The position numbers and the translations under genes are program-made. Positions 1 through 64,000 of a stretch of DNA of 64,000 nucleotides are shown piece by piece. Source of the DNA: a virus; the IMG/VR virus record IMGVR_UViG_3300046791_000470, positions 17,625 to 81,624 of that record. One strand, written 5' to 3'. The notes beneath the pieces are model-generated. The model was not told the origin of the DNA, ran no database searches, and was given only the letters and a program-made list of their open reading frames with translations. Each line of letters begins with the position of its first letter. Position 1 is the first letter of the stretch.

Positions 1-5
1 ACGAG

Positions 6-869
6 ATGTACCGCTACGCGCGGATGCTGGCCGGCGCGAGCTTGCTGCCTCGCGCGTACTACGACCGCGACGACAAGGAGCGCAAGCACCCCAGGATCGC
101 GGATGTCCACTTCGTGCTCCTCAAGGGACAGGCGCTCGCGCTGCACCCGACGGTCTCGATCTCGACCATCAACATCATCGACGGGAAGGCGGAGATCGGC
201 GCGAGCTTGATGGTGGCGCTCTGCCTCAAGTCGGGGCTCTGCGAATACTTCGATCTCGTCCACTCCGACGAGCGCTCGGCCACGTTCGCGACGAAGCGCC
301 GCGGCGGCCGGCGCGAGATCTCGTTCACGTACACCATCGAGGAGGCCGACCAGATGGGGCTCCTCGACAAGGGGAAGTCCGAGTGGGCGCAGGCCAACAA
401 CCAGTGGAAGAAACAGCCGCGCACGATGCTGCGCCGCCGCGCGCAGTCGATGCTGGCGCGCGAGGTGTTCCCGGACGTGGTGATGGGGCTCTACGACCAC
501 GGCGAGATCAGCGAGATGCGCGAGCGCGAGCTGGCGCTCGGCATCGACCCGGACCGCGTGATCCCGGTGGATCCCGTCGTCGAGTACGAGGGGGCGCCGT
601 CGCTGCCGGCGTTGCCGCCGCCGGGCGAGCGGATCAACCTGCGCCCGGAGCCCCAGCCGGCCGACCTGCGCGAGCCGGTGCCGGCGAAGCGCGCCGACCC
701 GCTCAAGCAGCGGTTGGGCTCGCGCGCCCGCGAGCGTGAGGCGGCGCAGCAGCCGCTCATCGACGACAGCGGCGGGCCGGTGCTGCAGCCGGGCGAGGTG
801 TTCTGCGCGTGCGGCGTGCCGATTCTCGGCAAGCGCGGCGACCAGTGCCAGGCGTGCAAGGGCTCCTGA
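6..869 (+). CDS. RecT/Redbeta-like ssDNA annealing protein, probably 5'-truncated by the window edge
   Basis: Contains W-K-K-Q-P-R-T-M-L-R-R-R-A...R-E-V-F-P-D-V-V-M-G-L-Y...E, the RecT-family C-terminal signature. Lies directly upstream of a helicase. Confidence 0.7.
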   Translation: MYRYARMLAGASLLPRAYYDRDDKERKHPRIADVHFVLLKGQALALHPTVSISTINIIDGKAEIGASLMVALCLKSGLCEYFDLVHSDERSATFATKRRGGRREISFTYTIEEADQMGLLDKGKSEWAQANNQWKKQPRTMLRRRAQSMLAREVFPDVVMGLYDHGEISEMRERELALGIDPDRVIPVDPVVEYEGAPSLPALPPPGERINLRPEPQPADLREPVPAKRADPLKQRLGSRAREREAAQQPLIDDSGGPVLQPGEVFCACGVPILGKRGDQCQACKGS

Positions 870-872
870 ACC

Positions 873-2366
873 ATGACGCAGGCTGATCTCTTCGCGCCGC
901 CCGCGCCGGTGCAGATCGACACGCCGCAGCAGGTGGCGGTGCTCGATCACTTCCGCGATGGCACCGGCGATCTATGCGGGACCGCGCGCGCGGGCGCGGG
1001 CAAGACGAGCACGATCATCAAGGGGATCGCGGTTCGCCCACGCCGATCGCGCGCGATGCTGTGCGCCTTCTCGAAGCTGATCGCCGACGAGCTGGCCGCG
1101 CGCATCAAGAGCAACGGCGATCCGTGGGCGGAGGCGCGCACGCTTCACGCCGTGGGGAACCGGGCGATCACGCGCGCGCTCGGGCGTCAGGTGCCGAACA
1201 GCCGGCGTGAACTCGAGCTCGCGGTGCGGTTCTGCGGCGAGGAGAGCGAGGCCGTCGAGGAGATCGCGAAGCTGGCCGCGCTCGCGAAGGAGAGCGCCCC
1301 GGAGGCGGCCGACGACATCGATCGGCTGGAGGAGATCGCGCTGGACTTCGGGCTCGCCGGGGACGAGGAGGACGACAAGGGGTGGTCCATCACCGCCCGC
1401 GCCGGCGCCGCGGCCGAGGTCGTGCGCGCGTCGCTGCAGCCGACCGGCGCGATCAGCTTCTCGGACATGCTCTATCTACCGCTCGCGCTGGACCTGCAGC
1501 CGGACCAGTACGATCTGGTCGTCGTCGACGAAGCGCAGGACCTCTCGGAGTCGCAGCTCCGGCTCGCGGCGCGGATGCGCGCGCCGGGCGGGCGGATCGT
1601 CGTGGTCGGCGATCCGCGACAGGCAATCTTCTCGTGGCGCGGCGCGGCGCCGGGCGCGCTCGAACGGACCGCACAGCAGCTCCGGGCGAAGCGGTTGGCG
1701 CTCACGGTGAGCTTCCGGTGTGGCCGCGCGATCATCGCCGAGGCGCGCCAGATCGTGCCGGACATCGAGGCGGCGCCGGGCGCGGCGCAGGGCCGGGTCT
1801 GGAGGTGCGGCGAGACGCAGCTCCCCACGCTCGCGCAGCCCGGGGACTTCATCCTCTCGCGAACGAACGCGCCGCTCGCGCGCACGTGCCTCGCGATCCT
1901 GCGCCAGGGGAAGCGCGCACGGATCGCCGGACGCGACCTGGCCGGCGGGCTCATCAAGCTGATCTCGAACCTCGGCCGCGGCGGCGCCACGCTGGACGTG
2001 TTCCGCGTGCGGCTCGAGGGGTGGCGCGAGCGCGAGGTAGCGCGGGCGGTGGCGGCGAAGCGCCAGGCGCGCGCGGACCTGGTGGCCGACCAGGCCGACA
2101 TGATCGCGGAGATCGCGCGCGACGCGCAGACTGTGGACGGGCTGATCGCGTTCATCCGGCGCCTGTTCGACGACACCGATACGGCGCCGCGCGTGACGTG
2201 CTCGACGATCCACCGGGCCAAGGGGCTCGAGGCGGATCGGGTGTTCGTGCTGCAGGAGACGCTCGACGCCATGCGGCCCTCGACGCCGCTCGAGGAAGTC
2301 GAGGAAGCCAACCTAAAGTACGTCGCGATCACCCGCGCGCGGCGTGAGCTGATCTGGACCACGTAG
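873..2366 (+). CDS. UvrD/Rep-like superfamily 1 helicase
   Basis: ARAGAGKTS (Walker A), VVVDEAQD, VGDPRQAIFSWRGA, SFRC, STIHRAKGLE, NLKYVAITRAR. Confidence 0.93.
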   Translation: MTQADLFAPPAPVQIDTPQQVAVLDHFRDGTGDLCGTARAGAGKTSTIIKGIAVRPRRSRAMLCAFSKLIADELAARIKSNGDPWAEARTLHAVGNRAITRALGRQVPNSRRELELAVRFCGEESEAVEEIAKLAALAKESAPEAADDIDRLEEIALDFGLAGDEEDDKGWSITARAGAAAEVVRASLQPTGAISFSDMLYLPLALDLQPDQYDLVVVDEAQDLSESQLRLAARMRAPGGRIVVVGDPRQAIFSWRGAAPGALERTAQQLRAKRLALTVSFRCGRAIIAEARQIVPDIEAAPGAAQGRVWRCGETQLPTLAQPGDFILSRTNAPLARTCLAILRQGKRARIAGRDLAGGLIKLISNLGRGGATLDVFRVRLEGWREREVARAVAAKRQARADLVADQADMIAEIARDAQTVDGLIAFIRRLFDDTDTAPRVTCSTIHRAKGLEADRVFVLQETLDAMRPSTPLEEVEEANLKYVAITRARRELIWTT

Positions 2367-2385
2367 TCGGGGGAGGAGAGAACCA

Positions 2386-3900
2386 ATGACAATCAGCGTG
2401 CTACAGGCCAACGCGAAGCTGGAGAGTCTCCACGTCGCCGCGTACCACCACCGCGAGCTCTGGGGGAACATCCAGGCGCTGGCCGACTCGATCCGCGCCC
2501 ACGGGATCCTCGTCCCGTTGCTCGTGCGCGAGCGCCCGCGATCGCTAGGGGGCTACGAGATCATCCACGGCGCGCGGCGCCGGCGGGCCGCCGAGATCGC
2601 CGAGGTCAAGCTCGTGCCGATCCGGATCATCGACGTGGACGACGCGACCGCGATCGCGATGCAGCTCGACGAGAACCTCCAGCGAGAGAACCTCCACCCC
2701 ATCGACGAGGCGGGGTACTTCAAGGAGCTCTCCGATCGCGGGCAGGACATCGCGACGATCGCGAAGCGGTTCGGCAAGAAGCGGACGGAGGTGGTGCGGC
2801 GGCTGGCGCTCCTCGGCCTCTCGGACCGGGCGCGCGCGGCGTTCGTGAAGGGCACGATCGACGAGCCGGCGGCGCTGGCGATCGCGACCCTCGACGTGCA
2901 GGCGCGGCAGCACGACATCCTCTCGGCGATCGCGGCGGGCTCGCTGCAGGTGGAGGAGGTGCCGAGCTACGTCGCGCGCGAGCTGCAGGCGTCGCTCGAG
3001 GATGTGCCGTGGCGCGTGTCGGACGCCGAGCTCGACGCGAAGGCGGGCGCGTGCACGGCCTGCCCGAAGCGGACGAGCGTGCAGCGGGACCTGTTCGCCG
3101 AGGGGCGCGGGGACCGCTGCCGTGACCTCGGGTGCTTCCGGAAGAAGATGGACGCGACGTTCGCGATCGCGGCGTCGAAATCCGGGGTGACGGTGCTCGA
3201 GGAGGACGCCCCGGCCGTGTTCATGCCCACGTCGGGCGGCCGGCCGTCGGTGATGCGCTCCTCGGGGATGGTGGACGCCGAGTCGCCCTGCCCGCACCTC
3301 GTCGGCAGCACGTGGCGGACGGCGGTGGAGGAGGCGTCGGACCCCGAGAGCCCGCCGACGCTGTACCTCGCGCGGGACCAGGACCGGCGCCCGCGCTACC
3401 TATTCCGCGAGCCGCTGGTGACGCGCCTCGTGAAGCGGTCCGAGGCCGCCGTGGCGCAGGCCAAGGTGCGCGAGGAGGCCGATCCGGCGAAGCCGGACGT
3501 GTCCGCGCGCGCCGAGGCCCGGGTCCGGAAGGCCGTGATCGCGCAGCTCGCCGAGGCGGTGGCGGCCGGGGACCACGACACCTGGCCGTGGATCGCCGGC
3601 CGGCTGCTCGAGAGCGCCTCGGCTCGCTCCATCGCGCAGACGGCGGACCAGTTCGAGGAGGTGTCCAAGGAGGAGGCCCCAGGGCTCGAGGGCAAGGCGG
3701 CGCTCCTCATGCTGATCTCGAGGTCCACCCGGTGGGCCAAGCGCGTGGCGGTGTCGGTGCAGATCCGCGAGGAGGCCGACTTCGTGGGCGAGGTCCCCGC
3801 GACCCTGCGCCAGCTCGCCGAGCTCTGCGGGGTGGACGTGGGCGCGATCGAGCGCCAGGTGCGCGGCGGTGACGCGCCGGCGGCGGGCGAGGCGGCGTGA
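2386..3900 (+). CDS. parB: ParB/RepB/Spo0J-family protein with Cys-rich middle region and long C-terminal extension
   Basis: N-terminal LADSIRAHGILVPLLVR...YEIIHGARRRRAA...ENLQRENLHPIDEAGYF followed by an HTH. Later CxxC...CxxxxC motif. Confidence 0.85.
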   Translation: MTISVLQANAKLESLHVAAYHHRELWGNIQALADSIRAHGILVPLLVRERPRSLGGYEIIHGARRRRAAEIAEVKLVPIRIIDVDDATAIAMQLDENLQRENLHPIDEAGYFKELSDRGQDIATIAKRFGKKRTEVVRRLALLGLSDRARAAFVKGTIDEPAALAIATLDVQARQHDILSAIAAGSLQVEEVPSYVARELQASLEDVPWRVSDAELDAKAGACTACPKRTSVQRDLFAEGRGDRCRDLGCFRKKMDATFAIAASKSGVTVLEEDAPAVFMPTSGGRPSVMRSSGMVDAESPCPHLVGSTWRTAVEEASDPESPPTLYLARDQDRRPRYLFREPLVTRLVKRSEAAVAQAKVREEADPAKPDVSARAEARVRKAVIAQLAEAVAAGDHDTWPWIAGRLLESASARSIAQTADQFEEVSKEEAPGLEGKAALLMLISRSTRWAKRVAVSVQIREEADFVGEVPATLRQLAELCGVDVGAIERQVRGGDAPAAGEAA

Positions 3901-4085
3901 CGCTCCTCGGGCCAGCGGAGAGCGCTATCTACGGCTCGGCGGTGGTGGCGGTCTACGTCGAGCTGCTCGCGGAGCCGACCGACCGGGCACAGGCCGAGAA
4001 CGAGCAGTCGTGCATGCTCGAGGCGATCAAGGAGGCCGAGGAGATCGTGAAGCTCCACCGCCGTCTCGTGGGGCCATCGACGTGA
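3897..4085 (+). CDS. Small hypothetical protein
   Basis: GTGA-coupled to parB and to the next gene; coding-like composition. Confidence 0.55.
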   Translation: MTLLGPAESAIYGSAVVAVYVELLAEPTDRAQAENEQSCMLEAIKEAEEIVKLHRRLVGPST

Positions 4086-4501
4086 AGCGGGGCGCACCGC
4101 TCGCGCGGCGGACGCAGATGGCGCGCACGCCGATGCGCCGCAGCCGCGGCGACGATCGGAACAGCTACGCGCGGCGCGATCGCGACTTCCCGTACATGGG
4201 CTTCATCAAGACGCAGCGCTGCGTGGTCGCCGAGCTGGACCCCACGCACGTATGCGATGGGCCGAGCGAGGCCGACCACATCGGGGGCATCGGGGAGCGG
4301 GGCAAGGGGATGAAGTGTCCCGACGACGAGACCATCCCGCTCTGCCCGAGCGCGCACCGCGATCGCGGCGGCCGGGCGGGGTACTTCGAGGGATGGTCAA
4401 CCGTCGACATGCGGGCGTGGGCGGACACGCAGATCGCCCGGTACCAGCTCCGCTATCGCGAGCTCGGCGCCGGCGCGGACCAGCTCGCGATCCTGTTCTG
4501 A
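4082..4501 (+). CDS. DUF968-like / HNH-like zinc-binding putative nuclease
   Basis: GTG start at 4082 overlaps the upstream stop. YMGFIKTQRCVV...EADHI...GKGMKCPDDETIPLCPSAH matches phage DUF968/Ref-like proteins. Confidence 0.6.
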   Translation: MKRGAPLARRTQMARTPMRRSRGDDRNSYARRDRDFPYMGFIKTQRCVVAELDPTHVCDGPSEADHIGGIGERGKGMKCPDDETIPLCPSAHRDRGGRAGYFEGWSTVDMRAWADTQIARYQLRYRELGAGADQLAILF

Positions 4502-4502
4502 G

Positions 4503-5435
4503 CTACGCGGGCGATGCCGGGACCGTGACGGGTCCGCTGCCGCTGCCGCTGTCGCTCGGCGTGGAGCTCGGCGGCGGCGCGCTCGGCGTGAAGGTGTGCG
4601 ATCCGCCGTAGCGCATGCGCGAGCGGAGAACGCTGGCCACGAGCTTCCCGATCGCCTCCTCGACGTTCGATGCGTCGGTCGAGATCCCGAACACGGCATC
4701 GTCGCCGACGTTGTGCGCGTCCTCGCCCTTGCCGGGGTGGCCGATGCCCTTGGGGATGTCGATCTGCACGCCGTAGCTCTCGCGCGAGACCGGGTACCAG
4801 GGGAAGCGGGGGCGGACCCACCTCGAGAGCGTGCGCTTGGCGATGGCGTCGTGGACGCCCTCGGGCATCGGGATCGAGACTGGCCGCGTCTCCAGCACCT
4901 GATGGGAGTAGGCGATCTTCCCGAACACGATGTCCGCCACGTCGTCGAGGCCGACGCGCCCGCGCATCCACCACGGGTCCTTGGAGCGCCACTCCATCTC
5001 GTCCTCCCAGAAGGCGAACCACGCGGCGCCGTTGTGGAACCGGAGGCCGATGCGGCGCTCGTGCGGGTACTTCCGCCCGGGGCGGTGGGCGTTCATGGGC
5101 AGCAGCTCGAACAGCCGCGCCGGCAGCGCGGTGAGCGAGATCCAGTAGTGCGCGCCCAGAAGTCCGAACGCGACCGTGACCTCGCGGTCCTCCGGATCGA
5201 ACGCGATCTCGGCGCCCCAGCCGACGCGCTTGCCGTGCACCCACTCGACGCGGATGGCGCCCGGCTTGTAGTCCTCGCCATCGGCGGTCAGACGCCGGAG
5301 CCAGGCTCTGCCGTTGGCGAGCATCGAGCCGTAGCGCTCGGCGCCCGCGGCGCCGGGCTTCTCGTTGAGGTTCTGCGTGGAGAGGCTCACGCCGTGATCG
5401 AGGAGCCAGGAGCGGGCGCGTTGTAAGATCGACAT
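4503..5435 (-). CDS. Hypothetical phage protein (Trp-rich)
   Basis: 310-aa ORF with strong codon bias. The ATG at 5435 sits 7 nt after a -10 box. Confidence 0.7.
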   Translation of the reverse strand: MSILQRARSWLLDHGVSLSTQNLNEKPGAAGAERYGSMLANGRAWLRRLTADGEDYKPGAIRVEWVHGKRVGWGAEIAFDPEDREVTVAFGLLGAHYWISLTALPARLFELLPMNAHRPGRKYPHERRIGLRFHNGAAWFAFWEDEMEWRSKDPWWMRGRVGLDDVADIVFGKIAYSHQVLETRPVSIPMPEGVHDAIAKRTLSRWVRPRFPWYPVSRESYGVQIDIPKGIGHPGKGEDAHNVGDDAVFGISTDASNVEEAIGKLVASVLRSRMRYGGSHTFTPSAPPPSSTPSDSGSGSGPVTVPASPA

Positions 5436-5476
5436 GGGCGCCATGATGTATGGCGCCGCCCGTCAATTCAACGCGG
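5436..5476 (-). promoter_or_regulatory. sigma70-type promoter TTGAAT-17-CATCAT-7-ATG (leaderless geometry)
   Basis: -35 at 5471..5466 and -10 at 5448..5443. Shares CCGCGTTGAAT with the promoter at 6059-6069. Confidence 0.6.
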
Positions 5477-6029
5477 AGCTCGGCGGCTCACCTGAGGAGC
5501 CAGGGCGGACGAGCGAGACGGTGGCGACACCGGCCTTGTCGCCCGCGATGCCGCTGCCGGTGACGAGAATCGACATCGCGCAGGTGGCGGTGACCACGCT
5601 GTCCGGGATGGCCAGCTCGAGCACGACGGGGCCGGGGAAGAACGAGGGCGCCGTCACGGGCAGGGTCAGATCGACGTGCCGGGCGTGGCTCGACGAGGCC
5701 AGGCACTGCAGCTTCGCCGAGGCGTTCGCCGCGATGTTGCTGCGCTGGAGGTAGACCCGGAAGCTCTGGATGAAGTCGCCCACGCGGAGCTGCAGCGGGT
5801 AGCGCAGCGGGCGCGAACTCGTGCCGAGCACCCAGTGGTCGCCGTCGAAGGATGGCGCGAGCGGATCGCCGGTCGGCACGGCGGCCTGCGCGGGGTGCAG
5901 GATCTCCGTGAAGTAGGTATCCGGCGTGGGCTCCGCGACGATGGCGCCGGCGAGGGCGGCCTCAGAGTCATCGCAGGCCGGGCAGATGCTGAGCGCGAGG
6001 AGGAGCGGGATCAGGAGTCGGTTCGACAT
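5463..6029 (-). CDS. Lipoprotein of a dispersed phage lipoprotein family (fibre-like beta domain)
   Basis: Signal MSNRLLIPLLLALSICPAC; motif PSFDGDHW...LRYPLQLRVGD shared with 10555-11158 and 42243-42764. Confidence 0.8.
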   Translation of the reverse strand: MSNRLLIPLLLALSICPACDDSEAALAGAIVAEPTPDTYFTEILHPAQAAVPTGDPLAPSFDGDHWVLGTSSRPLRYPLQLRVGDFIQSFRVYLQRSNIAANASAKLQCLASSSHARHVDLTLPVTAPSFFPGPVVLELAIPDSVVTATCAMSILVTGSGIAGDKAGVATVSLVRPGSSGEPPSSALN

Positions 6030-6069
6030 GTCGCGAACCTATCCCGGGGTGCCCGCCTATTCAACGCGG
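6030..6069 (-). promoter_or_regulatory. sigma70-type promoter TTGAAT-17-TAGGTT-6-ATG
   Basis: -35 at 6064..6059, -10 at 6041..6036, ATG at 6029. Confidence 0.65.
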
Positions 6070-6104
6070 CGAGACGTTCGCCGGCTTCACATCGCGGTGG
6101 CCGA

Positions 6105-6554
6105 TCAGGGGTCGCCGCGACCGGCCGCGAAGTAGGACGTGGGGACCTTGTCGAGCCGGAGCCGCGGGCGCGCGTCGGCGTCTCCGAAGATCGGCAGTCC
6201 GTCCACGTCGGACATCAGGCCGAGCTGGAACTGGAAGTCGATCCGCGAGTGGTGCTTGGGCTGCCAGCGCGCGCCCCACCGTCGCGTGAGCCGGCGCGAC
6301 TGCTTGAGCTCCTCGCGGTGCAGCGCGAACTGCGCCGGTGACCATTCCGCGCCCACACGGCCAGCGTCCTCGCCGAACATCGCCTCCGCGTCCTCGCGAG
6401 TCAGCATGCAGCGGATGTCGATGTCGCCGGGCTCCGCGCTCGTGAGCATGGAGCCGACGAGGTAGAGCGGCCCGCCGAACATCATCGCGAGGCCGTTGGC
6501 CTGGCCCTGGAAGATGCTCGCGAAGCTCTCGGCGCTCTGGAGATGGTCGGTCAC
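6105..6554 (-). CDS. Minimal nucleotidyltransferase-fold protein (pol-beta superfamily)
   Basis: GTG start is coupled to the upstream stop. LYLVGSMLTSAEPGDIDIRCML fits the hG[S]...DxD catalytic motif. Confidence 0.6.
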   Translation of the reverse strand: MTDHLQSAESFASIFQGQANGLAMMFGGPLYLVGSMLTSAEPGDIDIRCMLTREDAEAMFGEDAGRVGAEWSPAQFALHREELKQSRRLTRRWGARWQPKHHSRIDFQFQLGLMSDVDGLPIFGDADARPRLRLDKVPTSYFAAGRGDP

Positions 6555-7663
6555 GGGCCAGCGGCCCGGTACTCGGCGCCGTCCGCGACTTCGGCGCGGA
6601 ACCTCTCGAAGGTCGCGCGCGCCCCGGCCTTGTCGGTGGGGCTGCCGTCGACGCCCATCTCCGGTCGCGCGAGGTAGTCGCTCATCAACCGCTGGAGGGC
6701 GCATCCGCCGACGGCCATGCCCGCGGCCTTGGCGCGATCGTAGACGGCCTCCCACGCCGGCGTGGCGCCCTCGGCGAGGGGGCGCAGATCGGCGGCGAGG
6801 TCCGCGATCGCCTCCTGGCTCGCGGCGGCGCAGTCGATGGTCGCCTTCCCTGCGCCGGCCTTGGGCCACGGGCCACAGCCGGCGGCGGACGACACGATCA
6901 CGGCGGACGCGAGCACGGAGACCGCCGTGATCAGCAGCATCGTGGCGATGTGCGCGCCTCGAGCTCGTGCGGCGAGGAGGACATCGCGCGCGGCCTCGTG
7001 CTGGCCGCTGGCCGCGAACCCGGTAGCGAGCGCGTCGGCCACGATGTCGAACGAGATCGACATGTCCGCGCCGAGCGCGCCGCCGAGGTAGAGCAGGGCG
7101 CTGGATCCGAAGCCCGCGACGTAGCCGCCGAGCTGCGTGCGGAACCAGGGGACGCGGCGGAACCCGTGGCGGCGGAGGAGCCACACCAGGAGGACGACGG
7201 CGGCGCCGATGGCCAGGCGGCCCTTGCCGCTCCGCGCGAAGGTCACGAGATCGGCGAGCGTGCCGGCCGGATCGTCGATGCTGGGCAGCGGCAGCGCGGG
7301 CGCAGGCTGGGCAGGCGCGGTGATGGCGTCGGGTTCGAGCGCCGACCCGGCGGCGGCCGGCGGCTCGCTCGCGGGCGGGGGGGCTGGACGGGCTACGCCT
7401 CCGGCTGGCTTGGCGGGCGGGGGAACCGCGAGCCCGGTCACGTCGCTCACCAGGAGGTCGTTATCGATCGGCTTGGCCGAGGCGACGGCGGGCGCGGCGG
7501 CCACGGCCGAGCCGGCGGCGAACGGCGCGGCGATCGCGTGGGCGCTGGCCTCGCCGGCGGTGTGGACGAGATCATCCGTGACGACGCCGAGGCCGAGGCC
7601 GAGGGCGATCACACCGACGAGCGAGGCTGCGGCTCGGAACTTGGCTCTCATTGTGGTCTCCAT
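6551..7663 (-). CDS. Multi-pass membrane protein (holin-like) with internal lipobox-like C-terminal domain
   Basis: N-terminal hydrophobic helix, Pro/Ala linker, several TM segments, then VLASAVIVSSAAGC. Located just downstream of the tail fibre genes. Confidence 0.5.
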   Translation of the reverse strand: METTMRAKFRAAASLVGVIALGLGLGVVTDDLVHTAGEASAHAIAAPFAAGSAVAAAPAVASAKPIDNDLLVSDVTGLAVPPPAKPAGGVARPAPPPASEPPAAAGSALEPDAITAPAQPAPALPLPSIDDPAGTLADLVTFARSGKGRLAIGAAVVLLVWLLRRHGFRRVPWFRTQLGGYVAGFGSSALLYLGGALGADMSISFDIVADALATGFAASGQHEAARDVLLAARARGAHIATMLLITAVSVLASAVIVSSAAGCGPWPKAGAGKATIDCAAASQEAIADLAADLRPLAEGATPAWEAVYDRAKAAGMAVGGCALQRLMSDYLARPEMGVDGSPTDKAGARATFERFRAEVADGAEYRAAGP

Positions 7664-8118
7664 GGTGGCGGCTTGTCGCCGAGGAGATTTTGGAGCTGGC
7701 GCCCGACGCGGCGCAACTCCTCCTCAGCGTCACGGATGATCTTCGCCTGCGCCTCGTTGCGGCGCTTCAGCTCGGCCACGTCATCGAGCAGCCGCGCTCG
7801 CTCGATCTTCTCGAGCGTCGAGGTCTCGACGCGATCGTAGAGCTGCGTGACCGCGATCTTGCCGAACGCGATCAGCGGGATCACGAGGGCGGCGATCGCC
7901 CACCGGATGTTCCGCAGCGCGCGGACGATGCCGACGAGCGGATCGGGGTCCTGGCCGAGCTGCTGCACGACCGGGCCGGTGGGCTGCCGGCGGACGTAGA
8001 CATCGGGGACGCCGTCCACCGGCGTGACGCGCACCATGCGCCGCCCGCTGGACTCCTTGGCGCGCCCGTCGTCCTCGGCGAGCTGCTGGAGGAGCTTCTC
8101 GCGATCGCGTGGCCGCAT
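7648..8118 (-). CDS. Single-TM coiled-coil protein (holin or i-spanin-like)
   Basis: MRPRDREK...WAIAALVIPLIAFGKIAV followed by a heptad-rich tail; lysis-cassette position. Confidence 0.5.
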   Translation of the reverse strand: MRPRDREKLLQQLAEDDGRAKESSGRRMVRVTPVDGVPDVYVRRQPTGPVVQQLGQDPDPLVGIVRALRNIRWAIAALVIPLIAFGKIAVTQLYDRVETSTLEKIERARLLDDVAELKRRNEAQAKIIRDAEEELRRVGRQLQNLLGDKPPPWRPQ

Positions 8119-8123
8119 CCGGG

Positions 8124-8534
8124 TCAGGCTCCTCCGAGCGATGATCGGGCGATCACGAGCTCGGACATGGGAACGAGGATCGATCGCGCGTCGCCGCGGA
8201 TCGCGAACAGGTCGTGGCAGGCGCGGCCGACGGGGAGCAGCCGGGTCTCGGCGGTGGTGAGCGTGAGCACGTAGCGGCCGGAGCCGGTCGCGCCGGCGGT
8301 GGCCTGCTTGGCGAGGAGCTTCCGGCTCGCCGGCGTGGCGAGCGACTTGGCCATCCACGCGAGGTACTCGCCAGCGCCGAGGACGACGGGCGCGCCGGCG
8401 GTGGTGACCAGCTCGACGCGGACGATCACGGTGTCGCCGGTGACGATGCGCAGCGGGCGGCGCTGGTCCTCCGGGATGCCCGGAGCGTAGGGCCGCTCGC
8501 CGTCGTCGTAGACGCATCGCCAGTCGACGTACAT
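8124..8534 (-). CDS. BppU-like Ig-fold baseplate/tail accessory protein
   Basis: IVTGDTVIVRVEL...GRYVLTLTTAETRLLPVGRACHDL pattern typical of BppU N-terminal-like domains. Confidence 0.5.
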   Translation of the reverse strand: MYVDWRCVYDDGERPYAPGIPEDQRRPLRIVTGDTVIVRVELVTTAGAPVVLGAGEYLAWMAKSLATPASRKLLAKQATAGATGSGRYVLTLTTAETRLLPVGRACHDLFAIRGDARSILVPMSELVIARSSLGGA

Positions 8535-8570
8535 TCCGATAGCGATGGTGGCGCCGGCGCGCCGTGGGCG

Positions 8571-9797
8571 CTAGGTGACGGGCCGGACGATGGCCGTGGC
8601 GCCGGTGATGTACCGCGTGGTGGCCGCGGCGCCGGTGGTGGTGAGCGAGATCCAGACCTTCTCGCCGGCCAGAACCTTGACCGGGATCTCGAGGGTCGTG
8701 AAGACGGGCGTCCACACCTGATCGCCGGCGCTGGCCGCCGAGGCGGCCGGATCGCTGAGCGTGTTCGTGCTGTTCGTGCCGGAGATGAGGGTGGCGACGA
8801 ACTGCGCCGCGGCGAGGCCCTGCGCCACCTCGAGCACCACGCCCTCGAGCACCTCGCCGGGATGCACCTTGAGCGGGATCAGGAGCGGCGCGGCGGCCAC
8901 GGTGTTGGCGTGCCAGCGACACGGCCCGGCGTCCGAGTGCCCGGCGAGGGTCCACGCGGCGCCGCTGTCGATCATGTCGAACGGCTGCGTGGTGCGGGTC
9001 TCCGTCGCGAACAGCGTCCCGTAGACGGTCCAGCGCCACGTCGCGCCGAAGACGTACGACACGCGGCCGACGACGCGCGGGTAGGTCCCAGCGGTGAGCG
9101 ACGGCTGGCCGGAGTCGTCCACGAACACGGCGTCCCCGATCGTCGGCGTCCCCGCGCCCGCGATCGGCGCGATCCCGAACACGCGGACGATCGCCAGCGC
9201 GCCGGCCGTGAGGACGCCCGGCTCCACGCCGTCGATGATCACGCCGAGCTGGCCGCGGACGGCATCCTCGGAGCCGGTGGCGGGGGTGATGACCGGCACC
9301 TCGTGGAGCCCGCTGACCGTCGTCGTCATACCGCTGACCTTGACGATGGTTCCGGCCGCGAGGCCGCCGGGGGTCTCGGCGGTGATGAGCGGGCCGCCGC
9401 ACGCCAGATCGTCGAGCGCCTTGATCATGTTGCGGTTCACCGCGAGCGCCCACCCCTTCACGGAGCTCGCCTCGGTGGTCTCGGACGCCGCGGGGATGCG
9501 CGCGTAGTCCAGCTCGCGGAGCACGCTGATCGCGCAGGTGTCGATCGCCTCGGAGCCGAGGCCGGCGTCCACCACGAGCCGGAGCTGGTAGGTGCCCTCC
9601 TTGAGCGGCGTGAACTGCGGGTTCTCGATCGTCGTGTTCGAGAGCGCGTCGGCGGCGCCCTCGGGCTGATCGACGATGCTCCACGCGTAGGAGACCTCGT
9701 CGCCCACGTCGTCGTTCGAGAGGAGCACGGGCGTGGCGGTCTGGACGTTCACGGCCGAGACGGAGACGGTGTTCACTTCGATTCTTGCTCTGGACAT
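8571..9797 (-). CDS. Tail fibre/receptor-binding protein with N-terminal PKD/Ig-like domain
   Basis: YAWSIVDQPEG...PQFTPLKEGTYQLRLVV (PKD-like), a fibre shaft, and a C-terminal beta-rich domain. Tail-distal position. Confidence 0.75.
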   Translation of the reverse strand: MSRARIEVNTVSVSAVNVQTATPVLLSNDDVGDEVSYAWSIVDQPEGAADALSNTTIENPQFTPLKEGTYQLRLVVDAGLGSEAIDTCAISVLRELDYARIPAASETTEASSVKGWALAVNRNMIKALDDLACGGPLITAETPGGLAAGTIVKVSGMTTTVSGLHEVPVITPATGSEDAVRGQLGVIIDGVEPGVLTAGALAIVRVFGIAPIAGAGTPTIGDAVFVDDSGQPSLTAGTYPRVVGRVSYVFGATWRWTVYGTLFATETRTTQPFDMIDSGAAWTLAGHSDAGPCRWHANTVAAAPLLIPLKVHPGEVLEGVVLEVAQGLAAAQFVATLISGTNSTNTLSDPAASAASAGDQVWTPVFTTLEIPVKVLAGEKVWISLTTTGAAATTRYITGATAIVRPVT

Positions 9798-9842
9798 GCC
9801 CCGGAAATTACATGCTCGGGGCGCGCCGTGGGAGCCGAAGCG

Positions 9843-10166
9843 TCAGGACGCCGCGGTCGCCGCAGCTTCGTCGCGCCGCGGCCGGCGCACGTAGCCGTCC
9901 CCGAGCTTCGTCGCGTGATCGCGCGCGATCAGCCACGCGATGGCGTCTGCGACCTGGTGGCGCTTCGTCGGTCCGCTCTCCGCCTCCACCAGCCGGATCA
10001 CCTGGATCTGCCGCTTGGGGATGGTCTCGTGGAGCTTCCCGAGGACGAGCGCCCGGAACCAGGACATCTCCTCGTCGGAGCGGACGGGTCGCGCGGCCTC
10101 GGCGGCGAGGCGCGCGGCTTGGGCCTTGAAGAATCGGGCGGCGGACGCGGCGGAGGTGTCGTGCAT
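9843..10166 (-). CDS. Small basic helical protein, paralogue of 10182-10496 (winged-helix-like)
   Basis: Shares DTSAASAARFF, RLVxAE, TxRHxVxxAIxWLxAR and GxGxVR with its neighbour. Confidence 0.7.
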   Translation of the reverse strand: MHDTSAASAARFFKAQAARLAAEAARPVRSDEEMSWFRALVLGKLHETIPKRQIQVIRLVEAESGPTKRHQVADAIAWLIARDHATKLGDGYVRRPRRDEAAATAAS

Positions 10167-10181
10167 CCGTCTAGCCTCGCT

Positions 10182-10496
10182 TTACCGGGCGCCGCCCGTC
10201 AAGACAGAACAGGCAGCAGCGAGCGTCTCGCGCACGAAGCCTGCGCCCCGCCTGGCGAGCTCGCCGCGAGCTGCGAGCCAGTCGATCGCGTTCATGACGT
10301 GGTGCCGAGGCGTCCCGGGCCGCTCTGCGCAGACGAGGCGGAGCACCTCGGAGCGCCGGCGGGGGACGGTCGGATCGAACATCGCGAGCACCCACAGGCG
10401 GTACTCGTTAACCTCGTCGTCGGTGCGGTTCCCGCGGGCAGCGAGGAGCCTGAAGAACCGGGCCGCGGAGGCCGCCGACGTGTCGCGCTGTGACAT
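10182..10496 (-). CDS. Small basic helical protein, paralogue of 9843-10166
   Basis: Start MSQRDTSAASAARFF at 10496; clear tandem paralogy. Confidence 0.7.
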   Translation of the reverse strand: MSQRDTSAASAARFFRLLAARGNRTDDEVNEYRLWVLAMFDPTVPRRRSEVLRLVCAERPGTPRHHVMNAIDWLAARGELARRGAGFVRETLAAACSVLTGGAR

Positions 10497-10554
10497 GAGC
10501 GCCCACTCTCGCCTTTGCGGGGACACCCGGTCAACGGCAGTAAGCGGCAGCCGG

Positions 10555-11158
10555 TCAGTGTCGGATGTCGACTTCGGCATTCATGGCGCGGTCACCAGGC
10601 TGCCAGTTGCCGTACACCCTGATCGAGTAGGCAGTACCGGACTGCACCGGCACCGAGAGCCCGCCCGCTTCGAGGGTGACGATTCCGCTGGGGTGCGTCG
10701 TGGACACCTGATCGCCGATGGACTCGTGGTAGCCACGCACGCCAACGTGCTGCTCGAGGAACGCGGAGACGGGGTTCGGAGGTGTGCTTGTCGACGAACA
10801 CGCGGAACCCGACGATCGTGTCTCCGGCCTGCACGTGGAACGGGTACCGCACCGGGATCAGGCCGGTGCCGAACGTCCACGAGTTCCCGTCGAACACCGG
10901 GCCGTTCGCGTAGCCGGCACCAACGTGCCCTTCAGCCGCATCGATCTGGATCGAGATCGGCGCGGGCGGCGGGGGAGGAGGTGCCGGCTCACAGCACCCG
11001 TCCGCCGTGACACCGGCCGATTCGCAGATGGCGGGGCATCCGTCGTCCGCGGCGGTCTGTGTTTGGGAGCTGGTGGCGGTCGCCGTATCGGCGACGCAGG
11101 CGCCGGCCAGCGCGAGGAGGATGGCTGCGAGGGTGAACTTGATCGGTGGGCTGAACAT
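10555..11158 (-). pseudogene. Lipoprotein of the dispersed family, split by a +1 frameshift at the G4 run 10771-10774
   Basis: LLALAGAC lipobox and PVFDGNSW...VRYPFHVQAGD. Removing one C after TCC GAA CCC gives VSAFLEQH...YSIRVYGNWQPGDRAMNAEV, which aligns with the paralogues' C-termini. Confidence 0.75.
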
Positions 11159-11205
11159 GCGGTGCGCATGTTGACCCAGCGCCACGCGTGATCGCCAGCC
11201 CAAGA

Positions 11206-11799
11206 TCAGAAGGCGGCGGCGCCGAACGTGAGCGAGCCGCTCGCCCAGATCATCGCGTCCTCGAGCGCCGGATCGGTGTCGTTCACCGTCCCGGTGTTCG
11301 TGATCATTCGCGAGATGATCCGGCCCTGGAGAGCCAGGGAGCCGAGCGGCGCGCTGATCGGCGGCGAAGCTGCGGCGAGCCGAGCTTGAACCAGCGCGTC
11401 CACCGTCACGAGCTGGCTGCCCATCCCGGCAGCCGCCTGGAGGCCGAGGCTCACCCGGTCGAGGTAGTCGTGGCCGTGGTTGTGCGCTGCGTGCAGCAGC
11501 ACGGTGCCGCCGTTGGTCTCATCCGCGCTGACCGCGTAGAACGAGGCGGCACCGCGGAGCCCGAGCTGGCCAAGACCGATCTGGACGCCGGCCGGTGCAT
11601 CGAGAGCCAGCGGTGTGATGATCGGAGAGCCGGCGTTCCACTGCACGCGCCAGGTGCCCGTGAAGTGAGCCGGGCCAGCGGCGTGGGGCGACACGACCGG
11701 CGATTGGACGATCGTGTCGGTGTCGTCGGTGACGCAGGCACCAGCGAGCGTCAGAAGGAGAAGGAGGGCCGCGGCGGGGATTTTCTGGTCGGTGGTCAT
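11206..11799 (-). CDS. Lipoprotein carrying a copy of the C-terminal domain of the adjacent tail fibre
   Basis: LLLLLTLAGAC lipobox. WRVQWNAG...LALDAPAG...LQGRIISR...TNTG...LEDA matches the C-terminus of 11853-13037. Confidence 0.9.
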   Translation of the reverse strand: MTTDQKIPAAALLLLLTLAGACVTDDTDTIVQSPVVSPHAAGPAHFTGTWRVQWNAGSPIITPLALDAPAGVQIGLGQLGLRGAASFYAVSADETNGGTVLLHAAHNHGHDYLDRVSLGLQAAAGMGSQLVTVDALVQARLAAASPPISAPLGSLALQGRIISRMITNTGTVNDTDPALEDAMIWASGSLTFGAAAF

Positions 11800-11852
11800 G
11801 TGCGTGTATTTCTAATCCACGCAAAACCAGATGGCTAGCCCTGCATGTATTC

Positions 11853-13037
11853 TTACGCCAGGTAAGATACCGTAGCGACTCCCTGAACGATTGCGTCCTC
11901 AAGCGAGGTGTCGGTGTTGTCCGAGGCGCCGGTGTTGGTCAGGTAGCGCGAGATGATCCGGCCCTGGAGAACCTTGGTTCCGATTCCCACGTCGATCGGC
12001 GGGGTTGCGGCTGCCAGCGCCGTCTGGAGGCTCGCATCGACCGTCGTCACCGGCACGCCAGTGCCAACCACACCCTGTAGGCCGATGGCGTACGCGTTGG
12101 TGTTCGAGTGTCCGGTCTGGTGTGATGCGGTCAGGTTGCAGGTGCCGCGCGTGATCTCGCCGCCGACGACGTAGAACGAACCAGCTCCGCGCAGCGACAG
12201 CGGCCCGAGCGCGACCTGAAGGCCGGCCGGCGCGTCGAGCGCGAGCAGGGTGTGGATCGGAGCCCCGGCGTTCCACTGGACGCGCCACGAGGCGCCCACG
12301 GGCAGCATGCCGCCATGGCCGAGCAGCGGGCGGCGGTCCACGAGCGCGTCCGTGTCGATCGTGACCACGCTCGGCGCGACGTTGATCCGTCCGATCTTGA
12401 CGTAGCCGGAGGTAGTCGACGGCTCGACCTCGGCGCCAGTAGCCGCCTCCGCGCCGATCTTGTAGCTGAGCCCCACCGTCGAGGCGCTCGGGCTGGAGAC
12501 GAAGCCGGTCCGGCCGTCGAGGCTGAACGCGAGCGTCTTGTAGAACATGTGGTCCAGGAAGGACTTCGTGGCCGTGTCGAGCTGTCGACGCGTCACCAGG
12601 TTCTCGAGCCGCCGGTCCACCTTGACCTCGATGATGTCGATGCGCGACAGGCCGGGGCCGGGCGCCGTCGGGACCGTGAAGATCGCAGGCGCGTTGAGGT
12701 AGACCGGCTTGAAGCTCGACCGATCGTCAACGCCCTCGAGGTCCGTCGCGCCGATGTCGAACGGCAGATCGAGCGCGTCGTAGATGAAGCCGAAGCCCGC
12801 ACTGACCTGCACGGACATCGCGATCGGGCTCGCGGGGACGACGCGCATCCCGTCGCCGATGAAGCCGCTGTGCGAGGTGATCGCGGAGGTGCCTCCACCG
12901 GCGACACCGGAGCCGCCGACGAGCGCGCGCAGCACGTCGCGGAGCGTCCGGTCGAGCTGCGACTCGAGGCGGTTGAAGTCGCTGGAAAGGGGCCGCTCGC
13001 GCAGGCCGAGATTGACGCGGTCAAATGGATTGTTCAC
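11853..13037 (-). CDS. Tail fibre / baseplate-proximal receptor-binding protein
   Basis: Directly follows the baseplate wedge genes. N-terminal baseplate-attachment-type region (RIDIIEVKVD) and a C-terminal beta domain. Confidence 0.75.
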   Translation of the reverse strand: MNNPFDRVNLGLRERPLSSDFNRLESQLDRTLRDVLRALVGGSGVAGGGTSAITSHSGFIGDGMRVVPASPIAMSVQVSAGFGFIYDALDLPFDIGATDLEGVDDRSSFKPVYLNAPAIFTVPTAPGPGLSRIDIIEVKVDRRLENLVTRRQLDTATKSFLDHMFYKTLAFSLDGRTGFVSSPSASTVGLSYKIGAEAATGAEVEPSTTSGYVKIGRINVAPSVVTIDTDALVDRRPLLGHGGMLPVGASWRVQWNAGAPIHTLLALDAPAGLQVALGPLSLRGAGSFYVVGGEITRGTCNLTASHQTGHSNTNAYAIGLQGVVGTGVPVTTVDASLQTALAAATPPIDVGIGTKVLQGRIISRYLTNTGASDNTDTSLEDAIVQGVATVSYLA

Positions 13038-13041
13038 GGGG

Positions 13042-14184
13042 TTAGCTCTCCTGCTCTTGAATGTGGATGACCCAGTAGACGCCCCCGGCCGCGATCTTCT
13101 CGAGCAGGGTCGCGAGGTCGAACATCAGTTGCTCCGCCACGAAGTCGACGCCATCGAGCGCAGGCTCGATCACCGGCTCGGGGAGACCGTCGGGCACGTC
13201 GAACGCCGAGAACGCCATCTCGCCGTCGTGCTCGTAGGGTGGCGTCGGCGCGGACATCGGATCGTCGAAGGCGAAGCCGTAGTCCTCCATCACGCGCGGC
13301 GACTCCATCTCGAGGATGAACGAGCCGAGGTGATCCTGCTCGCCGAGGAGCCGGTTCTGGATCGGCGTGCGCGGGCGCGGATCGTCGAAGCTGAAGAGGT
13401 TGGCGTCGTACGCCTCGTAGATCGTGGCCGGCTCGTCGGGCGCGTCGAAGCACTCCTGATACTCGTGCTCGCACGGCTCGACCAGGCGCCACGCGAGACC
13501 GTAGGGCCGGAAGAAGTTGGTGAGCTCCAACGTGATCGCGGCGGGCGTCACCGCGTTGGGCACGGCGCGGATCCGGAGCCGATAGCTGTGGTCGCTCTCG
13601 AGCGGCTGCCGCAGCACCTCGCGCTCGGCCCCGATCGCGTCGAGGGTGGCGGGCCGTCCGAGCCCGTCGGCGTCGGCGTCGTTCCTCACCAGGACCGTGC
13701 GATCCCAGTAGGGCGGATCCATGAGCGGCAGATCGATCGTGTCGAGCTCGCCGGGCCACACCGCGCCGGCCGGATCGGTGAACGGCCCCTTGATGTTCCA
13801 CTCGTAGCCGTAGCCGATGGCCACGGCATCCACGCTGACCTCGAGGTCCAACGCGCCGAAGATGGCGTCCTCGGTCGTGCGGAACACCTGCCCGCCCCGC
13901 GAGCAGCGGACGAGCGACCCGATCAGCACGGTGCCCGCGCCGGCCGCGGCGTGCTCGCGGTAGAACGTCGCCACCACGGTGGCCTGCGCTGGCCCCTGCG
14001 ACGAGCGGATGTAGCCGTCGTCCTCGAACCGCTGCACCGCGAGCGAGGCGCGCGCCCCGATCGCCGCCTGGCCGCGGATCATCTCGTAGCCGTCACCCGT
14101 GACCTTCATCGGGTCCAGGTACGAGTCCGGGATCGCCCGGTCGATCGCGTCTAGGAAGTCCTGGTCGGTGAGCTGCTTGGCCAC
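13042..14184 (-). CDS. Baseplate wedge protein (J/I-like)
   Basis: TLDAIGAEREVLRQPLESDHSYRLRIRAVPNAVTPAAI resembles baseplate wedge subunits; synteny supports this. Confidence 0.7.
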   Translation of the reverse strand: MAKQLTDQDFLDAIDRAIPDSYLDPMKVTGDGYEMIRGQAAIGARASLAVQRFEDDGYIRSSQGPAQATVVATFYREHAAAGAGTVLIGSLVRCSRGGQVFRTTEDAIFGALDLEVSVDAVAIGYGYEWNIKGPFTDPAGAVWPGELDTIDLPLMDPPYWDRTVLVRNDADADGLGRPATLDAIGAEREVLRQPLESDHSYRLRIRAVPNAVTPAAITLELTNFFRPYGLAWRLVEPCEHEYQECFDAPDEPATIYEAYDANLFSFDDPRPRTPIQNRLLGEQDHLGSFILEMESPRVMEDYGFAFDDPMSAPTPPYEHDGEMAFSAFDVPDGLPEPVIEPALDGVDFVAEQLMFDLATLLEKIAAGGVYWVIHIQEQES

Positions 14185-14191
14185 GGGGTCC

Positions 14192-15388
14192 TCACTGGAT
14201 CAGCGAGGCGGCCTGGCTCTGAAGGGTCGCCTGCGAGTCGAACGTGATGTTGGAGAGCGCGGTGCGGAGCACCTGGTACTTCGAGACCGGGATGATCGGG
14301 CCGACGGGCGAGGCCACCTCGTCGCCGAACGTCTCGAGGCCGGGCACGCCGCGCAGCAGCGTCGTGATCGCCGCCGGGTCGAACGTCGCGCCGGGCGCCA
14401 GCTCGTTGATGTGCTGCACCACCAGCACCCGCACGTAGAGCGCGAGCGCGTCGGTGTTGCTCACGTCGGCGGTGAACCGCAGCCGGAGCACGACCTGGAT
14501 CATCCGCACCGCCGCCACGACGACGGTCACCGGGATCCCATACGCCCGGTACTCGATGAGGGCGTTCTTCACGACGTGCGCGAGCGCCTGGCTCTGCGTC
14601 TCGTACGCCGGCACCTCGATCCCCTGCTTGACCAGCGCGTCCGTGAAGGCGTCCGCGATCACAAGCGTGACCGAGCGCGTCGGGTAGCCGTACGACTGCA
14701 ACCCCTCGAACGCGAGCACGCGCTGCACGCCGGGGACCGCGAGCGCGCCGGTCTCGATCGCGCCCTTGGTCCCGCGGCGCAGCGAGGCCCAGAAGCGCCG
14801 CCCGCGCGCCTTGTAGTCGTCGTCGCTCTCGACGTTCGCGGCGCCGCTCGAGGCTTCAGCGTTCGTCACCGTGAGCCCGACCGGCGACAGCTCGATGGAG
14901 GTCGTGATGCTCTTGATCGCCCCCGGCCCGATCGCCTGATCGATCCCCGCGAGCAGCGAGCGCGCGAGCACCTGAACCGGCCCGACGGAGGCCGCCGGAT
15001 AGGTCGTGGTGACGAGCGTCGTGAACTCGCGCCCGTCCGAGGTCGCCACGCGCGTCCCCGAGGGGATCGAGAACGCCACGCTGGGGGCCGGGCTGCACGA
15101 GAACTGGACGTAGACGAACGCCGGCGCGGCCGGCTTGCGGGTGAGTCCCCACCGATCGGACATCCACTTGTCGAGCTTCGCGCCGCGCGCCGAGTCGAGC
15201 CAGAAGCCCTCCTCCACGTCGGCGAGCTGGCCGATCACTTCCTCGCCGACGACGGCGGCGCCGGCGGCCATGATGTTCGCGTCGGTGCCGTCGCGATCCA
15301 CGGCGTTGACGGTCAGACGCTCCGATCGGCTCACCGCCTCGTCACGGAACGTGCGGTGGAAGTCGGCGAACTTCGGGAAGTCGGGCAC
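14192..15388 (-). CDS. Baseplate J / gp47-family protein
   Basis: WLDSARGAKLD...GLTRKPAAPA...VTNAEASSGAANVESDDDYKARGR...RRGTKGAIETGALAVPGV. Confidence 0.88.
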   Translation of the reverse strand: MPDFPKFADFHRTFRDEAVSRSERLTVNAVDRDGTDANIMAAGAAVVGEEVIGQLADVEEGFWLDSARGAKLDKWMSDRWGLTRKPAAPAFVYVQFSCSPAPSVAFSIPSGTRVATSDGREFTTLVTTTYPAASVGPVQVLARSLLAGIDQAIGPGAIKSITTSIELSPVGLTVTNAEASSGAANVESDDDYKARGRRFWASLRRGTKGAIETGALAVPGVQRVLAFEGLQSYGYPTRSVTLVIADAFTDALVKQGIEVPAYETQSQALAHVVKNALIEYRAYGIPVTVVVAAVRMIQVVLRLRFTADVSNTDALALYVRVLVVQHINELAPGATFDPAAITTLLRGVPGLETFGDEVASPVGPIIPVSKYQVLRTALSNITFDSQATLQSQAASLIQ

Positions 15389-15389
15389 G

Positions 15390-16211
15390 TCAGAACTCCA
15401 CGAGCCGGCCGTTGGCCGCCCCCATGCGGATGGTGAACGCCGCGCCGACCTTCGGGCGCGCGTTGAGCTGCACGATCAGCACGCCGGAGCGGTCCATCAC
15501 GAGCCGCGCCTGCGCGGCTGCCACGTCTGGCTCCTCGAGCGACTGGCTCTCGATCTCGGTGCGCAGCGCCACGAGGTCGCCCGAGCTCGCGACCGGCTCC
15601 TTGACGATCAGCCCCACGCCGTAGTTGGGCAGGTGGCGGATCGCGCCGCGCGGCGTCCCCAGCCTACGCAGCAGCAGCTTGCGGATCAGCGCCGGCCCGG
15701 CCTCGGTGTCGTAGTCGCCGTCCGGGCCGATCATCAGCGCGCCGGCGGCGCCGAGCCCGCGGCCGAGCTGGAACGGCGGGTTGGCGAGGTCCCGATCGCG
15801 GAACCCCTCGACGGTCACCGCGTCGATCGGATCCATCGTCTGCACGACGCCAAGGAAGGTCGCGGCGTACGGCGAGGTGATCGCGAGGCCGTCGACGCTC
15901 AAGAGGCCGATCGCCGTCACCTCGTGCAGCACGGTGTGATTCCCGAGCGGCTCGAGCAGCGTCAGGTTCAGCGCGGTGTCGCTGTGCATCTCGACGCCGA
16001 TCACCGTGCGCGGCACGCCGCCGATCGTGTCGACGGTCCACGTCTGCGTGTTGAACGCGTCGCCCTCGACGAACGGGCTGGAGTGCATCGGCTCGCCCGT
16101 GAGGTTCACCCGGACGCCGTGCGTCGAGATCGCCCACGCGCTCGCCACGGAGATCGAGCCCAGCACGCCGCCGTACGAGCTGAGACCGTAGGGAGAGAGG
16201 CCGTACCCCAT
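15390..16211 (-). CDS. Baseplate wedge gpW/gp25-like protein with N-terminal Ig-like extension
   Basis: C-terminal LIRKLLLRRLGTPRGAIRHLPNYGVGL...EIESQSLEEPDV is gp25-like. Confidence 0.75.
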   Translation of the reverse strand: MGYGLSPYGLSSYGGVLGSISVASAWAISTHGVRVNLTGEPMHSSPFVEGDAFNTQTWTVDTIGGVPRTVIGVEMHSDTALNLTLLEPLGNHTVLHEVTAIGLLSVDGLAITSPYAATFLGVVQTMDPIDAVTVEGFRDRDLANPPFQLGRGLGAAGALMIGPDGDYDTEAGPALIRKLLLRRLGTPRGAIRHLPNYGVGLIVKEPVASSGDLVALRTEIESQSLEEPDVAAAQARLVMDRSGVLIVQLNARPKVGAAFTIRMGAANGRLVEF

Positions 16212-16256
16212 CGCCGTCGATGGTCCGCGTGCGGATCCGACCGCACAAGGCGACGC

Positions 16257-16883
16257 TCAGGCGAGCTTGACGAGCAGGGACTTGTAGCTCGCGGCGGCGT
16301 TCTGGAACGTCGTGAGCGCCGTCGTGATCGCCGTCGCCGCCGCCCCGCCGCCGGGGATGGTGCCCACCGCCGTGCTGATCGCCGCCACCAGCACGCCGAG
16401 CTGCGCGAGGAACGTGGTGGTCAGGAGCGCCTGGTGGGACGCGGACTCGTCGCCGAGCTTCACGAGCCCGCCGGCCGCCGCGATCACCGCGTCGCCGCCG
16501 CCGCTCACCAGGATCCGGATCGTGCGGCCCGGCTCGACCACGAGCGCCACGTCCTGGGGGTTGGCGACCGCCTCGTCCGGCGGCGGCGTCCCCTCGTCCC
16601 AGACCTGCGCGAGGATGCGCGCGCCGGCGTTCCAGTCCCCCTCCGGGATCCCGATTAACACCCAGTCGTCGACAGCGACCGGGCAGTAGAAGCCGAAGCC
16701 CGCGCCGCCGTACGCCGTGGGCAGGGAGACCGTCTCCTCGGCGCCGGCGATCGTCGTCACGTCGCAGTAGATGCCCTTCGCGGTCACGTTCACCGCGGTC
16801 ACGATCGCCAGCGTCGTCCACGTGCGCGGATCGATGCCCGGCCTCGAGACAGCTTCGCCGATGCGCAGCGGATCGATCGTCAT
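16257..16883 (-). CDS. Baseplate spike (gpV/gp45-like)
   Basis: ATG at 16883 overlaps the hub stop. N-terminal OB-fold pattern (YGGAGFGFYCPVAVDDWVLIGIPEGD). Confidence 0.75.
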   Translation of the reverse strand: MTIDPLRIGEAVSRPGIDPRTWTTLAIVTAVNVTAKGIYCDVTTIAGAEETVSLPTAYGGAGFGFYCPVAVDDWVLIGIPEGDWNAGARILAQVWDEGTPPPDEAVANPQDVALVVEPGRTIRILVSGGGDAVIAAAGGLVKLGDESASHQALLTTTFLAQLGVLVAAISTAVGTIPGGGAAATAITTALTTFQNAAASYKSLLVKLA

Positions 16884-18997
16884 GGGACGCCGAACTCCTC
16901 GTCCTCGTCGGCCCTGGCCTTGCCCACGGACACGGTGGGCTGGAGGTTCCGCGGGCGCGTGGGCTTGTCGCAGTTCGCGAGCGGACCTGCCTTGATACAG
17001 CCGGTTACGTTGCCCGCGTCGTAGTCGCCGAAGTTGTGATTTTCGGGCGCGGGTTCCTCGATCATCCGCGCGTTGAGGATCGAGGAGCTGCTCACCGGCG
17101 TGACCTTGGCCTTGTTGTGATCGCCCGCCTTGTCGACGGGGGCGGTCCGCACGATGCGCTTCTTTGGGATCTCCTGCGCCATCACGCCATGGCGCGGCAC
17201 GATGTAATTCTGGAACGCGATCGAGGTGCGGATGCCCGTGGACCACTCGTACTCGACGCCCGAGACCTGGTAGACGGCGAGCAGCTCGTGCACCGCGCCG
17301 CGCGCGAGCGCGACCAGCGCGCGCGCCACCAGCCGATCGCCGAGGCGCCGGTGGAGCACGTCCACCTCCTCCGAGAACGTGCGCCGCGCGGCGTCGTTCA
17401 CCTCGGACACGACGGGCGCGATCGAGCGCAGCGCCGTCGCGTCCACCACGAACTCGATCGGCTCGGTGGGGCGCAGGCGCAGGATGTCCGGATCGGTGTT
17501 GTCGCCGCCGAACGTCGCCAGGTTCCGGGTCTCGGCCTGGCCGCCGGTCTCGCCGCGGCCGATCTCCTCGTAGATGCCGTGTGCGATCCGCGTGAGCTGC
17601 TCCACCGATCGCACGCCGTACATCGGCACGCGGAGCACCTCGTCGGCGCCCTTGGTCTTCGCGGTCACGGTGTCGGTGGTGGGCCACTGCCCGAAGATCA
17701 GCCGCTGCTTACCGGCCGCGCGATCGTCGTACGAGATGCACTGGATGGTAGGGACCACGGCGCCGGCGAACTTCCGCTCAAACGAGAGCCGCTTCACGTC
17801 GCGGCCATACACCAGCCGGCGGATCCGGATCGACTCGCTGCCGACCTGACGCGCGAGCCCGCCGGCGAACGGCGTGGCGATCGTGGAGCGCTTCGAGGCG
17901 ATGTCGAAGATCCGCCGCACGGGCCGGATCCACAGCGTGGAGCCGACGATCTGAGGCATCGCGCCGACGATCGTGCAGTAGTTCGTGATGAGGTCCCAGT
18001 AGCTCGTCTTGTTGCCGGTGGACGGCGTGGAGCTCGAGCCACCGCCGGCGGCCTTCTGGCGCACGCGCGTCATGCCCTCGGCGTCGCCCGGGGACGGCAC
18101 CTCGCCGTCCTCCCACTCGGCGGTGTCGACGGCGACCGCCATGCGGAGATCCGCGTCGGTGCCCATCGTCCGGAGGATCTGCTGGACCACCTCGTGGATC
18201 GGCTTGGTGAGATCGAGCGCCGAGATCTTGGCGGGCGGCGGCTTGCCATCGATGAGGATGCCGCGGATGTCCCGGCCCTTGATCTGGATCGTCGAGCGCC
18301 CCTCGTCGAGGTCCACGCTCCACGTGTCGGCGGTCCCGTAGAACAGCAGGGTGGCGTTGTTGACGCCGGCGCGGCCGGTCACCGGGTCTACCTGATCTGT
18401 CGTCGTCTTGAGGATCGAGAACGGGCGCCCGGTCGGATCCTTGTCGCCACGCATGCCGCGCGCGTAGTCGTCGGCGGACACCGTGCCGAGGTGGATCTCG
18501 ACGCCCACGGCCCGGATCATCCGCGGGTCCACCGGGAACTCGAGGAAGTCGAACACGAGCGTGAAGGTGGCGGCGGTGCGGATGTGCGGCAGCGTGAACA
18601 CGCCGCGCTTCGGAACGCGGTTGGCGATCACCGTGAAACGATCCGTGCCGTACGTGAGCGGCACGCCGTCACCCGGCCGGCCTGGGATGTCGCCGCCGGT
18701 GACCGCCGGAGAGTCGTTGCCCGGCAGCCCCACCGCCGAGAACTCCGGCCGGGTCTCGTCGAGCTCGGCCAGCGCGTCGTTCGCGATCGCGCGCGCCACG
18801 CCGATGGTCACCGTCGGCTCGTGGACGCCGCGGCGCGGGCGCTTGCCCTGCTGGGCACGGCTCTCCTGCGTCGTGGCGTCGATCTGGCGCGCCGTGACGG
18901 ACTCGCCGGTGCCCGAGATCTGGAGGCTCTCGTCGAAGCGGATCGTGAGCTTCACGACGCAGCTCGGGAACCACGAGTTGTCCAGCGGGTTCATCAT
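16880..18997 (-). CDS. Baseplate hub protein (gpD/gp44-like)
   Basis: Start MMNPLDNSW at 18997 with ATGA overlap. TIQIKGRDIRGILID...YWDLITNYC...LWIRP; position between the LysM-like gene and the spike. Confidence 0.75.
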   Translation of the reverse strand: MMNPLDNSWFPSCVVKLTIRFDESLQISGTGESVTARQIDATTQESRAQQGKRPRRGVHEPTVTIGVARAIANDALAELDETRPEFSAVGLPGNDSPAVTGGDIPGRPGDGVPLTYGTDRFTVIANRVPKRGVFTLPHIRTAATFTLVFDFLEFPVDPRMIRAVGVEIHLGTVSADDYARGMRGDKDPTGRPFSILKTTTDQVDPVTGRAGVNNATLLFYGTADTWSVDLDEGRSTIQIKGRDIRGILIDGKPPPAKISALDLTKPIHEVVQQILRTMGTDADLRMAVAVDTAEWEDGEVPSPGDAEGMTRVRQKAAGGGSSSTPSTGNKTSYWDLITNYCTIVGAMPQIVGSTLWIRPVRRIFDIASKRSTIATPFAGGLARQVGSESIRIRRLVYGRDVKRLSFERKFAGAVVPTIQCISYDDRAAGKQRLIFGQWPTTDTVTAKTKGADEVLRVPMYGVRSVEQLTRIAHGIYEEIGRGETGGQAETRNLATFGGDNTDPDILRLRPTEPIEFVVDATALRSIAPVVSEVNDAARRTFSEEVDVLHRRLGDRLVARALVALARGAVHELLAVYQVSGVEYEWSTGIRTSIAFQNYIVPRHGVMAQEIPKKRIVRTAPVDKAGDHNKAKVTPVSSSSILNARMIEEPAPENHNFGDYDAGNVTGCIKAGPLANCDKPTRPRNLQPTVSVGKARADEDEEFGVP

Positions 18998-20232
18998 CGG
19001 TTGGCGTCCAGCGCCGGGATGATGACGATGGTCCCCGCGGGGGCCGTGTTCGAGTCGAGGGCGTTGAACAGCCGGATGCGCGCCGCCTCCTCCGGGGTCC
19101 CGTAGAAGCGCATCGAGAGCGCCTGGCAGTCCTCGTCCTGCTTGAGGAGCACGATCGCGATCACGTGCGCGTCCATCTCGCGGAGCGTGTCGTAGCGCTG
19201 GCGCGCGGCCAGGTGCTTGACGGAGCGCGCGGCGCGGACCGACTGTCGGATCGCGCACGCGGCCTGGATCATCTTGCCGATCGGGACCGTCAGGAGGTCC
19301 GCCGGATCCTCCACCGCCGTCATCGCCGCGTAGGAGAGCCCGTCGAGCTCGCCGATCAGCGTGGCCGCCTCGTCGCGCACGAGCGAGCTGATCGACATCA
19401 GCCGCCGCAGCGCATCGGCCGTGCCGGTCACGCTCTCGATGCGGGTCCGCGCCGCCTCCTGCGCCCGGAGGATGCCGCGCTTGATCCGACCCACGCGGTT
19501 ATCGATCCGGTCCGCGAGCGACGGCTCGAGGTCCACGCCGTCCAGGGCCGTCTTGTCGTAGAGGTTCGTGAACGCGGCGGACATCCGCTGCGAGAACTCC
19601 AGCGATCCCGTGCCGACGCCGCCGAGCGCCGGCACGCCGGCGTCCTCGTCGCGGCCGATCCACTTGAACTTGATCGTCCACTCGCAGTCGTGCGCCGTGA
19701 GCCAGTTCGGGACGAACTGCTCGATGCGGCCGACGCGCACGATGTGGCGCCACTGCACGCGGAGCACCTGCCCCTTGAGCGCGATGTCCTCGAACAGCGC
19801 GACTACCTCCTCCGTCGTGCGGAGCCGGCTGTTGTCGACGCTGATCGCCTCCACGCCGTCCACGATCTCGGACGCCGCCTGGCCGACCTCGACCATGCGG
19901 GCGCTCGTCTCGCCGATGAACCGCGTTTTCCAACACCCCTTGATCTCGGTCGGGTCCCACTTCCCGCCGAGCGCCTGCTGGCTGGTCTGGGAGAATCCGG
20001 GGTAGTCGGTCTCGTCGATCCGGTGCGAGATGCCGAACGCGACGCCCTTGTAGGGAAGCGCGCGCTCGGTGAGCCGCACGGTCCGCTGATCGGGGCCGGT
20101 GAGTTCCTTGAACGTGAAGGCGGCGGCGCCGTTGTCGGTCTGGCCGTAGGCGCGGCCGACCGTGACCTTTGGGATCTTCTGGCCGGTCCCTGTGGCCTGG
20201 CCGATCGTGACGGTGGGCGTGCGTCCGGCCAT
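18994..20232 (-). CDS. Tail tube initiator / baseplate protein with C-terminal LysM-like (gpX-like) domain
   Basis: Follows the tape measure. C-terminal EDCQALSMRFYGTPEEAARIRLFNAL...GTIVIIP. Confidence 0.7.
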   Translation of the reverse strand: MAGRTPTVTIGQATGTGQKIPKVTVGRAYGQTDNGAAAFTFKELTGPDQRTVRLTERALPYKGVAFGISHRIDETDYPGFSQTSQQALGGKWDPTEIKGCWKTRFIGETSARMVEVGQAASEIVDGVEAISVDNSRLRTTEEVVALFEDIALKGQVLRVQWRHIVRVGRIEQFVPNWLTAHDCEWTIKFKWIGRDEDAGVPALGGVGTGSLEFSQRMSAAFTNLYDKTALDGVDLEPSLADRIDNRVGRIKRGILRAQEAARTRIESVTGTADALRRLMSISSLVRDEAATLIGELDGLSYAAMTAVEDPADLLTVPIGKMIQAACAIRQSVRAARSVKHLAARQRYDTLREMDAHVIAIVLLKQDEDCQALSMRFYGTPEEAARIRLFNALDSNTAPAGTIVIIPALDANR

Positions 20233-20235
20233 GGA

Positions 20236-21873
20236 TCACCGCATCGAGTAGAGCGGCCGGAGCCCGCTGTCGAGGCGGCGCTCGCCGAGCGCGGCGAGCT
20301 CGTCGCCGAACGCGACCGCGACGCGCCCGCCGTCGATGCCCTCGGGGAAGTTGTTGTTGATGTCGAAGCTCGAGCCGCGGAAGTCCTGGTAGACCGCCGC
20401 CGCCGGCTTGCCCTCGGGGTCCTTGCCGCTGCCGGCCACCTTGGCTTTCGTCCCACCCCCCATGTCGATGTAGTCGATCTTCAGTCCTGGGATCTGGTTG
20501 ATCGCCCAGATCACGCCGTTCAGCAGCGCCACGAGGCCGATCATCACCTTTTCGACTACCCACATCAGCTTGTCCATCCACCAGGCGAACATCAGCAGCG
20601 TCACCAGCAGCGCGCCGCCGAGGATCGCGAGGATCGGCTTGATGGCCTCGAACAGCTTCCCGAGGACGCCGAACACCATCATCGCGATGTTCTTCATCTT
20701 CTCGATGAGCGGCCCGAGGACACTCACGAACATGTCGCGAATGCCAAAGACGTTGCGGCGCAGCAGCTCGAACGCGGCGATCACGATGCTGATCACCAGG
20801 CCGATGACGCCGAGGCGCCCCACCACCGTGCTCAGGATGCGCATCATCGGCCCGCCGGCGGAGGCGAACATGCCGATGCCTGGATTGGCCGCCTTCGCGG
20901 CGAAGTAGTCCATGCCGCCGGACGCCGCGGCCTTGCCGGCCATCATCCGGTTTGCGCCGCCGATCACCTGCTTGCCGCGATCGAGGAGCCCCATCGAGCC
21001 GCCGGGCATGAAGACGTTGGCCGCCTTCGCGGCGAGCATCAACGCGAGGTAGGTCTTCGCGAGCCCGACGACGATTCCCATGTGCTCGGCGAGGAAGCGG
21101 CCGATGCTGGCCGTGATCGGCTCGATCGCTTTGAACGCCGAGGTGATCTCGTTGAGGATCATCGTCACGGCGGGCATCAGGTTCTTGTAGAGCGTGCCGA
21201 TCATCGAGCTCCACGCGCTCGCGAGCCCGCGCCGGACGGCCAGCATCTCCTTGTGCATGGCCAGCGCGCGCCCGTCGATCAGGTTGGCGCCGCCGAGGGT
21301 CTCCGTCTTGATCTTGCGCAGCCGCTCCGCGCCGCCCTGCAGCATCTCCATCATCTGGCCGGCCTGCGTCGCCGGGATGTTGAAGCTCTTGATCAGGTCG
21401 TGGATGTGCAGCCGGCCGGCCTTCGCGGCGTCGGCCATCTGGTAGAGCCGCTGCTCGGGGCCGGCCTTCACGCTCACCCCGAGCCTGGTCATGAGCTGGG
21501 AGAGGGTCTGCGACTGCGTGCCGGCCATGGCCAGCTTCGCCGAGAGCCTCGACATGCTGAGGATCGTTTTCTCGGCCGCCTCCTGACCGATCCCGCTGCT
21601 CTCGAACATCTCGAACATCGAGTGCGCCGAGGACGCGGCCATGCCGGTCATGGCGTGCACGCGGCCGACGGCCTGGTAGAGCCGATCGGTGTCCTGGATC
21701 GCGGTGCCGACCTGCCAGATCCCAGCGAGCCCGCCGACCGCGCCGCCCCACGCGCCGACCGCCCCGAAGCCCTTGGCCAGCCGATCGGCGGCGCCGGCGA
21801 GCCCGTTCAGCTTGCGCGTCCCGTCCTCGGCGCCCTCGATCTTGATCCGCTGGTTGAGCTCGGTCTCGGTCAT
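20236..21873 (-). CDS. Tape measure protein (short, 545 aa)
   Basis: Ala/Gly-rich helical protein with hydrophobic C-terminal segments, lying after the tail chaperone. Confidence 0.85.
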   Translation of the reverse strand: MTETELNQRIKIEGAEDGTRKLNGLAGAADRLAKGFGAVGAWGGAVGGLAGIWQVGTAIQDTDRLYQAVGRVHAMTGMAASSAHSMFEMFESSGIGQEAAEKTILSMSRLSAKLAMAGTQSQTLSQLMTRLGVSVKAGPEQRLYQMADAAKAGRLHIHDLIKSFNIPATQAGQMMEMLQGGAERLRKIKTETLGGANLIDGRALAMHKEMLAVRRGLASAWSSMIGTLYKNLMPAVTMILNEITSAFKAIEPITASIGRFLAEHMGIVVGLAKTYLALMLAAKAANVFMPGGSMGLLDRGKQVIGGANRMMAGKAAASGGMDYFAAKAANPGIGMFASAGGPMMRILSTVVGRLGVIGLVISIVIAAFELLRRNVFGIRDMFVSVLGPLIEKMKNIAMMVFGVLGKLFEAIKPILAILGGALLVTLLMFAWWMDKLMWVVEKVMIGLVALLNGVIWAINQIPGLKIDYIDMGGGTKAKVAGSGKDPEGKPAAAVYQDFRGSSFDINNNFPEGIDGGRVAVAFGDELAALGERRLDSGLRPLYSMR

Positions 21874-22145
21874 TTCTTCCTCGCGTTCTCAGCAGCTTGG
21901 CGTTCTTCGTCGAGGATCTCGTCCAGCGCTTCGATCCATCCCAGCACGGTCACGGTCGGGGTGTTCTCGATCACCGCCATGTCCTGGCGCCCGTAGCGTG
22001 CGAGCCAGGCCGTCCGCTTGTTGATCCGTCGGATGTACTGGCCTACGTCGTTGCCGTACTGCCGCACGAACTCGATCGCGTACAGGGGGCCGAATGGCAC
22101 CCTGATTCGGTTTACGCTCGGGTCCGCCGGCTCTTGAGAAAAACC
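21870..22145 (-). CDS. Tail assembly chaperone T-segment, candidate product of a -1 frameshift from 22112-22531
   Basis: Open -1 frame (GFSQEPADPSVNRIRVPFG...LDEILDEERQAAENARKK) overlaps the end of the chaperone at G GTT TTT C and is coupled to the tape measure start. Confidence 0.6.
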   Translation of the reverse strand, partial: GFSQEPADPSVNRIRVPFGPLYAIEFVRQYGNDVGQYIRRINKRTAWLARYGRQDMAVIENTPTVTVLGWIEALDEILDEERQAAENARKK

Positions 22146-22531
22146 TGCTGGGAGTTCTCCGACGGCGCGGCGATGTCCGCGTAGCCCTGCATGACGAGCG
22201 AGCGGATCGCCGGGTGCATCTGCGACCACAGCGAGTCGAGGCCGCCGTCGTGCGAGCGGACCTCGAACTCCTTGCCGTCGGCGTTGATGACGCCCGCGAT
22301 CGAGGCGCGGCTCAGCTCGTAGGGCACCTGGATCGCATCGCCCTTGGCGCGGGACGCGGCGTGCTTCTCCTCGAGCGGCTTCAGCAGCTTGAGGAGGATG
22401 GTGCGCAGCTCGCCGTAGGTCTCCGTGGAGCTCTGCGGATAGAGCTCCTCGGGGATGTCGAACTCCTCGAGCGCGCGGGGGGCCCCGGATCGGTCGGGGA
22501 TGGGAAGTGCGGTGGGGCGTGCGGTGGACAT
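22112..22531 (-). CDS. Tail assembly chaperone (G-like)
   Basis: 139-aa ORF between tube and tape measure, with good upstream RBS. Confidence 0.75.
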   Translation of the reverse strand: MSTARPTALPIPDRSGAPRALEEFDIPEELYPQSSTETYGELRTILLKLLKPLEEKHAASRAKGDAIQVPYELSRASIAGVINADGKEFEVRSHDGGLDSLWSQMHPAIRSLVMQGYADIAAPSENSQQVFLKSRRTRA

Positions 22532-22581
22532 GGTGATTTCTCCTTGCCGGCGTGGGTCGCGGCCGGCGGCGCGTTGGTGCC

Positions 22582-23019
22582 TCAGCGCGAGATGACGGCG
22601 GCGTCGCTCGCTTCGTACGAGAGCGTCATCCGGCCGTACTCGGTGCGCCCGCCGATGGTGAGCGGGATGTCCGAGAAGAACGCGTCGGGGACGTTGATCA
22701 TCGCCCGATCGCCGTTGGGGAACTGCAGGACCGTCTTGAACCCGATCCGGACGCTGATGTTCCGGTTCTGCGCGCGGGTCTTGATGGCCTCGGCCAGCTC
22801 GAGCGCCTCCTGGCCCTCGAGATCGATCTCCATGCGGCCGGACACGCCCGAGAAGAACTCGTCATACCGAGGGGCGGTCTCGCCCAGGTACTCCTCGTTC
22901 TTCAGCGTGAACTTCCACGTGAAGTCGCACGACTTCACGGCGGTGACGTTGAGTACCGCCTCGTTGTCGACGGTGACGGTGATTTCGGTGTCCTGACCGG
23001 AGAGGCGTGGGCTGGCCAT
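22582..23019 (-). CDS. Tail tube protein
   Basis: 145 aa, beta-rich, downstream of the sheath; GGAGG RBS. Confidence 0.82.
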   Translation of the reverse strand: MASPRLSGQDTEITVTVDNEAVLNVTAVKSCDFTWKFTLKNEEYLGETAPRYDEFFSGVSGRMEIDLEGQEALELAEAIKTRAQNRNISVRIGFKTVLQFPNGDRAMINVPDAFFSDIPLTIGGRTEYGRMTLSYEASDAAVISR

Positions 23020-23042
23020 GATGTGAGTCCTCCGAAACGACG

Positions 23043-23085
23043 TAGGGCGCGCTCTGCGGCCGACTGCCGCGGGGAGCGCGCCCTA
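23043..23085. other. Strong hairpin just upstream of the tail tube RBS
   Basis: TAGGGCGCGCTC (23043-23054) pairs with GAGCGCGCCCTA (23074-23085), plus an inner GCGGC/GCCGC stem. Confidence 0.6.
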
Positions 23086-23143
23086 TCCCTGCTCGTGTGA
23101 GTGGTGCGGCGCTGTCGATCGGACGCCCCGATCTGCGGTCAGG

Positions 23144-23311
23144 CTACCGCTCGGCCGCCGGCTGCCGCAAGGCGCCGCGCGGGCGCCAGTCTCCGCTCGG
23201 CCCGTCCACCAAGAGCTCGACGGCCATCGCCCGAACGGCGCGGCGGTGGCGCAGCCGGCGGAACCAGCCGGCCCACCGGGGCTCGCGCTCGAGGAAGTCC
23301 GCCCGGCTCAC
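23144..23311 (-). CDS. Small Arg/Trp-rich ORF (55 aa), below the ORF-track cutoff
   Basis: GTG start overlaps the upstream TGA; translates to MSRADFLEREPRWAGWFRRLRHRR... Confidence 0.35.
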   Translation of the reverse strand: MSRADFLEREPRWAGWFRRLRHRRAVRAMAVELLVDGPSGDWRPRGALRQPAAER

Positions 23312-23616
23312 GAGTCGACGTGGACGATTTCGCTCAGGCAGACCACGGCGTTCGTGCCGCCCTCGCGGATCACCGAGACGGCGGTGCGCGTGGCGATCGC
23401 GGCGATCTCGACCACGCCGCCGGGCGCCAGGTAGTGGCTGCCCGCGGTGGCCACGGCGGCGATGTTAACCAGATCGCCGGGGGTCACGATCCGGAACCAG
23501 ATGCCCGCCGCCGGGGACGCTGCCAGCCGGTACTGGCGCTTGCCCATCGCGAGCGCGATCTCCGAGGCGGAGGAGCCCGCCGTCGCGACCGCCGAGGTAT
23601 CGAGGGAGAAGATCAT
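23308..23616 (-). CDS. Small beta-rich virion-associated protein
   Basis: AAGGAG RBS and ATG at 23616 (MIFSLDTSAV...); lies between sheath and tube. Confidence 0.65.
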   Translation of the reverse strand: MIFSLDTSAVATAGSSASEIALAMGKRQYRLAASPAAGIWFRIVTPGDLVNIAAVATAGSHYLAPGGVVEIAAIATRTAVSVIREGGTNAVVCLSEIVHVDS

Positions 23617-23624
23617 GGGGCTCC

Positions 23625-25631
23625 TTACGCGGACGCGTCGGTGATGTCGATGACGCCGAGGCCGATCCGCGCCTGCTGCACGATGGTCCGTGCGATCGGG
23701 ATCATCTCGACGGCGTACTTGACCACGAAGATGCCGGCCTGCTCGGTGGCCGGGGTGTTGCCGCTCTTGGCGTCGACGATGAACGCCCGGATGCGGGCGG
23801 CGCCCTTGTTGGGCACCGACGCCATCCCCATGAAGAACCCGTGGAGGCCGGTCGTGATCTGGTCCTTGAACTGCTCCGAGACCGGCTCCTTGCTGAAGGG
23901 CAGCAGGAACGCGGCCACCGAGTCCTCGACGAAGAACGAGAACCGGCGGACGTTGATCTCCTTCTCGCCGGCCTGCAGCGAGCGGGTCACGCCGCTCTGG
24001 AAGATCCGGCCGACCTGGCGATCGTTGCGCGGACCCATCACGCCCGACCGCTTCAGCGCCTTGTACGCCTCGATCCCGAGGCCGGTCACGCCGCGCTGGA
24101 TGCCGAGGGTGAGCGCCATCGTGGTCTTCACGGGGTCGCGTGCCTGGCCCGGATCGCGCTCCGGCACGAGCTTGCTCATGATCGCGCAGGCCCACGAGGC
24201 CGAGGGCGTGTCGAGGATGCCGTCCGTGTAGAGCAGCCCGTCCGCGCCCTTCACGGAGATGCCGACGGCCTCGCGAACGAACGTCGTGAGACCGGGCCAG
24301 CAGTAGATCCCCTCGCGGTAGCGGTTCGAGCCGACGCCCACGCCGGTGTCCGCGATCGCGGTGGCCAGCACGAGCGTGTCGAGGGGCGGCGAGAACACCG
24401 CGATCCGGCCCACGCCGTTCGCCTTCTGGGCGAGCGCGTGCGCCTTCAGCGTGGTGTCGATCGTCGTGGAGCTCCGCGAGCACCACACGATGTTGACCTC
24501 GCGCTCGGGGAGATCGTCGTCGATCAGCGACTCGATCGCGGTGACGTACAGCGCGTCGAGGGCCGAGCTGTTCACGGCGTTGGCCGCCTGGACGGCGGCG
24601 GTGTAGACGATGCCCGTCGTCGGCGCGCTGCGGAGCGCGAGCCCGGACAGCGGATCGGCGCCCTGCGCGGTCAGCGCCTCGGGGACCGTCACCGGCGTCA
24701 GGTTCACGTCCACGGCGATCGACGCGTCCAGCGCGCGGACCGGGATCCGGTAGCCGGCCTGCGTCCCGATGTGATTCTCGCCGCCGGTGTCGGCGCACTC
24801 GGCCGGGTGGATGCGCCACGGCTGCGCGGTGCCCGTCGTCCAGTCGAACGAGGCCCCGTTCATCTTCTCGACGACGATCGCCGTAGCGCCGGTGACCGAC
24901 CGGACGCGGTAGGTATCGGCGTTCGCGCCGAGCGCGCCCGCGCCGTCGATCACGCCGAGCACGAGGATGTCCCCCACCTGGACGCCGGTGTTGATGCCGT
25001 CGGGGCGAAGCCGCGTGGTGAACAGGCCGCCCGCGGAGCTGAAGGACTGGAACGCCGCGGGCGCGCCGGCCGCCGTGATCGCGCCGTCGACGCCCGACGC
25101 GAACTCGCCGAGCTCGGAGAACTGGACGCGCTGCGCGAGGTGGACGCGATCGGATCCGCTCACGAACTCGCGCCCGGCGGTGACGACGCCGCCGACGAGC
25201 GGCACGACCGGCGATGGGTCCGTGGCGCTCGTGTTCGTGGGCAGCTTCCGCCACACCCGGGCGCCCTGCGAGCTGCACAGGTTGATCGCCACGATCACGA
25301 GCCGGGCGAACGTCTTGTTGACGGTGTCCAGGAAGCCGGATCCGCCGTCGCCGCCAAACTCGCCGATCGTCGAGTCGAAGCCACCGAACCGATCGCGCAG
25401 GTCCTGCCCCGAGAGCACCTCCGTGGGCTGGGGACTGGTGGAGACCACGCCGTTGCTCGTGATGGCGACGGCGTGGGTCATGTCGGCGAACTCACCGACG
25501 CAGCACGCCACGCCGGCGCTGATGCCGTCGATGGTGCCGGGCGGATCGCCATCGACCGTGACGACACCCTCGATCTCCTGCAGAACCTCGATCGAGGGGA
25601 AGTCGCTATAACGACGCGTGAACCCAGCCAT
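23625..25631 (-). CDS. Tail sheath protein
   Basis: Start MAGFTRRYSDFP at 25631 with GGAGG RBS. C-terminal EKEINVRRFSFFVEDS...FIVDAKSGNTP...FVVKYAVEM is sheath-like. Confidence 0.92.
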   Translation of the reverse strand: MAGFTRRYSDFPSIEVLQEIEGVVTVDGDPPGTIDGISAGVACCVGEFADMTHAVAITSNGVVSTSPQPTEVLSGQDLRDRFGGFDSTIGEFGGDGGSGFLDTVNKTFARLVIVAINLCSSQGARVWRKLPTNTSATDPSPVVPLVGGVVTAGREFVSGSDRVHLAQRVQFSELGEFASGVDGAITAAGAPAAFQSFSSAGGLFTTRLRPDGINTGVQVGDILVLGVIDGAGALGANADTYRVRSVTGATAIVVEKMNGASFDWTTGTAQPWRIHPAECADTGGENHIGTQAGYRIPVRALDASIAVDVNLTPVTVPEALTAQGADPLSGLALRSAPTTGIVYTAAVQAANAVNSSALDALYVTAIESLIDDDLPEREVNIVWCSRSSTTIDTTLKAHALAQKANGVGRIAVFSPPLDTLVLATAIADTGVGVGSNRYREGIYCWPGLTTFVREAVGISVKGADGLLYTDGILDTPSASWACAIMSKLVPERDPGQARDPVKTTMALTLGIQRGVTGLGIEAYKALKRSGVMGPRNDRQVGRIFQSGVTRSLQAGEKEINVRRFSFFVEDSVAAFLLPFSKEPVSEQFKDQITTGLHGFFMGMASVPNKGAARIRAFIVDAKSGNTPATEQAGIFVVKYAVEMIPIARTIVQQARIGLGVIDITDASA

Positions 25632-25675
25632 GGCGTGTGCCTCCGTGTAGCGGGCCGCCGGCGGGGCGCGCGCCG

Positions 25676-26407
25676 CTACGTGATGGTGCCCGACGCGATC
25701 GGACGGGCCAAGGGCAGCACGTGGGGGCGGTACGTCGGGCAGTGCGCGCGGAGCCGGAGCCGGAGCGGCCACAGGCTCTGCTGCGCCGTGAGCTCGGAGT
25801 CCGGGAACGCCGCGGCGAGCAGGAGGAAGCTGGCGACCGCGCTGTGGTAGCGCGGCAGCACGAGCCGGAACCCGGCCATCCACGTGACGGGCGAGAACCC
25901 CTGCTCGAGCATGCGGCGCACGCCAGCTCGGAGCACCTTGTCGGGGCACATCACGTCCACGCGGACCTCGAGCTCGAAGTTCCCCGTGCCCGTGACGGTG
26001 ACCATCTGACCGCGATCGGTGCCGATGGTGAGCGGCTTGCCCACGCTCAGGCCGGAGTCCGTCTTGTAGTCGCCCTCCTCGGTGCTGTACACGGCAGCCG
26101 AGGGGAGCGGGCGCTGGCCGGTGGCGTGATCGGCCCAGTCGGGCACCACCGACTGCAACATGCACGACCGGCCCGCGATCGCACCGTCGAGATCGAGGAG
26201 GTAGTTCGCGAGCCCGTGCGTGATCGCCGTGTGCACGTCGGTGTCCTGGCGCTCGGTCAGCGGGTACTTCCGCGTGGGGAACTCGACGAGGAACGAGACC
26301 TCCGGATCGGGCACGTCGAGCCAGTCCTCGCCGACGCCCTCGAGCTGGGGCTCCTCGCGCTCAACCTGGCCAGCGGCGCATTCCGGGTTGCCGTCGAGGT
26401 CGCTCAC
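25676..26407 (-). CDS. Tail terminator / completion protein
   Basis: Position between the neck genes and the sheath. Confidence 0.6.
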   Translation of the reverse strand: MSDLDGNPECAAGQVEREEPQLEGVGEDWLDVPDPEVSFLVEFPTRKYPLTERQDTDVHTAITHGLANYLLDLDGAIAGRSCMLQSVVPDWADHATGQRPLPSAAVYSTEEGDYKTDSGLSVGKPLTIGTDRGQMVTVTGTGNFELEVRVDVMCPDKVLRAGVRRMLEQGFSPVTWMAGFRLVLPRYHSAVASFLLLAAAFPDSELTAQQSLWPLRLRLRAHCPTYRPHVLPLARPIASGTIT

Positions 26408-26438
26408 CCGCGGATCGTCCGCGGTCCGCGCCGCGCGC

Positions 26439-26960
26439 TCAAGGTCGGCGCTTCAGCTCGAGGTTGATCTCATGGATGATCTCATTGCGGATCAGCCACT
26501 CGATCCGGGTCTGCGCCTCGGGGGCGGTCATGATCTTCCGACCGATGAGCCCCCGGCGGCCGATGGCGCGCGCGACGAGGAACGCCACGCTCATCGCCTC
26601 GGTCTCCGACAGCCCGAGCCGGCGGCGCGCCCACTGCGCGATCGGATCCCGCGGCGGACGCTTCCCGGGCCGGCGCCCGTGCTCGATCGTCGGGGACGCC
26701 GGGTGATCGTTCGTGACGACGGCGCCGTCCGGCAGCGGCCGAGCTCGCCAGCGCCGGCGGAAGTCGCCGGTGTTCACGGCCCCGCCGCCGCCGATGCCCG
26801 CGGGGTTCGCCGGCGGCGCGCTCGTCGTCCGCTCGATCATGAGCGCCACCACGCGCTGCGCGCCGGCCTGCACGCCACGGAGCAGGATGGGCGTGAAGCG
26901 CTGCGCTAGCTTGTGCTGGTACAGCGCGAACTGCTTGGGGTCCATCCGCAGGACCGCCAT
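26439..26960 (-). CDS. HK97 gp10-like neck protein
   Basis: AVNTGDFRRRW...ASPTIEHGRRPGKRPPRDPIAQWARRRLG...AFLVARAIGRRG. Confidence 0.75.
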   Translation of the reverse strand: MAVLRMDPKQFALYQHKLAQRFTPILLRGVQAGAQRVVALMIERTTSAPPANPAGIGGGGAVNTGDFRRRWRARPLPDGAVVTNDHPASPTIEHGRRPGKRPPRDPIAQWARRRLGLSETEAMSVAFLVARAIGRRGLIGRKIMTAPEAQTRIEWLIRNEIIHEINLELKRRP

Positions 26961-27523
26961 CAGCGCGGCGCTCCTCGCCGATCGCGATCGATCGGCGCGC
27001 GGGCGAGGGTGATCACCCACTCGGCGGTCTCGCTGCGCGCGAACGGCGCCGAGGCCGGCACGAACCGCCGGCGCTGCGTCTCGCGGCCCTGGCTGTCGAG
27101 GAACCGCACCTCGTAGAACACCACCTCGTCGGACGGGATCGGCGATCCGTCGGGGCCGCGGCCGAGGAGCACGTCCTCGCTGTACGTGAGCGAGATCTCC
27201 GAGAGCAAGATCGTCCCCATCTCGCGGAGCTGATCGGACGCCACCACCTCCTGCAGCCCGGTGAGGTCGCCCATCTTCGGCGTGGGGAGGATCGGCCACT
27301 CGTGGACCACGTCCGTGATGCCGTCGCCGCGGCGGCGCGCGCCGGCGGAGCGCACGCGGACGATCGCCACCGAGTAGGGTCGCAGCCCGGCGCGGGTCTT
27401 CATGTCGCGCGCGCGGTCCCACATCCGGTTGATCCGGCACGCCTTCGCCGCGGCTCGGCCCGCCGGCGTGAAGCGCTGGCAGCCCGTGCCCGAGCTGCAG
27501 CCGGTGCAGCCGCAGCCGCTCAC
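26960..27523 (-). CDS. Head-closure (stopper)-like protein
   Basis: Neck-region position; beta-rich composition. Confidence 0.6.
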   Translation of the reverse strand: MSGCGCTGCSSGTGCQRFTPAGRAAAKACRINRMWDRARDMKTRAGLRPYSVAIVRVRSAGARRRGDGITDVVHEWPILPTPKMGDLTGLQEVVASDQLREMGTILLSEISLTYSEDVLLGRGPDGSPIPSDEVVFYEVRFLDSQGRETQRRRFVPASAPFARSETAEWVITLARAPIDRDRRGAPR

Positions 27524-27526
27524 GAG

Positions 27527-27934
27527 CTATCGCCCGATCCGGATGTTGCCGACGCCGCCGCCCATGAGCGACTTGAACCGGGGCGCGAACGGGTAGGGCA
27601 TCACGCCGAGCATGTCGGCCAGGCGCTGCGCCCACCGCGCGTACTCGATCTCGAGGGCGTCGGGCTGGCCGAGGTTCATCTCCAGGTCAGCGACGCGCAC
27701 CGCGAACAGATCGCCGTGGGCCTGGAACAGCGCCTCGTCGATGCAGTCGAGCCGATCGAGCAGCTTCACCACGTCCGCCTCGGCGACGGCCATCACGCGC
27801 TCGATCGCGCTCTCGAGCATGTACTGCGTGGTGGTGAGCTGCGGCACCCCGAACGCGAAGGAGCTCGCGACGGTCACACCCATGTAGCCGAGGTGCTTCC
27901 GGGCGCGCTGCTTGTCGGCGTCGGAGATCGCCAT
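27527..27934 (-). CDS. Head-tail adaptor protein
   Basis: MAISDADKQRARKHLGY... helical protein downstream of the capsid gene. Confidence 0.7.
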   Translation of the reverse strand: MAISDADKQRARKHLGYMGVTVASSFAFGVPQLTTTQYMLESAIERVMAVAEADVVKLLDRLDCIDEALFQAHGDLFAVRVADLEMNLGQPDALEIEYARWAQRLADMLGVMPYPFAPRFKSLMGGGVGNIRIGR

Positions 27935-27937
27935 GGC

Positions 27938-28513
27938 TCAGACCTCGTCCGGCTCGAGCGCTTCGAGCTCCACGCCCTGATCCGCCATCGAGTCGACGGC
28001 GCCGGCGTTGTAGTGGCGCTGATCGATGATGGAGCCGGGGCGGAGGTTGCAGACCTGGCCGCCCACGGAGATCTGCTTGGTGGTCTGGTTGACCACGCGC
28101 CACTTCCCCGTCTGGCTCTCCGGGGCGCCCGGCGGGCGACGCTTGCCGGGCGCCGGCGGCGCGGGCGGCTGCAGCGGCACCGGCGGCGACGGCGCGATCG
28201 GGCGGGCGCCGATGCCCACGCTGATGTGCGGCTGGCTGACGAGCTTGAGGTGACCCCAGTGCAGCACGAGGCGCAGCTCCTCGGCGGTGTAGAGCGGCCC
28301 GAACGGCATCTGCGCCGTGGCCGCGAGCTGCAGCATCGCGTCCCGATCGAGCTTCGCGATCGGCGAGTCCTCGGGCACGCCACGGGGCAGATCGGACTGC
28401 ACGCGCCCGAGGAACTCGGCGGCCTGCGCGCGTGGATCGCCGGAGTCCAAGGGCGCGCCGTCGCCCTTGATCTTCGCCGCCTCGAGCGGGTCTTTAGCGG
28501 TGTTCTTCGCCAT
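27938..28513 (-). CDS. Hypothetical head-associated protein (Pro-rich linker)
   Basis: ATG at 28513, preceded by TTGTGC-17-CATCAT-7. Confidence 0.65.
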   Translation of the reverse strand: MAKNTAKDPLEAAKIKGDGAPLDSGDPRAQAAEFLGRVQSDLPRGVPEDSPIAKLDRDAMLQLAATAQMPFGPLYTAEELRLVLHWGHLKLVSQPHISVGIGARPIAPSPPVPLQPPAPPAPGKRRPPGAPESQTGKWRVVNQTTKQISVGGQVCNLRPGSIIDQRHYNAGAVDSMADQGVELEALEPDEV

Positions 28514-28636
28514 GCCGTCGATGATGCGTGGCGGCCAACGGAGGCACAACCCGACGTCCGGAACGGCGAAGGCCGCCACCTTGCGATGACGGCCTTCGAA
28601 CTCCATCCGCGCTGGGCGGCCGAGCTGGGGCGCTGA

Positions 28637-30043
28637 CTACTCGGTGAATTCCAAGACGCACGCGCGCTTGTAGACCGCGGAGTCCCCGGTCGCGCCGTCG
28701 GTGCGGACCGTGAAGTCGCCCTGGAACTTCCAGGTCTGCGCGACCCACTCCTGCAGGCGGTCCTGCGGAGCGCGCATCACGACGTGGATCCGCGCCACGT
28801 CCATCTCGATCCCGTTGTTGACGATGCGCGCGCCCGACTCCATCCGACCCGACACGCCGGCCTCGGTGATCATCTGGCCCTGGTTGAAGTAGTACTCCTT
28901 CAGGCACTCCGAGCCGATGATCAGCGCCCGGCGCACGCGCGCGCCGGCGGTGGTGCCGCCCACGTAGAGCTCGCCCGCGAACGGCTCGTCCTGCGTGAAG
29001 GTCGCCGTGGAGCCGCCCTCGACGTTCTCGACCACGGGGCACTCGTTGTTGCGCATCACGATGCAGCCGAGGATCCGCTTGATGACGAAGTCCTTGTAGG
29101 CCATGCCCTCGGGCAGCGACTCCTGCAGCCGCTGGAACTCGTTGTCCGAGTAGAGCTGCTTGATGCCCGTGGGATCGACGTGCATGTGGTAGCTGCCGTC
29201 GCCGAGCGGCATCACGTTGGTGCTCTGCAGCCGCGCCACGCCGTCGCGGATGTCGCTCAGGTGCAGGAGGTCCGTGCCGGCGGTCAGCGCGTCGACGCTG
29301 TTGCCGCCGCCCGCGCGCACGATGTACGTCCGCGAGGAGGCGTAGACCGGATCGCGGCTGGCGACCGTGATCGCCGTGTCGATCGTGAGCGAGCCCGGCC
29401 CGGTCTCGTCACCGGCGGTGTCCGGCGTGAAGCCGGTGACGTTGACGACGACGGCGCCGCCGACGGTGCGGACGACGGTGATCGGCAGCGGGTTGCTGGT
29501 CGAGACCGGCTCGTAGCGGACCGGCGATCCGGTGCTGAGATCCGGGCGCCGCGCGCGGGTGAAGCCGTTCAGCCGCTTGACCGGCAGCGTGGTGGCCGTG
29601 GTGATCGCCGCCGAGGCGACGGTCCAGCCGGCGACGCCCGCGTTGTACAGCGCGAGGCGCGTCAGGCGGTTCAGCGTCTGGCCGGCGTTGAGCCCCAAGG
29701 TCTTCAGATCCTCGGTGACCTTGTTGACCGGCGTGACCGTCGCGCTCGCGAGGTTCGTGTCGATCGTGTCGGCCCACTTGTGCATGACCGCGCGCCACTG
29801 CTCGAGGCGGTAGTCGCTCGGCGCGGGGTCCTGGCCCGGGGTGAGGGGCCGCAGCTTGGGCTTCATCAGGCCCTTGCCGGAGAAGAACTTCTCGTCCCCC
29901 TCGTTCGCGGCCCACTCCTCGTCGGCGGCCTCCGCGCGGAACTGCATGAGGGGGAAGAGGGCGTCGTGGAAAAAGCGGTCCAACGCCTTCTCCTGGACGA
30001 GCTGTCGCATCGCGGGGGTCTGGAGAATGACGCTGAAGTCCAT
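28637..30043 (-). CDS. Major capsid protein
   Basis: 468 aa downstream of the scaffold, AAAGGAG RBS. GSYHMHVDPTGIKQLYSD...RILGCIVMR...IHVVMRAPQDRL. Confidence 0.88.
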   Translation of the reverse strand: MDFSVILQTPAMRQLVQEKALDRFFHDALFPLMQFRAEAADEEWAANEGDEKFFSGKGLMKPKLRPLTPGQDPAPSDYRLEQWRAVMHKWADTIDTNLASATVTPVNKVTEDLKTLGLNAGQTLNRLTRLALYNAGVAGWTVASAAITTATTLPVKRLNGFTRARRPDLSTGSPVRYEPVSTSNPLPITVVRTVGGAVVVNVTGFTPDTAGDETGPGSLTIDTAITVASRDPVYASSRTYIVRAGGGNSVDALTAGTDLLHLSDIRDGVARLQSTNVMPLGDGSYHMHVDPTGIKQLYSDNEFQRLQESLPEGMAYKDFVIKRILGCIVMRNNECPVVENVEGGSTATFTQDEPFAGELYVGGTTAGARVRRALIIGSECLKEYYFNQGQMITEAGVSGRMESGARIVNNGIEMDVARIHVVMRAPQDRLQEWVAQTWKFQGDFTVRTDGATGDSAVYKRACVLEFTE

Positions 30044-30132
30044 GGTGTGTCGTAGCTCCTTTTACAAAACGCTACCGACGTGTCCGCCGGCTGCGCAAGG
30101 GCAGCCACACCAGCGCGAGCCCCGCGGGCGGG

Positions 30133-31089
30133 CTACGAGCGCATCGGGGGGCCGCCGCCGCGCGACGCCGACCCGATGTTCCGGTACCGCTCCTCGAGCT
30201 GCTGCGGCGTCAGGGTGCGTGCGTCGACGGCGGACGCGTCACCCGCGGCGCCGGCGACGGCGCTCGGCGCGGGGACCGGCGGTGCGCCGTTGCCGGCCGT
30301 TGCCGCCGCGGTCTGCGCCGGGACGACGGCCTCGCCGTAGAGGTACGGGCGCGCCTTGCGGAGATCGGCGGACCACGCGGCGAGATCGAACGCCTTGAGC
30401 GCGGCCTCGCCGGCGGGCGTCTTGTCGGCGGCGAGCTGGCCGAGGTGCTGCTGCAGGAGGTGCCACGAGAAGTCGAGCTCCTTGACGCCGGCGCGGATCA
30501 AGTCCTCGCGCATGCTCTGCTGCGCCTGGAACTGCGCGAGCTGCGCCTGGTAGGTGGCCGCCTGCGCCTCGGCGGCGATCCGCTGCTGATCGGCCGCGCT
30601 GGTCTTCTGGCGCATCTCCTCGCGGGCGGCGCGGAGCTTCTTGCGGACGGCGTCTGGGATGCGGCGATCGTCCTCGGGCGCTTCGCCGGGCGCGGGCGGG
30701 ACGACGGGCGGCGGCGCCGCTGCTGCGGCCGGCGGGATGGGTGCGGGCGGGACGTACGCGGGCGCGGGCGGAACGTACGGCGCCGGGGCAGGCGCGACCG
30801 GCGGCGGAGCGGCGGCGGCCGGAGCCGGAGCGGCGGGCGGGGTGGCGGCGGGCGCCGGCGGGGTGCCAGCGGCGGGGGTCGGGACGATCGGATCGGGCAT
30901 GAGGTTCTCCTTGGGGTCAGTATCGCTGCCACGCTCCGCTTCCTCCAAGGCGTCCAGCACGTCCTGGAGGGAGGTGAAGCCCAGCGCGAGCGCGCGCCGG
31001 TCCATGTCGCTTACCGGAGGACTGGCTACCTCCGGTCCGTTACCCGGGACCGGCTGTTCTTCTGGAGTGGGAGTGATCGGATCAGGCAT
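30133..31089 (-). CDS. Capsid scaffolding protein with two candidate starts (31089 and 30900)
   Basis: Pro/Ala-rich N-terminus and a coiled coil, directly upstream of the capsid gene. MPDPI(T/V)PTP occurs twice. Confidence 0.8.
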   Translation of the reverse strand: MPDPITPTPEEQPVPGNGPEVASPPVSDMDRRALALGFTSLQDVLDALEEAERGSDTDPKENLMPDPIVPTPAAGTPPAPAATPPAAPAPAAAAPPPVAPAPAPYVPPAPAYVPPAPIPPAAAAAPPPVVPPAPGEAPEDDRRIPDAVRKKLRAAREEMRQKTSAADQQRIAAEAQAATYQAQLAQFQAQQSMREDLIRAGVKELDFSWHLLQQHLGQLAADKTPAGEAALKAFDLAAWSADLRKARPYLYGEAVVPAQTAAATAGNGAPPVPAPSAVAGAAGDASAVDARTLTPQQLEERYRNIGSASRGGGPPMRS

Positions 31090-31123
31090 GGCCCGATCAT
31101 CCTCGGTCGCCGCCGGCCGGCGA

Positions 31124-31600
31124 TCAATCCTGACGCCGACGAGCCGCGCGCGTCGCAGTCACCTTCTCGACGAGCGAACTGGCCGCGTCGGATCTGCTTG
31201 GTGGCGCCGTCGTCGCGTCGGAGCCATCGAGCGCGCCGGATCTGTGGAGGTCTTTGGCCGCGTTCCTGAGCAGCGCGCCCACCGGCATGTCCAGCTTTGA
31301 ACGCACGCTCGCACCCGCCCGGATCAACTGCTCCTGGCTGAGCCCGGTCGCCTCGCGGATCTGCTTGTCAGTCTTCTTGGTCGCGAGCGCGACCATCATC
31401 TTGTGCTCGTCGGGGGTGAACTTGGACACGGGTCCGCCGGCGGCAGGCGCGGTGCGCTTCTCGCGGACCTTCGCGATCAGCGTGCGAGCCTTCGCGGAAC
31501 GCGCCGGCTTGTCGCCAGCGCCTCCGTCGGATCCGCCGCTGCCCTCGCCGAACTTGCCGTTCTCGGCGCGCGGATGCTTGCTCTCGTCCCAGTCACCCAT
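31124..31600 (-). CDS. WDESKHPR-motif protein with LuxR-like HTH domain
   Basis: MGDWDESKHPRAENGKF, then FTPDEHKMMVALATKKTDKQIREATGLSQEQLIRAGASVRSKL. Confidence 0.75.
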   Translation of the reverse strand: MGDWDESKHPRAENGKFGEGSGGSDGGAGDKPARSAKARTLIAKVREKRTAPAAGGPVSKFTPDEHKMMVALATKKTDKQIREATGLSQEQLIRAGASVRSKLDMPVGALLRNAAKDLHRSGALDGSDATTAPPSRSDAASSLVEKVTATRAARRRQD

Positions 31601-31663
31601 CGTGGACTCCGCTGTCGGGTTGGACCGGCAGCGCGGACCGCGGGCGCCGGTGAAGCTGCGAGA

Positions 31664-32125
31664 TCAGGCCGAGGGCGCGAACTCGGCGTCCCACTGCGTC
31701 GTCGACAGCACGCGCGGGATGTACTCGATCACGAACGCGGTCACGTCCGTGGACAGGAACGTGATCGTCTTGCCGTCGTCGGACAGCTTCGCGAGCCCCA
31801 CCACCGTGCTGTTCAGCGGGTTGAGCCCGGTGCCGCTGGCGTCGGTGATCGCGTACGAGCCGGTCGCGTCCGTGCCCGTGGTTTCGGCGGTCACGCGGAG
31901 CGAGGTGACGGTCAGCGCCGCGAGGCGGTTGGTGTTCGCCGCCCCGGTGGTCTCGCCGGTGCCGTCGATCGTGGTCAGGTCGAACTCCCCGGCGGCGGTG
32001 AGCCCGGTGAACGTCCGCTTGAGCGGGTACAGCGTGGTCCCGAGCAGCGTCTTGTGGAGCGCGTCGGGAACATCGTTCGGGTTGGCGTCGTCGAGAACGG
32101 AGCGGACGGTGCGGGGAGTCGTCAT
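31664..32125 (-). CDS. Thr-rich beta protein, possible head decoration protein
   Basis: AGGAGG RBS 9 nt before ATG 32125; head-gene cluster. Confidence 0.6.
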   Translation of the reverse strand: MTTPRTVRSVLDDANPNDVPDALHKTLLGTTLYPLKRTFTGLTAAGEFDLTTIDGTGETTGAANTNRLAALTVTSLRVTAETTGTDATGSYAITDASGTGLNPLNSTVVGLAKLSDDGKTITFLSTDVTAFVIEYIPRVLSTTQWDAEFAPSA

Positions 32126-32129
32126 CGGA

Positions 32130-32486
32130 TCATGCCTCCTGGCCAAGGGTGAGAGTCACCGTCGCGCTCTGGCCAGCAACGCGAACGAGGGAGAGCGCCG
32201 TGATCGGCGTCGCCCTGGAAACAAGCAGGAGGAGATCGTCGACGGGGATGTCCTTGTCGGTCCCGTCGGCGCTGGTGATGCGCGCGGTGATCTTGGTGTC
32301 GCTCTCGATCACCAGCACGTTGATGCCCGTCCATCCGTCGAGGTTCACGACCACGGCGGAGTCGCTCGTCAGGGGAATCACGCGCCGCTCGGCCGCGCGG
32401 GCGAGCGCGACGCGCAGATCGATCACGCGCGCCACGCCGGCGGCGGGCAGCTCCGTGATCGTCCCCTCGATGGCAAGCGTCGACAT
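32130..32486 (-). CDS. Small beta-rich head-region protein
   Basis: Coupled ORF within the head module. Confidence 0.65.
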   Translation of the reverse strand: MSTLAIEGTITELPAAGVARVIDLRVALARAAERRVIPLTSDSAVVVNLDGWTGINVLVIESDTKITARITSADGTDKDIPVDDLLLLVSRATPITALSLVRVAGQSATVTLTLGQEA

Positions 32487-32492
32487 CGGGGC

Positions 32493-32882
32493 TCAGTCTT
32501 CGTCGCCGCTGACCATCTTGGCGTGCTCGCCGGCCGCGGCCTCGAGCCCCTCGCAGAGCGCCTCGCACTCCTCGTCGAGGGTGGTCAGCATCTCGGCGGC
32601 CTTCGCGATCGTCTTCTCGGACTTCGGATCGACGGTCTCCGCCATCTCGGCGAAGGCGCTCAGATCGTCGAACGCCGCGCGGGCGGCGGCGAGCGCCTCC
32701 TTCGCCTTCGCGGCGAGCTCGGCGAGCTGCTCGGGCTCCGACTTCGCGGGCTCCGCGCCCGGTGCGCCGCCCGGCGCTGGGGGCGCCGGCGGTCCGCCAC
32801 GATCCACGGGGTTCGGCGGCGAGCCCGGGTAGGCGGTCGGGTTGGCGGCGATCGCGCGCAGCGTGCTCGGGTCGTAGGCCAT
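32493..32882 (-). CDS. Acidic helical hypothetical protein
   Basis: ATG 32882 preceded by TTGCAG-18-TACCAT-6. Confidence 0.65.
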   Translation of the reverse strand: MAYDPSTLRAIAANPTAYPGSPPNPVDRGGPPAPPAPGGAPGAEPAKSEPEQLAELAAKAKEALAAARAAFDDLSAFAEMAETVDPKSEKTIAKAAEMLTTLDEECEALCEGLEAAAGEHAKMVSGDED

Positions 32883-32920
32883 GAGCGGATGGTAGGCGCG
32901 GCGCGCGCGCTGCTGCAACC

Positions 32921-33898
32921 TCACCCCGCGCGGCGGCGCTGGCGCTGGCCGGTCATCTCCTCCACCAGCTTCTCGGTGGCGGGTGTGCGCCGACCCTCCA
33001 GCCAGATCCAGCCTGGCACGCCCCAGTGCGCGCGCCACGGCATGAGCACGCTGCGATCATTCGGACGGTTCGGAGGGTGGCTCCACGACTGCCCGGCGAG
33101 CCCGGCCGCCACGTCCTCGCCGTCGGGCGCGGCCGGCGGCTGCGTGAACATCCCGCCGGGCGGCGTCACCTGGCCGTGCATCGCCTCGGAGTCGACGCCC
33201 ACGCGATCGTCCAGCGCCTGGCCGTCGTCGCTCACGTGCTCGGTCCAGCGCATCCAGAGATCGCCGTCGAGTTCCTCGCTCTGCGCCTCGATGGCCTCGC
33301 GGGTGCTCGCGCTCGTGCTGTACGCCAGCTCGGTTCGCACGATGCGCTCGCCCTGCCACCACTCCATCTCGCCGGTCGCCGTGATCCGGTCGATCGCCTG
33401 CGTCGTGGTCTCGCCGGCGGCGATGGACGCGCCGAGCGCCTGCTCCATGCGGCCGACCATCCGCGTCCCGTACCGAGCGATCGAGATCTCGTGGGCGGTG
33501 AGCAAGCTGGAGGTCTGCCCCTTCACCAGGCCGTTGAGCCGCGCCGTCTCGAGGAGCGGCAGCGGGACGAGCGCGCCGGTGAACTGGCGCTCGAGCCGGG
33601 CCACGGCCTCGAGCGAGGCGCGCGCGCCGGCGAGCGCCGTCTGGAACGCGGCCTCGTTGAGCGCGCCGGCGGCCGGGTGCTGGATGGTGGCGAGCCCGAG
33701 CTTGATCTGCGCGAGCATCCCGCGGAGCTGCACGTCCGAGAACGAGCCGGCGGCGCTCACGCCGAGCTTGCGGGTGACCTCGGCGAGCATGTCCTCGTAG
33801 AGCTTCTTGATCGGCGCGATGCCGTTCTGCCGGACGAGGCGCGCGAGCTGGCGCTGCTGGTCCAGCACGAAGGCTCGGTAGGTGTCAGGCAGCGCCAT
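32921..33898 (-). CDS. Minor head protein, MuF/SPP1 gp7-like
   Basis: GERIVRTELAY...DLWMRWTEH...DRVGVDSEAMHGQV...HPPNRPNDRSVLMPW. Confidence 0.85.
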   Translation of the reverse strand: MALPDTYRAFVLDQQRQLARLVRQNGIAPIKKLYEDMLAEVTRKLGVSAAGSFSDVQLRGMLAQIKLGLATIQHPAAGALNEAAFQTALAGARASLEAVARLERQFTGALVPLPLLETARLNGLVKGQTSSLLTAHEISIARYGTRMVGRMEQALGASIAAGETTTQAIDRITATGEMEWWQGERIVRTELAYSTSASTREAIEAQSEELDGDLWMRWTEHVSDDGQALDDRVGVDSEAMHGQVTPPGGMFTQPPAAPDGEDVAAGLAGQSWSHPPNRPNDRSVLMPWRAHWGVPGWIWLEGRRTPATEKLVEEMTGQRQRRRAG

Positions 33899-33934
33899 CG
33901 GCGGGGCCACGATCGCACGCGGCGGCGGCGCGGG

Positions 33935-34165
33935 CTACGCGCGGCGCTTCGGTCGGATCTCGTCCAGCGCCGCCTTCATCTCCTTCGCCTCGTCCTTCGT
34001 GATCGCGGCGAGGTAGGCGGCGAGGTACACGTCCATCTCGCTCGGGCTCACTCCGCCGCTGGCCACGGCGCTCGCGCGGGCACGCTCCTCGGCGGTCCGC
34101 AACCGCTCGGCCGCGGCGTCGAGCCGACGGATCGCGGCCTCGAGCCGGGCGCGGGCGGCGGTCAC
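33935..34165 (-). CDS. Small coiled-coil hypothetical protein
   Basis: GTGA-coupled. Confidence 0.55.
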   Translation of the reverse strand: MTAARARLEAAIRRLDAAAERLRTAEERARASAVASGGVSPSEMDVYLAAYLAAITKDEAKEMKAALDEIRPKRRA

Positions 34166-34473
34166 GCGGACCTCTTGGCGCGACGCGGGCGGAACATATC
34201 GGCGAGCGCGGCCACGCCGGCGCGGGCGATCGCGATGTCGGCGCCGAGCCGGCCGGCGATGAACGCGTACCGCTCGAACGCGCCCACCGCGGACTCGTCG
34301 GCGGCAGCCGCGGCGCGCTTCTCGGCGGTCGCGAGCCGCTCGTCGATCCTCGCCAGCTCCTCGAGCGCCATCGTGCGGAGGCTCATCCTCGGCACGCGCG
34401 GCTTGCGCACCGGCGCCGCGATCGCGCGCTCCCACGGGCCGTCGATGCCGTCCTCGTCGGTGAGGCGCGCCAT
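34162..34473 (-). CDS. Hypothetical protein
   Basis: GAAGGGAG RBS, ATG 34473. Confidence 0.6.
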   Translation of the reverse strand: MARLTDEDGIDGPWERAIAAPVRKPRVPRMSLRTMALEELARIDERLATAEKRAAAAADESAVGAFERYAFIAGRLGADIAIARAGVAALADMFRPRRAKRSA

Positions 34474-34475
34474 GA

Positions 34476-34901
34476 CTACGCTCCCTTCAGGTGACGCGCC
34501 CCGACACAGACGGTGTGCGGCGGAGCAGTCGGATCGAGAACGAGATGATCGGCGCACGCCAGCGACACGCGTCCGGAGCCATCCAGCCACACGATTCGAT
34601 GCGTGGCTGCGGAGCCACACCGCGGGCCAGTCGGGACGTCGCGCTCCACGTCGTGGTCAGGGTGCCAGTCGCATGTCAGATCGGGCTCCACCGTCGCCAT
34701 GACCGTGAGCCCGAGACCCGCAATCGCGACCACGCGGTAGCCGAGCGCCTCGAGCTGCGCCTGCGCGCTCTCGAGCGGGGCGAAGTCGTCGGGCACCTCG
34801 TCCGGCGCGACCGCGATCCGCGCCAGCTCCTCGGCGGTCCATGCTCGGCCCTGCTCGGTCACGTGGAGGGTGATGGCCGGCGGCGCGTCGGGTGTCTGCA
34901 T
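34476..34901 (-). CDS. Hypothetical protein with C-terminal Cys/His cluster
   Basis: ATG 34901 lies 6 nt after the -10 of a boxed promoter. Confidence 0.65.
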   Translation of the reverse strand: MQTPDAPPAITLHVTEQGRAWTAEELARIAVAPDEVPDDFAPLESAQAQLEALGYRVVAIAGLGLTVMATVEPDLTCDWHPDHDVERDVPTGPRCGSAATHRIVWLDGSGRVSLACADHLVLDPTAPPHTVCVGARHLKGA

Positions 34902-34936
34902 GCCGTGAGTGTGCACATTCACGTGCACATCGTCAA
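34902..34936 (-). promoter_or_regulatory. Boxed promoter TTGACG-ATGTGCACGTGAATGTG-CACACT
   Basis: -35 at 34936..34931, 17-nt spacer, two TGTGCAC boxes 12 bp apart. Confidence 0.75.
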
Positions 34937-34950
34937 GCACGCGGCATGCG

Positions 34951-35349
34951 TCAGACGATGAGACCGGGCACGGACACGAGCGGCTTCTCGGCGCCCGGGG
35001 AGCGCATGATGTCCACGATCGCGTACGACGGCCCCCGCGCGGCGGCGCGCTCGGCGGCGGGCGAGCAGAGCCGGCACGCGTGCACGCGGCTGTACATGAT
35101 CGCCATCCCCGTCGCGAGCTTCACCGGCTTGATCATCCCGAGCCGGATGCCCTCCTCCACCGCGATCCGCTCGCTCGGGTTCATGTCCACGATCCGGATG
35201 AACACCTGGATCCGGATCGACACGTGCGGGCTCTTGCAGCCGTCGCAGGCGGCGCCGTGGAACGCGAGCTTGGCGTGGAGCTCCTCGGCGGTGGCGCGCC
35301 CGCCGAACAGCTTCTCGCGATGGATGATCGGGGTCGAAGCGTTGCCCAT
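34951..35349 (-). CDS. Zinc-finger hypothetical protein (CxxC...CxxC)
   Basis: CDGC and CRLC motifs. Confidence 0.7.
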   Translation of the reverse strand: MGNASTPIIHREKLFGGRATAEELHAKLAFHGAACDGCKSPHVSIRIQVFIRIVDMNPSERIAVEEGIRLGMIKPVKLATGMAIMYSRVHACRLCSPAAERAAARGPSYAIVDIMRSPGAEKPLVSVPGLIV

Positions 35350-35388
35350 GGCCGATCATGCTCAGCGGCGGGCTGCGGAGGCGCAAGG

Positions 35389-35658
35389 CTACGAGCTGCG
35401 AGCTCCGGCCTCCGCCATGGCCCTCGCCACCCGCGCGGTCACGCGCCCGGCGCCGCAGCACCACTCGCAGTGCCCGTTGGCATCACGACCGCTGGCCGGG
35501 CACGGACACGGGACCAGGAACGCGACGCATGGACCATGCGAGTGCGCCCCGCCTGGCACCTTGGCGTTCCAGATCTTCTCGACGAGTTGCATCACCCGGC
35601 CGTAACCGATGCGCTCGCCGAGATCGCGCACCGCTCGCTCCTCGTCGTTCGAACTCAT
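35389..35658 (-). CDS. Small Cys-rich protein
   Basis: ATGA-coupled to the MTase; CPC...CEWCCG. Confidence 0.65.
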   Translation of the reverse strand: MSSNDEERAVRDLGERIGYGRVMQLVEKIWNAKVPGGAHSHGPCVAFLVPCPCPASGRDANGHCEWCCGAGRVTARVARAMAEAGARSS

Positions 35659-36434
35659 ACGCTCTCCTGGCGCAGCCTCACCACGACGGTCTCGACGCCA
35701 GTGCCGCTCTCCTTGAACGAGCCCGAGGGCAGCGGCCGGATCCCGCCGCGCTCCTCGCACCACTCGCGGAACTCGAGGTAGCGCCGATCGCGGCGGAACG
35801 TGACCGAGGCCGGCAGCACGCTCACCAGGATACCGCCCTCGACGAGCATGCCGAACGCGTGGCGCACGTGGTCCAGGTGATCGCCGAGGCCGACGCGGCA
35901 GAACGGCGGGTTCATGACCACGCGGTCGAAGCCGCCCGTGGCGGGGTACGTCATGAAGTCCTCGCACTGCCCGACGTGCAGGGCTCCGCGGTGCCCCATG
36001 GCGCCGGCGCGATCGCTCAGGCTCTGCCGTCGCGCGGCGTCGCGCTCGACCGCGTACACCTGCACGTCGCCGATCTCGAGCACCGCGTCCACGATCCGGC
36101 CGGTGCCAGCGCTCGGCTCAAGCACGTGCTGCTTGGGACGCACGTCGGCCATCTCGACGAGCCGGCGCGCCAGCGGCGCGGGCGTTGGGAAGTGCCCAAC
36201 GTCCTGGCCGGTCTCCACCTCGCCGGTGGTGATCGCGATCTCGATGCGCGCGCGGGCGTCCGAGTCGAACACGTGCGCCTTCGCGCTGCGGTTCCACTTC
36301 CCGCCGAGTGCCTCGAGCACCTTGTTGACGCGCGCGTACGTCGCGCGGTCGAGCTGCTCGGCGATTCGCACGGAGGTCGCGCTCGGATACTCGAGCATCG
36401 AGAGGAACGAGAGCACCTGAGGATCAATGCGCAT
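35655..36434 (-). CDS. SAM-dependent amino-methyltransferase (NPPF), probable N6-adenine DNA MTase
   Basis: HFPTP...VLEPSAGTGRI (motif I)...VVMNPPF (motif IV)...LPSGSFKESGT. Confidence 0.85.
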   Translation of the reverse strand: MRIDPQVLSFLSMLEYPSATSVRIAEQLDRATYARVNKVLEALGGKWNRSAKAHVFDSDARARIEIAITTGEVETGQDVGHFPTPAPLARRLVEMADVRPKQHVLEPSAGTGRIVDAVLEIGDVQVYAVERDAARRQSLSDRAGAMGHRGALHVGQCEDFMTYPATGGFDRVVMNPPFCRVGLGDHLDHVRHAFGMLVEGGILVSVLPASVTFRRDRRYLEFREWCEERGGIRPLPSGSFKESGTGVETVVVRLRQESV

Positions 36435-36581
36435 CAGATGGCTCCGGCAGGGTCTCGATCGCGGCCTCGATGAGCTTGGCCATCGGCATGCCGCGCCGCT
36501 CGGCCTCGGCCTTCAGCCGCACGTAGAATGCGGCGCTTACCGACACCTTGCACCCGTTGGGCTTCTTGGGGGGGGGCTCAT
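36424..36581 (-). pseudogene. Ribbon-helix-helix protein out of frame at a G9 tract (36568-36576)
   Basis: ATG 36581 overlaps the upstream stop. With 10 (or 7) C it reads MSPPPKKPNGCKVSVSAAFYVRLKAEAERRGMPMAKLIEAAI; with 9 it stops after 14 codons. Confidence 0.65.
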
Positions 36582-36871
36582 CACGCCGCCGCCATCAGGA
36601 GCTGCTCGACCAGATTCTCCGGGGAGATGCCCTGGCGCTCGGCCGCGGCGCGGAGTCGGTCGGACACGTGGCGACCCAGCGTGACCGGGCCGTCCGCCTG
36701 ATCCTCCGCAGCGGCGCGCAGCGAGTGGGCGAGCATCCAGCTCGAGCGGTCGCTACCCGCCTGCGCGGCGGCCTCGGCGAGGATCTTGGCCTGCTCGGCG
36801 GAGGCCAGAACCTGGATGCGGGCGGGTGGGGTGACGGCCGGGCGGCCGGACTTACGTGGCTTCTTGGGCAT
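36581..36871 (-). CDS. Tandem ribbon-helix-helix regulator (candidate repressor)
   Basis: RIQVLASAEQAKILAEAAAQAGSDRSSWML and VTLGRHVSDRLRAAAERQGISPENLVEQLL are two RHH-like units. Confidence 0.75.
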   Translation of the reverse strand: MPKKPRKSGRPAVTPPARIQVLASAEQAKILAEAAAQAGSDRSSWMLAHSLRAAAEDQADGPVTLGRHVSDRLRAAAERQGISPENLVEQLLMAAA

Positions 36872-36906
36872 GCACTGACTATGCACATGCGCGTGCACAG
36901 TGTCAA
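36872..36906 (-). promoter_or_regulatory. Boxed promoter TTGACA-CTGTGCACGCGCATGTG-CATAGT-6-ATG
   Basis: -35 at 36906..36901 and -10 at 36883..36878. Confidence 0.8.
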
Positions 36907-36938
36907 CCGGGCGACCGTGCACCCGACCGAGTGAGCGG

Positions 36939-37475
36939 TCAGATCGGGTGGTCGTAGGTCAGCCGCACGGCGCCGATGCAGAGCCCGGCCTGGTCCGCGG
37001 CGAGCTCGAACCAGTGCACGGCGCCGCCCTCGACGATCGTGTCCACCAGATCGAACGGCACGTCGTGCCACAGGTCCGGCACGTTGAAGACCGAGACCGG
37101 AGCCAGTGGACCGGGCACGCTGCCGCCGTTCGGGGCGATGCTGACCGACCGGATCGCCAGATCGGCCGAGCGGTTGCCGGCCATCGCGATCGTCATCGAC
37201 AGCATCCGATCGCCCTCGACGAGGGTTGGCAGGACGGCGAACCGGCCGGCGCCGTAGCTCAGCATGCAGCCGTCGGAGGTGCCCGTGAAGCCGTTGAAAT
37301 CCGGCGTCCAGTTGGTGTGCACGACACCACCGATCGCGCTGATCACCTCGGTGGCCGGCGGTTTGGGCGCGGGCGGCGGCGCGACGGCCTGATCCGGCGG
37401 CGCGGCGGTGGCGCTCGGCGTGGCCGTGCAGGCGGGGGCGAGGAGGAGGGCGAGGAACAGAAGGGAGGCGCGCAT
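36939..37475 (-). CDS. Lipoprotein, more distant member of the fibre-like-domain family
   Basis: MRASLLFLALLLAPAC lipobox, Pro linker, LPTLVEGDRMLSM...IGAVRLTYDHP. Confidence 0.75.
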   Translation of the reverse strand: MRASLLFLALLLAPACTATPSATAAPPDQAVAPPPAPKPPATEVISAIGGVVHTNWTPDFNGFTGTSDGCMLSYGAGRFAVLPTLVEGDRMLSMTIAMAGNRSADLAIRSVSIAPNGGSVPGPLAPVSVFNVPDLWHDVPFDLVDTIVEGGAVHWFELAADQAGLCIGAVRLTYDHPI

Positions 37476-37519
37476 GCACCAGAGCGTACAGCGCGCCGAT
37501 CCGACGCTACAGGCGGGCG

Positions 37520-37699
37520 TCAGGCGGGCGGGACGATGCGGACGCTCATCCCGGCGATCCGCCCGGCGAGCTGCACGAGCTTCAGCGCGATCCACCGGCG
37601 CCAGCGGCGGCGCGGCGCGGGCGCCACGAACTGGATCTCCAGCACGGCGCACGGGCCGGCGAGCCGCACGATCTCCGTCCGAACCACGCGCTCCTTCAT
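37520..37699 (-). CDS. Small basic protein coupled to the portal gene
   Basis: ATGA overlap with the portal stop. Confidence 0.5.
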   Translation of the reverse strand: MKERVVRTEIVRLAGPCAVLEIQFVAPAPRRRWRRWIALKLVQLAGRIAGMSVRIVPPA

Positions 37700-39636
37700 G
37701 CGGGCGGGGCCTCGGCGGGCGGGACGGCGGGCGGAGCGACCGGCGATGCCGGCGCGGGCTTCACGAGCATCGACTGCGCCTCCACGATCGAGATCGCCAC
37801 GTCGAGCGGCATGCCGGCGAGGAACGCGAGCAGGTGCGCCGCGGCAGCGGGCGCGAGCTCGCCGCCGGTGACGCGCACGACCAGCGCCACGAGCGCCTCC
37901 ATCTGCGGCCCGGCGATCATGGCGTCGGCGGCCTTCCCCGACGGCGGATGGCCGGCTGGCGCTGCTGGCGCCGACGGAGGGGCGGCGATGTCCGCGGGCG
38001 CGCCGGGGCTCGATACCTGTCGCCCGAGCAGGTCCGCCATCAGCGCCTCGTCGCCGCCGGCGCGCTCCATGCGGATGCGCTTCAGCGCCTCGGCCGGGTC
38101 GGACACGCCGAAGAACGGCGCCAGGTACTGGACCGCGCTCTCGAGATCGATCGCCTGCGCCAGCCGCGCCTGCGAGATCGCGCTCGCGGCGTCGCCGGCG
38201 TCGGACGGGCCGCGCTGCACCCACTCGGGCCACACGAGCTCGAGATCATCGGCCGTGATCGTCGTGACCGTCGGCGGCAGCTCGCGCTCGACCGGCTGAC
38301 CGTCCGGCCCCTCCACCGGAGGCAGGCTCACGGCTCCGACCAGCCGGAGCCCGGTCTGCGGATCCGTCGGCCCGGACGTGCGCACTTTGATCGCGGCGCG
38401 GATCATCTTCGCGAGGAGCGGCTTCACGCCCTGCTCTCCGTACTGCTCGCGGAACAGGTCCCCGCGCTCGTGCATCGACGAGTAGCGCCGCTCCACCTCG
38501 GTGGCCGTCATCGGGCCGGCGGTCTGCTCGGCATCGAGCACGCACTGCACCACCTCCAGGAAGTTGCGGCGGTGGACCTCCACCATCTTCAGCCCGGCCT
38601 CGATGCCGGCGCCGACGATCTCGAGGTACGTGGCGCCGGCGCCCTTCTCGACCTGGATCGCGTTGCGCGAGCCCTTTTTCAGGCTCGCCAGCTTGAGCTG
38701 ATCGCTCTCGATGAGGAGCGTCGGATCGAGGTTCTCGACGGCGGCCTGATCGGCCTGGCTCAGGAGCCGATCGATCGCCTCCTGCGTGTCGTACTCGCCG
38801 AGGCAGTCCGGATCGCCGTCCTGCTGATCGGTGAGCGTGTTGCGGATCCACACGCCGGGGAACTCTCCGAGGCCGTGGTCCACGCGGGTCTGCGCTTGCC
38901 ACACTGGCTCGTCGCCCTCGCCGACGGGCGCCGGCACGAACACCACGTCCGAGGTCTGATCGATGATCCGCCGGTACCAGAACCACACCTCGCGGAGGAT
39001 GCCGTCGCCGCCGTACTGCTCCGTCGGGAACATGTAGCGGATCTCGAGCGCGCTCACCTCGCCGCTCGAGCGGTTGATGAAGGTCGGCGTGCACCACCGC
39101 GGATCGTGCACCTCGACGACGGGCCGCCCGCCCTGGAACGCGAAGGTCATCACCGCCGTGCCCTGGCCGCCGCCGAACATCCGGCCGTGCGCGAATCTGA
39201 TCCACATCCGGCACGACGCGATGACGCCCTCGATCCACGCCTGGACCGCGGGGTTCCGGTGCTTCACCGACGGGTGTTTCTTCGCCGAGAACAGGAGCCC
39301 GGTGAATCGGTTGACCACGGCGCGCACGAGGTGGAACGGCGCCGTGGGCCGGCGCATCGAGAGCGGCATGTCGTCGGTGCCGCTCGGATCCCAGAATCCC
39401 GGCGGCAGCACCTGCGTGCGCGCGATGTTCTCGCGCTCGAGCTCGCCCATCACCTTCCGGCCGTCCCAGCCGACGGAGCGCGCGGCATACGGCTCGGCCT
39501 CGTAGAAGGACCAATAGCGGTTGAGCTCGAGCTGCCGGGCCGTCATGCCCTGGCGCTGGAGGCGCGCCATCTGCTGATCGTGCAGCGCGACGCCCGCCTG
39601 GAAGGCATTCCCCGGTCCGTACGCGAGCATCGGCAT
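37696..39636 (-). CDS. Portal protein (SPP1-like) with Pro/Ala-rich C-terminal extension
   Basis: RAVVNRFTGLLFS...WYRRIIDQ...HGLGEFPGVWIRN...GDPDC...QEAIDRLLSQ; follows TerL. Confidence 0.9.
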   Translation of the reverse strand: MPMLAYGPGNAFQAGVALHDQQMARLQRQGMTARQLELNRYWSFYEAEPYAARSVGWDGRKVMGELERENIARTQVLPPGFWDPSGTDDMPLSMRRPTAPFHLVRAVVNRFTGLLFSAKKHPSVKHRNPAVQAWIEGVIASCRMWIRFAHGRMFGGGQGTAVMTFAFQGGRPVVEVHDPRWCTPTFINRSSGEVSALEIRYMFPTEQYGGDGILREVWFWYRRIIDQTSDVVFVPAPVGEGDEPVWQAQTRVDHGLGEFPGVWIRNTLTDQQDGDPDCLGEYDTQEAIDRLLSQADQAAVENLDPTLLIESDQLKLASLKKGSRNAIQVEKGAGATYLEIVGAGIEAGLKMVEVHRRNFLEVVQCVLDAEQTAGPMTATEVERRYSSMHERGDLFREQYGEQGVKPLLAKMIRAAIKVRTSGPTDPQTGLRLVGAVSLPPVEGPDGQPVERELPPTVTTITADDLELVWPEWVQRGPSDAGDAASAISQARLAQAIDLESAVQYLAPFFGVSDPAEALKRIRMERAGGDEALMADLLGRQVSSPGAPADIAAPPSAPAAPAGHPPSGKAADAMIAGPQMEALVALVVRVTGGELAPAAAAHLLAFLAGMPLDVAISIVEAQSMLVKPAPASPVAPPAVPPAEAPPA

Positions 39637-39676
39637 CGCCCGAGGATCACGCCCGGCCCGAGGCCGAGCAACCCGC

Positions 39677-41239
39677 TCACGTCCGGCGCGGGCGCTTGCC
39701 CTGCTGGATGCCGGTCGCCAGCCGCACGCCCTCGCGAGCGAACCACATCGCCATGAGCCGATCGCCGGTGTGGCTCCGGGGGTCGTAGCGCAGCATCTCG
39801 TTGATCAGCGCCAGCACCTCCGGATCGATGGTGCCCTCGAGCGTGCCGCCCTGGTTCGGCAACACCCACTTGCCGGCGGACATCTCGACGGCGATCGACT
39901 CGAGCCCGAAGGTGGGATCCACCTTGTTCTTGCCCGTGTAGAAGGCGCGAACCGGGACCGCGCTCCCCTCCTCCACGAACTGCTTGATGTACGCCTGCGC
40001 CGCGTTCGACTCGACGATCATCAAGGAGTTGTACCGGCGGTGCAGGTCCTTGATCGCCGCCACGATCTCGGGGCCGCTGAGCTTGCCCGAGGTCACGTCG
40101 AGGAGCTGGCGCCGGCCGGTCCGCTCCTCGACGGCGATCGTCACGAACGCTGTGAGGTCGGACTTTTTCTTCTTGGTGGCGCCGAGGTCAACGCCGGTGA
40201 TCGTGCGGTACCCCGGCGGCACCACTGACAGCGCCCACGCCAGCTCGAGGCCGTTCCCCTCGCGCAGCGCGCGCAGGATGTACGCCGCCTTGAACCGGCG
40301 CTCCGCGTCGGCGACCGGATCGCAGAACAGCGAGCGGCGCGACTCGATGGGTCCGCGGTTCGCGATCTCCTTGTCGATGCGCGCGTCCGGCCACACCTCC
40401 GGCCACGAGCTCCGCCCCTCGGCGTCGCGCACCGGATACTTGCGGTGCGCGGTCGCGGGCTCCTTCGCGTAGCGGTGCGCGGCGTCGTCGTGGTGCCACG
40501 CGTTGCCGATGAACCACAGCCGCGCGCTGTCGGTTCGCCGGCCCTCGATCGTGCTCTTGAGCCAGGAGTGGTACTTCTCCCTGAGGTGCTCTGAATACGT
40601 GTTCTCGGGCGTGAGGTAGTCGTCAATGATGATCAGGTCGTAGCGGGCACCGAGGATCGCACCCTCGAAGCCCGACGCCTGGACCGTTGGATCTTTCGAG
40701 ATCGTCGAGCGCGCGACGTGGAACGCGTCGGCGCGCCACAGCCCGGTGGTGTCGCTCTTGTCGGGGCGAACGTGCGGGAACACGGCTCGGTACTCGGCCG
40801 AGTTCTCGATGTACGTCTTGAGCGTCTTGACGATCCGCTTCGACGCCCCGGCCGCCGACGACAGGATCAGGATCCGGATGTTCGGGTTGGTCCCGATCTC
40901 CCACAGCACGCGGCCGACGGAGAGCTGGCTCGTTTTCCCGCTCTCCGTGTGACACGTGAGGACCACGCGCTCGCTGGAGTCGATGAGGTCGTGCCACTCG
41001 ACGTGCATCGGCGCGAGCAAGATCGGCGCGCCGGTCTGCTCGTGCCTGAGCACGAACTGGCAGAACACCGCCGGGTCGGTGCGCGAGACCTCGGCCAGCT
41101 TCGCCATCGCCGGCGCGAGATCGGCGGCGGCCTTGGTCAGCGCGTGGCGGCGCTTGAAGTTCCCGCCACCGCGGCGCGCCGTCTCCCTGCGCTCCGCCCG
41201 CGGCTGAATGGCCGCTCGTCTCGCGGGTCTAGTTCGCAT
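39677..41239 (-). CDS. terL: Terminase large subunit
   Basis: ESGKTS Walker A-like, GARYDLIIIDD Walker B, FIGNAWHHDD, ITGVDLG nuclease motif, HTGDRLMAMWFA. Confidence 0.93.
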   Translation of the reverse strand: MRTRPARRAAIQPRAERRETARRGGGNFKRRHALTKAAADLAPAMAKLAEVSRTDPAVFCQFVLRHEQTGAPILLAPMHVEWHDLIDSSERVVLTCHTESGKTSQLSVGRVLWEIGTNPNIRILILSSAAGASKRIVKTLKTYIENSAEYRAVFPHVRPDKSDTTGLWRADAFHVARSTISKDPTVQASGFEGAILGARYDLIIIDDYLTPENTYSEHLREKYHSWLKSTIEGRRTDSARLWFIGNAWHHDDAAHRYAKEPATAHRKYPVRDAEGRSSWPEVWPDARIDKEIANRGPIESRRSLFCDPVADAERRFKAAYILRALREGNGLELAWALSVVPPGYRTITGVDLGATKKKKSDLTAFVTIAVEERTGRRQLLDVTSGKLSGPEIVAAIKDLHRRYNSLMIVESNAAQAYIKQFVEEGSAVPVRAFYTGKNKVDPTFGLESIAVEMSAGKWVLPNQGGTLEGTIDPEVLALINEMLRYDPRSHTGDRLMAMWFAREGVRLATGIQQGKRPRRT

Positions 41240-41807
41240 CTGCGGGCCGCTCCGCCGGTGGCTCGTCCTCGGACTCCTCCGGCGAGGGCTCGATGTCGAT
41301 CACCGTGGGCTGCGCCGGCGCTACGAGCGACCCGCGCGCGCGCGCCAGCGCCAGCGTCGCCGCGGCGTGATCGATCAGGCGCGCCGCCTCGGCCTCGGTA
41401 CTGGACGAGGTGATCGCTGGTCCGCTGATCGAGCTGGGGTCATAGCTGCCGTCGATCTTGCAGATCTGGTCGGCCGCCTTGATCGCCGCTCGGAGCGCGT
41501 CGACGGAGCCGATCGCGAGCAGCCGCTGGACGATCATCATGTGCAGCCCGCGGTTCCGCGCGCGCTTCCGATCGGTCAGCTCCGCATCGGCGTCGCCGAG
41601 CTCCTCGAGCGCCTTGTTGACGTAGACGCGAGCCTGCTGCCGGTTGACGGTCCACGTCTTGGCCGGGATGTTCTTGTCGGGGTCGGCCTCCTGCGTGGTC
41701 TGGCACCAGTCGATCACCCACTTCGGATCAGAGCCGGTGACGAGCAGGCTCTTGATCGCGACGATCCGCGCGGACACCTCCGGCGTGTGCTTGCCCTTGG
41801 CCATCAC
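41229..41807 (-). CDS. terS: Terminase small subunit
   Basis: Directly upstream of and overlapping TerL. Helical, with AAIKAADQICKIDG. Confidence 0.75.
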   Translation of the reverse strand: MMAKGKHTPEVSARIVAIKSLLVTGSDPKWVIDWCQTTQEADPDKNIPAKTWTVNRQQARVYVNKALEELGDADAELTDRKRARNRGLHMMIVQRLLAIGSVDALRAAIKAADQICKIDGSYDPSSISGPAITSSSTEAEAARLIDHAAATLALARARGSLVAPAQPTVIDIEPSPEESEDEPPAERPADAN

Positions 41808-42061
41808 CGCACCCGGGGCACGGCAGCGGAGGCGAGCAGCTCACGCCGCGCAGCGTCCGTGCGGATCGTCCAGCCGACGAGCTCGGCCAGCCAAACCGCG
41901 TGGAGCTCGCAGTATCCGGCGCGCGCGGCGGCCAGGATCGCCTCGGCCTGGACCATGGCCACGTCCACCACCTGGCGCCAGCACGGGCCGACGATCGCGC
42001 CGATCAGACCCTCGAGGTCGGGATACTCACGCGTCCGGCAGGTGCTGCACGTGTATCCCAC
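41804..42061 (-). CDS. Small hypothetical protein
   Basis: Coupled to terS. Confidence 0.45.
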   Translation of the reverse strand: MGYTCSTCRTREYPDLEGLIGAIVGPCWRQVVDVAMVQAEAILAAARAGYCELHAVWLAELVGWTIRTDAARRELLASAAVPRVR

Positions 42062-42242
42062 GACCCGGCCACTATACCCGGGCAGGTCACGGAAATCGTA
42101 GGTGGCGCGCCGGCGGGGCCGTGACCGGCCGGAGAAACGGAGACGGCTCGGGCCGCCGCCGGCGTCGTCACGGTCCGAGGCTACCGCGCGAGCTGGCCGG
42201 GCGTCAGGCGCTCACCGGAGTGGCGTGTGCTACCAGATCTGC

Positions 42243-42764
42243 ATGTTCCGACTCCTGAGCGCGCTCGTCGTCCTCCTCGCCGCCTGCAATCAGCCCGATC
42301 TCCACTCGGAGCCGAGCGCGCTCATCGCCCCGGCGCCCCCGCCCGCCGGCACCCTCACGATCCTACCGATCAGCCCGGCGGCTGCGATCACTACGGCCTT
42401 CGGTCCCTCGTGGGACGGCGATGTCTGGTCCATCACCAAGAGCGGCGACGCGCTCCGATACCCGGTGCCGGTGATCGTCGGCGACACCCTCACGGAGTGG
42501 GCCGTGTTCGCGCGCCGATCCACGGTGGGCGCCGTCCTGTCGGCGCAGCTACAGGTGTTCGACGCGGTGGACCTGCGTCACTACGACGTTGGGCCGATGG
42601 TCACGAACGGCGATCCGGTCACCGGCTACTTCCCGCTCGAGACCGCGATCCCGCCGGTGTTCGTGCACGAGGACTTCTCGGTCTCGGTGCTCGTGATCGG
42701 CGAGGGCACGCCCGGCGACATCGTGGGGACCGCGAACGTTTACGTGATGCGGCAGTGGCAGTGA
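42243..42764 (+). CDS. Lipoprotein of the dispersed family, inserted against local gene orientation
   Basis: MFRLLSALVVLLAAC lipobox; PSWDGDVW...LRYPVPVIVGD...SAQL...SVLVIGEGTPGD. Confidence 0.8.
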   Translation: MFRLLSALVVLLAACNQPDLHSEPSALIAPAPPPAGTLTILPISPAAAITTAFGPSWDGDVWSITKSGDALRYPVPVIVGDTLTEWAVFARRSTVGAVLSAQLQVFDAVDLRHYDVGPMVTNGDPVTGYFPLETAIPPVFVHEDFSVSVLVIGEGTPGDIVGTANVYVMRQWQ

Positions 42765-42838
42765 CGGGCGCGCGCGAACCGTTCAGCCCAGGCGAACAGT
42801 TCACGTAGGCGGCCGGGGCGAGCCCCGGAAGGCGGGGA

Positions 42839-43228
42839 TCAGGGAGCGGACCGCGACGCGTGGCGCTCGTTCCAGCGCTGCACCTCGGCGATCCGCTCGG
42901 CGCCGGCGGCGTACTCCTCGGTGGAGGTCCAGGCGAGCACCTCGGCCTCGGTCGCCGGACGCGCCGCATCGGGGCAGTAGTCGGCCACGTGCTCGATGCA
43001 CGCCGCGAGATCGTCGCGCGTCACGTGGCAGCGCGGACCGTCCGGGGCGAGGTAGGTCACGCGGATCCGGCCCGGCTCGGACGGATCGCCGGAGCGGATC
43101 GCGAGGTCGCTGGGGCTGCCGCGGTAGGTCAGGAGGATCGCGGGCGAGGAGGCGAAGGCGGCGGCGATCGTCTCGATCGTGGCGGATCGCCTCGAGAGGG
43201 TCTCGTCGGCGAGGGCGTCGAGATCCAT
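42839..43228 (-). CDS. Hypothetical protein
   Basis: TGATG-coupled start at 43228. Confidence 0.65.
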   Translation of the reverse strand: MDLDALADETLSRRSATIETIAAAFASSPAILLTYRGSPSDLAIRSGDPSEPGRIRVTYLAPDGPRCHVTRDDLAACIEHVADYCPDAARPATEAEVLAWTSTEEYAAGAERIAEVQRWNERHASRSAP

Positions 43229-43659
43229 CACTGCGCCTCCGCGTGCGCCGCCTCGTAGCCGCGCTTGAACGCCGCGATCCACTCGTCGCTGATGTCGTCC
43301 CACGCGTCCGCGTAGAGACCGCACGCCTCGCAGATGCCGCTCGGCATGACCGCGTTGATGTAGGCTTCGTCGGCACCGACGAGCGGCCACGCCCACGACT
43401 CGGGCTCGGCGCCGCGGTCCACGTCGGCCGCGCGCCCCTCGTAGTCTTCGCGACCTTCCCGCTCGCCGTGCGCCGAGACCACGGCGGCCACGGCCAGGTA
43501 CACGAGCGACGGATCATGCTTGGCGATCTCGTACGCCTTGCTGACCGACAACCCCTCGCGAGCGTCCTCCGTGGGATCGGCGTGCTTGGAGAGCGTGAGG
43601 CCGAGATCCTCGGCGATCTCGATAGCGGCGGTGCCGGTGATGGTCGCGGTGTTCGTCAT
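43228..43659 (-). CDS. Hypothetical early protein
   Basis: ATG 43659 follows a boxed promoter. Confidence 0.7.
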   Translation of the reverse strand: MTNTATITGTAAIEIAEDLGLTLSKHADPTEDAREGLSVSKAYEIAKHDPSLVYLAVAAVVSAHGEREGREDYEGRAADVDRGAEPESWAWPLVGADEAYINAVMPSGICEACGLYADAWDDISDEWIAAFKRGYEAAHAEAQ

Positions 43660-43697
43660 CTTGAAGCCAGGATACGCATGCTCGTGCACACTGTCAA
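43660..43697 (-). promoter_or_regulatory. Boxed promoter TTGACA-GTGTGCACGAGCATGCG-TATCCT-9-ATG
   Basis: -35 at 43697..43692 and -10 at 43674..43669. Confidence 0.82.
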
Positions 43698-43741
43698 GCG
43701 CATGGCCATGCGCCTCGTAAACGCGCGTCAGGATGTCCGGA

Positions 43742-44125
43742 TTACCCGGCCAGATCGTCGACAGTGATCTCCGAGGTGCGCCGCCACCCCTCGCCCCGGC
43801 GGCCCCCGGCGAAGATCTGCGCGATCAGCGGGTCGGCCTCGAGCTGGAACCCGCCCTCCTGGTCCACCAGGCGGAACGTGATGGATGGCCGGCCGAGATC
43901 GAGGGCGTCCCGGATCCCGAAGTAGCGGAACGCCCCGCCCTCGGCGAGCGCCGCGAGATCGAGCTGCATGGCGGACTCCGCCCGCGCGAGGCCGGCGTGG
44001 TCGGCGTCGAGGCCGGCGAGCGGGGCCATGGCGTGGCGGAACGCGGCGTGGAGCAGCGCGTAGAGCGGCGGGCGGGCGGTGGCGCGCCGCTGCTGCCGCA
44101 GCCGGCGCAGGTCCGCGGCGATCAC
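43742..44125 (-). CDS. Hypothetical protein
   Basis: GTGA-coupled start. Confidence 0.55.
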   Translation of the reverse strand: MIAADLRRLRQQRRATARPPLYALLHAAFRHAMAPLAGLDADHAGLARAESAMQLDLAALAEGGAFRYFGIRDALDLGRPSITFRLVDQEGGFQLEADPLIAQIFAGGRRGEGWRRTSEITVDDLAG

Positions 44126-44349
44126 GGCGCGCGCTTCCCCAGCCGCGCGCGGCGCTCGAGGGCGGACGCATCGACGATGCGCTGGAGGTACGCCGAGCTG
44201 ATGACGCCGTCCCCGTGCGACCGGGGCTCCGGCAGCTCGATCTCCGGCTCGGGCGCCAGCATCCGGGCGAGGTAGTCGGCGTCGACGATCATCGTCTCGC
44301 CCTCCTCGTAGGCGGCGAACGGCGGGGAGATGGTCGGGGCCGGCCTCAT
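44122..44349 (-). CDS. Small hypothetical protein
   Basis: Coupled on both sides. Confidence 0.55.
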   Translation of the reverse strand: MRPAPTISPPFAAYEEGETMIVDADYLARMLAPEPEIELPEPRSHGDGVISSAYLQRIVDASALERRARLGKRAP

Positions 44350-44735
44350 CGGGTGATCGCCCCGATCCGCGCGTAGTGCTCGGCCTGCGCCCGGCTGTCG
44401 GCCTGGCCGTCCCAGCGCGCGCCGGTCCAGTAGTACCAGCCCGGCGCGGTCTGCCCGATCGCGTCCGTGGGGCAGTCGGCGTCGGCCGCGGTGAACTCGC
44501 GGACCGTGCCGGTGGCGATCGGCGGCTCCGTGGGCTCGACCCTCGCGCTCGCGGCCAGGACCCGCAACGGCTTGGCGTCGCAGTCGTGATCGTTGATGGC
44601 GTCCTGGAACACCCCGGCGTCCAGAACAGCATCGACCACGTGCTGTGCCGAGGCCGGGTCGCCGAGCAGCTCGAGGGTGACGATGACCCGGACGGGACGA
44701 CGGGCGAGGCGGACGGTGGTGGATGTGTCGATCAC
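44346..44735 (-). CDS. Hypothetical protein
   Basis: AAGGAG RBS, GTG at 44735. Confidence 0.6.
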   Translation of the reverse strand: MIDTSTTVRLARRPVRVIVTLELLGDPASAQHVVDAVLDAGVFQDAINDHDCDAKPLRVLAASARVEPTEPPIATGTVREFTAADADCPTDAIGQTAPGWYYWTGARWDGQADSRAQAEHYARIGAITR

Positions 44736-45448
44736 GGGCACTCCTTGGTGGTGGTGGTGGTGGTCCGCCCGGCCATCCGTCGCTCGATGTCGGCCGCGGC
44801 CCCGCGCAGCGCCGCCGCGGCGTGGTCGTGCTGCTCCGATTCGGCCTCCTGGCGCTCGTGAGCTGCCGCCATCAAGCACGACGCCGCGGCGCGCTCCTCC
44901 AGGTCCGCCAGTTCGCGTAGGTGGGCGACCGCCTCATCCATCGTGAGCCCGCGGCCGGTCACCGCGCGGCGCCGGCGTTCCTTGGCGCCCTCCGACGCGC
45001 CGGCCAGGTAGGCCCGCCGCCACCGCGCGTAGAGCTCGCTGACCACGAGCTGGACGATCGCGACCCACGCGCCCGCGAGGATCGCCGCGAGCCCGCCGAG
45101 CGCCATCGCGCCCCACGTGTACCAGCGCTGGACGGCGAGGCACTCCACGGCGTGCGCGTCCCCGCCGGGCAGCGCGACGAGCCGCGCGTAGGCGGTCCCG
45201 ACGCGGGCGCCGATCGAGGCGCGCCCGTGCGCGAGTAGCGCCGCGCCGTAGGCGATCCAGCCGATCGGGGTGTCGGCCGCGGCGCGCGTGGCCAGCGCGA
45301 AGATGATCCCGACCACGACCGTCTCGAGCTGCCACGTCTGCAGCTCGAGTCCGACGATGAGGCGCCGGACCACGGACCAGAGGAGCACGAACCAGGGCAC
45401 GATGGCGGCGGCGATGGAGAGGAGCGCGAGGGCGTCGGATGTGGTCAT
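44732..45448 (-). CDS. Integral membrane protein with cytoplasmic coiled-coil tail
   Basis: Four to five hydrophobic segments in the N-terminal half. Confidence 0.7.
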   Translation of the reverse strand: MTTSDALALLSIAAAIVPWFVLLWSVVRRLIVGLELQTWQLETVVVGIIFALATRAAADTPIGWIAYGAALLAHGRASIGARVGTAYARLVALPGGDAHAVECLAVQRWYTWGAMALGGLAAILAGAWVAIVQLVVSELYARWRRAYLAGASEGAKERRRRAVTGRGLTMDEAVAHLRELADLEERAAASCLMAAAHERQEAESEQHDHAAAALRGAAADIERRMAGRTTTTTTKECP

Positions 45449-45469
45449 GATGGTCTCGGTGGTGAAGGG

Positions 45470-45892
45470 TTAGGCGGGGGAGCGCGGCGGCGGATCGAGC
45501 TGCAGCGTCGGGTGCTCGTGGTAGGTCACGTCGTACCGGCGGGTCACGCGCCAGCCGCGGGTCAGCGCCAGCTTGCGGATCGTGTGCTGCTCGCTCACCG
45601 AGCAGCACTCCTCGAGCACGAGCGGTCCGCCGATCATGGCGGCGGCCAGCTCGTGGATCTGCGAGCCGTAGCCGCGCGCGCGATGCCGCTCGAGGACGTG
45701 CACGAAGCCGATGAAGGCGACGGGCGCGGCGGCGGAGATCGCGAGCACGATCTCTCCGATCTCCTCTCCGGCGAACTCGAATCGGTACCGTGCCTGGGAG
45801 GCCGGCCCGAACCCGGCGAGGGCGGACCACCCGTATCCTCGGGGCCAGAGGGGCATCGGCTCCACGCTGGCGACCGAGAGCACGGAGGTCAC
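45470..45892 (-). CDS. GNAT-family acetyltransferase-like protein
   Basis: FIGFVHVLERHRARGYGSQI fits acetyl-CoA binding motif A (RxxGxG). Confidence 0.65.
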   Translation of the reverse strand: MTSVLSVASVEPMPLWPRGYGWSALAGFGPASQARYRFEFAGEEIGEIVLAISAAAPVAFIGFVHVLERHRARGYGSQIHELAAAMIGGPLVLEECCSVSEQHTIRKLALTRGWRVTRRYDVTYHEHPTLQLDPPPRSPA

Positions 45893-46083
45893 GACCGCGC
45901 CGCCTGGTCCGCGGCGGCGGCCATCATGGAGAGGGCGAGCGAGCCGGTCTGGACGGCGGCGGCGTGGAGCCGGGTCGCCATGGCGCGGTGCCAGCGGGCC
46001 GACAGCGCGGCGCCGCGGCGAGCGGCGCTCTGCATGCCGGCGGTCCAGCGGGCGGCGGCGAGAGTGACGTAGGGGGCGTGCAC
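45889..46083 (-). CDS. Small Ala-rich protein
   Basis: Coupled to the GNAT gene. Confidence 0.4.
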   Translation of the reverse strand: MHAPYVTLAAARWTAGMQSAARRGAALSARWHRAMATRLHAAAVQTGSLALSMMAAAADQAARS

Positions 46084-46097
46084 GGCGGGCTCCGGGA

Positions 46098-46316
46098 TCA
46101 GGCGCAGTTGGCGGCGAGAGACGTGTACGCGGCGCGGAAGCGCGCCGGCAGGCAGGGGACCGCGGCGGCCTTGGTCGCGAACGTCCGCACGTCGTCGCTG
46201 GACTTCGCCCCCTCGGCGAGGGCGACCGTCAGGCAGCCGTAGACCTCGGCGTCCCGGAAGGCTTCCTGGCTACGCCACTGGAAGGGGTGCGGTGCGGCTG
46301 CGGTGCTCGTTTCCAT
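46098..46316 (-). CDS. Small early protein
   Basis: ATG 46316 lies 7 nt after TATAGT. Confidence 0.65.
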   Translation of the reverse strand: METSTAAAPHPFQWRSQEAFRDAEVYGCLTVALAEGAKSSDDVRTFATKAAAVPCLPARFRAAYTSLAANCA

Positions 46317-46352
46317 GCACAAGACTATACGCACGCTCGTGCACACTGTCAA
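46317..46352 (-). promoter_or_regulatory. Boxed promoter TTGACA-GTGTGCACGAGCGTGCG-TATAGT-7-ATG
   Basis: Near-consensus hexamers; three TGYGYAY boxes at a 12-bp period. Confidence 0.85.
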
Positions 46353-46363
46353 GCGCTCGGACA

Positions 46364-46699
46364 TCAGGCCGTGATCGCCTTGGAATCTGCGTACATGGCA
46401 GCGATAGCCGAGCGCTCCTCGTCGGTCAGCGCGCCGATCATCGCCTCGAATACCCGCCTCGCGACCCTGGCAGAGGATTCCCACTGCCACACCGGGCGGC
46501 GACTCATCGGCCCCACGCACGGCCGGACCACGGCGGATCCGGTGAAGCTGCAGGCCACCCGCCGGCCGTAGTGCTCGACCAGCACCGACAGGCCAGAGCC
46601 GTCCGCGAACAGCTCGCAGGCCAGCACCGAGACAGCGGGGAACGCCTCGGCGGCGGCGAGTAGGTGCTCCACCGGCAGCCGGGTCGCGTCCGCCGACAT
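46364..46699 (-). CDS. Hypothetical protein
   Basis: Coupled start MSADATRLP. Confidence 0.6.
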   Translation of the reverse strand: MSADATRLPVEHLLAAAEAFPAVSVLACELFADGSGLSVLVEHYGRRVACSFTGSAVVRPCVGPMSRRPVWQWESSARVARRVFEAMIGALTDEERSAIAAMYADSKAITA

Positions 46700-47220
46700 C
46701 ACGCCACCGCCCCGGCGGCGAACATCGTGAAGCGCCGCGCCGGCGCCGCCCGGCCGGCGAACGCCGCGATCACGTCCCGCCCGTGCGCCCGGAAGCCCGG
46801 CGAGCGCGCCTCCATGGAGATGGCCACGATCTCGCGGTCCCGCTCCTCCGCAGCCCGCTGCGCGCGGGGCGAGCGGCCCTCGGCGTGGGCGCGCATCTTC
46901 AGCTCGAGCGCCCGCACGCGCGCGGCGCAGCGCCTCGAGAGGGCGGCCGAACGACGGAGCGCCCGGTAGCGAACCCACGCCCCGGCCAGCGCCTCGATCG
47001 CCTCGCGGTGCGTCCGGCCGACCTTCGGGGCGCCCGCCCACCGGGCCAGGTCGCGCGCGTGGCGGAGGTTGTACTCGTCCAGGCACGCCAGATCGAGCCG
47101 GTCTGCCAGTTCGCGCGTGGGGTTCTGCGGACACTCGCGCTCCGCCCGGATCGCGAGCAGCTCGATCTTGAGGCGCTTGCCGCGGTAGATGGTCGGATCG
47201 TAGGAGGCGGGGTGGATCAC
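46699..47220 (-). CDS. Hypothetical Arg/Ala-rich protein
   Basis: GTGA-coupled to the HTH gene. Confidence 0.6.
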   Translation of the reverse strand: MIHPASYDPTIYRGKRLKIELLAIRAERECPQNPTRELADRLDLACLDEYNLRHARDLARWAGAPKVGRTHREAIEALAGAWVRYRALRRSAALSRRCAARVRALELKMRAHAEGRSPRAQRAAEERDREIVAISMEARSPGFRAHGRDVIAAFAGRAAPARRFTMFAAGAVA

Positions 47221-47444
47221 GTGAGGCTCCCTGCGGTGTAGAGCGCGATCGCGGCATCGCGCAGGCTCTCGGTGGCATCGACGCCGAGCTTGATGCGGGC
47301 GGCGTTGGCGAGCTGCAGCGCCTCGCCCTGGCTCAGGCCAACGGCGCGGAGCACGCGGCTATCGCTGCCGCGCTGCTTGGGCGTGGTCGCCATCGCGACC
47401 AAGAGCCGGCGCTCGTCGGGGGTGAGGGTGGTGACCGCGTCCAT
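47217..47444 (-). CDS. Standalone LuxR-like HTH protein, paralogue of the HTH domain in 31124-31600
   Basis: LTPDERRLLVAMAT...RAVGLSQGEALQLANAARIKLGV...LRDAAIAL. Confidence 0.75.
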   Translation of the reverse strand: MDAVTTLTPDERRLLVAMATTPKQRGSDSRVLRAVGLSQGEALQLANAARIKLGVDATESLRDAAIALYTAGSLT

Positions 47445-47585
47445 GTGTCTATCTATACGCATGACCGTACGCATCGTCAAGCGCATCCGCTCTAGCCCGG
47501 TCCGATTCCGCCACTCCGGACGCCGGCGGCGATTCACGCGTCCAGTCACTTGACGGTGTGCATGGTCATGCGTATCATCTCTCTC
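47445..47585. promoter_or_regulatory. Divergent boxed promoter pair
   Basis: Minus: TTGACG(47480..47475)-17-TATAGA-7-ATG. Plus: TTGACG(47550..47555)-17-TATCAT-7-ATG. Both contain GGTCATGCGTAT. Confidence 0.82.
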
Positions 47586-48137
47586 ATGGTCGACACCACG
47601 AACGCCCCGCCGACGGTCGCCGAGTTCCTCGCCTCCCTGCCCGCGGCCATCGACTGCCATGCCAAGTACGTGCCCGGCAAGGATCTCACGGCCCGGGTCC
47701 GCAAGGAGCTTGCGCTCGCGGTCACCGCGGGCGTGTTCCCCGCCGGCACCACGTTCTCGGTCACGATCCGCCCCGGCGGCCACACCAAGTCGATCGCCGT
47801 CGATCTGCTCACGTGGGACGGCGTGGTCTTCAGCGACGCGTACTACGTGGCGTGCCTCGAGTCGTACGCCGACAACCGCGAGCCGGACTGGCGCGGCATG
47901 AACGCGTCGCGCTACTCGCCGACGTTCAACGCGGCGCTCGCCGCCATGAAGGCGATCGCGGACCGCCACAACTTCGAGTCCCTGCCCGCCAACCTGGTGA
48001 AGTACCACGCCCCCGACGGGATCGAGCACGCGGAGCGGTACACGCTCGAGCAGATCCTGAAGTGGGCCGAGCGCGCCAAGCGCGGGCCGATCGTCCATGA
48101 CAAGCGCCTCGGCTGGACCGTGCAGGCGGCGGCGTGA
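47586..48137 (+). CDS. LPD29-like early phage protein
   Basis: KDLTARVRKELALAVTAGVFPAGTTFSVTIRPGGHTKSIAVDL resembles the large-polyvalent-protein-associated domain 29 pattern. Confidence 0.5.
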   Translation: MVDTTNAPPTVAEFLASLPAAIDCHAKYVPGKDLTARVRKELALAVTAGVFPAGTTFSVTIRPGGHTKSIAVDLLTWDGVVFSDAYYVACLESYADNREPDWRGMNASRYSPTFNAALAAMKAIADRHNFESLPANLVKYHAPDGIEHAERYTLEQILKWAERAKRGPIVHDKRLGWTVQAAA

Positions 48138-48481
48138 CGGCGACGGTGAAGCACCCCGCCATGAAGGCGCGCCGCGACGAGCTCCGCGCGGCCAAGCGTT
48201 GCATCAACGGCCCGATGGAGGGCACGCGCGGCGCCGGCGGCATCGAGCACGGTCCGCCCGTTTCCGGCGGGAAGTGCGCCCGGTGCGTCGAGGTGCACGA
48301 CGGCCCGCGCCCCACGAACCCGGGGATCACGGTCCCCTGCCCGGTGTGCAGCTCGAGGGCGGGCGTGCAGTGCCGCTCGCGCTACGGCGCGGGGCCGTTC
48401 ACCAGGATGCACGCCGAGCGCGTCGCTGCTGCCACCGCCAAGGAGACCCCATGTCCAACCTCCAACCCGCCGTCAGTCTGA
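48134..48481 (+). CDS. Zinc-finger protein
   Basis: CARC and CPVCSSRAGVQCRS...H. Confidence 0.65.
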   Translation: MTATVKHPAMKARRDELRAAKRCINGPMEGTRGAGGIEHGPPVSGGKCARCVEVHDGPRPTNPGITVPCPVCSSRAGVQCRSRYGAGPFTRMHAERVAAATAKETPCPTSNPPSV

Positions 48482-48786
48482 TCTACCCACGTCACCCCGG
48501 CTGCAACGTCTGGATGTCCACAGGCGGCGGTGGTGGCTGGCGCTGCGGCGACATGGACGGCGCGCTCGTCGTCCACCTGTGTGCGTCGTGCGCGGCTCAG
48601 GTGGCGCCTGAGGATGCTGGCGAGCGGGACGCGCTGATCGCCGAGTGGGTCTCGATGCTCGATCCCGAGGGCTGGACGCAGGAGGACCGCGCCGAGGTGG
48701 CCGCCGGGCTGCGCTCGGATCTGCCGCCGATCGCCGGGCTGCGCGCGCTCGTGGACCGCCACCGGCGCTGGCGCGCGAACCGCTGA
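48451..48786 (+). CDS. Hypothetical Cys-containing protein
   Basis: AAGGAG RBS, ATG 48451. Confidence 0.65.
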   Translation: MSNLQPAVSLIYPRHPGCNVWMSTGGGGGWRCGDMDGALVVHLCASCAAQVAPEDAGERDALIAEWVSMLDPEGWTQEDRAEVAAGLRSDLPPIAGLRALVDRHRRWRANR

Positions 48787-48831
48787 CCAGGAACCACCAC
48801 TCACCGATTCCACTCTCGACAAGGAAATGAC

Positions 48832-49614
48832 ATGCCGAACCAGAAGATCGATTTCATCATCAAGCTTCGCGACTTCGCCGCCGCCGACGGCCGCGGGTTC
48901 CCCGACGAGTACGGGCACGCGGATTACCAGCCGTCGCGCGGGCAGACCGTCCTCGTTGCGGCCATCGCTGACTACCTGACGCGCCCCGAGGTCGTGTGCG
49001 ACACGCACACCAACTGGTTCGCGTACCTCGGCAAGCACCTGGTCGATGCGTTCGCGGAGTTCCGCGACGGCCCTCGGTGGGCCGACATGCGCGACCGCTA
49101 CAAGGCGACCGGGGCCGGCGCGATTCCCGATCTGCTCGACGCGTACGCCGGTGGCTCCGATCGCCAGCTCGTGACGTACGATCTCGCGCGGCTGATGCCG
49201 TTGCTCGCCGCGCAGCCGTGGCTCCGCGCTGATCTGGAGTGCCGGTTCGGCGCGCAGTCGATGGTGATCGATCACGCGTGGCGGCGCTTCGTGCGCGTCG
49301 CCTATCGCAAGCTGATGGCGCGCATCAAGGAGGAGCGCCACCGCGGCAACGCCGGGACGTTCGGATCCACCGACCTGCTGACCTACGCGATGGCCGGGCG
49401 GGTGATGTTCACGTTCCGGCGGGATGAAGTGGGGGGGGGCGACGACGGCCCCAACATGACCTTCGTGGCAGACGACGGCGACCCGCATGGACATCGCTCG
49501 GGACCGAACTGGCCCGGCGCGCCCTACCACGTCTGCGTCGCGATGATCGACGAGGTGACCGACCACTGGGACATCGACAAGCTGACCCGCAGCGACACGA
49601 CCGGACTCGGGTGA
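48832..49614 (+). CDS. Hypothetical protein containing an in-frame G9 tract (49431-49439)
   Basis: 260 aa, AAGGA RBS. Confidence 0.75.
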   Translation: MPNQKIDFIIKLRDFAAADGRGFPDEYGHADYQPSRGQTVLVAAIADYLTRPEVVCDTHTNWFAYLGKHLVDAFAEFRDGPRWADMRDRYKATGAGAIPDLLDAYAGGSDRQLVTYDLARLMPLLAAQPWLRADLECRFGAQSMVIDHAWRRFVRVAYRKLMARIKEERHRGNAGTFGSTDLLTYAMAGRVMFTFRRDEVGGGDDGPNMTFVADDGDPHGHRSGPNWPGAPYHVCVAMIDEVTDHWDIDKLTRSDTTGLG

Positions 49615-49618
49615 TCCG

Positions 49619-49879
49619 ATGAGCCGCCGTAAGCCGGTCGAGATCCGCGCGTGCGTGCAGGTCAAGCTGCACCTCCCCACGGCCGCGATGGTGGCGCTGA
49701 GCCGGTACCTCTCCGACGCTGGCATCTGCGGCGAGCGCGCCGGTGGATCCGCTCCGGACCCCGACCGGCCGGGCTACAGCTTCAGCACGGCCTACTACCT
49801 CGCCGAGTACGAGCACGCGATCCGCGAGTGGCTCGCGGCCAACGTGCGCCCGGCCCGACGCTCGAAGCGGTACCCGTGA
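49619..49879 (+). CDS. Small hypothetical protein
   Basis: GTGA-coupled to the MTase. Confidence 0.6.
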   Translation: MSRRKPVEIRACVQVKLHLPTAAMVALSRYLSDAGICGERAGGSAPDPDRPGYSFSTAYYLAEYEHAIREWLAANVRPARRSKRYP

Positions 49880-50582
49880 CCGCGCTCCGGCCGTTCTTCC
49901 GCTACCACGGCGCGAAGTGGCGAGCGACCGCGGCCGGGCTGTACCAGGCGCCGCAGCTCGACGTGATCATCGAGCCGTTCGCCGGCGCGGCTGGTTACGC
50001 GCTGCACCATCCAGAGCGACAGGTGATCCTCGTCGAGAAGTACCCGGTGATCGCCGAGATCTGGCGCTGGCTCATCAGCGCGAGCGTCGACGAGATCATG
50101 GCCATCCCGCCCGTCGACGACGTGGCGGACCTGCCACCCCAGACCGCGCTCGGCGCGCGCTATCTCGTGGGCTTCGCGATGAACGCCGCCTGCACGTCGC
50201 CGCGGCGCAGGATCGCGAGGTCCGGGCTCGCGTTGCGCGCCGCCGGCCGCCGCTTCTACGGGTGGACCGAGGCGTTCCGAGAGCGCGTGGCCTCGCAGGT
50301 GCCGCACATCCGGCACTGGCGCGTGATCGAGGGCGACTACACCGAGGCGCCGGACGTTGCCGCAACGTGGTTCGTTGACCCGCCGTACATCCTACAGGGG
50401 GGGGGTATATGCATGGTCCGAGGGGACTCGACTACACAGATCTGGCGAGGTGGTGCCGCGCGCGGCGCGGGCAGGCGGTGGTGTGCGAGGGCGCCGGGGC
50501 TGACTGGCTGCCGTTCCGACAGCTCGGCAAGGTCAAGTCCGGGCCAAGGTCGCGCGCTTCCGTCGAAGTCGTATGGCCCTAG
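49876..50582 (+). pseudogene. Dam-like (D12 class) N6-adenine DNA methyltransferase, frameshifted at G9 (50397-50405)
   Basis: FFRYHGAKW, IIEPFAGAAGY and WFVDPPY. The family-like tail GYMHGPRGLDYTDLARWCRARRGQAVVCEGAGADWLPF...VEVVWP lies in another frame and is restored by 10 or 7 G. Confidence 0.85.
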
Positions 50583-50654
50583 CGTGCGCCACTGAGGCGG
50601 ACCGCGATCGCCATCTCGTCGAGGAGGCGCGCGTGCTGAGCGAGGGCCGGGGCT

Positions 50655-50990
50655 CTACGCCGGCTCGACGAACACCGTGATGTTGCCGCGCGCGGGGAAT
50701 GTGCGCTGCACGGCCTCGGGCGACGTGCCGACGATCCACGCGGCGTACGCGCCGGGCACGTCGGTGTCACCCGCCGCCCACGAGTAGCTGATCGCGCCCT
50801 CCTCGTCTCCGACGGCCACCCCGGTGACCTCGACGGGCCCGCTCATCCGGAACTCGAGGGTCCAGTCCGTGAAGTCGAACGCCTCGCCGCAGTCCTCCGC
50901 GGCGTCGGCCTCGAACGCGGGGAGCAGGTCGCCCTGACGGATCGTGAAGTCGGTGCCGGTGCAGCGCGTGCGGAGGGTGACGCAGGACAT
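50655..50990 (-). CDS. BppU-like Ig-fold virion accessory protein outside the tail module
   Basis: FTIRQGDLLPAF...FDFTDWTLEFRM...GAISYSWAAGDTDVPGAYAAW...TFP. Confidence 0.65.
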   Translation of the reverse strand: MSCVTLRTRCTGTDFTIRQGDLLPAFEADAAEDCGEAFDFTDWTLEFRMSGPVEVTGVAVGDEEGAISYSWAAGDTDVPGAYAAWIVGTSPEAVQRTFPARGNITVFVEPA

Positions 50991-51031
50991 GGCGCCGATC
51001 CTCGCCGAGCTCGGCGGCGGGCGCTACTCGG

Positions 51032-51334
51032 TCAGGCGCCGGTCGCGTCGAGGTCGAGCCAGTCCTCGGCGAGCATGTCGGTCTGCGACGCGAGCCAGCC
51101 GATCTGGAGTTCGCCGTCGACCGTCTTCATATCGATGTGCGCGCGGATCGTGACCTTGACGGGCACCGGCGCGGGCTGCGCGACGTAGACGGCGAGCGCG
51201 CCGCGGATCGGCGTGTTGCTCGTGTCCACGACGCTGCCTGGCGTCAACGCGAGCCACATGCCCTTGCCGTTCCAGCCCGTGCGGGCGACGCGGTGGCCGT
51301 TCTTCAATGCCTCGAGAGCTTGTCCGAAGTTCAT
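51032..51334 (-). CDS. DUF2829 / Thoeris anti-defence Tad2-like protein
   Basis: MNFGQALEALKNGHRVARTGWNGKGMWL...IDMKTVDG...GWLASQTDMLAEDW. Confidence 0.85.
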   Translation of the reverse strand: MNFGQALEALKNGHRVARTGWNGKGMWLALTPGSVVDTSNTPIRGALAVYVAQPAPVPVKVTIRAHIDMKTVDGELQIGWLASQTDMLAEDWLDLDATGA

Positions 51335-51366
51335 GCGGGCATCATCGGCGAGCTCGCGAGCTGGCG

Positions 51367-51621
51367 CTACGGCTCGAGCGGCGGCAGCTTCGCCGGGTCG
51401 TATTCGAACCAGAGCATCCCCTGCGACGTGCCGAGGTAGCGGAGGAGCTTCGCGAAGCGCCGTCCGGCCAACAACGCCAGTGCCTCGCGCTGATCGATGC
51501 CCCGCCCATCGACGGTGGTTGGCACCTTCACGGGGATGCAGCCCGGCGTGCGCTTGAACGCCCGGCACGGCGCCGTCAGGCGGTCGCGGCGCGTGCGCTC
51601 CTCGTCGATTGGTCTGGTCAC
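51367..51621 (-). CDS. Small hypothetical protein
   Basis: GTGA-coupled to the C5-MTase. Confidence 0.55.
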   Translation of the reverse strand: MTRPIDEERTRRDRLTAPCRAFKRTPGCIPVKVPTTVDGRGIDQREALALLAGRRFAKLLRYLGTSQGMLWFEYDPAKLPPLEP

Positions 51622-53582
51622 GCGGCCCTCGCGTACTCGATGGTCCGGATCGCGGCGCGGCCGACGGCGCGCATCAGGTGGGGCGGGACGCTGTTGCCCA
51701 CGCACTTGATCTGCGCCGTCTTGGTGAGCGGCTTCCCGTTGAACTCGAGATCGATTCTCCAGCTCGGCGGGAACCCCTGGCAGAGGAACAGCTCGCGGGC
51801 CGTGAGCATGCGGAACCCGATGTCGACGAGCACCCACTGCTCGCCGTCGATCTCGAGCACGATCGGCGCGTCGTATCCGAGGAACGCGGCGACCCGCATG
51901 GCGCGCTCGCTGACCTCCCGGTCGAGCGTGAGGGTGATCAGCGCGAAGCGGTCTTTCGTGTCGATCGTCGAGAGCGGCTTGCCCAGCGCCTCGGGGCCGC
52001 TCGTGCCGTTGTAGCGGATCAGGAACGCGGCCACCTCGGCGAAGTGCGTGCCCGACGCTGAGATCGTGGGGAGCGGCTCGTTGAGCGGATGCGACGACGC
52101 GGCTACGTGCGCATCGCTCGTGCCGCGCAGCTTCAGCAGGTGCAGCATCGCGAGCGAGTGGTGGTCGCGCTGCGTGATCGTCCCGATCGGCGCGTCGATG
52201 CGCGAGCCGCCGGCGAACCCGCCCTCGCGCTCGCTGTAGTTCTTCACGAGCACGGGCATCGCGAGCCCGTGCTTCTGGCCCTGCGCCACGATGGTCCCGA
52301 GCGGCTGCTGTGCGTCGTACACGCGCGGGGACTGCGCCTTCGTGGTCTCGGTCGCGCCGCGCTCGCCGTTGGAGCGGTGGACCAGGTAGGGCGTGGCGAT
52401 CGCGAAGTCGGTTCCGCCCGCCGTGATGGCGCCCAGCGGCAGCTCGACGCTGTGGGCGCCCTGGCCGCGCCGTTTCCCGCTGTGGTCGATGTCGCCGTGC
52501 GCCGTTCTCACCACGATCGGCGACACCACCGCGTGGCCGTCGCGGTTGCCGCAGATCGTGGAGAGCGGCTGGTCCACGCTCGCGCCGCGCCCGTCCTCGC
52601 GTCCCTTGTCACCGTACGAGGTCGGCACGACGAAAGGACGCGGCACGGTGAAGGGCCTGGGGACGTTGAACACGAACCGCTCGAGCCCGGCGCGGATGCG
52701 CGCGAGCGTCTTGTCCGCGAGCGGCTTGGCGCGCTCGAAGATCGACGGGCACTCGATCGAGAAGTCGATGCACTCGGCCGCCGTCCTCCACGGCTGCGCG
52801 CGCCCGGGGCCGTGCGTCGGCTCGGGCCACTCCGCTGGCGTGTCACTCGCGATCAGGAAGAACCGCTCTCGGCTCGTCGGAGACCCGTAGTTGCTGGCCT
52901 TCAGGACTCGATAGGAGACGTAGCGGTAATACTTGCCCAGGCGGGCGATGAACGCGTTGAACAGGGAGCCGATCCGCGCCTTGATCGGGCGCAGGTAGTT
53001 GCAGCCCCTTAGGCACTTCGGGCGGACCTGGCCGCGCTTGCCGACCGTGCCGCGCGCCGCGGCGAGCTCGGCGCTGCAGCCCTGCGAGTGGTGGCGGTGC
53101 AGCGGTCCCCACTTCATGAACGGCTTGACGTTCTCGAGGGACATCGCCCGCGGGCGCACGATGGACGCCGCCCACGACACCGCGAGCCACGCGAGCCCGC
53201 GGACCTTGGTAGCCTCCTCGCCGAGCGGGCCGCCCTTGGCCTGCGAGAAGAAGATGCACGTGGGCGAGAAGTGCGCGTAGGCGATGCGCTTCCCGCCGCT
53301 CGCCACGACCGGATCCACCTTGACGATGTCCTCGCAGAACACGCGGCACTCGGGGTGGTTCGCGGCGTACATCGCCAGCGCCTCGGGCCAGTGATTGACC
53401 GCGATGCCAGGCGCGCGGCGCTCGATGCCGAGATCCTGATACGCCTGCTTGATGCCGAGTCGGGCGCCGCCGCCGCCGGAGAAGTTGTCCGCGTCCGGTT
53501 CGTCGGGATCCACCCAGACGGTGAGCGGTGGACGCGCCTCCTCGCGCGCGCTGAACATGTTGAGCTGACCGCGGATCTTCAT
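51618..53582 (-). CDS. C5-cytosine DNA methyltransferase with long target-recognition region
   Basis: DNFSGGGGA (I), AVNHW, FSPTC (IV), LENV (VI), YGSPTSRERFF (VIII), RMLTAREL...QGFP (IX), CVGNSVPP (X). Confidence 0.93.
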   Translation of the reverse strand: MKIRGQLNMFSAREEARPPLTVWVDPDEPDADNFSGGGGARLGIKQAYQDLGIERRAPGIAVNHWPEALAMYAANHPECRVFCEDIVKVDPVVASGGKRIAYAHFSPTCIFFSQAKGGPLGEEATKVRGLAWLAVSWAASIVRPRAMSLENVKPFMKWGPLHRHHSQGCSAELAAARGTVGKRGQVRPKCLRGCNYLRPIKARIGSLFNAFIARLGKYYRYVSYRVLKASNYGSPTSRERFFLIASDTPAEWPEPTHGPGRAQPWRTAAECIDFSIECPSIFERAKPLADKTLARIRAGLERFVFNVPRPFTVPRPFVVPTSYGDKGREDGRGASVDQPLSTICGNRDGHAVVSPIVVRTAHGDIDHSGKRRGQGAHSVELPLGAITAGGTDFAIATPYLVHRSNGERGATETTKAQSPRVYDAQQPLGTIVAQGQKHGLAMPVLVKNYSEREGGFAGGSRIDAPIGTITQRDHHSLAMLHLLKLRGTSDAHVAASSHPLNEPLPTISASGTHFAEVAAFLIRYNGTSGPEALGKPLSTIDTKDRFALITLTLDREVSERAMRVAAFLGYDAPIVLEIDGEQWVLVDIGFRMLTARELFLCQGFPPSWRIDLEFNGKPLTKTAQIKCVGNSVPPHLMRAVGRAAIRTIEYARAA

Positions 53583-54088
53583 GACGGCCACAGCTCCGGT
53601 GCGACTGCTCGCACGAGACCACGAGCAGCCTCGACGACGGCCGGCTTGTTGTACGTGGTGTTGCGCCGGCTCGGGTGACCGATGCGCACGAGCTCGATGC
53701 CGGCCCGGGTCACCGCCTTGCGCACGTCGGCGTGGCCGAACGCGCTGCTGACCTTCACGCCGAGCGCCACGACGATCCTCCACGGCGTGTCGTGGCCGGC
53801 GGTCAACGCCAGCGCACGGGCGCGGGCCGCCTTCGCGGACCATCCGCCCGTGCAGAGGTTCGCGCGCCAGATGCCGAGGTAGTCGGCCCGCGGGATGCCG
53901 AGCACGTGGCTCTGCAGCCGGTGGCCGGCGCAGCCCGTGGGAGCGCAGTAGAGCGCGAACTCGGGCTCCGACCCGTAGGGGTTGTCTTCGCCGAGGAGCA
54001 GCACGCGGCAGCTCTCGGGCGTGGCCGGGAAGCGCTGGCGCACCGCGCCAAGGTGGGTCTCGAGGCCGACCCGTGTTGATTCACCCAT
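53579..54088 (-). CDS. Uracil-DNA glycosylase superfamily-like protein
   Basis: VLLLGEDNP (motif A-like), IVVALGVKVSSAFG, IGHPS (motif B). Confidence 0.65.
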   Translation of the reverse strand: MGESTRVGLETHLGAVRQRFPATPESCRVLLLGEDNPYGSEPEFALYCAPTGCAGHRLQSHVLGIPRADYLGIWRANLCTGGWSAKAARARALALTAGHDTPWRIVVALGVKVSSAFGHADVRKAVTRAGIELVRIGHPSRRNTTYNKPAVVEAARGLVRAVAPELWPS

Positions 54089-54123
54089 CAACGATTTATC
54101 GGGGATTTCCGGATAATCGTCAA
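54089..54123 (-). promoter_or_regulatory. Candidate promoter TTGACG-17-GATAAA-6-ATG with TTATC..GATAA dyad
   Basis: -35 at 54123..54118 in an AT-richer intergenic patch; the -10 is weak. Confidence 0.45.
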
Positions 54124-54130
54124 GCGCTCT

Positions 54131-54385
54131 CTACGTCCGCGGCGGCTCGAGCGTCCGCGCGATCATGTCGTGCACGGTGGTCTGCGACGCGCCGATCAGC
54201 CGCGCGGCGTTGGCCATCACGGTCGGCACGAGGCGCCCATAGCAGCCGTCGGCGAACACCAGCGTGATGGCCACGCCCTCGAGCTTGCGCTCCTTGGCCA
54301 TCGCGAGCGCGCGCTCGAGCATGGTCACCGCCTCGGCGTGGAAGTCCTCGCGCTCCTGCTCCTCCTTCGTGACCACCTCGATCAC
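54131..54385 (-). CDS. Small hypothetical protein
   Basis: GGAG RBS; GTGA-coupled. Confidence 0.6.
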   Translation of the reverse strand: MIEVVTKEEQEREDFHAEAVTMLERALAMAKERKLEGVAITLVFADGCYGRLVPTVMANAARLIGASQTTVHDMIARTLEPPRT

Positions 54386-54570
54386 AGCTCCTCCGTGCAG
54401 CCGAGCAGCTCGGGGTTGACGGTGTCCATGTCCCGGCCCTCGATCTCGTCCTCCTCGCTCCGGCGGGGGCGGTCGAAGCTCACCCGGCGGATGGGGAGCC
54501 CGGCGCGCTTGCGGTGGCACCGGCGGATCAGGCGGAGTCGTCGTCGCTTGGCGTTGGAGGTGAGGGGCAC
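54382..54570 (-). CDS. Small basic/acidic hypothetical protein
   Basis: Short ORF coupled to the downstream gene. Confidence 0.45.
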   Translation of the reverse strand: MPLTSNAKRRRLRLIRRCHRKRAGLPIRRVSFDRPRRSEEDEIEGRDMDTVNPELLGCTEEL

Positions 54571-54616
54571 GCGCCGATATTACGGGCGGTTGCGGTTGTG
54601 GCGTATGGTCGTGCGC

Positions 54617-54994
54617 ATGGAGAACGACATCACCAAGATCTACGCCGTGCTCGTGGAGTACGGCGCCGCCGAGCGCGACCAGCCGCCGACCCTCGAGGCC
54701 GTGCTCGATGGAGTCCGATGGCTCGGCCGTCATAGAGACGAAGCCAGCAAGGCAGCAGCCGCATGGGAGAACGCTCGCTCAGGGACGGCGGCGACCGTGC
54801 GGATCGATGGCCCCGACGACATGCGGACGAAGATGTCCGAGCTCGCCGCGGCGCGCCTGTTTCGCGCCGAGGTCGAGGCGCTGTGCTCGCCCGAGTCAGA
54901 GGCGATGCGCCGCCATGAGGTCGGTGACCGTGTGCGCCAGCTCGGTGAAACGGTCGTGCGGTTGGCACCGCCTATCGTCCCCTCGGCCTCGTAG
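54617..54994 (+). CDS. Hypothetical protein
   Basis: ATG 54617 lies 7 nt after TATGGT. Confidence 0.6.
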   Translation: MENDITKIYAVLVEYGAAERDQPPTLEAVLDGVRWLGRHRDEASKAAAAWENARSGTAATVRIDGPDDMRTKMSELAAARLFRAEVEALCSPESEAMRRHEVGDRVRQLGETVVRLAPPIVPSAS

Positions 54995-54995
54995 C

Positions 54996-55181
54996 TCACG
55001 CTTCCCCGCCGAGGTCCGCGCCCTCGTGGATCTCGCGGTTCGCCCGCCGGCGCCGCACGGAGCGGAAGGCGCGCAGCGTGGCCATCGCCCGGTCGAAGGC
55101 GCCCGGCGTCAGGGTGCGGCGACGGAAGCACGCCGCCACCGCGTCCAGCGCCGCTCGCTCCATGTCCGAGTGGGGTCTCAC
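54996..55181 (-). CDS. Small hypothetical protein
   Basis: GTGA-coupled. Confidence 0.45.
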   Translation of the reverse strand: MRPHSDMERAALDAVAACFRRRTLTPGAFDRAMATLRAFRSVRRRRANREIHEGADLGGEA

Positions 55182-55556
55182 GCTGCCCGCGCCGGGTCGA
55201 GCGGCACCAGCACGATCGCGTCGCGGCGGTCGGCCAGCCCGGCGCGCGACGGGTGCGGGTCGTGAACGATCTCGCGCCCGCGGGCGATCACGCTGTGCAG
55301 GTGCTTCATCGGATCGCCGCCTCCGCGCGGGCTGAGACCGCTCAGGATGTGGAGCCCGGCCGGCGCCCACGCGGCGTCGACCTCCAGGCACAGCACCCAC
55401 AGCCCGCGCGGTTCGAGCCAGTCGCGGAACCGGCTAAACCACTCGTCCTCCGGGGCGTGCATGAAGTACGGCACGGCGTCTAGATCCATCTCCAGCAACG
55501 AGGCGACGCACGCGCTGAAGCAGTTGCCGCCCGGGAAGCCGAACGATCGGCTTCAC
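55178..55556 (-). pseudogene. Papain/C39-like Cys-His-Asp phage protein with N-terminal frameshift near 55544
   Basis: Coupled start GTG AAG CCG ATC (VKPI) is out of frame with FGFPGGNCFSACVASLL...HSVI...HDPHP. Confidence 0.55.
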
Positions 55557-55975
55557 GACGGCCTCACCCGCGACGTGGCGGCGTCCAGCCTGGAGAGCAC
55601 CACCTCGTGGAGCAGCTCCGTGGCGATGGCCACCAGGCAGATCTCGTCGTCGCGATCGCTGATCGACCGCATGATCTGGTGGATCTCGCCTCGATGAACG
55701 ATCTGCGCCTCGAGATCGAGCACGTGCTTCGTCGGGCAGCGCACCGTGAGCAGCGGCGCCAGCGGGAAGGCGGGCGACACCACGATCGACTCGATGATGT
55801 CGACGATGCGACCGTAGCCTTTCACGCGGGCGAGCCGGTGCTCGACCACCCGGAGGCACCTGGACACCGCGCGCGCCATCGCGTCGGGCTCGTCCTGGAT
55901 GCTCGCCTGGCACACCGCCGGGTCGCCGTCGTGGCTCGCCCTGATCGGCCGGCCGCACCGCTTGCAGCCCCGCAT
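55553..55975 (-). CDS. Hypothetical protein with N-terminal CxxC
   Basis: TGATG-coupled start MRGCKRCG. Confidence 0.6.
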   Translation of the reverse strand: MRGCKRCGRPIRASHDGDPAVCQASIQDEPDAMARAVSRCLRVVEHRLARVKGYGRIVDIIESIVVSPAFPLAPLLTVRCPTKHVLDLEAQIVHRGEIHQIMRSISDRDDEICLVAIATELLHEVVLSRLDAATSRVRPS

Positions 55976-58059
55976 CACCGGCTCCGTCCCAGCAGCACGT
56001 TCGCGATCATGGCCGCCGCCATCTCCTCCACCCTGGCGATCGAGTCGGTGTCGGCCTCGAGCGGCAGCGCGTCGCGCTCGTTCAGCTCCTCGGCATCCCA
56101 CGGATCGCCGTCCTCTCCTTCGATCGCGTCGAGGATCGCTCCGAACAGGAAGTCCCGCGTGTCCCCGTCCAGCGTCCGCCCGGTGTAGCGGTTCAGCACC
56201 GCGTGGATCCGATCGTTGCGGTCCTGCACGTCAACCGGCGCGGCGAGCTCAGGCTCGATCGTCACCTCGTCGTCACCGCGGAGCCCGATCACCGCGTCGA
56301 TCAGCCGCTCGAGCACCTCCTTCGTGAGCCGCCACCCCTCGAACTGCCGCAGCCGGTGGCGGACCAGCCGAGCGTTCGACAGGTGCCGGCCCACCTCCTC
56401 GAGCACGGGCGTCACCGCCGGCGCGTGCCCGGTCACCCGGTCCACGGCGGCTTTGAGTTCGCGAGCCTCTTCATCGGTGAGCGCGCTGTCCTCTCGTGCG
56501 TCGGAGATCGCGTCCTTGATGGCCTCGGCCTCGCCGGGCGAGAGGCCCCGAGGGTCGCACTCGGCCGCCGGCGGGGCGGAGCGATGCCCGAGGGCGGCGT
56601 CCACGTCCTGCTTGTACAGCCGCTCGATCAGCTCGTGCTCCACGTTCACCTCCTCGTGGGTGACCCGCGCCCGGAGCGCCTCGTGGACGATCCGCAGCAC
56701 CTCGTGGAGGGTGGCCGGCGTGATGTCGAGCGGGTCGCGCTCGAGGACGGCGCGGCTGCTCTCGAGCCCGGTACGGATCCGGCGCATCACCGCGGCGTGG
56801 TGGGCCAGCTCGGCGATCGGCTCCTCGTCCAGCGCCTGGTCCGCCTGCGCCGCGAGCGTGACCACGGCCTCGCCTACACGTGAGGAGTCGACGTTTTGGA
56901 GCATCTCGGCGGCCATCTCCGAGACTTGCTTACGTATGGAGTCGCGCTCGGCGATGACGCTCTCCACCCTCTGGGCGAGGAAGTTCGAGGCGACGCCGGC
57001 GGCGTTGAGCACCTGGTGCGCGGCAGCGTACGCCGTGCCGCTCTGGTAGGAGGCGAGCTCGGCCATGCGCTTCCGGACCAGGGTGATCACGGACTCCGGC
57101 GAGTTGTCGCCCTCCTCCGCGCGCAGGGCGTCCAGGACGTTGCTCCGGTCGCGCTCGTCCTTCTTGACGTGGAGCTCGAGCTGCTTGGTGAGCGACTGTA
57201 CCTCCGCCACGACCAGGCGGGCGGCGTCCACCAGCGTGGTCCCCGGCCAAGCCTCGAGCACCTCGCGCAGCTCCACGGCCTCCTGCACGAGCGCTGGACG
57301 CCGGCGGATGTTCTCGAGCACGGCTGCCAGGTCGTCCTTCTCGCGGAGTTCGTCGGCGATGGCCTGGAGGTAGAGCGGCTGCTTGCGGAGCGCCACCACC
57401 TCGGTCTCGAGGCGGTCGATTGAGATGCCGTCCTGCTCGCGACCGTGCCGTACGATCGACGCACGCGCCGCGAGGGCCGCTGGCGTCGCGCGCTCGAGCG
57501 GCCCCCCGAAGCCGTCGGCCCACGCCGTGGCCCACTCGCGATCCCGCGCTGCAAGGGCGTCCGCGAGCGACGCATCGGCCGCCGGGGTCATGGGGTGCCG
57601 CTCCTGGCCTACGAAGTCTGGGGGCGAGGCTCGCAGCGCGGCGTTGGCCGCCTTCAGCGCCCCAACCTCGGCGGCGTACTGGTCGCGCAGCTCGCGCGCC
57701 TCGGCGAGCTGCGCCAGCACGGCGGCCGGGGACTGCGCTTGCCGGCCGGGGTAGCGCTCCTCGTGAGCCGGAACCCCCTGGAGGAACCGGAGCCAGCCGC
57801 GCCGGCTGTTCCAGATCTCGCCGGCCTCCGCGCGAGACACCGGCTTCTCGACGCGCAGGTCCCACGGCGACAGCCGGGCCACCGGGATCGTGAACTCGCC
57901 GCCACCGCAGGCGTGGCCGCTGCCGTCCTCGTCCGCGGCGATCGTCGTCCACAGCGGGACCAGTACCTGCGCCGGTTGCGGCGCCAGCGCGCCGAGGTCA
58001 GCGGTCGGGATGGCCAGTACACGAAGCAACGCGAACCATTGACCAGTCGTCGGGTTCAT
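55975..58059 (-). CDS. Large coiled-coil mosaic protein (694 aa)
   Basis: Start MNPTTGQW at 58059, coupled to 58059-58280; heptad-rich. Confidence 0.75.
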   Translation of the reverse strand: MNPTTGQWFALLRVLAIPTADLGALAPQPAQVLVPLWTTIAADEDGSGHACGGGEFTIPVARLSPWDLRVEKPVSRAEAGEIWNSRRGWLRFLQGVPAHEERYPGRQAQSPAAVLAQLAEARELRDQYAAEVGALKAANAALRASPPDFVGQERHPMTPAADASLADALAARDREWATAWADGFGGPLERATPAALAARASIVRHGREQDGISIDRLETEVVALRKQPLYLQAIADELREKDDLAAVLENIRRRPALVQEAVELREVLEAWPGTTLVDAARLVVAEVQSLTKQLELHVKKDERDRSNVLDALRAEEGDNSPESVITLVRKRMAELASYQSGTAYAAAHQVLNAAGVASNFLAQRVESVIAERDSIRKQVSEMAAEMLQNVDSSRVGEAVVTLAAQADQALDEEPIAELAHHAAVMRRIRTGLESSRAVLERDPLDITPATLHEVLRIVHEALRARVTHEEVNVEHELIERLYKQDVDAALGHRSAPPAAECDPRGLSPGEAEAIKDAISDAREDSALTDEEARELKAAVDRVTGHAPAVTPVLEEVGRHLSNARLVRHRLRQFEGWRLTKEVLERLIDAVIGLRGDDEVTIEPELAAPVDVQDRNDRIHAVLNRYTGRTLDGDTRDFLFGAILDAIEGEDGDPWDAEELNERDALPLEADTDSIARVEEMAAAMIANVLLGRSR

Positions 58060-58280
58060 CAGTAACACTCCAGGTATTCGGTTAGATGGACGATTTCGTC
58101 GCCGCGGCGGGCGGCGTTGAAGGCCGATTCCGTCGCGTGCTTGAGCTTGCTGACCGCCTCGCGCAGGGACTCGCGATCGATCAGGCCGGCGCGCACGGCG
58201 GCGCGCATCGCATCGATCTCGGCGCCCTCGACGGGGATCCCGATCTCCTTGCGCCACTCCTCGTAGGTGAGGGTGGACAT
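58059..58280 (-). CDS. Small hypothetical protein
   Basis: TGATG coupling at both ends. Confidence 0.7.
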   Translation of the reverse strand: MSTLTYEEWRKEIGIPVEGAEIDAMRAAVRAGLIDRESLREAVSKLKHATESAFNAARRGDEIVHLTEYLECY

Positions 58281-58689
58281 CAGTTATCCCGTGGCTTGGT
58301 GAAGTCCATGCCGCCGGACGCGCGCGCGCCTCGGCGAGCTTCGAGAGCCCGTCCGCGGCCTCGTCGGCGGTCACGCCGGCGGCGCGGAGCGGGTTGGCGT
58401 CGCGCTCGCGGAGCGCCGCGGCGAGCTTGTCCAGCCCGCGGTTCCACTGCGCGCGCTCCTCGTCGGTCCGTGGACCCTTCAGCCGCTCGGAGATCGCGGC
58501 GCGCAGCTTGGAGCGGACAGCGGCGTCGCTCTCATCGGGCGCGAACTCGACGCCCCAGCTCCGGGCCGTCGTGCGGAGGCGCTCGCCGGCGTGGAGCTCG
58601 TTGCGGCGGGCGCGGCGCTGGCGTCGCCACAGCACGAACAGGAGGACTAGGATCAGGAGGCCGGGGAACGTGACCGCGAAGAGGAGCAT
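58280..58689 (-). pseudogene. N-terminally anchored membrane protein; natural stop apparently lost by a frameshift at (CG)5, 58319-58328
   Basis: Removing one CG unit gives ...LAEARASGGMDFTKPRDN* ending in a TGATG overlap with the next gene. Confidence 0.55.
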
Positions 58690-58724
58690 CCACTCTTATA
58701 TGGACGTTACCCGGTAATGGTCAA
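58690..58724 (-). promoter_or_regulatory. Candidate promoter TTGACC-18-TATAAG-5-ATG with palindrome TTACCGGGTAA
   Basis: -35 at 58724..58719; the dyad lies in the spacer. Confidence 0.55.
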
Positions 58725-58745
58725 GCTTCTTACAGCGCCCGGAGA

Positions 58746-59597
58746 TCAGTTCGCGATCGCCACGGCGGCCGAGGCGACGTGCGCCCCGATCGCGACGTTC
58801 ACATACCACGTGGTCGGCCCAACCCCGCTCTCCGTGAGGGCCACGGTGAAGTCGCCGGCCTCGCCGGAGACCAGGTCGAAAACCTTGTTGGCCGTGATGG
58901 TTGCGATGGTAACGCCGTCACCGATCCCGGTTCCGCCGTTCGGTGCAGTGGCCGTAGGGGCGCCCGCTGCCACGTCGCTCACCCACACCCGGACGTGCGC
59001 CTTCGCGGCGAGGTCCCCGCCGGCGATGTTCTTGAGCTGGACCGTCGAGGTGCGCGTGGTGCCGATCTGCGCGTCGACGGAGATGGTCGGGGTCCCTGGG
59101 ATCGCGGCCACGACGGTGGCGGCGAGCTTCGCGGCGGTCACGTTCGCGTCCAGGATCTTGGCGGTGGTCACCGCATCCGCGGCCAGCTTCGCATCCGTCA
59201 CTGCGAGGGCGGCGAGCTTTCCGGTCGTGACGTTGAGATCGAGGATCTTCGCGGTGATCACCGCGTTGGCCGCAAGCTGGGCGTCCGTCACCGAGAGCAG
59301 CGCCAGCTTTGCGGTGGTGACGGCCAGCGCCGCGAGCTTGCCCGTGGTGACCGCCAAGTCTTCGATGTCCGCGGTGGCGACGCCGCCGGTCGGCCCCTCG
59401 GTGCCGCTGAACACCGGCTCCCACTCCGTGGGCTCGGTGCCGTGCTTGATCATCGGGTAGGCGCGCTCGGTGTCGGCGTCGACCCAGATCAGGAACGATC
59501 CAGGCAAGCCGGGGCGCCCTGCTCCCTCCACCCGTGGATCGTTGTAGGTGACGACAAAGTCGCGGAGGAGAGCGTCGGTCTGCCGGATGTGCGCCAT
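58746..59597 (-). CDS. Fibre-like virion protein with decapeptide repeats
   Basis: TYNDPR N-domain, eight xxVTTAKLAA repeats, Ig-like C-terminus. Confidence 0.75.
   Translation of the reverse strand: MAHIRQTDALLRDFVVTYNDPRVEGAGRPGLPGSFLIWVDADTERAYPMIKHGTEPTEWEPVFSGTEGPTGGVATADIEDLAVTTGKLAALAVTTAKLALLSVTDAQLAANAVITAKILDLNVTTGKLAALAVTDAKLAADAVTTAKILDANVTAAKLAATVVAAIPGTPTISVDAQIGTTRTSTVQLKNIAGGDLAAKAHVRVWVSDVAAGAPTATAPNGGTGIGDGVTIATITANKVFDLVSGEAGDFTVALTESGVGPTTWYVNVAIGAHVASAAVAIAN
59118..59357 (-). repeat. 8 x 30-bp coding tandem repeat (LAVTTAKLAA-like)
   Basis: Residues 81-160 of 58746-59597. Confidence 0.9.
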
Positions 59598-59649
59598 GCA
59601 GTGAGGCTCGCACGACGCCGAGCGGTGCCGCTACCCAGGCGTCGACGAG

Positions 59650-59952
59650 TCAGGTCACGTTGCGAGCAGACCCGTACAGGTACTTGGCGTCATAGACCGC
59701 CGGGATGTTCCAGCCGTCGGGGTCGGCCAGCGCGGCCACGGCGGCGGCCAGGACCGCAGCGTCCACCTGCTCCGACGTTTTGTAGGCCCCCTGATCGCGG
59801 ACCTGGATCGTGACCGTGAAGCCGTCGATCACCGGCGCACCGTCGGATCGGTAGACCGCCGCCTCGATCCGGATCTTGATCGCGCCATCTTCCGCGCTGG
59901 AGATGCCGCAGAGACACACGTGCAATTCCCGATATGTAGTGATGAACGCCAT
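59650..59952 (-). CDS. Small beta protein in the fibre cluster (possible chaperone)
   Basis: ATG 59952 lies 8 nt after TAGCAT. Confidence 0.55.
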   Translation of the reverse strand: MAFITTYRELHVCLCGISSAEDGAIKIRIEAAVYRSDGAPVIDGFTVTIQVRDQGAYKTSEQVDAAVLAAAVAALADPDGWNIPAVYDAKYLYGSARNVT

Positions 59953-59963
59953 GGGAGCCGATG

Positions 59964-60818
59964 CTACAGGGTCCACGCCATTCCGAAGGAGCCCCGCCGC
60001 ACGGTGATCGTCGCCGACGATCCGGTCTCGATCCTCGCCTGCAGGGTCATCCGGCCGTTGGCGTTGGGGACGATGATGCCCTCGATCGCGAACACGTAGT
60101 CCAGCCCAGCCGTGTCCACGCTGGACGCCACTGCCGGCCCCTGGCTTGTAGTGATCGGCGTGGCAAACATGACCGTCGGCCCGGCGACGATCTGGCCGAT
60201 CATCGTCGCCGAGGCGCCGAACACCGAGTAGGTCGGAGTGACCACGGTGAGCCCCGGGCCGATGTTGGCGTTCGTCGATCGGACGAGCGTAACGAAACGG
60301 AAGTAGTAGCTGCGGTCGGCGAGGAGATCGAACCCGACGGTTGGCGACCCGGACACCCCCACAGCAACGTCGGCGTAGCTCGTCGACATGAACGGTGAGT
60401 CTGCCGTCTTCGCGACCACCTGCAGGCCGAGCACGCCTCGCGCCTGCGTCGAGGTCAGCGCGGTCACCGGCCCGGTGGCGTCGGTCGCGTTGCCGAGCAA
60501 CCTCGGCCCCGCGATCGGCAGGAGCTGGGTGATGGGCAGGAACCCACCGACGAAGCCGCCTGGCTCCGGCGGCTCTGCCCATCGCAGGTCCGCCCTGAGG
60601 AACTCATCCTCGTTTCCCGTCGGCGGCGGAATGAACGCCACCCAGTCGTTCGGGCCGTCGCCCTGCTTGGCCATCAGCACCGCGGCGCCGTCGCCGTTGA
60701 CGTAGACGAGCATCGCTCCGCGCTGCGCTGCGCGTCCCTGCGTCGGGATGCGCGGATCGTTGTACGTCGTGACCATGACCGGCGTGGGAGCGTCCGACTG
60801 CGGGAAGATTGACGGCAT
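59964..60818 (-). CDS. Second fibre-like protein sharing the TYNDPR N-domain, with a jelly-roll-like C-terminus
   Basis: VTTYNDPRIPTQG...GAMLVYV...MAKQGDGPNDW aligns with VVTYNDPRVEGAG...GSFLIWV...MIKHGTEPTEW. Confidence 0.75.
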   Translation of the reverse strand: MPSIFPQSDAPTPVMVTTYNDPRIPTQGRAAQRGAMLVYVNGDGAAVLMAKQGDGPNDWVAFIPPPTGNEDEFLRADLRWAEPPEPGGFVGGFLPITQLLPIAGPRLLGNATDATGPVTALTSTQARGVLGLQVVAKTADSPFMSTSYADVAVGVSGSPTVGFDLLADRSYYFRFVTLVRSTNANIGPGLTVVTPTYSVFGASATMIGQIVAGPTVMFATPITTSQGPAVASSVDTAGLDYVFAIEGIIVPNANGRMTLQARIETGSSATITVRRGSFGMAWTL

Positions 60819-60850
60819 TGTCCGATGATGGCGGACGCCGCCGCGCAACG

Positions 60851-61216
60851 TCAGGGCGTCGGCATGGCCACGAGCCGCCCGACGAGCTCGGCCAGCCGGG
60901 CCGCGCCATCCACGGAGATCTCGCCGGCCTCGGCCGCCGAGGCGATGGCTCGCTGCAGGTGCTCCACAGCGCTCCGCGCCCGCTGCCGTGCCTCGCTCCA
61001 CTGCGCCTCCAGCTCCACCAGGGCGGCGAGCTCGAGCACGTGGTGGCCGGTCCCGGAGCCAGATCGAGCGTTCTCGCCGATCCGCTTCTCGAGCCAGGCG
61101 CACCGCTCGGCGATCAGCCGGCGCATCCGGGCGCGCTCGGGCACCGGGTAGCCGCGGAGCGACTCGCACGGGTGATCCTCGGGGAACGTGGGGCGCTCGC
61201 CCTGGCTACCGCTCAT
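60851..61216 (-). CDS. Hypothetical helical protein
   Basis: ATG 61216 overlaps the upstream gene. Confidence 0.6.
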   Translation of the reverse strand: MSGSQGERPTFPEDHPCESLRGYPVPERARMRRLIAERCAWLEKRIGENARSGSGTGHHVLELAALVELEAQWSEARQRARSAVEHLQRAIASAAEAGEISVDGAARLAELVGRLVAMPTP

Positions 61217-61472
61217 CGCGAACTCTCCGGATGGCGCGCTGCCGGGCGAGCCTGGACTCGATGCGGTTCGCGGCGAAGAAGTCCGGCGAGACCGAGCGGC
61301 TACCATCGGGTCGCACCGGGCACCGCGTCTGCCACGACTTGCGCAGCCGGAGCTCAGCGCGCCGGAGCTGCTCCTCGGTGTAGACCGTCCACCACACGCG
61401 CTTGTCGCGATCGGCGCGCGCCCATTGCTTCCACGAGCCGAGGTCCATCTTGCGTGCGATGCGGAGCTTCAC
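61206..61472 (-). CDS. Small basic hypothetical protein
   Basis: AGGAG RBS, GTGA coupling. Confidence 0.55.
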   Translation of the reverse strand: MKLRIARKMDLGSWKQWARADRDKRVWWTVYTEEQLRRAELRLRKSWQTRCPVRPDGSRSVSPDFFAANRIESRLARQRAIRRVRDER

Positions 61473-61909
61473 CGGCGCAGCTCCTGGCCGCGCTCGCTCC
61501 ACCGCTCGCGCGCGCATCGGTCGCACGATGCTACGTCGCACCGCCGCGCGTAGCCGCCGAACAGGGAGCGCTCGTGGTCCGTGACCGGGATGCGGACGAA
61601 CCGGGCGTTGAACCAGCGTACCTCGCCGTCGTCAGTGTCGACGATCCAGTAGCGCTCCGTCGCCCCGTCGGCGGCCGGCTTGCCATCCTCGCCGACGATC
61701 GGCTCGTCCTCCACCCGGAGCAGAACCCCGATCGCCTTCGCCCACTGCTCGTTCGCCAGCGTCCCCGTCGATAGCTCGACCACGGTGTCGCCCGGTCGAA
61801 TCTCCTCCATCCACAGCGAACTGTGGAGCTGGCGCGGGGTGCCGTTGCCGAGCAGCGCCGAGTAGAGCGTCCGGCCGAGCTGCAGCTCGAGCTCCGTGAA
61901 GCGCGACAT
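61469..61909 (-). CDS. Hypothetical protein (SH3-like beta core, CxxC tail)
   Basis: TGATG-coupled start MSRFTELE. Confidence 0.65.
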   Translation of the reverse strand: MSRFTELELQLGRTLYSALLGNGTPRQLHSSLWMEEIRPGDTVVELSTGTLANEQWAKAIGVLLRVEDEPIVGEDGKPAADGATERYWIVDTDDGEVRWFNARFVRIPVTDHERSLFGGYARRCDVASCDRCARERWSERGQELRR

Positions 61910-63939
61910 CACCCACCCTCGCTCGGCCTGCTCGCGATCTCCGCCCACCTGCATTCAGCATTTGCGCATTCGACGCCGCCACCGGCGCGCGGCCTGGTCT
62001 CGTGGCCACACGACGGGCAGTGTTCCGGTCGCGCGCGCGCCACGATCGGCCCGGCGGGCACCTCCACGACACCGCTTCCGACCTCGATTCGGATCTCGGT
62101 TGGACGAGTCGCCGTAGGCGGCAACGTCACGGTGTGGTGGACCGTCTGCTCGAACCGACGCCGGTTCGCTAGCCCCGGATCGAGCACCTCGGGATGCAGC
62201 CCGCTCGGCGCCTCGTGGTCGATGACCACCGACTCGGCCGGTGACACCACCACCGCCTGCTCGATGTCCGTGTTCGAGTACACCGCACCGCCGTTCCACG
62301 TGGACGCGCGGACGATGGCGCCGAGAACGTACGGCGGCGGATCGATGTCGCTGGAAAGCTTCCCGCGAGAGCGGGCGAACTCGGCGCGAAGGATCATCAG
62401 CGCCTGCTCGTACGTCATCGGCGTCTTGTTGCGCTGTCCCCGGTCCACCACGCCCTGCAGGAGCTGCTCGTCCGTGAAGGTGCCAACCACCCACCCGAGC
62501 GAGAACACCAGGCCGGAGCGCAGTCGCACGAGCGCCGTCCGATGAACGTCGGCGGTTCCCAGCGCGCCGTCGAGCTGGCCGAGCAGCCACGCCACCAACT
62601 CCGCGCGCGTCGGCGGCAGCAGCGACAGGTGCGGGCTGTTGGCCGCGCGCCACCGCTTCACACCGTCGTCGTGGGCCGCCTTGATGCGCACCCGATCCTC
62701 GCGGAGTCGGCGCGCCTCCTCGGCTGCGGCGCGGACGCGATCCTCGAGCTTCACGCCCTCGAAGCCGTGGACCAGGCCCGCGAGCATCCGCGCCTCGGCC
62801 GCGACGCTCTGGGCGTGCGCGATGATGTACTCGAACGGCGCGCTCGGGGACATCCCGAGCACCTCGCGGAGCCGCGCGCAGAACGCCCCGGCCTTGTTGC
62901 GCTCCGCCTCCAGCGCCTCGAGCTGCGGCCGGAGCTTGCCCACCTCGCCCTGCCACTCGGCGGATGACCGCATGTGCCTGTCGCGCTCCACCCTGTAGCC
63001 GCCGAGGTCGGCCACGCCGGCGAGCACCTGCTGGACCAGCGTGCCCCCGGCGGGCATCACCGCGCCGTGATGGACGAGCCTGTCGCGGACCGTCTGCAGC
63101 TCGTTGATGTACTCCGCCGTAGGCCGCCCGATGAGATCGGAACGCGCCGGCGGCCGGCGCAGCCTCAGAACCCACCGGCCATCCAGCCGCCGCAGCCACT
63201 CGCCGGCGTGGACGCTCTTGCCGTCCGTCGTCTCGGTCTCGACGAAGCGCGGAGCCTCGGGACCGGGCGGGCCGTCGAACACGATGTCCACGTTGACGGT
63301 GGAGGTCTCGAGCCGCTCGACGATCGAGCGCAGGTCGGTGAGCTTGGAGAGCGCGGCTGCCATCGCTCCGGAGTTCTTGATCCCGTGCGGGAACGCGGCG
63401 CCAACCCATCCCTGATACGCCTCGCTGAGCACGTCGCGAGACTTCACGAGGGCGCGCACGCACTCGAGGACGCTGCCTCCCTCCACCGTGGAGCATGCCT
63501 TGCTGATCGCGTCGATCTCCGACCGCGCAGCTTCCAGCGCCGTCCGCTGGTCGATCGTCGCGGCTGCGGCGCGCTCGGCCATCTCGCCGAGTGCGCGCAC
63601 GTCATCGCCCTTGGCGAGTTCGGCAGCGGCCACCGCGCGCACCCCGTCCACGATCGCGGTGTCGGAGACATCGCCGCGGCGCTGCCAGCCGAGCGCGGTC
63701 ATCACCTCGCGGCGCCACCAGCCGACGCTGACGAACCGGGCCGATCGGACACCGACCTCGCGCACGATTGTCGCGTCCATCTCCTCACCCTCCATCCCGA
63801 CATTCTCCTTACCGAGGCTGCTGAACCCCATCACGTTGAGGATGTCTCCGCGCAGCTTCGCCAGCATGGGCAGTGCCTTGGCACCGCACGCCACGAGCGC
63901 CAGCAGGCCGGCGTTCGTCGGCACCGCCATCGGCTCCAC
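61909..63939 (-). CDS. Large coiled-coil mosaic protein (676 aa)
   Basis: Heptad-rich with a C-terminal CPSC...CANAEC zinc ribbon. The start may lie further upstream. Confidence 0.75.
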   Translation of the reverse strand: MEPMAVPTNAGLLALVACGAKALPMLAKLRGDILNVMGFSSLGKENVGMEGEEMDATIVREVGVRSARFVSVGWWRREVMTALGWQRRGDVSDTAIVDGVRAVAAAELAKGDDVRALGEMAERAAAATIDQRTALEAARSEIDAISKACSTVEGGSVLECVRALVKSRDVLSEAYQGWVGAAFPHGIKNSGAMAAALSKLTDLRSIVERLETSTVNVDIVFDGPPGPEAPRFVETETTDGKSVHAGEWLRRLDGRWVLRLRRPPARSDLIGRPTAEYINELQTVRDRLVHHGAVMPAGGTLVQQVLAGVADLGGYRVERDRHMRSSAEWQGEVGKLRPQLEALEAERNKAGAFCARLREVLGMSPSAPFEYIIAHAQSVAAEARMLAGLVHGFEGVKLEDRVRAAAEEARRLREDRVRIKAAHDDGVKRWRAANSPHLSLLPPTRAELVAWLLGQLDGALGTADVHRTALVRLRSGLVFSLGWVVGTFTDEQLLQGVVDRGQRNKTPMTYEQALMILRAEFARSRGKLSSDIDPPPYVLGAIVRASTWNGGAVYSNTDIEQAVVVSPAESVVIDHEAPSGLHPEVLDPGLANRRRFEQTVHHTVTLPPTATRPTEIRIEVGSGVVEVPAGPIVARARPEHCPSCGHETRPRAGGGVECANAECRWAEIASRPSEGG

Positions 63940-64000
63940 GCCCAGCGCCTGCAGCAGCTCCCTGCGCCACCAGTCCTCACGCGCCGTCCCCGGCAGCGTC

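Follow-up and report, generated by a model that had tools for sequence, protein, structure and literature searches.

Why should a phage carry several small lipoprotein genes, dispersed along its genome, whose products appear to share a domain with tail fibres? The question was raised by a first-pass annotation of part of a high-GC myovirus genome (IMG/VR record IMGVR_UViG_3300046791_000470). The stretch analysed, 64,000 nucleotides in all, is referred to here as the window; the annotation had noted in it a dispersed family of lipoproteins with a fibre-like beta domain. All five pairs of coordinates that had been assigned to this family corresponded to real open reading frames, with GC3 values of 0.86-0.96. 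The features relevant to what follows are these, with A, B and C denoting its three clear members:

5463..6029, minus strand: member A, a 188-aa predicted lipoprotein with a signal peptide, a short linker and the family domain at aa 40-178
6551..7663, minus strand: membrane protein with multiple passes and a C-terminal domain that contains Cys
8622..8918, minus strand: C-terminal tip domain of the tail fibre 8571-9797, a distant family member
10555..10776, minus strand: C-terminal half of member B, in the +1 frame (NPVSAFLEQ…DIRH, then stop)
10771..10774, minus strand: frame change in B, a CCCC run with one extra C
10778..11158, minus strand: N-terminal half of member B (signal peptide, LAGA-C, a linker that contains Cys, then the domain's first half as far as ...FVDKHTS)
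11206..11799, minus strand: lipoprotein that copies the tip of the neighbouring fibre 11853-13037, a domain different from that of the A/B/C family
36939..37475, minus strand: D, a 178-aa predicted lipoprotein (LAPA-C), with the portal gene on one side and RHH/methyltransferase genes on the other
42243..42764, plus strand: member C, a 173-aa predicted lipoprotein with the lipobox LLAA-C (Cys15) and the domain spanning aa 36-173

Although encoded on opposite strands, A (5463-6029) and C (42243-42764) aligned by BLASTP with 38% identity over 119 aa (E = 3e-21), and we regard them on this basis as true paralogues; both reading frames are intact, with coding-type GC3 (0.89-0.92, the value for A being 0.92). 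Identity among the three divergent copies was about 30-38%. The motif that had been claimed for A, B and C was found in all three (alignment A3), but its wording needed correction, in that five residues rather than four separate R-Y-P from G-D. The family is defined by a significant profile match over a domain of about 135 aa, with the motifs P-x-[FWY]-D/N-G-x2-W, R-Y/F-P-x5-G-D and G-x-G-x2-G-D, and the only near-invariant residue (at least 90% in alignment A4) is Asp124 of the domain, within P-G-D. A deep HMM of the family, run against the 772 open reading frames of the window, retrieved A (E = 3e-36), C (E = 3.6e-40) and each half of B (E = 6e-18). The genes do sit singly, as had been described: A is the second-last gene of a late minus-strand block, and C is a lone plus-strand gene flanked by minus-strand blocks, with packaging genes adjoining. 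Searches of A, C and D against Pfam, PHROG, NCBIfam and PADLOC (E ≤ 0.1) and against PDB sequences gave no match.

The third copy, B (10555-11158, minus strand), lies between the two fibre genes of the window (8571-9797 and 11853-13037) and is one gene spread over two frames, whose adjoining ends fit exactly. Its N-terminal half is 53% identical to residues 129-186 of a relative, P0004, and covers HMM positions 2-63; its C-terminal half is 62% identical to residues 187-260 of the same protein (E = 7e-28) and covers positions 59-132. Judged against P0004, which is intact (…KSTSQPVSVFLEQ…), the frame of B would be kept if the run held three C.

That these domains stand behind lipoboxes proved correct in the canonical sense for C (LLAA-C, Cys15) and B (LAGA-C, Cys21), whereas the signal of A is atypical (ALSI-C, then CPAC); D has LAPA-C, with Pro at position -2. 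Among 52 lipoprotein-type representatives of the wider family, 51 had a Cys at position 11-24 behind a hydrophobic stretch. Position -3 was L or V in 37 of the 52 and position -1 was A, G or S in 44, the consensus being L-[AS]-[AG]-C. The signal expected of bacterial lipoproteins, the substrates of Lgt and LspA, consists of a positively charged n-region, a hydrophobic h-region and a lipobox [LVI][ASTVI][GAS]C within about 15-30 residues; B, C and the family at large are predicted to carry it, as is A in its atypical form. Conservation of the lipobox in 51 of 52 representatives implies selection on export.

A word-index search for homologues, with C or with the fibre tip as query, found nothing but the query itself, so that an exhaustive HMM search was needed. 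This profile search gave 156 cluster representatives (clustered at 50% identity) at E ≤ 1e-3. Among 141 classified domain rows, 53 were lipoprotein-type and 71 came from longer proteins that carry the domain C-terminally. The fibre-like forms, about 70 in number, are 220-590 aa long with the domain C-terminal; those checked were located in tail modules, adjoining SU10_adaptor and Peptidase_S74 genes, or had an N-terminus matching tail-fibre PHROGs, as exemplified by P0121 (phrog_38233, E = 1e-13). Other architectures occur as well: the family domain is fused to a Cys-rich domain in P0004, P0005 and P0022, there are tandem-domain forms, and a single member, P0018, has an N-terminal lipobox together with C-terminal TM segments. 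In a tree of the family, the lipoproteins separated from the fibre forms with an SH-aLRT support of 95; by this phylogeny, the lipoprotein copies are an old separate clade and not recent copies of the resident fibre. As far as sequence comparison can tell, then, A, B and C are scattered phage lipoproteins whose predicted beta-sandwich domain falls in one unnamed family with the fibre tips of many other phages.

Structure prediction agreed with this assignment. The AF2 model of C (pLDDT 80, pTM 0.75) and that of D are jelly-roll sandwiches with fold-search matches in common, and in the ESM Atlas the tip of fibre 8571-9797 is modelled as a CBM4_9-like sandwich that shares with C a match to a CBM4_9 chitinase cluster. 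A difference in fold between the lipoproteins and the fibre tip had been named as grounds for rejecting their kinship; no such difference emerged (AF2 for C and D, ESM Atlas for the tip). The predicted topology of the domain is an eight-stranded jelly roll matching solved CBM and TNF/C1q modules. The beta sandwich is like that of CBM22, CBM15, CBM16, CBM36, CBM4/9 and CBM6, but sequence identity to these is only 3-12% and there was no Pfam CBM match. The Foldseek matches also include the TNF family and C1q, and the trimeric TNF/C1q-like jelly rolls at the C-termini of phage fibres and spikes (Kp7 gp52, CBA120 TSP4) resemble the domain, including its predicted trimer. For C, the predicted homotrimer scored 0.96, versus 0.14 for the best of three controls, with an agreement between runs of at least 97% and a partner pLDDT of 95. 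When the method was calibrated, 20 of 30 proteins solved as pairs of one chain attained this mark, as did 1 of 23 solved as single chains; these counts are a rough guide here, where a custom alignment and three copies were used.

The resident fibre 8571-9797, which begins with a PKD domain, had been proposed to end in a distant member of the family, and this was borne out. Within the window's 772 open reading frames, the deep family HMM matched its aa 294-392 to HMM positions 25-122 (E = 1.1e-5), and hhalign gave a probability of 49% and E = 1.7e-4 over 91 columns, at about 21% identity. D, the other suggested distant member, fared less clearly. It belongs to a small lipoprotein family of its own, with five relatives at 44-53% identity, and as a single sequence it had no BLAST or family HMM match (hhalign probability 0.35%). 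When the profile of these six proteins was compared with the family profile A4, a match was obtained (probability 55%, E = 1.2e-4, 96 columns reaching the C-terminus), and the AF2 model of D has the same strand order as that of C. On these profile and model comparisons D may be a very distant member, but it is borderline.

A parallel with the lipoprotein 11206-11799 had also been drawn, and it is real: over 177 aa, this protein and the fibre 11853-13037 tip are 47% identical (E = 1e-47), a relationship that shows, at the level of sequence, the same apparent conversion of a fibre tip into a lipoprotein within the window phage. Like A, B and C, it combines a lipobox signal with a domain common to a tail-fibre tip, and it lies near a fibre. 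It differs from them in being a recent copy of a resident tip, whereas A, B and C represent an old and widespread lineage distant from the resident one. Both 11206-11799 and fibre 11853-13037 were considered as members of the A/B/C family and rejected (hhalign probability 0.2% for 11206-11799).

Beyond the window, each of the eight lipoprotein contexts examined was phage DNA, the contigs being of myo-, sipho- or podovirus type, and the genes lay mostly between fibre genes and lysis genes; the contexts of P0004 and P0010 were left out because their contigs were too short. L012, L015 and L017, like the window, each combine a lipoprotein with a fibre that has the same domain. In L012, a two-domain lipoprotein gene is convergent with the same-domain fibre gene, 7 bp apart. 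In L009, two lipoprotein genes abut a fibre gene and a third copy is also present; the tip of that fibre (7651-8919) had no match to the family HMM. A member in L017 (5655-6179) lies among HTH/GerE early genes. A search of a collection of genome contigs with the portal protein of the window found no relative.

How might such proteins act? T5 Llp and the Cor proteins of phi80 and N15 are known to block receptors and so to bring about superinfection exclusion. Llp, an outer-membrane lipoprotein, blocks FhuA, the receptor of pb5 (PMC9586334), and it is the source of our functional model. Given the observed paralogy, lipobox conservation, fibre-tip homology, phage contexts and predicted fold and trimer, the best reading, though somewhat short of an even chance, is that A, B and C act from the host side on a receptor at the cell surface and block the attachment of further phages in an Llp/Cor-like manner. 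Export, ligand, expression timing and exclusion are the parts of this proposal that we infer. The proteins would be lipid-anchored in the envelope, each consisting of the lipobox signal, a short Pro/Ala-rich tether and a putatively trimer-forming jelly roll of about 135 aa. After export, the domain would be held by its tether at the envelope of the infected cell, where it would bind the class of ligand recognised by the fibre tips of the family, perhaps a glycan, as the CBM-like fold suggests, or else an outer-membrane protein. With the receptor occupied or distorted, further phages of the same or a related kind could not adsorb or inject, and loss of progeny on cell debris would also be avoided. 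Between them, the three divergent copies, D and the 11206 lipoprotein would serve for a number of receptor specificities.

The likeness to T5 Llp and to Cor (phi80/N15/T1) is partial. These too are phage lipoproteins, often encoded beside or convergent with a fibre or RBP gene, a placement shared by window B and by members in L009, L012 and L017, but not by A and C, which are not beside a fibre. In both cases virulent and temperate phages are involved, and the phage receptor is the proposed target, approached from the side of the host (PMC9586334). The proteins are, however, unrelated in sequence (A, C and D matched nothing in PHROG, Pfam, NCBIfam or PADLOC); Llp is monomeric and has about 60 aa, whereas the family domain has about 135 aa and is a predicted trimer; homology to fibre tips is a property of the family domain that Llp and Cor lack; and, unlike Llp/Cor, the family has several divergent copies per phage.

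Several points count against receptor blocking. It is difficult to imagine an abundant glycan receptor being blocked stoichiometrically, and a lipoprotein facing the periplasm could not reach the outer face to which a fibre tip binds, a difficulty that Llp overcomes through allostery from the periplasmic side. The envelope type is itself inferred. Since the lipoproteins form an old separate clade, it does not directly follow that they mask the receptor of this phage itself, and the old split, with only about 21% identity to the resident tip, does not imply a shared ligand specificity. The frame of B, being broken, was likewise counted against this reading. The idea that the window encodes envelope-displayed, receptor-binding-like domains stands as regards homology, with fibre-tip relatives in about 70 proteins and a related resident tip, but not as regards the promoter and the lysogen that had gone with it. 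No sigma-70 promoter consensus adjoins A, B or C, although one gene at least had been credited with a promoter of its own, and TGYGYAY tandem boxes were not present upstream of any of the three. Consensus scans found no promoter or terminator beside A, B, C or D, and a search for short inverted repeats in three short regions beside these genes found nothing. As for a moron-like role in a lysogen, no integrase was seen on the whole 87.5 kb contig, where the flanks hold replication genes only; no tRNA was found in the window.

The main rival to receptor blocking is a role in lysis, in which the lipoproteins would help to disrupt the outer membrane or envelope as outer-membrane-anchored, o-spanin-like partners of a TM plus coiled-coil protein and of 6551-7663 (u-spanin-like where fused). 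The many copies in or beside lysis cassettes, near a conserved TM plus coiled-coil gene, fit such a role equally. In L007, P0018 overlaps the last 4 bp of a TM plus coiled-coil gene, with two small genes and then an Amidase_2 endolysin following; in L015, a homologous TM plus coiled-coil gene comes after the member and again overlaps it by 4 bp; in L005 and L016, a GH25 lysozyme lies a few genes downstream. In the window, A stands two genes past 6551-7663, itself behind a TM plus coiled-coil gene ending at 7648, and a search of 6400-8300 revealed no small embedded lipobox reading frame fit for an o-spanin. P0018, with its lipid anchor and C-terminal TM segments, has the topology of a unimolecular spanin such as T1 gp11, and its aa 225-441 match 6551-7663 (BLASTP, 28% over 244 aa, E = 1e-6), meaning that a protein of this type has been fused behind the family's lipoprotein domain. 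Like Rz/Rz1 and T1 gp11, the family has an outer-membrane lipoprotein signal, with several members in lysis cassettes, but adjacency to a TM plus coiled-coil gene was observed in L007 and L015 and not for B or C. Rz1-type o-spanins are short and Pro-rich, quite unlike a folded, trimer-forming 135-aa sandwich with fibre-tip homology that occurs in at least three copies per phage. Some copies lie away from lysis genes (C among packaging genes, the L017 member 5655-6179 among early genes), the tandem-domain form of L012 is convergent with a fibre gene, the neighbouring TM plus coiled-coil proteins have cytoplasmic N-termini of 70-180 aa that are unlike Rz, the spanin models in PHROGs did not match the family lipoproteins, and family-library searches identified no endolysin in the window. 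We consider a lysis role unlikely; if it were true, the family would represent an unusual kind of spanin-like component, one built on a folded domain that forms trimers. The genes around A gave little guidance: when 4503-5444, 6108-6530, 6551-7663 and 8124-8534 were searched against Pfam, PHROGs, NCBIfam, PADLOC and PDB, the one match was that of 4503-5444 to phrog_20814, whose function is unassigned.

The proteins might instead be general accessories of the envelope, lipid-anchored lectins that bind glycans without any direct anti-phage use and that alter surface properties of the host (its adhesion, motility, predation or handling of exopolysaccharide) or keep hold of progeny or of host polymers. 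The Cys-rich fusions and tandem-domain forms would suit modular surface proteins, and several unrelated lipoprotein genes adjoin members in L005, L009 and L017. Yet all nine contexts examined are phage DNA, and the repeated co-occurrence with fibres of the same domain family suggests a role linked to the phage receptor rather than that of a general lectin; the lack of an integrase on the 87.5 kb contig also makes a long-term benefit to a lysogen doubtful. On balance, such a lectin seems rather unlikely. A silent reservoir of alternative fibre-tip cassettes for recombinational switching of host range, or a set of decaying remnants, not expressed as lipoproteins, would account for the frameshift in B, for the domain family common to the copies and the fibre tip, and for the dispersal of the genes, as cassette donors can be dispersed. 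It is nonetheless highly improbable: canonical lipoboxes are conserved across the family, the split between lipoproteins and fibres is deep, the frames of A and C are intact with high GC3, the three short regions searched contain no inverted repeats, and protein identity among the copies and the fibre is about 21-38%, the DNA being too dissimilar for homologous exchange.

If receptor blocking is indeed what these lipoproteins do, their sequences would report the class of receptor used by the phage and its rivals, providing a computable link from fibre tips to exclusion genes in uncultured phages and a simple evolutionary route from a domain of attack, the fibre tip, to a protein of defence. 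A broader version is that in phages of high-GC hosts a trimeric fibre-tip domain became a stable family of lipoprotein receptor-blockers, and that the repertoire of A, B, C, probably D, and the 11206 lipoprotein shuts several receptors against self and rivals. We hold this to be doubtful; were it true, passage from RBP tip to lipoprotein would be a general and recurrent route to superinfection exclusion. Neither Pfam nor PHROG has a model for the family, which comprises at least 150 clusters (at 50% identity), so that with a profile many phage genes at present unnamed would receive an annotation.

Three predicted lipoproteins encoded in the window share a ~135-residue β-sandwich domain, for which the first-pass annotation had also proposed two distant members. 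The genes concerned are as follows.

5463-6029 (-): A, clear lipoprotein member
10555-11158 (-): B, clear lipoprotein member
42243-42764 (+): C, clear lipoprotein member
36939-37475 (-): D, lipoprotein, proposed distant member
8571-9797 (-): fibre, its C-terminal tip (8622-8918) a proposed distant member

The proposed kinship of A, B and C is confirmed. A and C are 38% identical over 119 residues (E = 3e-21). The motif described for the family occurs in A, B and C, but with five residues rather than four between R-Y-P and G-D. B, annotated as frameshifted, is indeed a single gene running across two frames. The halves match residues 129-186 (53%) and 187-260 (62%) of the intact homologue P0004, abutting exactly, and a CCCC run lies at the junction (10771-10774), where three C would preserve the frame. 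Since B is otherwise sound, the break reflects either a mutation of very recent origin or an assembly error in the homopolymer; two out-of-frame G9 tracts, observed elsewhere in the contig by the first-pass annotation, make such an error a real possibility. The linker of B (11000-11100) is short and Cys-containing, DDGCPAICESAGVTADGCC. Between B and the fibre 8571-9797 lie two small paralogous genes, 9843-10166 (-) and 10182-10580 (-), whose products both contain …SAASAARFF… and …WLIARD/WLAARG… and have no family match.

No model in Pfam, PHROG, NCBIfam or PADLOC matches the domain, and a word-index protein search returned only the query itself. A profile of the three members, run exhaustively with HMMER, collected 156 representatives at E ≤ 1e-3 (51 at E ≤ 1e-10), of two architectures. 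One consists of lipoproteins of ~160-190 aa, some with tandem domains or fused to a Cys-rich domain; the other, of 220-590 aa proteins carrying the domain at the extreme C-terminus behind tail-fibre-like N-termini, a recurring type of which is M-x-T-x-P-N-M-x-L-x-L-P…W…D-A-H-D-H-T-x-G-K-G. That the long forms are fibres is indicated by P0121, whose N-terminus matches the tail-fibre family phrog_38233 (E = 1e-13), and by the tail-module location of P0061, P0160 and P0047, whose genes neighbour SU10_adaptor and Peptidase_S74 (contigs L012 and L013). The Cys-rich domain (~70 aa, …C…C…GYC…C…C…) precedes or follows the family domain in P0004, P0005 and P0022, and also occurs as a separate lipoprotein adjoining a member (6313-6717 (+) of contig L017).

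In a maximum-likelihood tree built from 141 domain sequences, one side of a split with SH-aLRT 95 held 48 lipoproteins plus 5 rows that were short or truncated, A and C included, and the other held 71 fibre-type, 12 short and 5 lipoprotein-like rows. This makes the lipoprotein form an old lineage and not a fresh copy of the resident fibre. A, B and C belong to different sub-clades (C with P0010 and P0020; P0004, the relative of B, with P0006, P0008 and P0009) and are not recent duplicates of one another.

A Cys at position 11-24 behind a hydrophobic stretch was present in 51 of 52 lipoprotein-type relatives, with a lipobox consensus of L/V at -3, A/S at -2 and A/G/S at -1. So strong a conservation implies that these proteins are under selection for export and lipidation. 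The lipoboxes of C (LLAA↓C) and B (LAGA↓C) are canonical, while that of A is atypical (ALSI↓C, then CPAC). Scanning the window for lipoboxes revealed no lipoprotein beyond A, B, C, D and 11206-11799, so all five predicted lipoproteins of the phage bear fibre-tip-type or similar sandwich domains. The last of these copies the tip of the fibre 11853-13037 (47% identity, E = 1e-47), a domain different from that of the family.

The AF2 model of the C domain is an eight-stranded sandwich (pLDDT 80, pTM 0.75), whose Foldseek matches also include TNF-family ligands, C1q domains and C-termini of tailspikes or minor tail proteins. A three-copy model scored 0.96, against 0.14 for the best control, with runs agreeing in at least 97% of contacts and a partner pLDDT of 95; of the calibration proteins, 20 of 30 solved as same-chain pairs and 1 of 23 solved as single chains reached the mark, counts that are only a rough guide here. 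The model supports trimerization of C, although its alignment includes fibre forms, from which the signal may come.

The fibre 8571-9797 was rightly proposed as a distant member: a deep family HMM matched its C-terminus (E = 1.1e-5 among 772 window ORFs), hhalign aligned its tip with the family over 91 columns, starting at the annotated motif (probability 49%, E = 1.7e-4), and the ESM Atlas model of the tip is a CBM4_9-like sandwich sharing a chitinase-CBM cluster with C. We accept it as such. For D the case is borderline. It has no direct match to the family and belongs to a family of its own (five lipoproteins), but the two family profiles align over 96 columns up to the C-terminus (probability 55%, E = 1.2e-4). 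Its AF2 model (pLDDT 75) has the strand order of C, and both share matches in AFDB (A0A5C7PT49, A0A1E7ITL5, A0A538AXW3, A0A0F9FN31, A0A0S7ZYL0) and in BFVD. D thus has the same predicted fold and is possibly homologous.

Eight lipoprotein contexts were examined in addition to the window, and every one was a phage contig; their GC is 68-75% and their virion types differ.

Gene order around family members in other phage contigs
L005: tail genes, member, another lipoprotein, GH25 lysozyme
L007: J-like host-specificity protein, TM + coiled-coil gene, P0018, Amidase_2
L016: J-like protein, member, GH25
L015: Mu-like baseplate genes, fibre, member, TM + coiled-coil gene
L009: two opposite-strand members abutting a fibre gene; third copy without signal peptide
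L017: member amid early HTH/GerE genes, convergent with fibre
L012: fibre P0061 and a tandem-domain lipoprotein (LHG↓C) in convergent orientation, with 7 bp between their stops

L012, L015, L017 and the window each carry both fibre-type and lipoprotein-type members. The third L009 copy (9627-10112 (-), 161 aa, with a Pro-rich insert) directly follows an SU10-type adaptor gene and may therefore represent a virion-borne version, not a lipoprotein. On L013, a podovirus-like contig with a fibre-type member, a protein of at least 1600 aa encoded after the tail genes (18388-21263 (+)) matches ADPrib_exo_Tox (PF03496) and is possibly a virion protein, ejected or internal, that carries an ADP-ribosyltransferase domain.

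The source contig (87.5 kb, IMG/VR viral, 71% GC), of which the window covers bases 17625-81624, carries virion genes of myovirus type (tail sheath, baseplate wedge, tape measure, major head protein), together with terminase and portal. Outside the window, and in its first 4 kb, only phage replication genes were found (DnaB, SNF2 and UvrD helicases, RecT, YqaJ, ParB, DUF5131). Neither an integrase nor a host gene was seen, nor a tRNA in the window, so a lysogenic state is not established; nor was a repressor-type switch or host flank seen in the 87.5 kb (window and flanks L010 and L011). Both ends lie inside phage genes, CheckV completeness is 68%, and the phage may be a virulent one or may just be incomplete.

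The suggestion that at least one of these genes has its own promoter gained no support, nor did expression in a lysogen; neither a sigma-70 promoter nor an intrinsic terminator consensus was found beside A, B or C, and the annotated TGYGYAY tandem boxes are absent upstream of them. One tandem pair, TGTGCAC…TGTGCAT (36881-36899 (-)), lies directly 3' of D, upstream of an RHH-like gene, so that the terminase-portal transcription unit seems to end with D; comparable pairs occur at 34911, 43672, 46315/46327, 47455 and 47557.

Exclusion lipoproteins beside RBP genes are already known. The widespread fibre-tip-homologous lipoprotein family seen here, with several divergent copies per phage, has no Pfam, PHROGs, NCBIfam or PADLOC model, and our literature searches found no account of it. 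On the best-supported reading, to which we give somewhat less than even confidence, these would be envelope proteins directed at a receptor and comparable in function to T5 Llp or Cor. Anchored by lipid and descended from a fibre tip, the probably trimeric ligand-binding domain would recognise the class of receptor that such tips use and so block adsorption to infected cells and debris (PMC9586334). T5 is virulent, so this role needs no lysogen. Beyond anatomy and homology, we infer all of it.

The main rival is a role in lysis. Several members sit in lysis cassettes beside the conserved TM + coiled-coil gene; the surroundings of that gene in the window yielded no conventional candidate for an o-spanin; and P0018, which joins the family domain to a membrane protein homologous to 6551-7663 (28% over 244 aa, E = 1e-6), resembles a unimolecular spanin in combining a lipid anchor with TM segments. 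Counting against this role are the number of copies, the location of some of them far from any lysis gene, their association with fibres, and a domain that is folded. A generic glycan-binding accessory role is less likely, as is a silent cassette reservoir, which fits poorly with conserved lipoboxes and a deep clade split.

None of the window's genes was recognised as encoding an endolysin; the last late-block gene, 4503-5444 (-), encodes a 313-aa product whose sole match is phrog_20814, of unknown function (E = 4e-13). The window's TM + coiled-coil gene (~7648-8117 (-)) is followed by that of a multi-pass membrane protein whose C-terminal domain contains Cys (6551-7663 (-)), and the two may form a conserved lysis or exclusion module. 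Homologues of the TM + coiled-coil protein adjoin family lipoproteins in L007 (9276-10004) and L015 (8519-8998).

Follow-up and report, generated by a model that had tools for sequence, protein, structure and literature searches.

Exclusion lipoproteins encoded beside receptor-binding protein (RBP) genes are known in phages. The solved case is Llp of phage T5, whose gene lies immediately downstream of that for the RBP, pb5; the mature protein is small (61 residues), contains a disulphide, is unrelated to pb5, sits in the periplasm and affects FhuA allosterically, at its inner face (PMC9586334). For a Gram-positive host, Ltp of Streptococcus thermophilus phage TP-J34 is described as a surface-exposed phage lipoprotein that acts in the envelope against incoming phage (PMC3952083). 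The gene analysed here, lip1, resembles the genes for T5 Llp and for the Cor proteins (phages T1, phi80, N15 and HK022) in that it lies directly beside an RBP gene and in the role proposed for its product, which would be to make the receptor unavailable. It differs from the small, disulphide-containing Llp/Cor class (about 60-80 residues when mature) in its predicted mature length of 176 residues, including the putatively lipidated Cys22, in having a single cysteine and in matching no Pfam or PHROG family; and, whereas Llp is unrelated to pb5, the lip1 protein is homologous to the RBP head, with a trimer as its predicted state. Ltp and lip1 are both phage-encoded lipoproteins but no sequence relation between them was found, and Ltp acts through the tape-measure protein, at the step of injection, and is not known to copy any domain of an RBP. 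In the literature we found no paper describing a lipoprotein built as a copy of an RBP tip.

Both genes lie in the window, by which we mean the whole stretch of 64,000 nucleotides analysed, and they carry the only copies of the head domain in the 87.5-kb virus record to which it belongs. The features on which the argument draws are these:

11853-13037, minus strand: open reading frame of the RBP (the fibre), 394 aa
12318..13037, minus strand: N-terminal shoulder of the RBP, aa 1 to ~240, conserved across the family (AF2 model and structure matches)
11853..12311, minus strand: C-terminal head (tip) of the RBP, aa ~243-394, the copied domain (family alignment and fold matches)
11206-11799, minus strand: open reading frame of the lipoprotein, lip1, 197 aa
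11734..11799, minus strand: predicted lipoprotein signal peptide and lipobox, aa 1-22, with the Cys22 codon at 11734-11736 (agrees with the PS51257 rule)
11665..11733, minus strand: acidic and Pro-rich linker from anchor to domain, aa 23 to ~45 (direct reading)
11206..11664, minus strand: copy of the RBP head domain, aa ~46-197 plus stop codon (BLASTP E 1e-47)
11800..11852, minus strand: A+T-richer spacer of 53 bp (GC 0.47) from the fibre stop to the lipoprotein start (sequence reading)
11309..11332, no strand assigned: 24-bp stretch identical to 11947-11970, encoding LQGRIISR (exact match)
10555..11158, minus strand: second lipoprotein gene, lip2, frameshifted near 10785 and not a head copy (lipobox LALAGA-C, in agreement with the PS51257 rule)

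Modelling and comparison make it well supported that 11853-13037 encodes a baseplate-attached RBP, with a conserved shoulder predicted to dock to the baseplate and a variable, predicted trimeric beta-sandwich head. Its gene comes after those for Baseplate_J (14192-15388) and a 380-aa wedge-like protein. In the AF2 model of the RBP (pLDDT 89), residues 3-243 resemble TssK (Z 6.5), the fibres of cyanophage A-1(L) (Z 6.7) and HFTV1 (Z 6.0) and the shoulder of the p2 RBP (Z 5.1), and the head is a beta-sandwich matching WSSV VP37 (Z 8.1), PRD1 P5 (Z 5.3) and TNF/C1q (Z ~4). A Foldseek search of the PDB with the whole fibre returned nothing at E 0.001 or better; the whole RBP resembles that of lactococcal phage 1358 (4l92; Foldseek E 2.6e-3, VIA Z 7.3 over 250 aa). 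The 394-aa protein shares its overall plan and size with the lactococcal RBPs (phages 1358 and p2) and with the shoulder of TssK, but identity to these is 8-14% and the scores are middling, and the window's phage, unlike 1358 and p2, has a baseplate of the contractile-tail type (Baseplate_J). Neither of these two phages is known to carry a lipoprotein copy of the head. The head is the most variable region in a family alignment of 39 sequences, some relatives carrying Gly-rich tips instead, and between the window's RBP and that of the related locus L003 identity is 88% in the shoulder and 60% in the head. The same domain tops collagen-like stalks in two other proteins (P0105 and P0093), and the lip1 head, modelled in three copies, is predicted to assemble as a homotrimer (ipSAE 0.94, against 0.00 for the best control; among solved structures, 20 of 30 homomers and 1 of 23 single chains attained the mark set for this score). 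Between the predicted interface of the trimer (43%) and the rest of the domain (55%) conservation did not differ. It had been proposed from the sequence alone that the copied domain is the receptor-binding part of the fibre, and the family alignment and fold matches agree in identifying it as the distal, variable RBP head, not as a baseplate-contact or chaperone domain.

The reading frame at 11206-11799 is well supported, as far as its sequence can tell, as a separate functional gene whose product would consist of a lipoprotein export signal, a short linker and a diverged copy of the head (~50% identity). Its start is 53 bp downstream of the RBP gene. The N-terminus, MTTDQKIPAAALLLLLTLAGA followed by the lipobox cysteine, satisfies a regex version of PROSITE PS51257, with K6 within the first 7 residues and a hydrophobic core (mean Kyte-Doolittle hydropathy 2.4 over the 12 residues preceding Cys22), and Cys22 is the only cysteine of the protein. 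The lipobox signal claimed in the sequence-only reading was confirmed. The rule is passed by five of the six head-copy lipoproteins, the sixth being a near miss, and all six have the lipobox cysteine. The linker aligns loosely with the fibre segment that precedes the head (VTDDTDTIV against VTIDTDALV). By BLASTP, lipoprotein residues 16-192 match fibre residues 218-392 with 84 identities in 177 positions (47%, E 1e-47); the domain proper is 50% identical over 154 aligned positions, and another alignment gives 75 identities in 149 positions, in line with the approximately 75 that had been counted by eye. The match of lip1 to the head profile has an E value of 2e-64 and, on the tree, its head falls inside a 12-member clade of heads (support 97/91). 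Fibre residues 1-217, the shoulder, are absent from lip1, which therefore cannot be a virion fibre.

We consider it very improbable that lip1 is a decaying partial duplicate that gives no working lipoprotein. The neighbouring lip2 is frameshifted, and the GC3 of lip1 (0.86) is slightly below that of the core genes, both of which would fit decay; however, the frame is intact in six phages whose lipoproteins are 40-85% identical to one another (56-85% within one architecture, short or long), dN/dS (NG86) does not reach 1, the lipoprotein signal has been retained, the fold is modelled confidently, and lip1 segments 11220-11370 and 11487-11763 are identical in contigs of a second study. A scan of the spacer (11800-11852) upstream of lip1 gave no consensus sigma-70 promoter and no terminator, no Shine-Dalgarno sequence was evident there, and no RNA run was found to contain the sequence. 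The lip2 frameshift region is also identical in the second study's contigs, and lip2 has paralogues at 5463-6029 (minus strand) and 42243-42764 (plus strand), with E values of 6e-14 and 7e-9. As a candidate copy of the tip of the second fibre (PKD protein, 8571-9797), lip2 was rejected: BLASTP and tblastn against the whole record gave no match.

The identity of the 24-bp stretch in the two copies, which had also been noticed beforehand, is exact, and this is the longest exact word common to both; overall DNA identity between the copies is just 67% over 403 nt. The 24-bp stretch probably reflects strong codon bias in a conserved motif, not a site of recombination. One proposal made earlier was that the lipoprotein gene is kept as a recombination donor for host-range switching; taken more broadly, it would be a reservoir or switch cassette, itself silent, from which the fibre tip is altered by recombination, inversion or mutagenic homing. 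Adjacent copies, the shared 24 bp and the tail-to-tail arrangement of RBP and lipoprotein copies in several relatives do recall the Mu G and P1 C segments, and likewise the tip and chaperone cassettes in which a variable fibre C-terminus moves together with a neighbouring gene and the alternative copies are arranged tail to tail. Here, however, there are no inverted repeats and no invertase, and the partner is predicted to be an exported lipoprotein with its own start and not an alternative exon or a cytoplasmic chaperone. The 67% DNA identity, the lack of long inverted repeats in the convergent loci, the own start codon and conserved lipoprotein signal, the 150-aa carbohydrate-binding-module (CBM)-like domain of the long forms and dN/dS (NG86) values of 0.05-0.6 all speak against a silent donor; nor was an invertase or reverse transcriptase noticed near any locus in the Pfam lists of neighbouring genes, and the contigs contained neither fibre-lipoprotein chimeras nor inversion junctions. 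We therefore abandon the proposal as highly unlikely. Two particular forms of it were rejected in their own right: a diversity-generating retroelement target, as the 124 DNA mismatches between the copies are spread over all four bases and Pfam scans of the neighbouring genes gave no reverse transcriptase, and an invertible or shufflon cassette, as both copies in the window point the same way, convergent relatives have no long inverted repeats and lip1 has its own start and signal.

The arrangement recurs in other phages. In an exhaustive profile search of 1.84 billion representatives the head was found in just 52 proteins, and the non-fibre architectures among these were lipoproteins or collagen-stalk fibres. 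A head-copy lipoprotein adjoins the RBP gene in six phages (that of the window and five more), in both orientations. A wider family of 15 lipoproteins has a lipobox, a CBM-like domain (domain X) and a variable C-terminal domain; the lipobox cysteine is invariant in all 15, the signal sequence itself is not conserved, and the genes adjoin the last tail gene at each of the ten loci examined. At related loci generally, the lipoprotein gene is beside the RBP gene (11 of 11 examined). Domain X, about 150 aa in the long forms, has a fold like that of carbohydrate-binding modules (Z up to 12.3, 85 chains at Z >= 8); compared with the lip2/lipA/lipB family by hhalign it gave 57% probability over 21 columns only. 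Most of the lipoprotein genes have an A+T-richer upstream region of their own (200-540 bp), and many are transcribed against the tail operon. One fibre placed weakly beside the window's tip clade (P0082, locus L045) is without a lipoprotein. A scan of viral contigs with a single protein gave nothing, and the relatives were found by an alignment-based scan; there were none among 50,697 deposited phage genomes, and searches of the Atlas gave no usable host lead. One genome per species from 185,579 species gave no relatives, in prophages or otherwise, of the baseplate J protein or domain X, and for the fibre a single match. This lies in an 83-kb contig assigned to the MAG of an uncultured member of the Bdellovibrionales, and the contig may be that of a phage. 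In the scanned part of the genome no genes for lysogeny came to notice.

At nine of the twelve loci examined the lipoprotein C-terminal domain copies the neighbouring RBP tip, and this holds for three unrelated tip types; at the other three (L049, L053 and L054) no match to the tip was detectable. Loci L051 and L052 have flanking DNA that is 97% identical on both sides and differ in one 0.9-kb cassette, made up of the RBP tip and the lipoprotein C-terminal domain. Between the window and L003, dN is 0.34 in both the fibre tip and the lipoprotein head and 0.09 in the fibre shoulder; between L004 and L044 it is 0.08 in the tip and 0.09 in the lipoprotein head. Throughout, dN/dS (NG86) stays below 1, the lip1 head having a value of 0.52 against its L003 orthologue. 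It is well supported by these comparisons that head copy and RBP tip behave as one hereditary unit, being adjacent, being the fast-evolving parts of the region and apparently having been replaced together in relatives. The expectation that the lipoproteins would track the fibre tips was thus upheld for module type (nine of twelve loci and the cassette swap) but failed at finer scale, as there is no cognate preference inside the window's own tip type. Within that type, identity of a lipoprotein head to the tip of its own fibre is 43-52%, which does not exceed its identity to non-cognate tips; a Mantel test of cognate matching gave r 0.53, a value as high being reached in 35 of 720 permutations, and this correlation is not phylogenetically independent. 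On the tree, moreover, lipoprotein heads group with other lipoproteins in clades of their own and not with their own fibre. For these reasons lipoprotein head and tip may no longer bind the same ligand.

These last observations are what an envelope protein with a head-like domain and a new ligand would leave behind: an old duplication put to use in, for example, lysis, envelope remodelling or defence against other elements, with co-inheritance as mere linkage. The unmatched C-terminal domains at three loci, and four more lipoprotein genes in the same phage that have no assigned role, are in keeping with it. Against it, each of three unrelated tip types is mirrored by a matching lipoprotein domain, tip and lipoprotein head have diverged by equal amounts, and the joint swap between L051 and L052 would be difficult to account for if the lipoprotein had no functional link with RBP specificity; we judge it rather unlikely. 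Exchange of a tip together with its neighbour also brings to mind a tip-specific assembly factor like Mu U, P2 G or T4 gp38, which would help the tip to fold or sit on it, and fibre and chaperone genes are indeed adjacent pairs that are exchanged cassette-wise with the tip. However, an export signal with an invariant lipobox cysteine is present in 21 of 21 proteins and would take the lipoprotein out of the compartment where fibres fold, the known tail-fibre assembly proteins are to our knowledge cytoplasmic and not tip copies, and lip1 has no Pfam or PHROG match to any tail-assembly family, nor to any exclusion family. We give an assembly role very little credence.

We propose, tentatively and with a little less than even confidence, that the lipoprotein most likely serves, in the envelope, to occupy the receptor or to exclude superinfecting phages. 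It would be exported by Sec, either after infection or from a resident phage genome, be lipidated at Cys22 and so be tethered to a cell-envelope membrane, where the trimer would form and bind a ligand of the same kind as that of the RBP head. An envelope glycan is the probable ligand, given the CBM-like domain that is added in the longer relatives. With the receptor occupied or sequestered, further phages of the same receptor class would be kept from adsorbing, and loss of progeny on debris would also be prevented. The role would be that of Llp for T5, carried out by a copy of the phage's own binding domain instead of an unrelated small lipoprotein. The intact homologous frame, the retained lipoprotein signal and the identity of the copied part as the distal variable RBP head support this proposal, as do the recurrence, the co-variation of modules, the L051/L052 cassette, the parallel dN values and the predicted homotrimer, together with domain X, the A+T-richer upstream regions and the T5 Llp precedent. 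Several points count against it. As T5 Llp illustrates, a lipoprotein in the periplasm would not come into contact with a surface receptor's outer face; there is no cognate preference, three of twelve loci are unmatched and the P0082 fibre at L045 has no lipoprotein; co-variation of a tip with a neighbouring gene is a signature of tip-specific assembly chaperones too; and no upstream promoter was found in the window, no lysogeny genes in the scanned part and no prophage relatives.

An exported head copy predicted to form a trimer, with a CBM-like domain in the long forms and cassette co-variation with the RBP tip, would equally suit an adhesin or envelope glycan binder of the infected cell, as binding in cis and in trans are not told apart by the data. 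Such a protein would bind the receptor glycan on neighbouring cells or matrix and tether susceptible hosts, or anchor envelope or progeny, so that spread would be promoted and not entry blocked. It would need to be exposed at the surface, the literature search found no phage precedent for it, and the site beside the RBP gene is the classical place of an exclusion lipoprotein (PMC9586334). We regard adhesion as distinctly unlikely, and receptor occupation or exclusion remains the reading that we prefer.

The lipoprotein copy of the tip in this uncultured soil phage, and the joint swapping of tip and copy in its relatives, point to a putative mechanism, hitherto undescribed, by which the host receptor would be dealt with from within the infected cell. 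A broader possibility, which we put forward as conjecture with clearly less than even confidence, is that several unrelated phage lineages carry a two-part specificity cassette, consisting of an RBP tip and an envelope lipoprotein that copies this tip, often with a glycan-binding module. The lipoprotein would saturate or sequester the virion's own receptor, and one recombination event would exchange host range together with self-exclusion. Superinfection exclusion by self-mimicry would then be a modular principle of general reach, distinct from the mechanisms of Llp/Cor and of Ltp. If this is true, a lipoprotein that copies the RBP head and is exchanged along with it would be a different solution from the small, unrelated and allosteric T5 Llp, and one predictable from sequence alone, which would help to locate RBP tips, along with their exclusion partners, in uncultured phages and would supply soluble receptor-binding modules usable to tag unknown hosts in soil. 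A change of host range would automatically carry the matching self-exclusion with it and, in phage engineering and laboratory host-range work, a tip swap made without the partner lipoprotein may carry a cost.

The lipoprotein encoded at 11206-11799 (-) is a copy of the C-terminal domain of the adjacent 394-aa fibre, as the sequence-only reading had claimed. The two share 84 of 177 residues (E 1e-47) over fibre residues 218-392, and the identity count made by eye was borne out (75 of 149 positions within the domain; 50% identity by a second alignment), as was a 24-bp stretch of identical DNA outside which the copies are only 67% identical. The lipobox signal it had noted satisfies the PROSITE lipoprotein rule, and Cys22 is the sole cysteine of the 197-aa protein. 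Beyond these two genes, a search of the 87.5-kb record found no more copies of the head domain. The pair lies at the end of the tail genes:

~19258 down to 11853, minus strand: tail and baseplate module
14192-15388, minus strand: Baseplate_J/baseplate-wedge protein (Pfam E 8e-21; PHROG 6 E 2e-41)
between the Baseplate_J gene and the fibre gene, minus strand: wedge-like protein, 380 aa
11853-13037, minus strand: 394-aa fibre
11206-11799, minus strand: head-copy lipoprotein

The virus record is linear, with ~70% G+C and a CheckV completeness of 68% (IMG/VR). The sequence is from soil and a near-identical phage is present in a second study's rhizosphere metagenome; searches of deposited phage genomes returned no relatives, and those of species-representative genomes no prophage relatives.

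All 77 relatives of the fibre in the databases are metagenomic, with lengths of about 385-400 aa; their N-terminal 240 residues are conserved and the C-terminal 150 variable, with glycine-rich tips substituting for the C-terminal part in some. Its AF2 model (pLDDT 89, pTM 0.87) has two domains, the N-terminal one resembling TssK, the cyanophage A-1(L) and HFTV1 fibres and the shoulder of the phage p2 receptor-binding protein (RBP) (Z 5-6.7), and the C-terminal one a beta-sandwich best matched by WSSV VP37 (Z 8.1), then by PRD1 P5, TNF and C1q heads. The RBP of lactococcal phage 1358 resembles the whole chain (Foldseek E 2.6e-3, VIA Z 7.3 over 250 residues). As these scores are middling, the matches were used for architecture only, and the description that best fits the fibre is a short RBP with shoulder and head, of which the distal head has been duplicated. 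Two independent observations agree with the distal-head identity: two other proteins, P0105 (217 aa) and P0093, have the domain at the end of collagen-like Gly-X-Y stalks, and a trimer was predicted for three copies of the lipoprotein domain (ipSAE 0.94, best control 0.00; 20 of 30 solved homomers and 1 of 23 single chains passed the mark for such predictions). Through fusion to the collagen-like repeats, P0105 and P0093 represent a separate fibre design with the same tip. All lipoprotein heads and some fibre heads (L004, L042, two related loci) have the His-rich motif H-x-H-G-H-D-[YF]-x-D-R (window 11480-11500, lipoprotein aa about 64-76), which is altered in the window's own fibre. The motif lies in the predicted trimer interface, where it might bind metal on the three-fold axis.

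A single relative of like length, P0002 (54% identity), came from a word-indexed search of 5.8 billion proteins; its gene directly follows a 77%-identical fibre on the 52-kb contig L003. When 1.84 billion representatives were searched exhaustively with a profile, the RBP head was placed in only 52 proteins, mostly fibres, the exceptions being collagen-stalk proteins, truncated fibre fragments and ~335-aa lipoproteins in which a 150-aa domain X lies between the lipobox and the head copy. Where contexts were fetched, the lipoprotein gene adjoins the RBP gene in six phages, co-directionally in the window, L003 and L041 and convergently, with 3' ends abutting or overlapping, in L004, L044 and L042/43. 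Among 38 related fibre loci, a second head copy was present in only three (window, L003 and L004). In L048 (3282-5047), the place of a fibre plus lipoprotein is taken by a tandem pair of paralogous fibre genes, of which the second is truncated at the end of the contig. When 45 heads were placed on a tree, a single clade (support 97/91) took in every lipoprotein head and partner fibre, with separate clades for the short and for the long lipoproteins (both 100/99), and no lipoprotein head clustered with its own fibre; the head duplication is therefore old. Lipoprotein heads are 43-52% identical to their own fibre tips, no closer than to those of other phages, and the two have evolved without concerted evolution. 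Such distances favour the possibility that the head copy has drifted to another ligand, which we nevertheless consider unlikely.

Between the window's phage and L003, dN (NG86) was 0.09 for the fibre shoulder and 0.34 for both the fibre and the lipoprotein head; between L004 and L044 the values were 0.07, 0.08 and 0.09 respectively. By these estimates the two heads diverge in step. Selection is purifying, with dN/dS of 0.05-0.6 (NG86; dS is unreliable at GC3 ~0.9) and reading frames intact in all six phages. The earlier suggestion that the copy is a recombination donor for host-range switching is disfavoured, as is a switch cassette, by this dN/dS below 1, by the 67% DNA identity, by a mismatch spectrum unlike that of a diversity-generating retroelement, by the absence of long inverted repeats and by the lipoprotein gene's own signal and start.

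A search with domain X found 13 further lipoproteins (293-339 aa), all built from a conserved signal, domain X and the junction PGPSTVPSMTG, after which come C-terminal domains of unrelated types; every one of the 15 family members has the lipobox Cys. As modelled with AF2 in the L004 protein (pLDDT 86), domain X has a carbohydrate-binding-module (CBM)-like beta-sandwich fold, with a porphyran CBM as top match (Z 12.3), then CBM22, 15, 36 and 6, and 85 chains at Z >=8. Six further domain-X loci were fetched (L051, L052, L053, L054, L057 and L049, the last with a near-duplicate, L050), from phages with different backbones (Mu-like Gp48 baseplates, long fibres), and in all six the lipoprotein gene and the last tail gene are arranged tail to tail. 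The lipoprotein C-terminal domain matches the neighbouring tail-protein tip in L052 (35% identity, 138 aa, E 7e-18), L057 (30%, 149 aa, E 6e-13) and L051 (33%, 90 aa, E 4e-7), with no detectable match in L049, L053 and L054. Taken with the six head-copy loci, the expected tracking of lipoprotein domain with fibre tip held at 9 of 12 loci and for three unrelated tip types. L051 and L052 are 97% identical in DNA on both sides of one replaced ~0.9-kb segment, exactly the lipoprotein C-terminal domain plus the tail-protein tip, and L049 and L057 have a common fibre shaft (73% identity) and differ in tip and lipoprotein C-terminus. The tip and the lipoprotein domain thus form one cassette in both inheritance and exchange. 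Co-variation with the tip would also be expected of a tip-specific chaperone, but conservation of the lipoprotein signal speaks against a cytoplasmic role, and we consider this reading very improbable.

Upstream of most relatives of the lipoprotein gene lie 200-540 bp of A+T-richer sequence with a ribosome-binding site, and many of these genes run against the tail operon; the two features suggest an independent transcription unit. In the window there is only a 53-bp spacer upstream, and a promoter scan detected none. The convergent RBP and lipoprotein genes overlap at their 3' ends by 14 bp in L004 (2142-2155), L044 (6864-6877) and L051 (10983-10996), leaving no space for a terminator, so that transcription of either gene must enter the other. 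In Mu-like phages, two conserved stem-loops, AAGGTGC..GCACCTT and GGCTCTC..GAGAGCC, lie just ahead of the ribosome-binding site of domain-X genes (L051 about 9880-10000 and the equivalent in L052 and L053, the first as an apparently compensatory variant in L053) and may form a regulatory leader.

Other lipobox proteins are encoded in the window:

10555-11158, minus strand: lip2, lipobox LALAGA/C and Cys-rich linker, frameshifted near 10785
36939-37475, minus strand: lipC, a further lipobox protein

The sequence spanning the lip2 frameshift is also present in the second study's contigs, a low-depth one of which has an extra 2-nt deletion at 10933, and lip2 is probably a decaying pseudogene. Dispersed lipoprotein paralogues lie at 5463-6029 (-), 42243-42764 (+) and 10555-11158 (-), with lipA, lipB and lip2 related at E 1e-19 to 7e-9; by sequence, none of lipA, lipB, lip2 and lipC matches a virion protein. 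In L046, a lip2-family lipoprotein gene and the fibre gene are convergent. Two small paralogues, 9843-10166 (-) and 10182-10580 (-), sit in the interval from the lipoprotein genes to a PKD-domain protein, with a common motif, TSAASAARFF, and one homologue in the same position in L003 (10820-11104); by eye, they are possibly winged-helix proteins.

We propose that the head-copy lipoprotein would be lipidated and tethered in the cell envelope, form a trimer there and bind the ligand class of the RBP head, probably a glycan, as the RBP plan of the 1358/p2 type and the CBM-like partner domain suggest. The receptor would thereby be occupied or sequestered, resulting in superinfection exclusion and in shielding of progeny from debris. 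Another possibility, that the lipoprotein is an adhesin acting in trans, seems quite unlikely. In T5, the exclusion lipoprotein Llp is likewise encoded beside the RBP, pb5, but it is small, unrelated to pb5 and acts by allostery from the periplasm, and a periplasmic anchor cannot reach the receptor's outer face (PMC9586334). For receptor occupation, the lipoprotein would therefore have to be surface-exposed, the host monoderm or the receptor one that spans the periplasm. The exclusion lipoproteins found in full-text literature searches were of the Llp, Cor and Ltp kinds, none described as an RBP copy. We class the head-copy protein as a putative RBP-locus exclusion lipoprotein, which would have been built by self-mimicry and is exchanged together with the tip.
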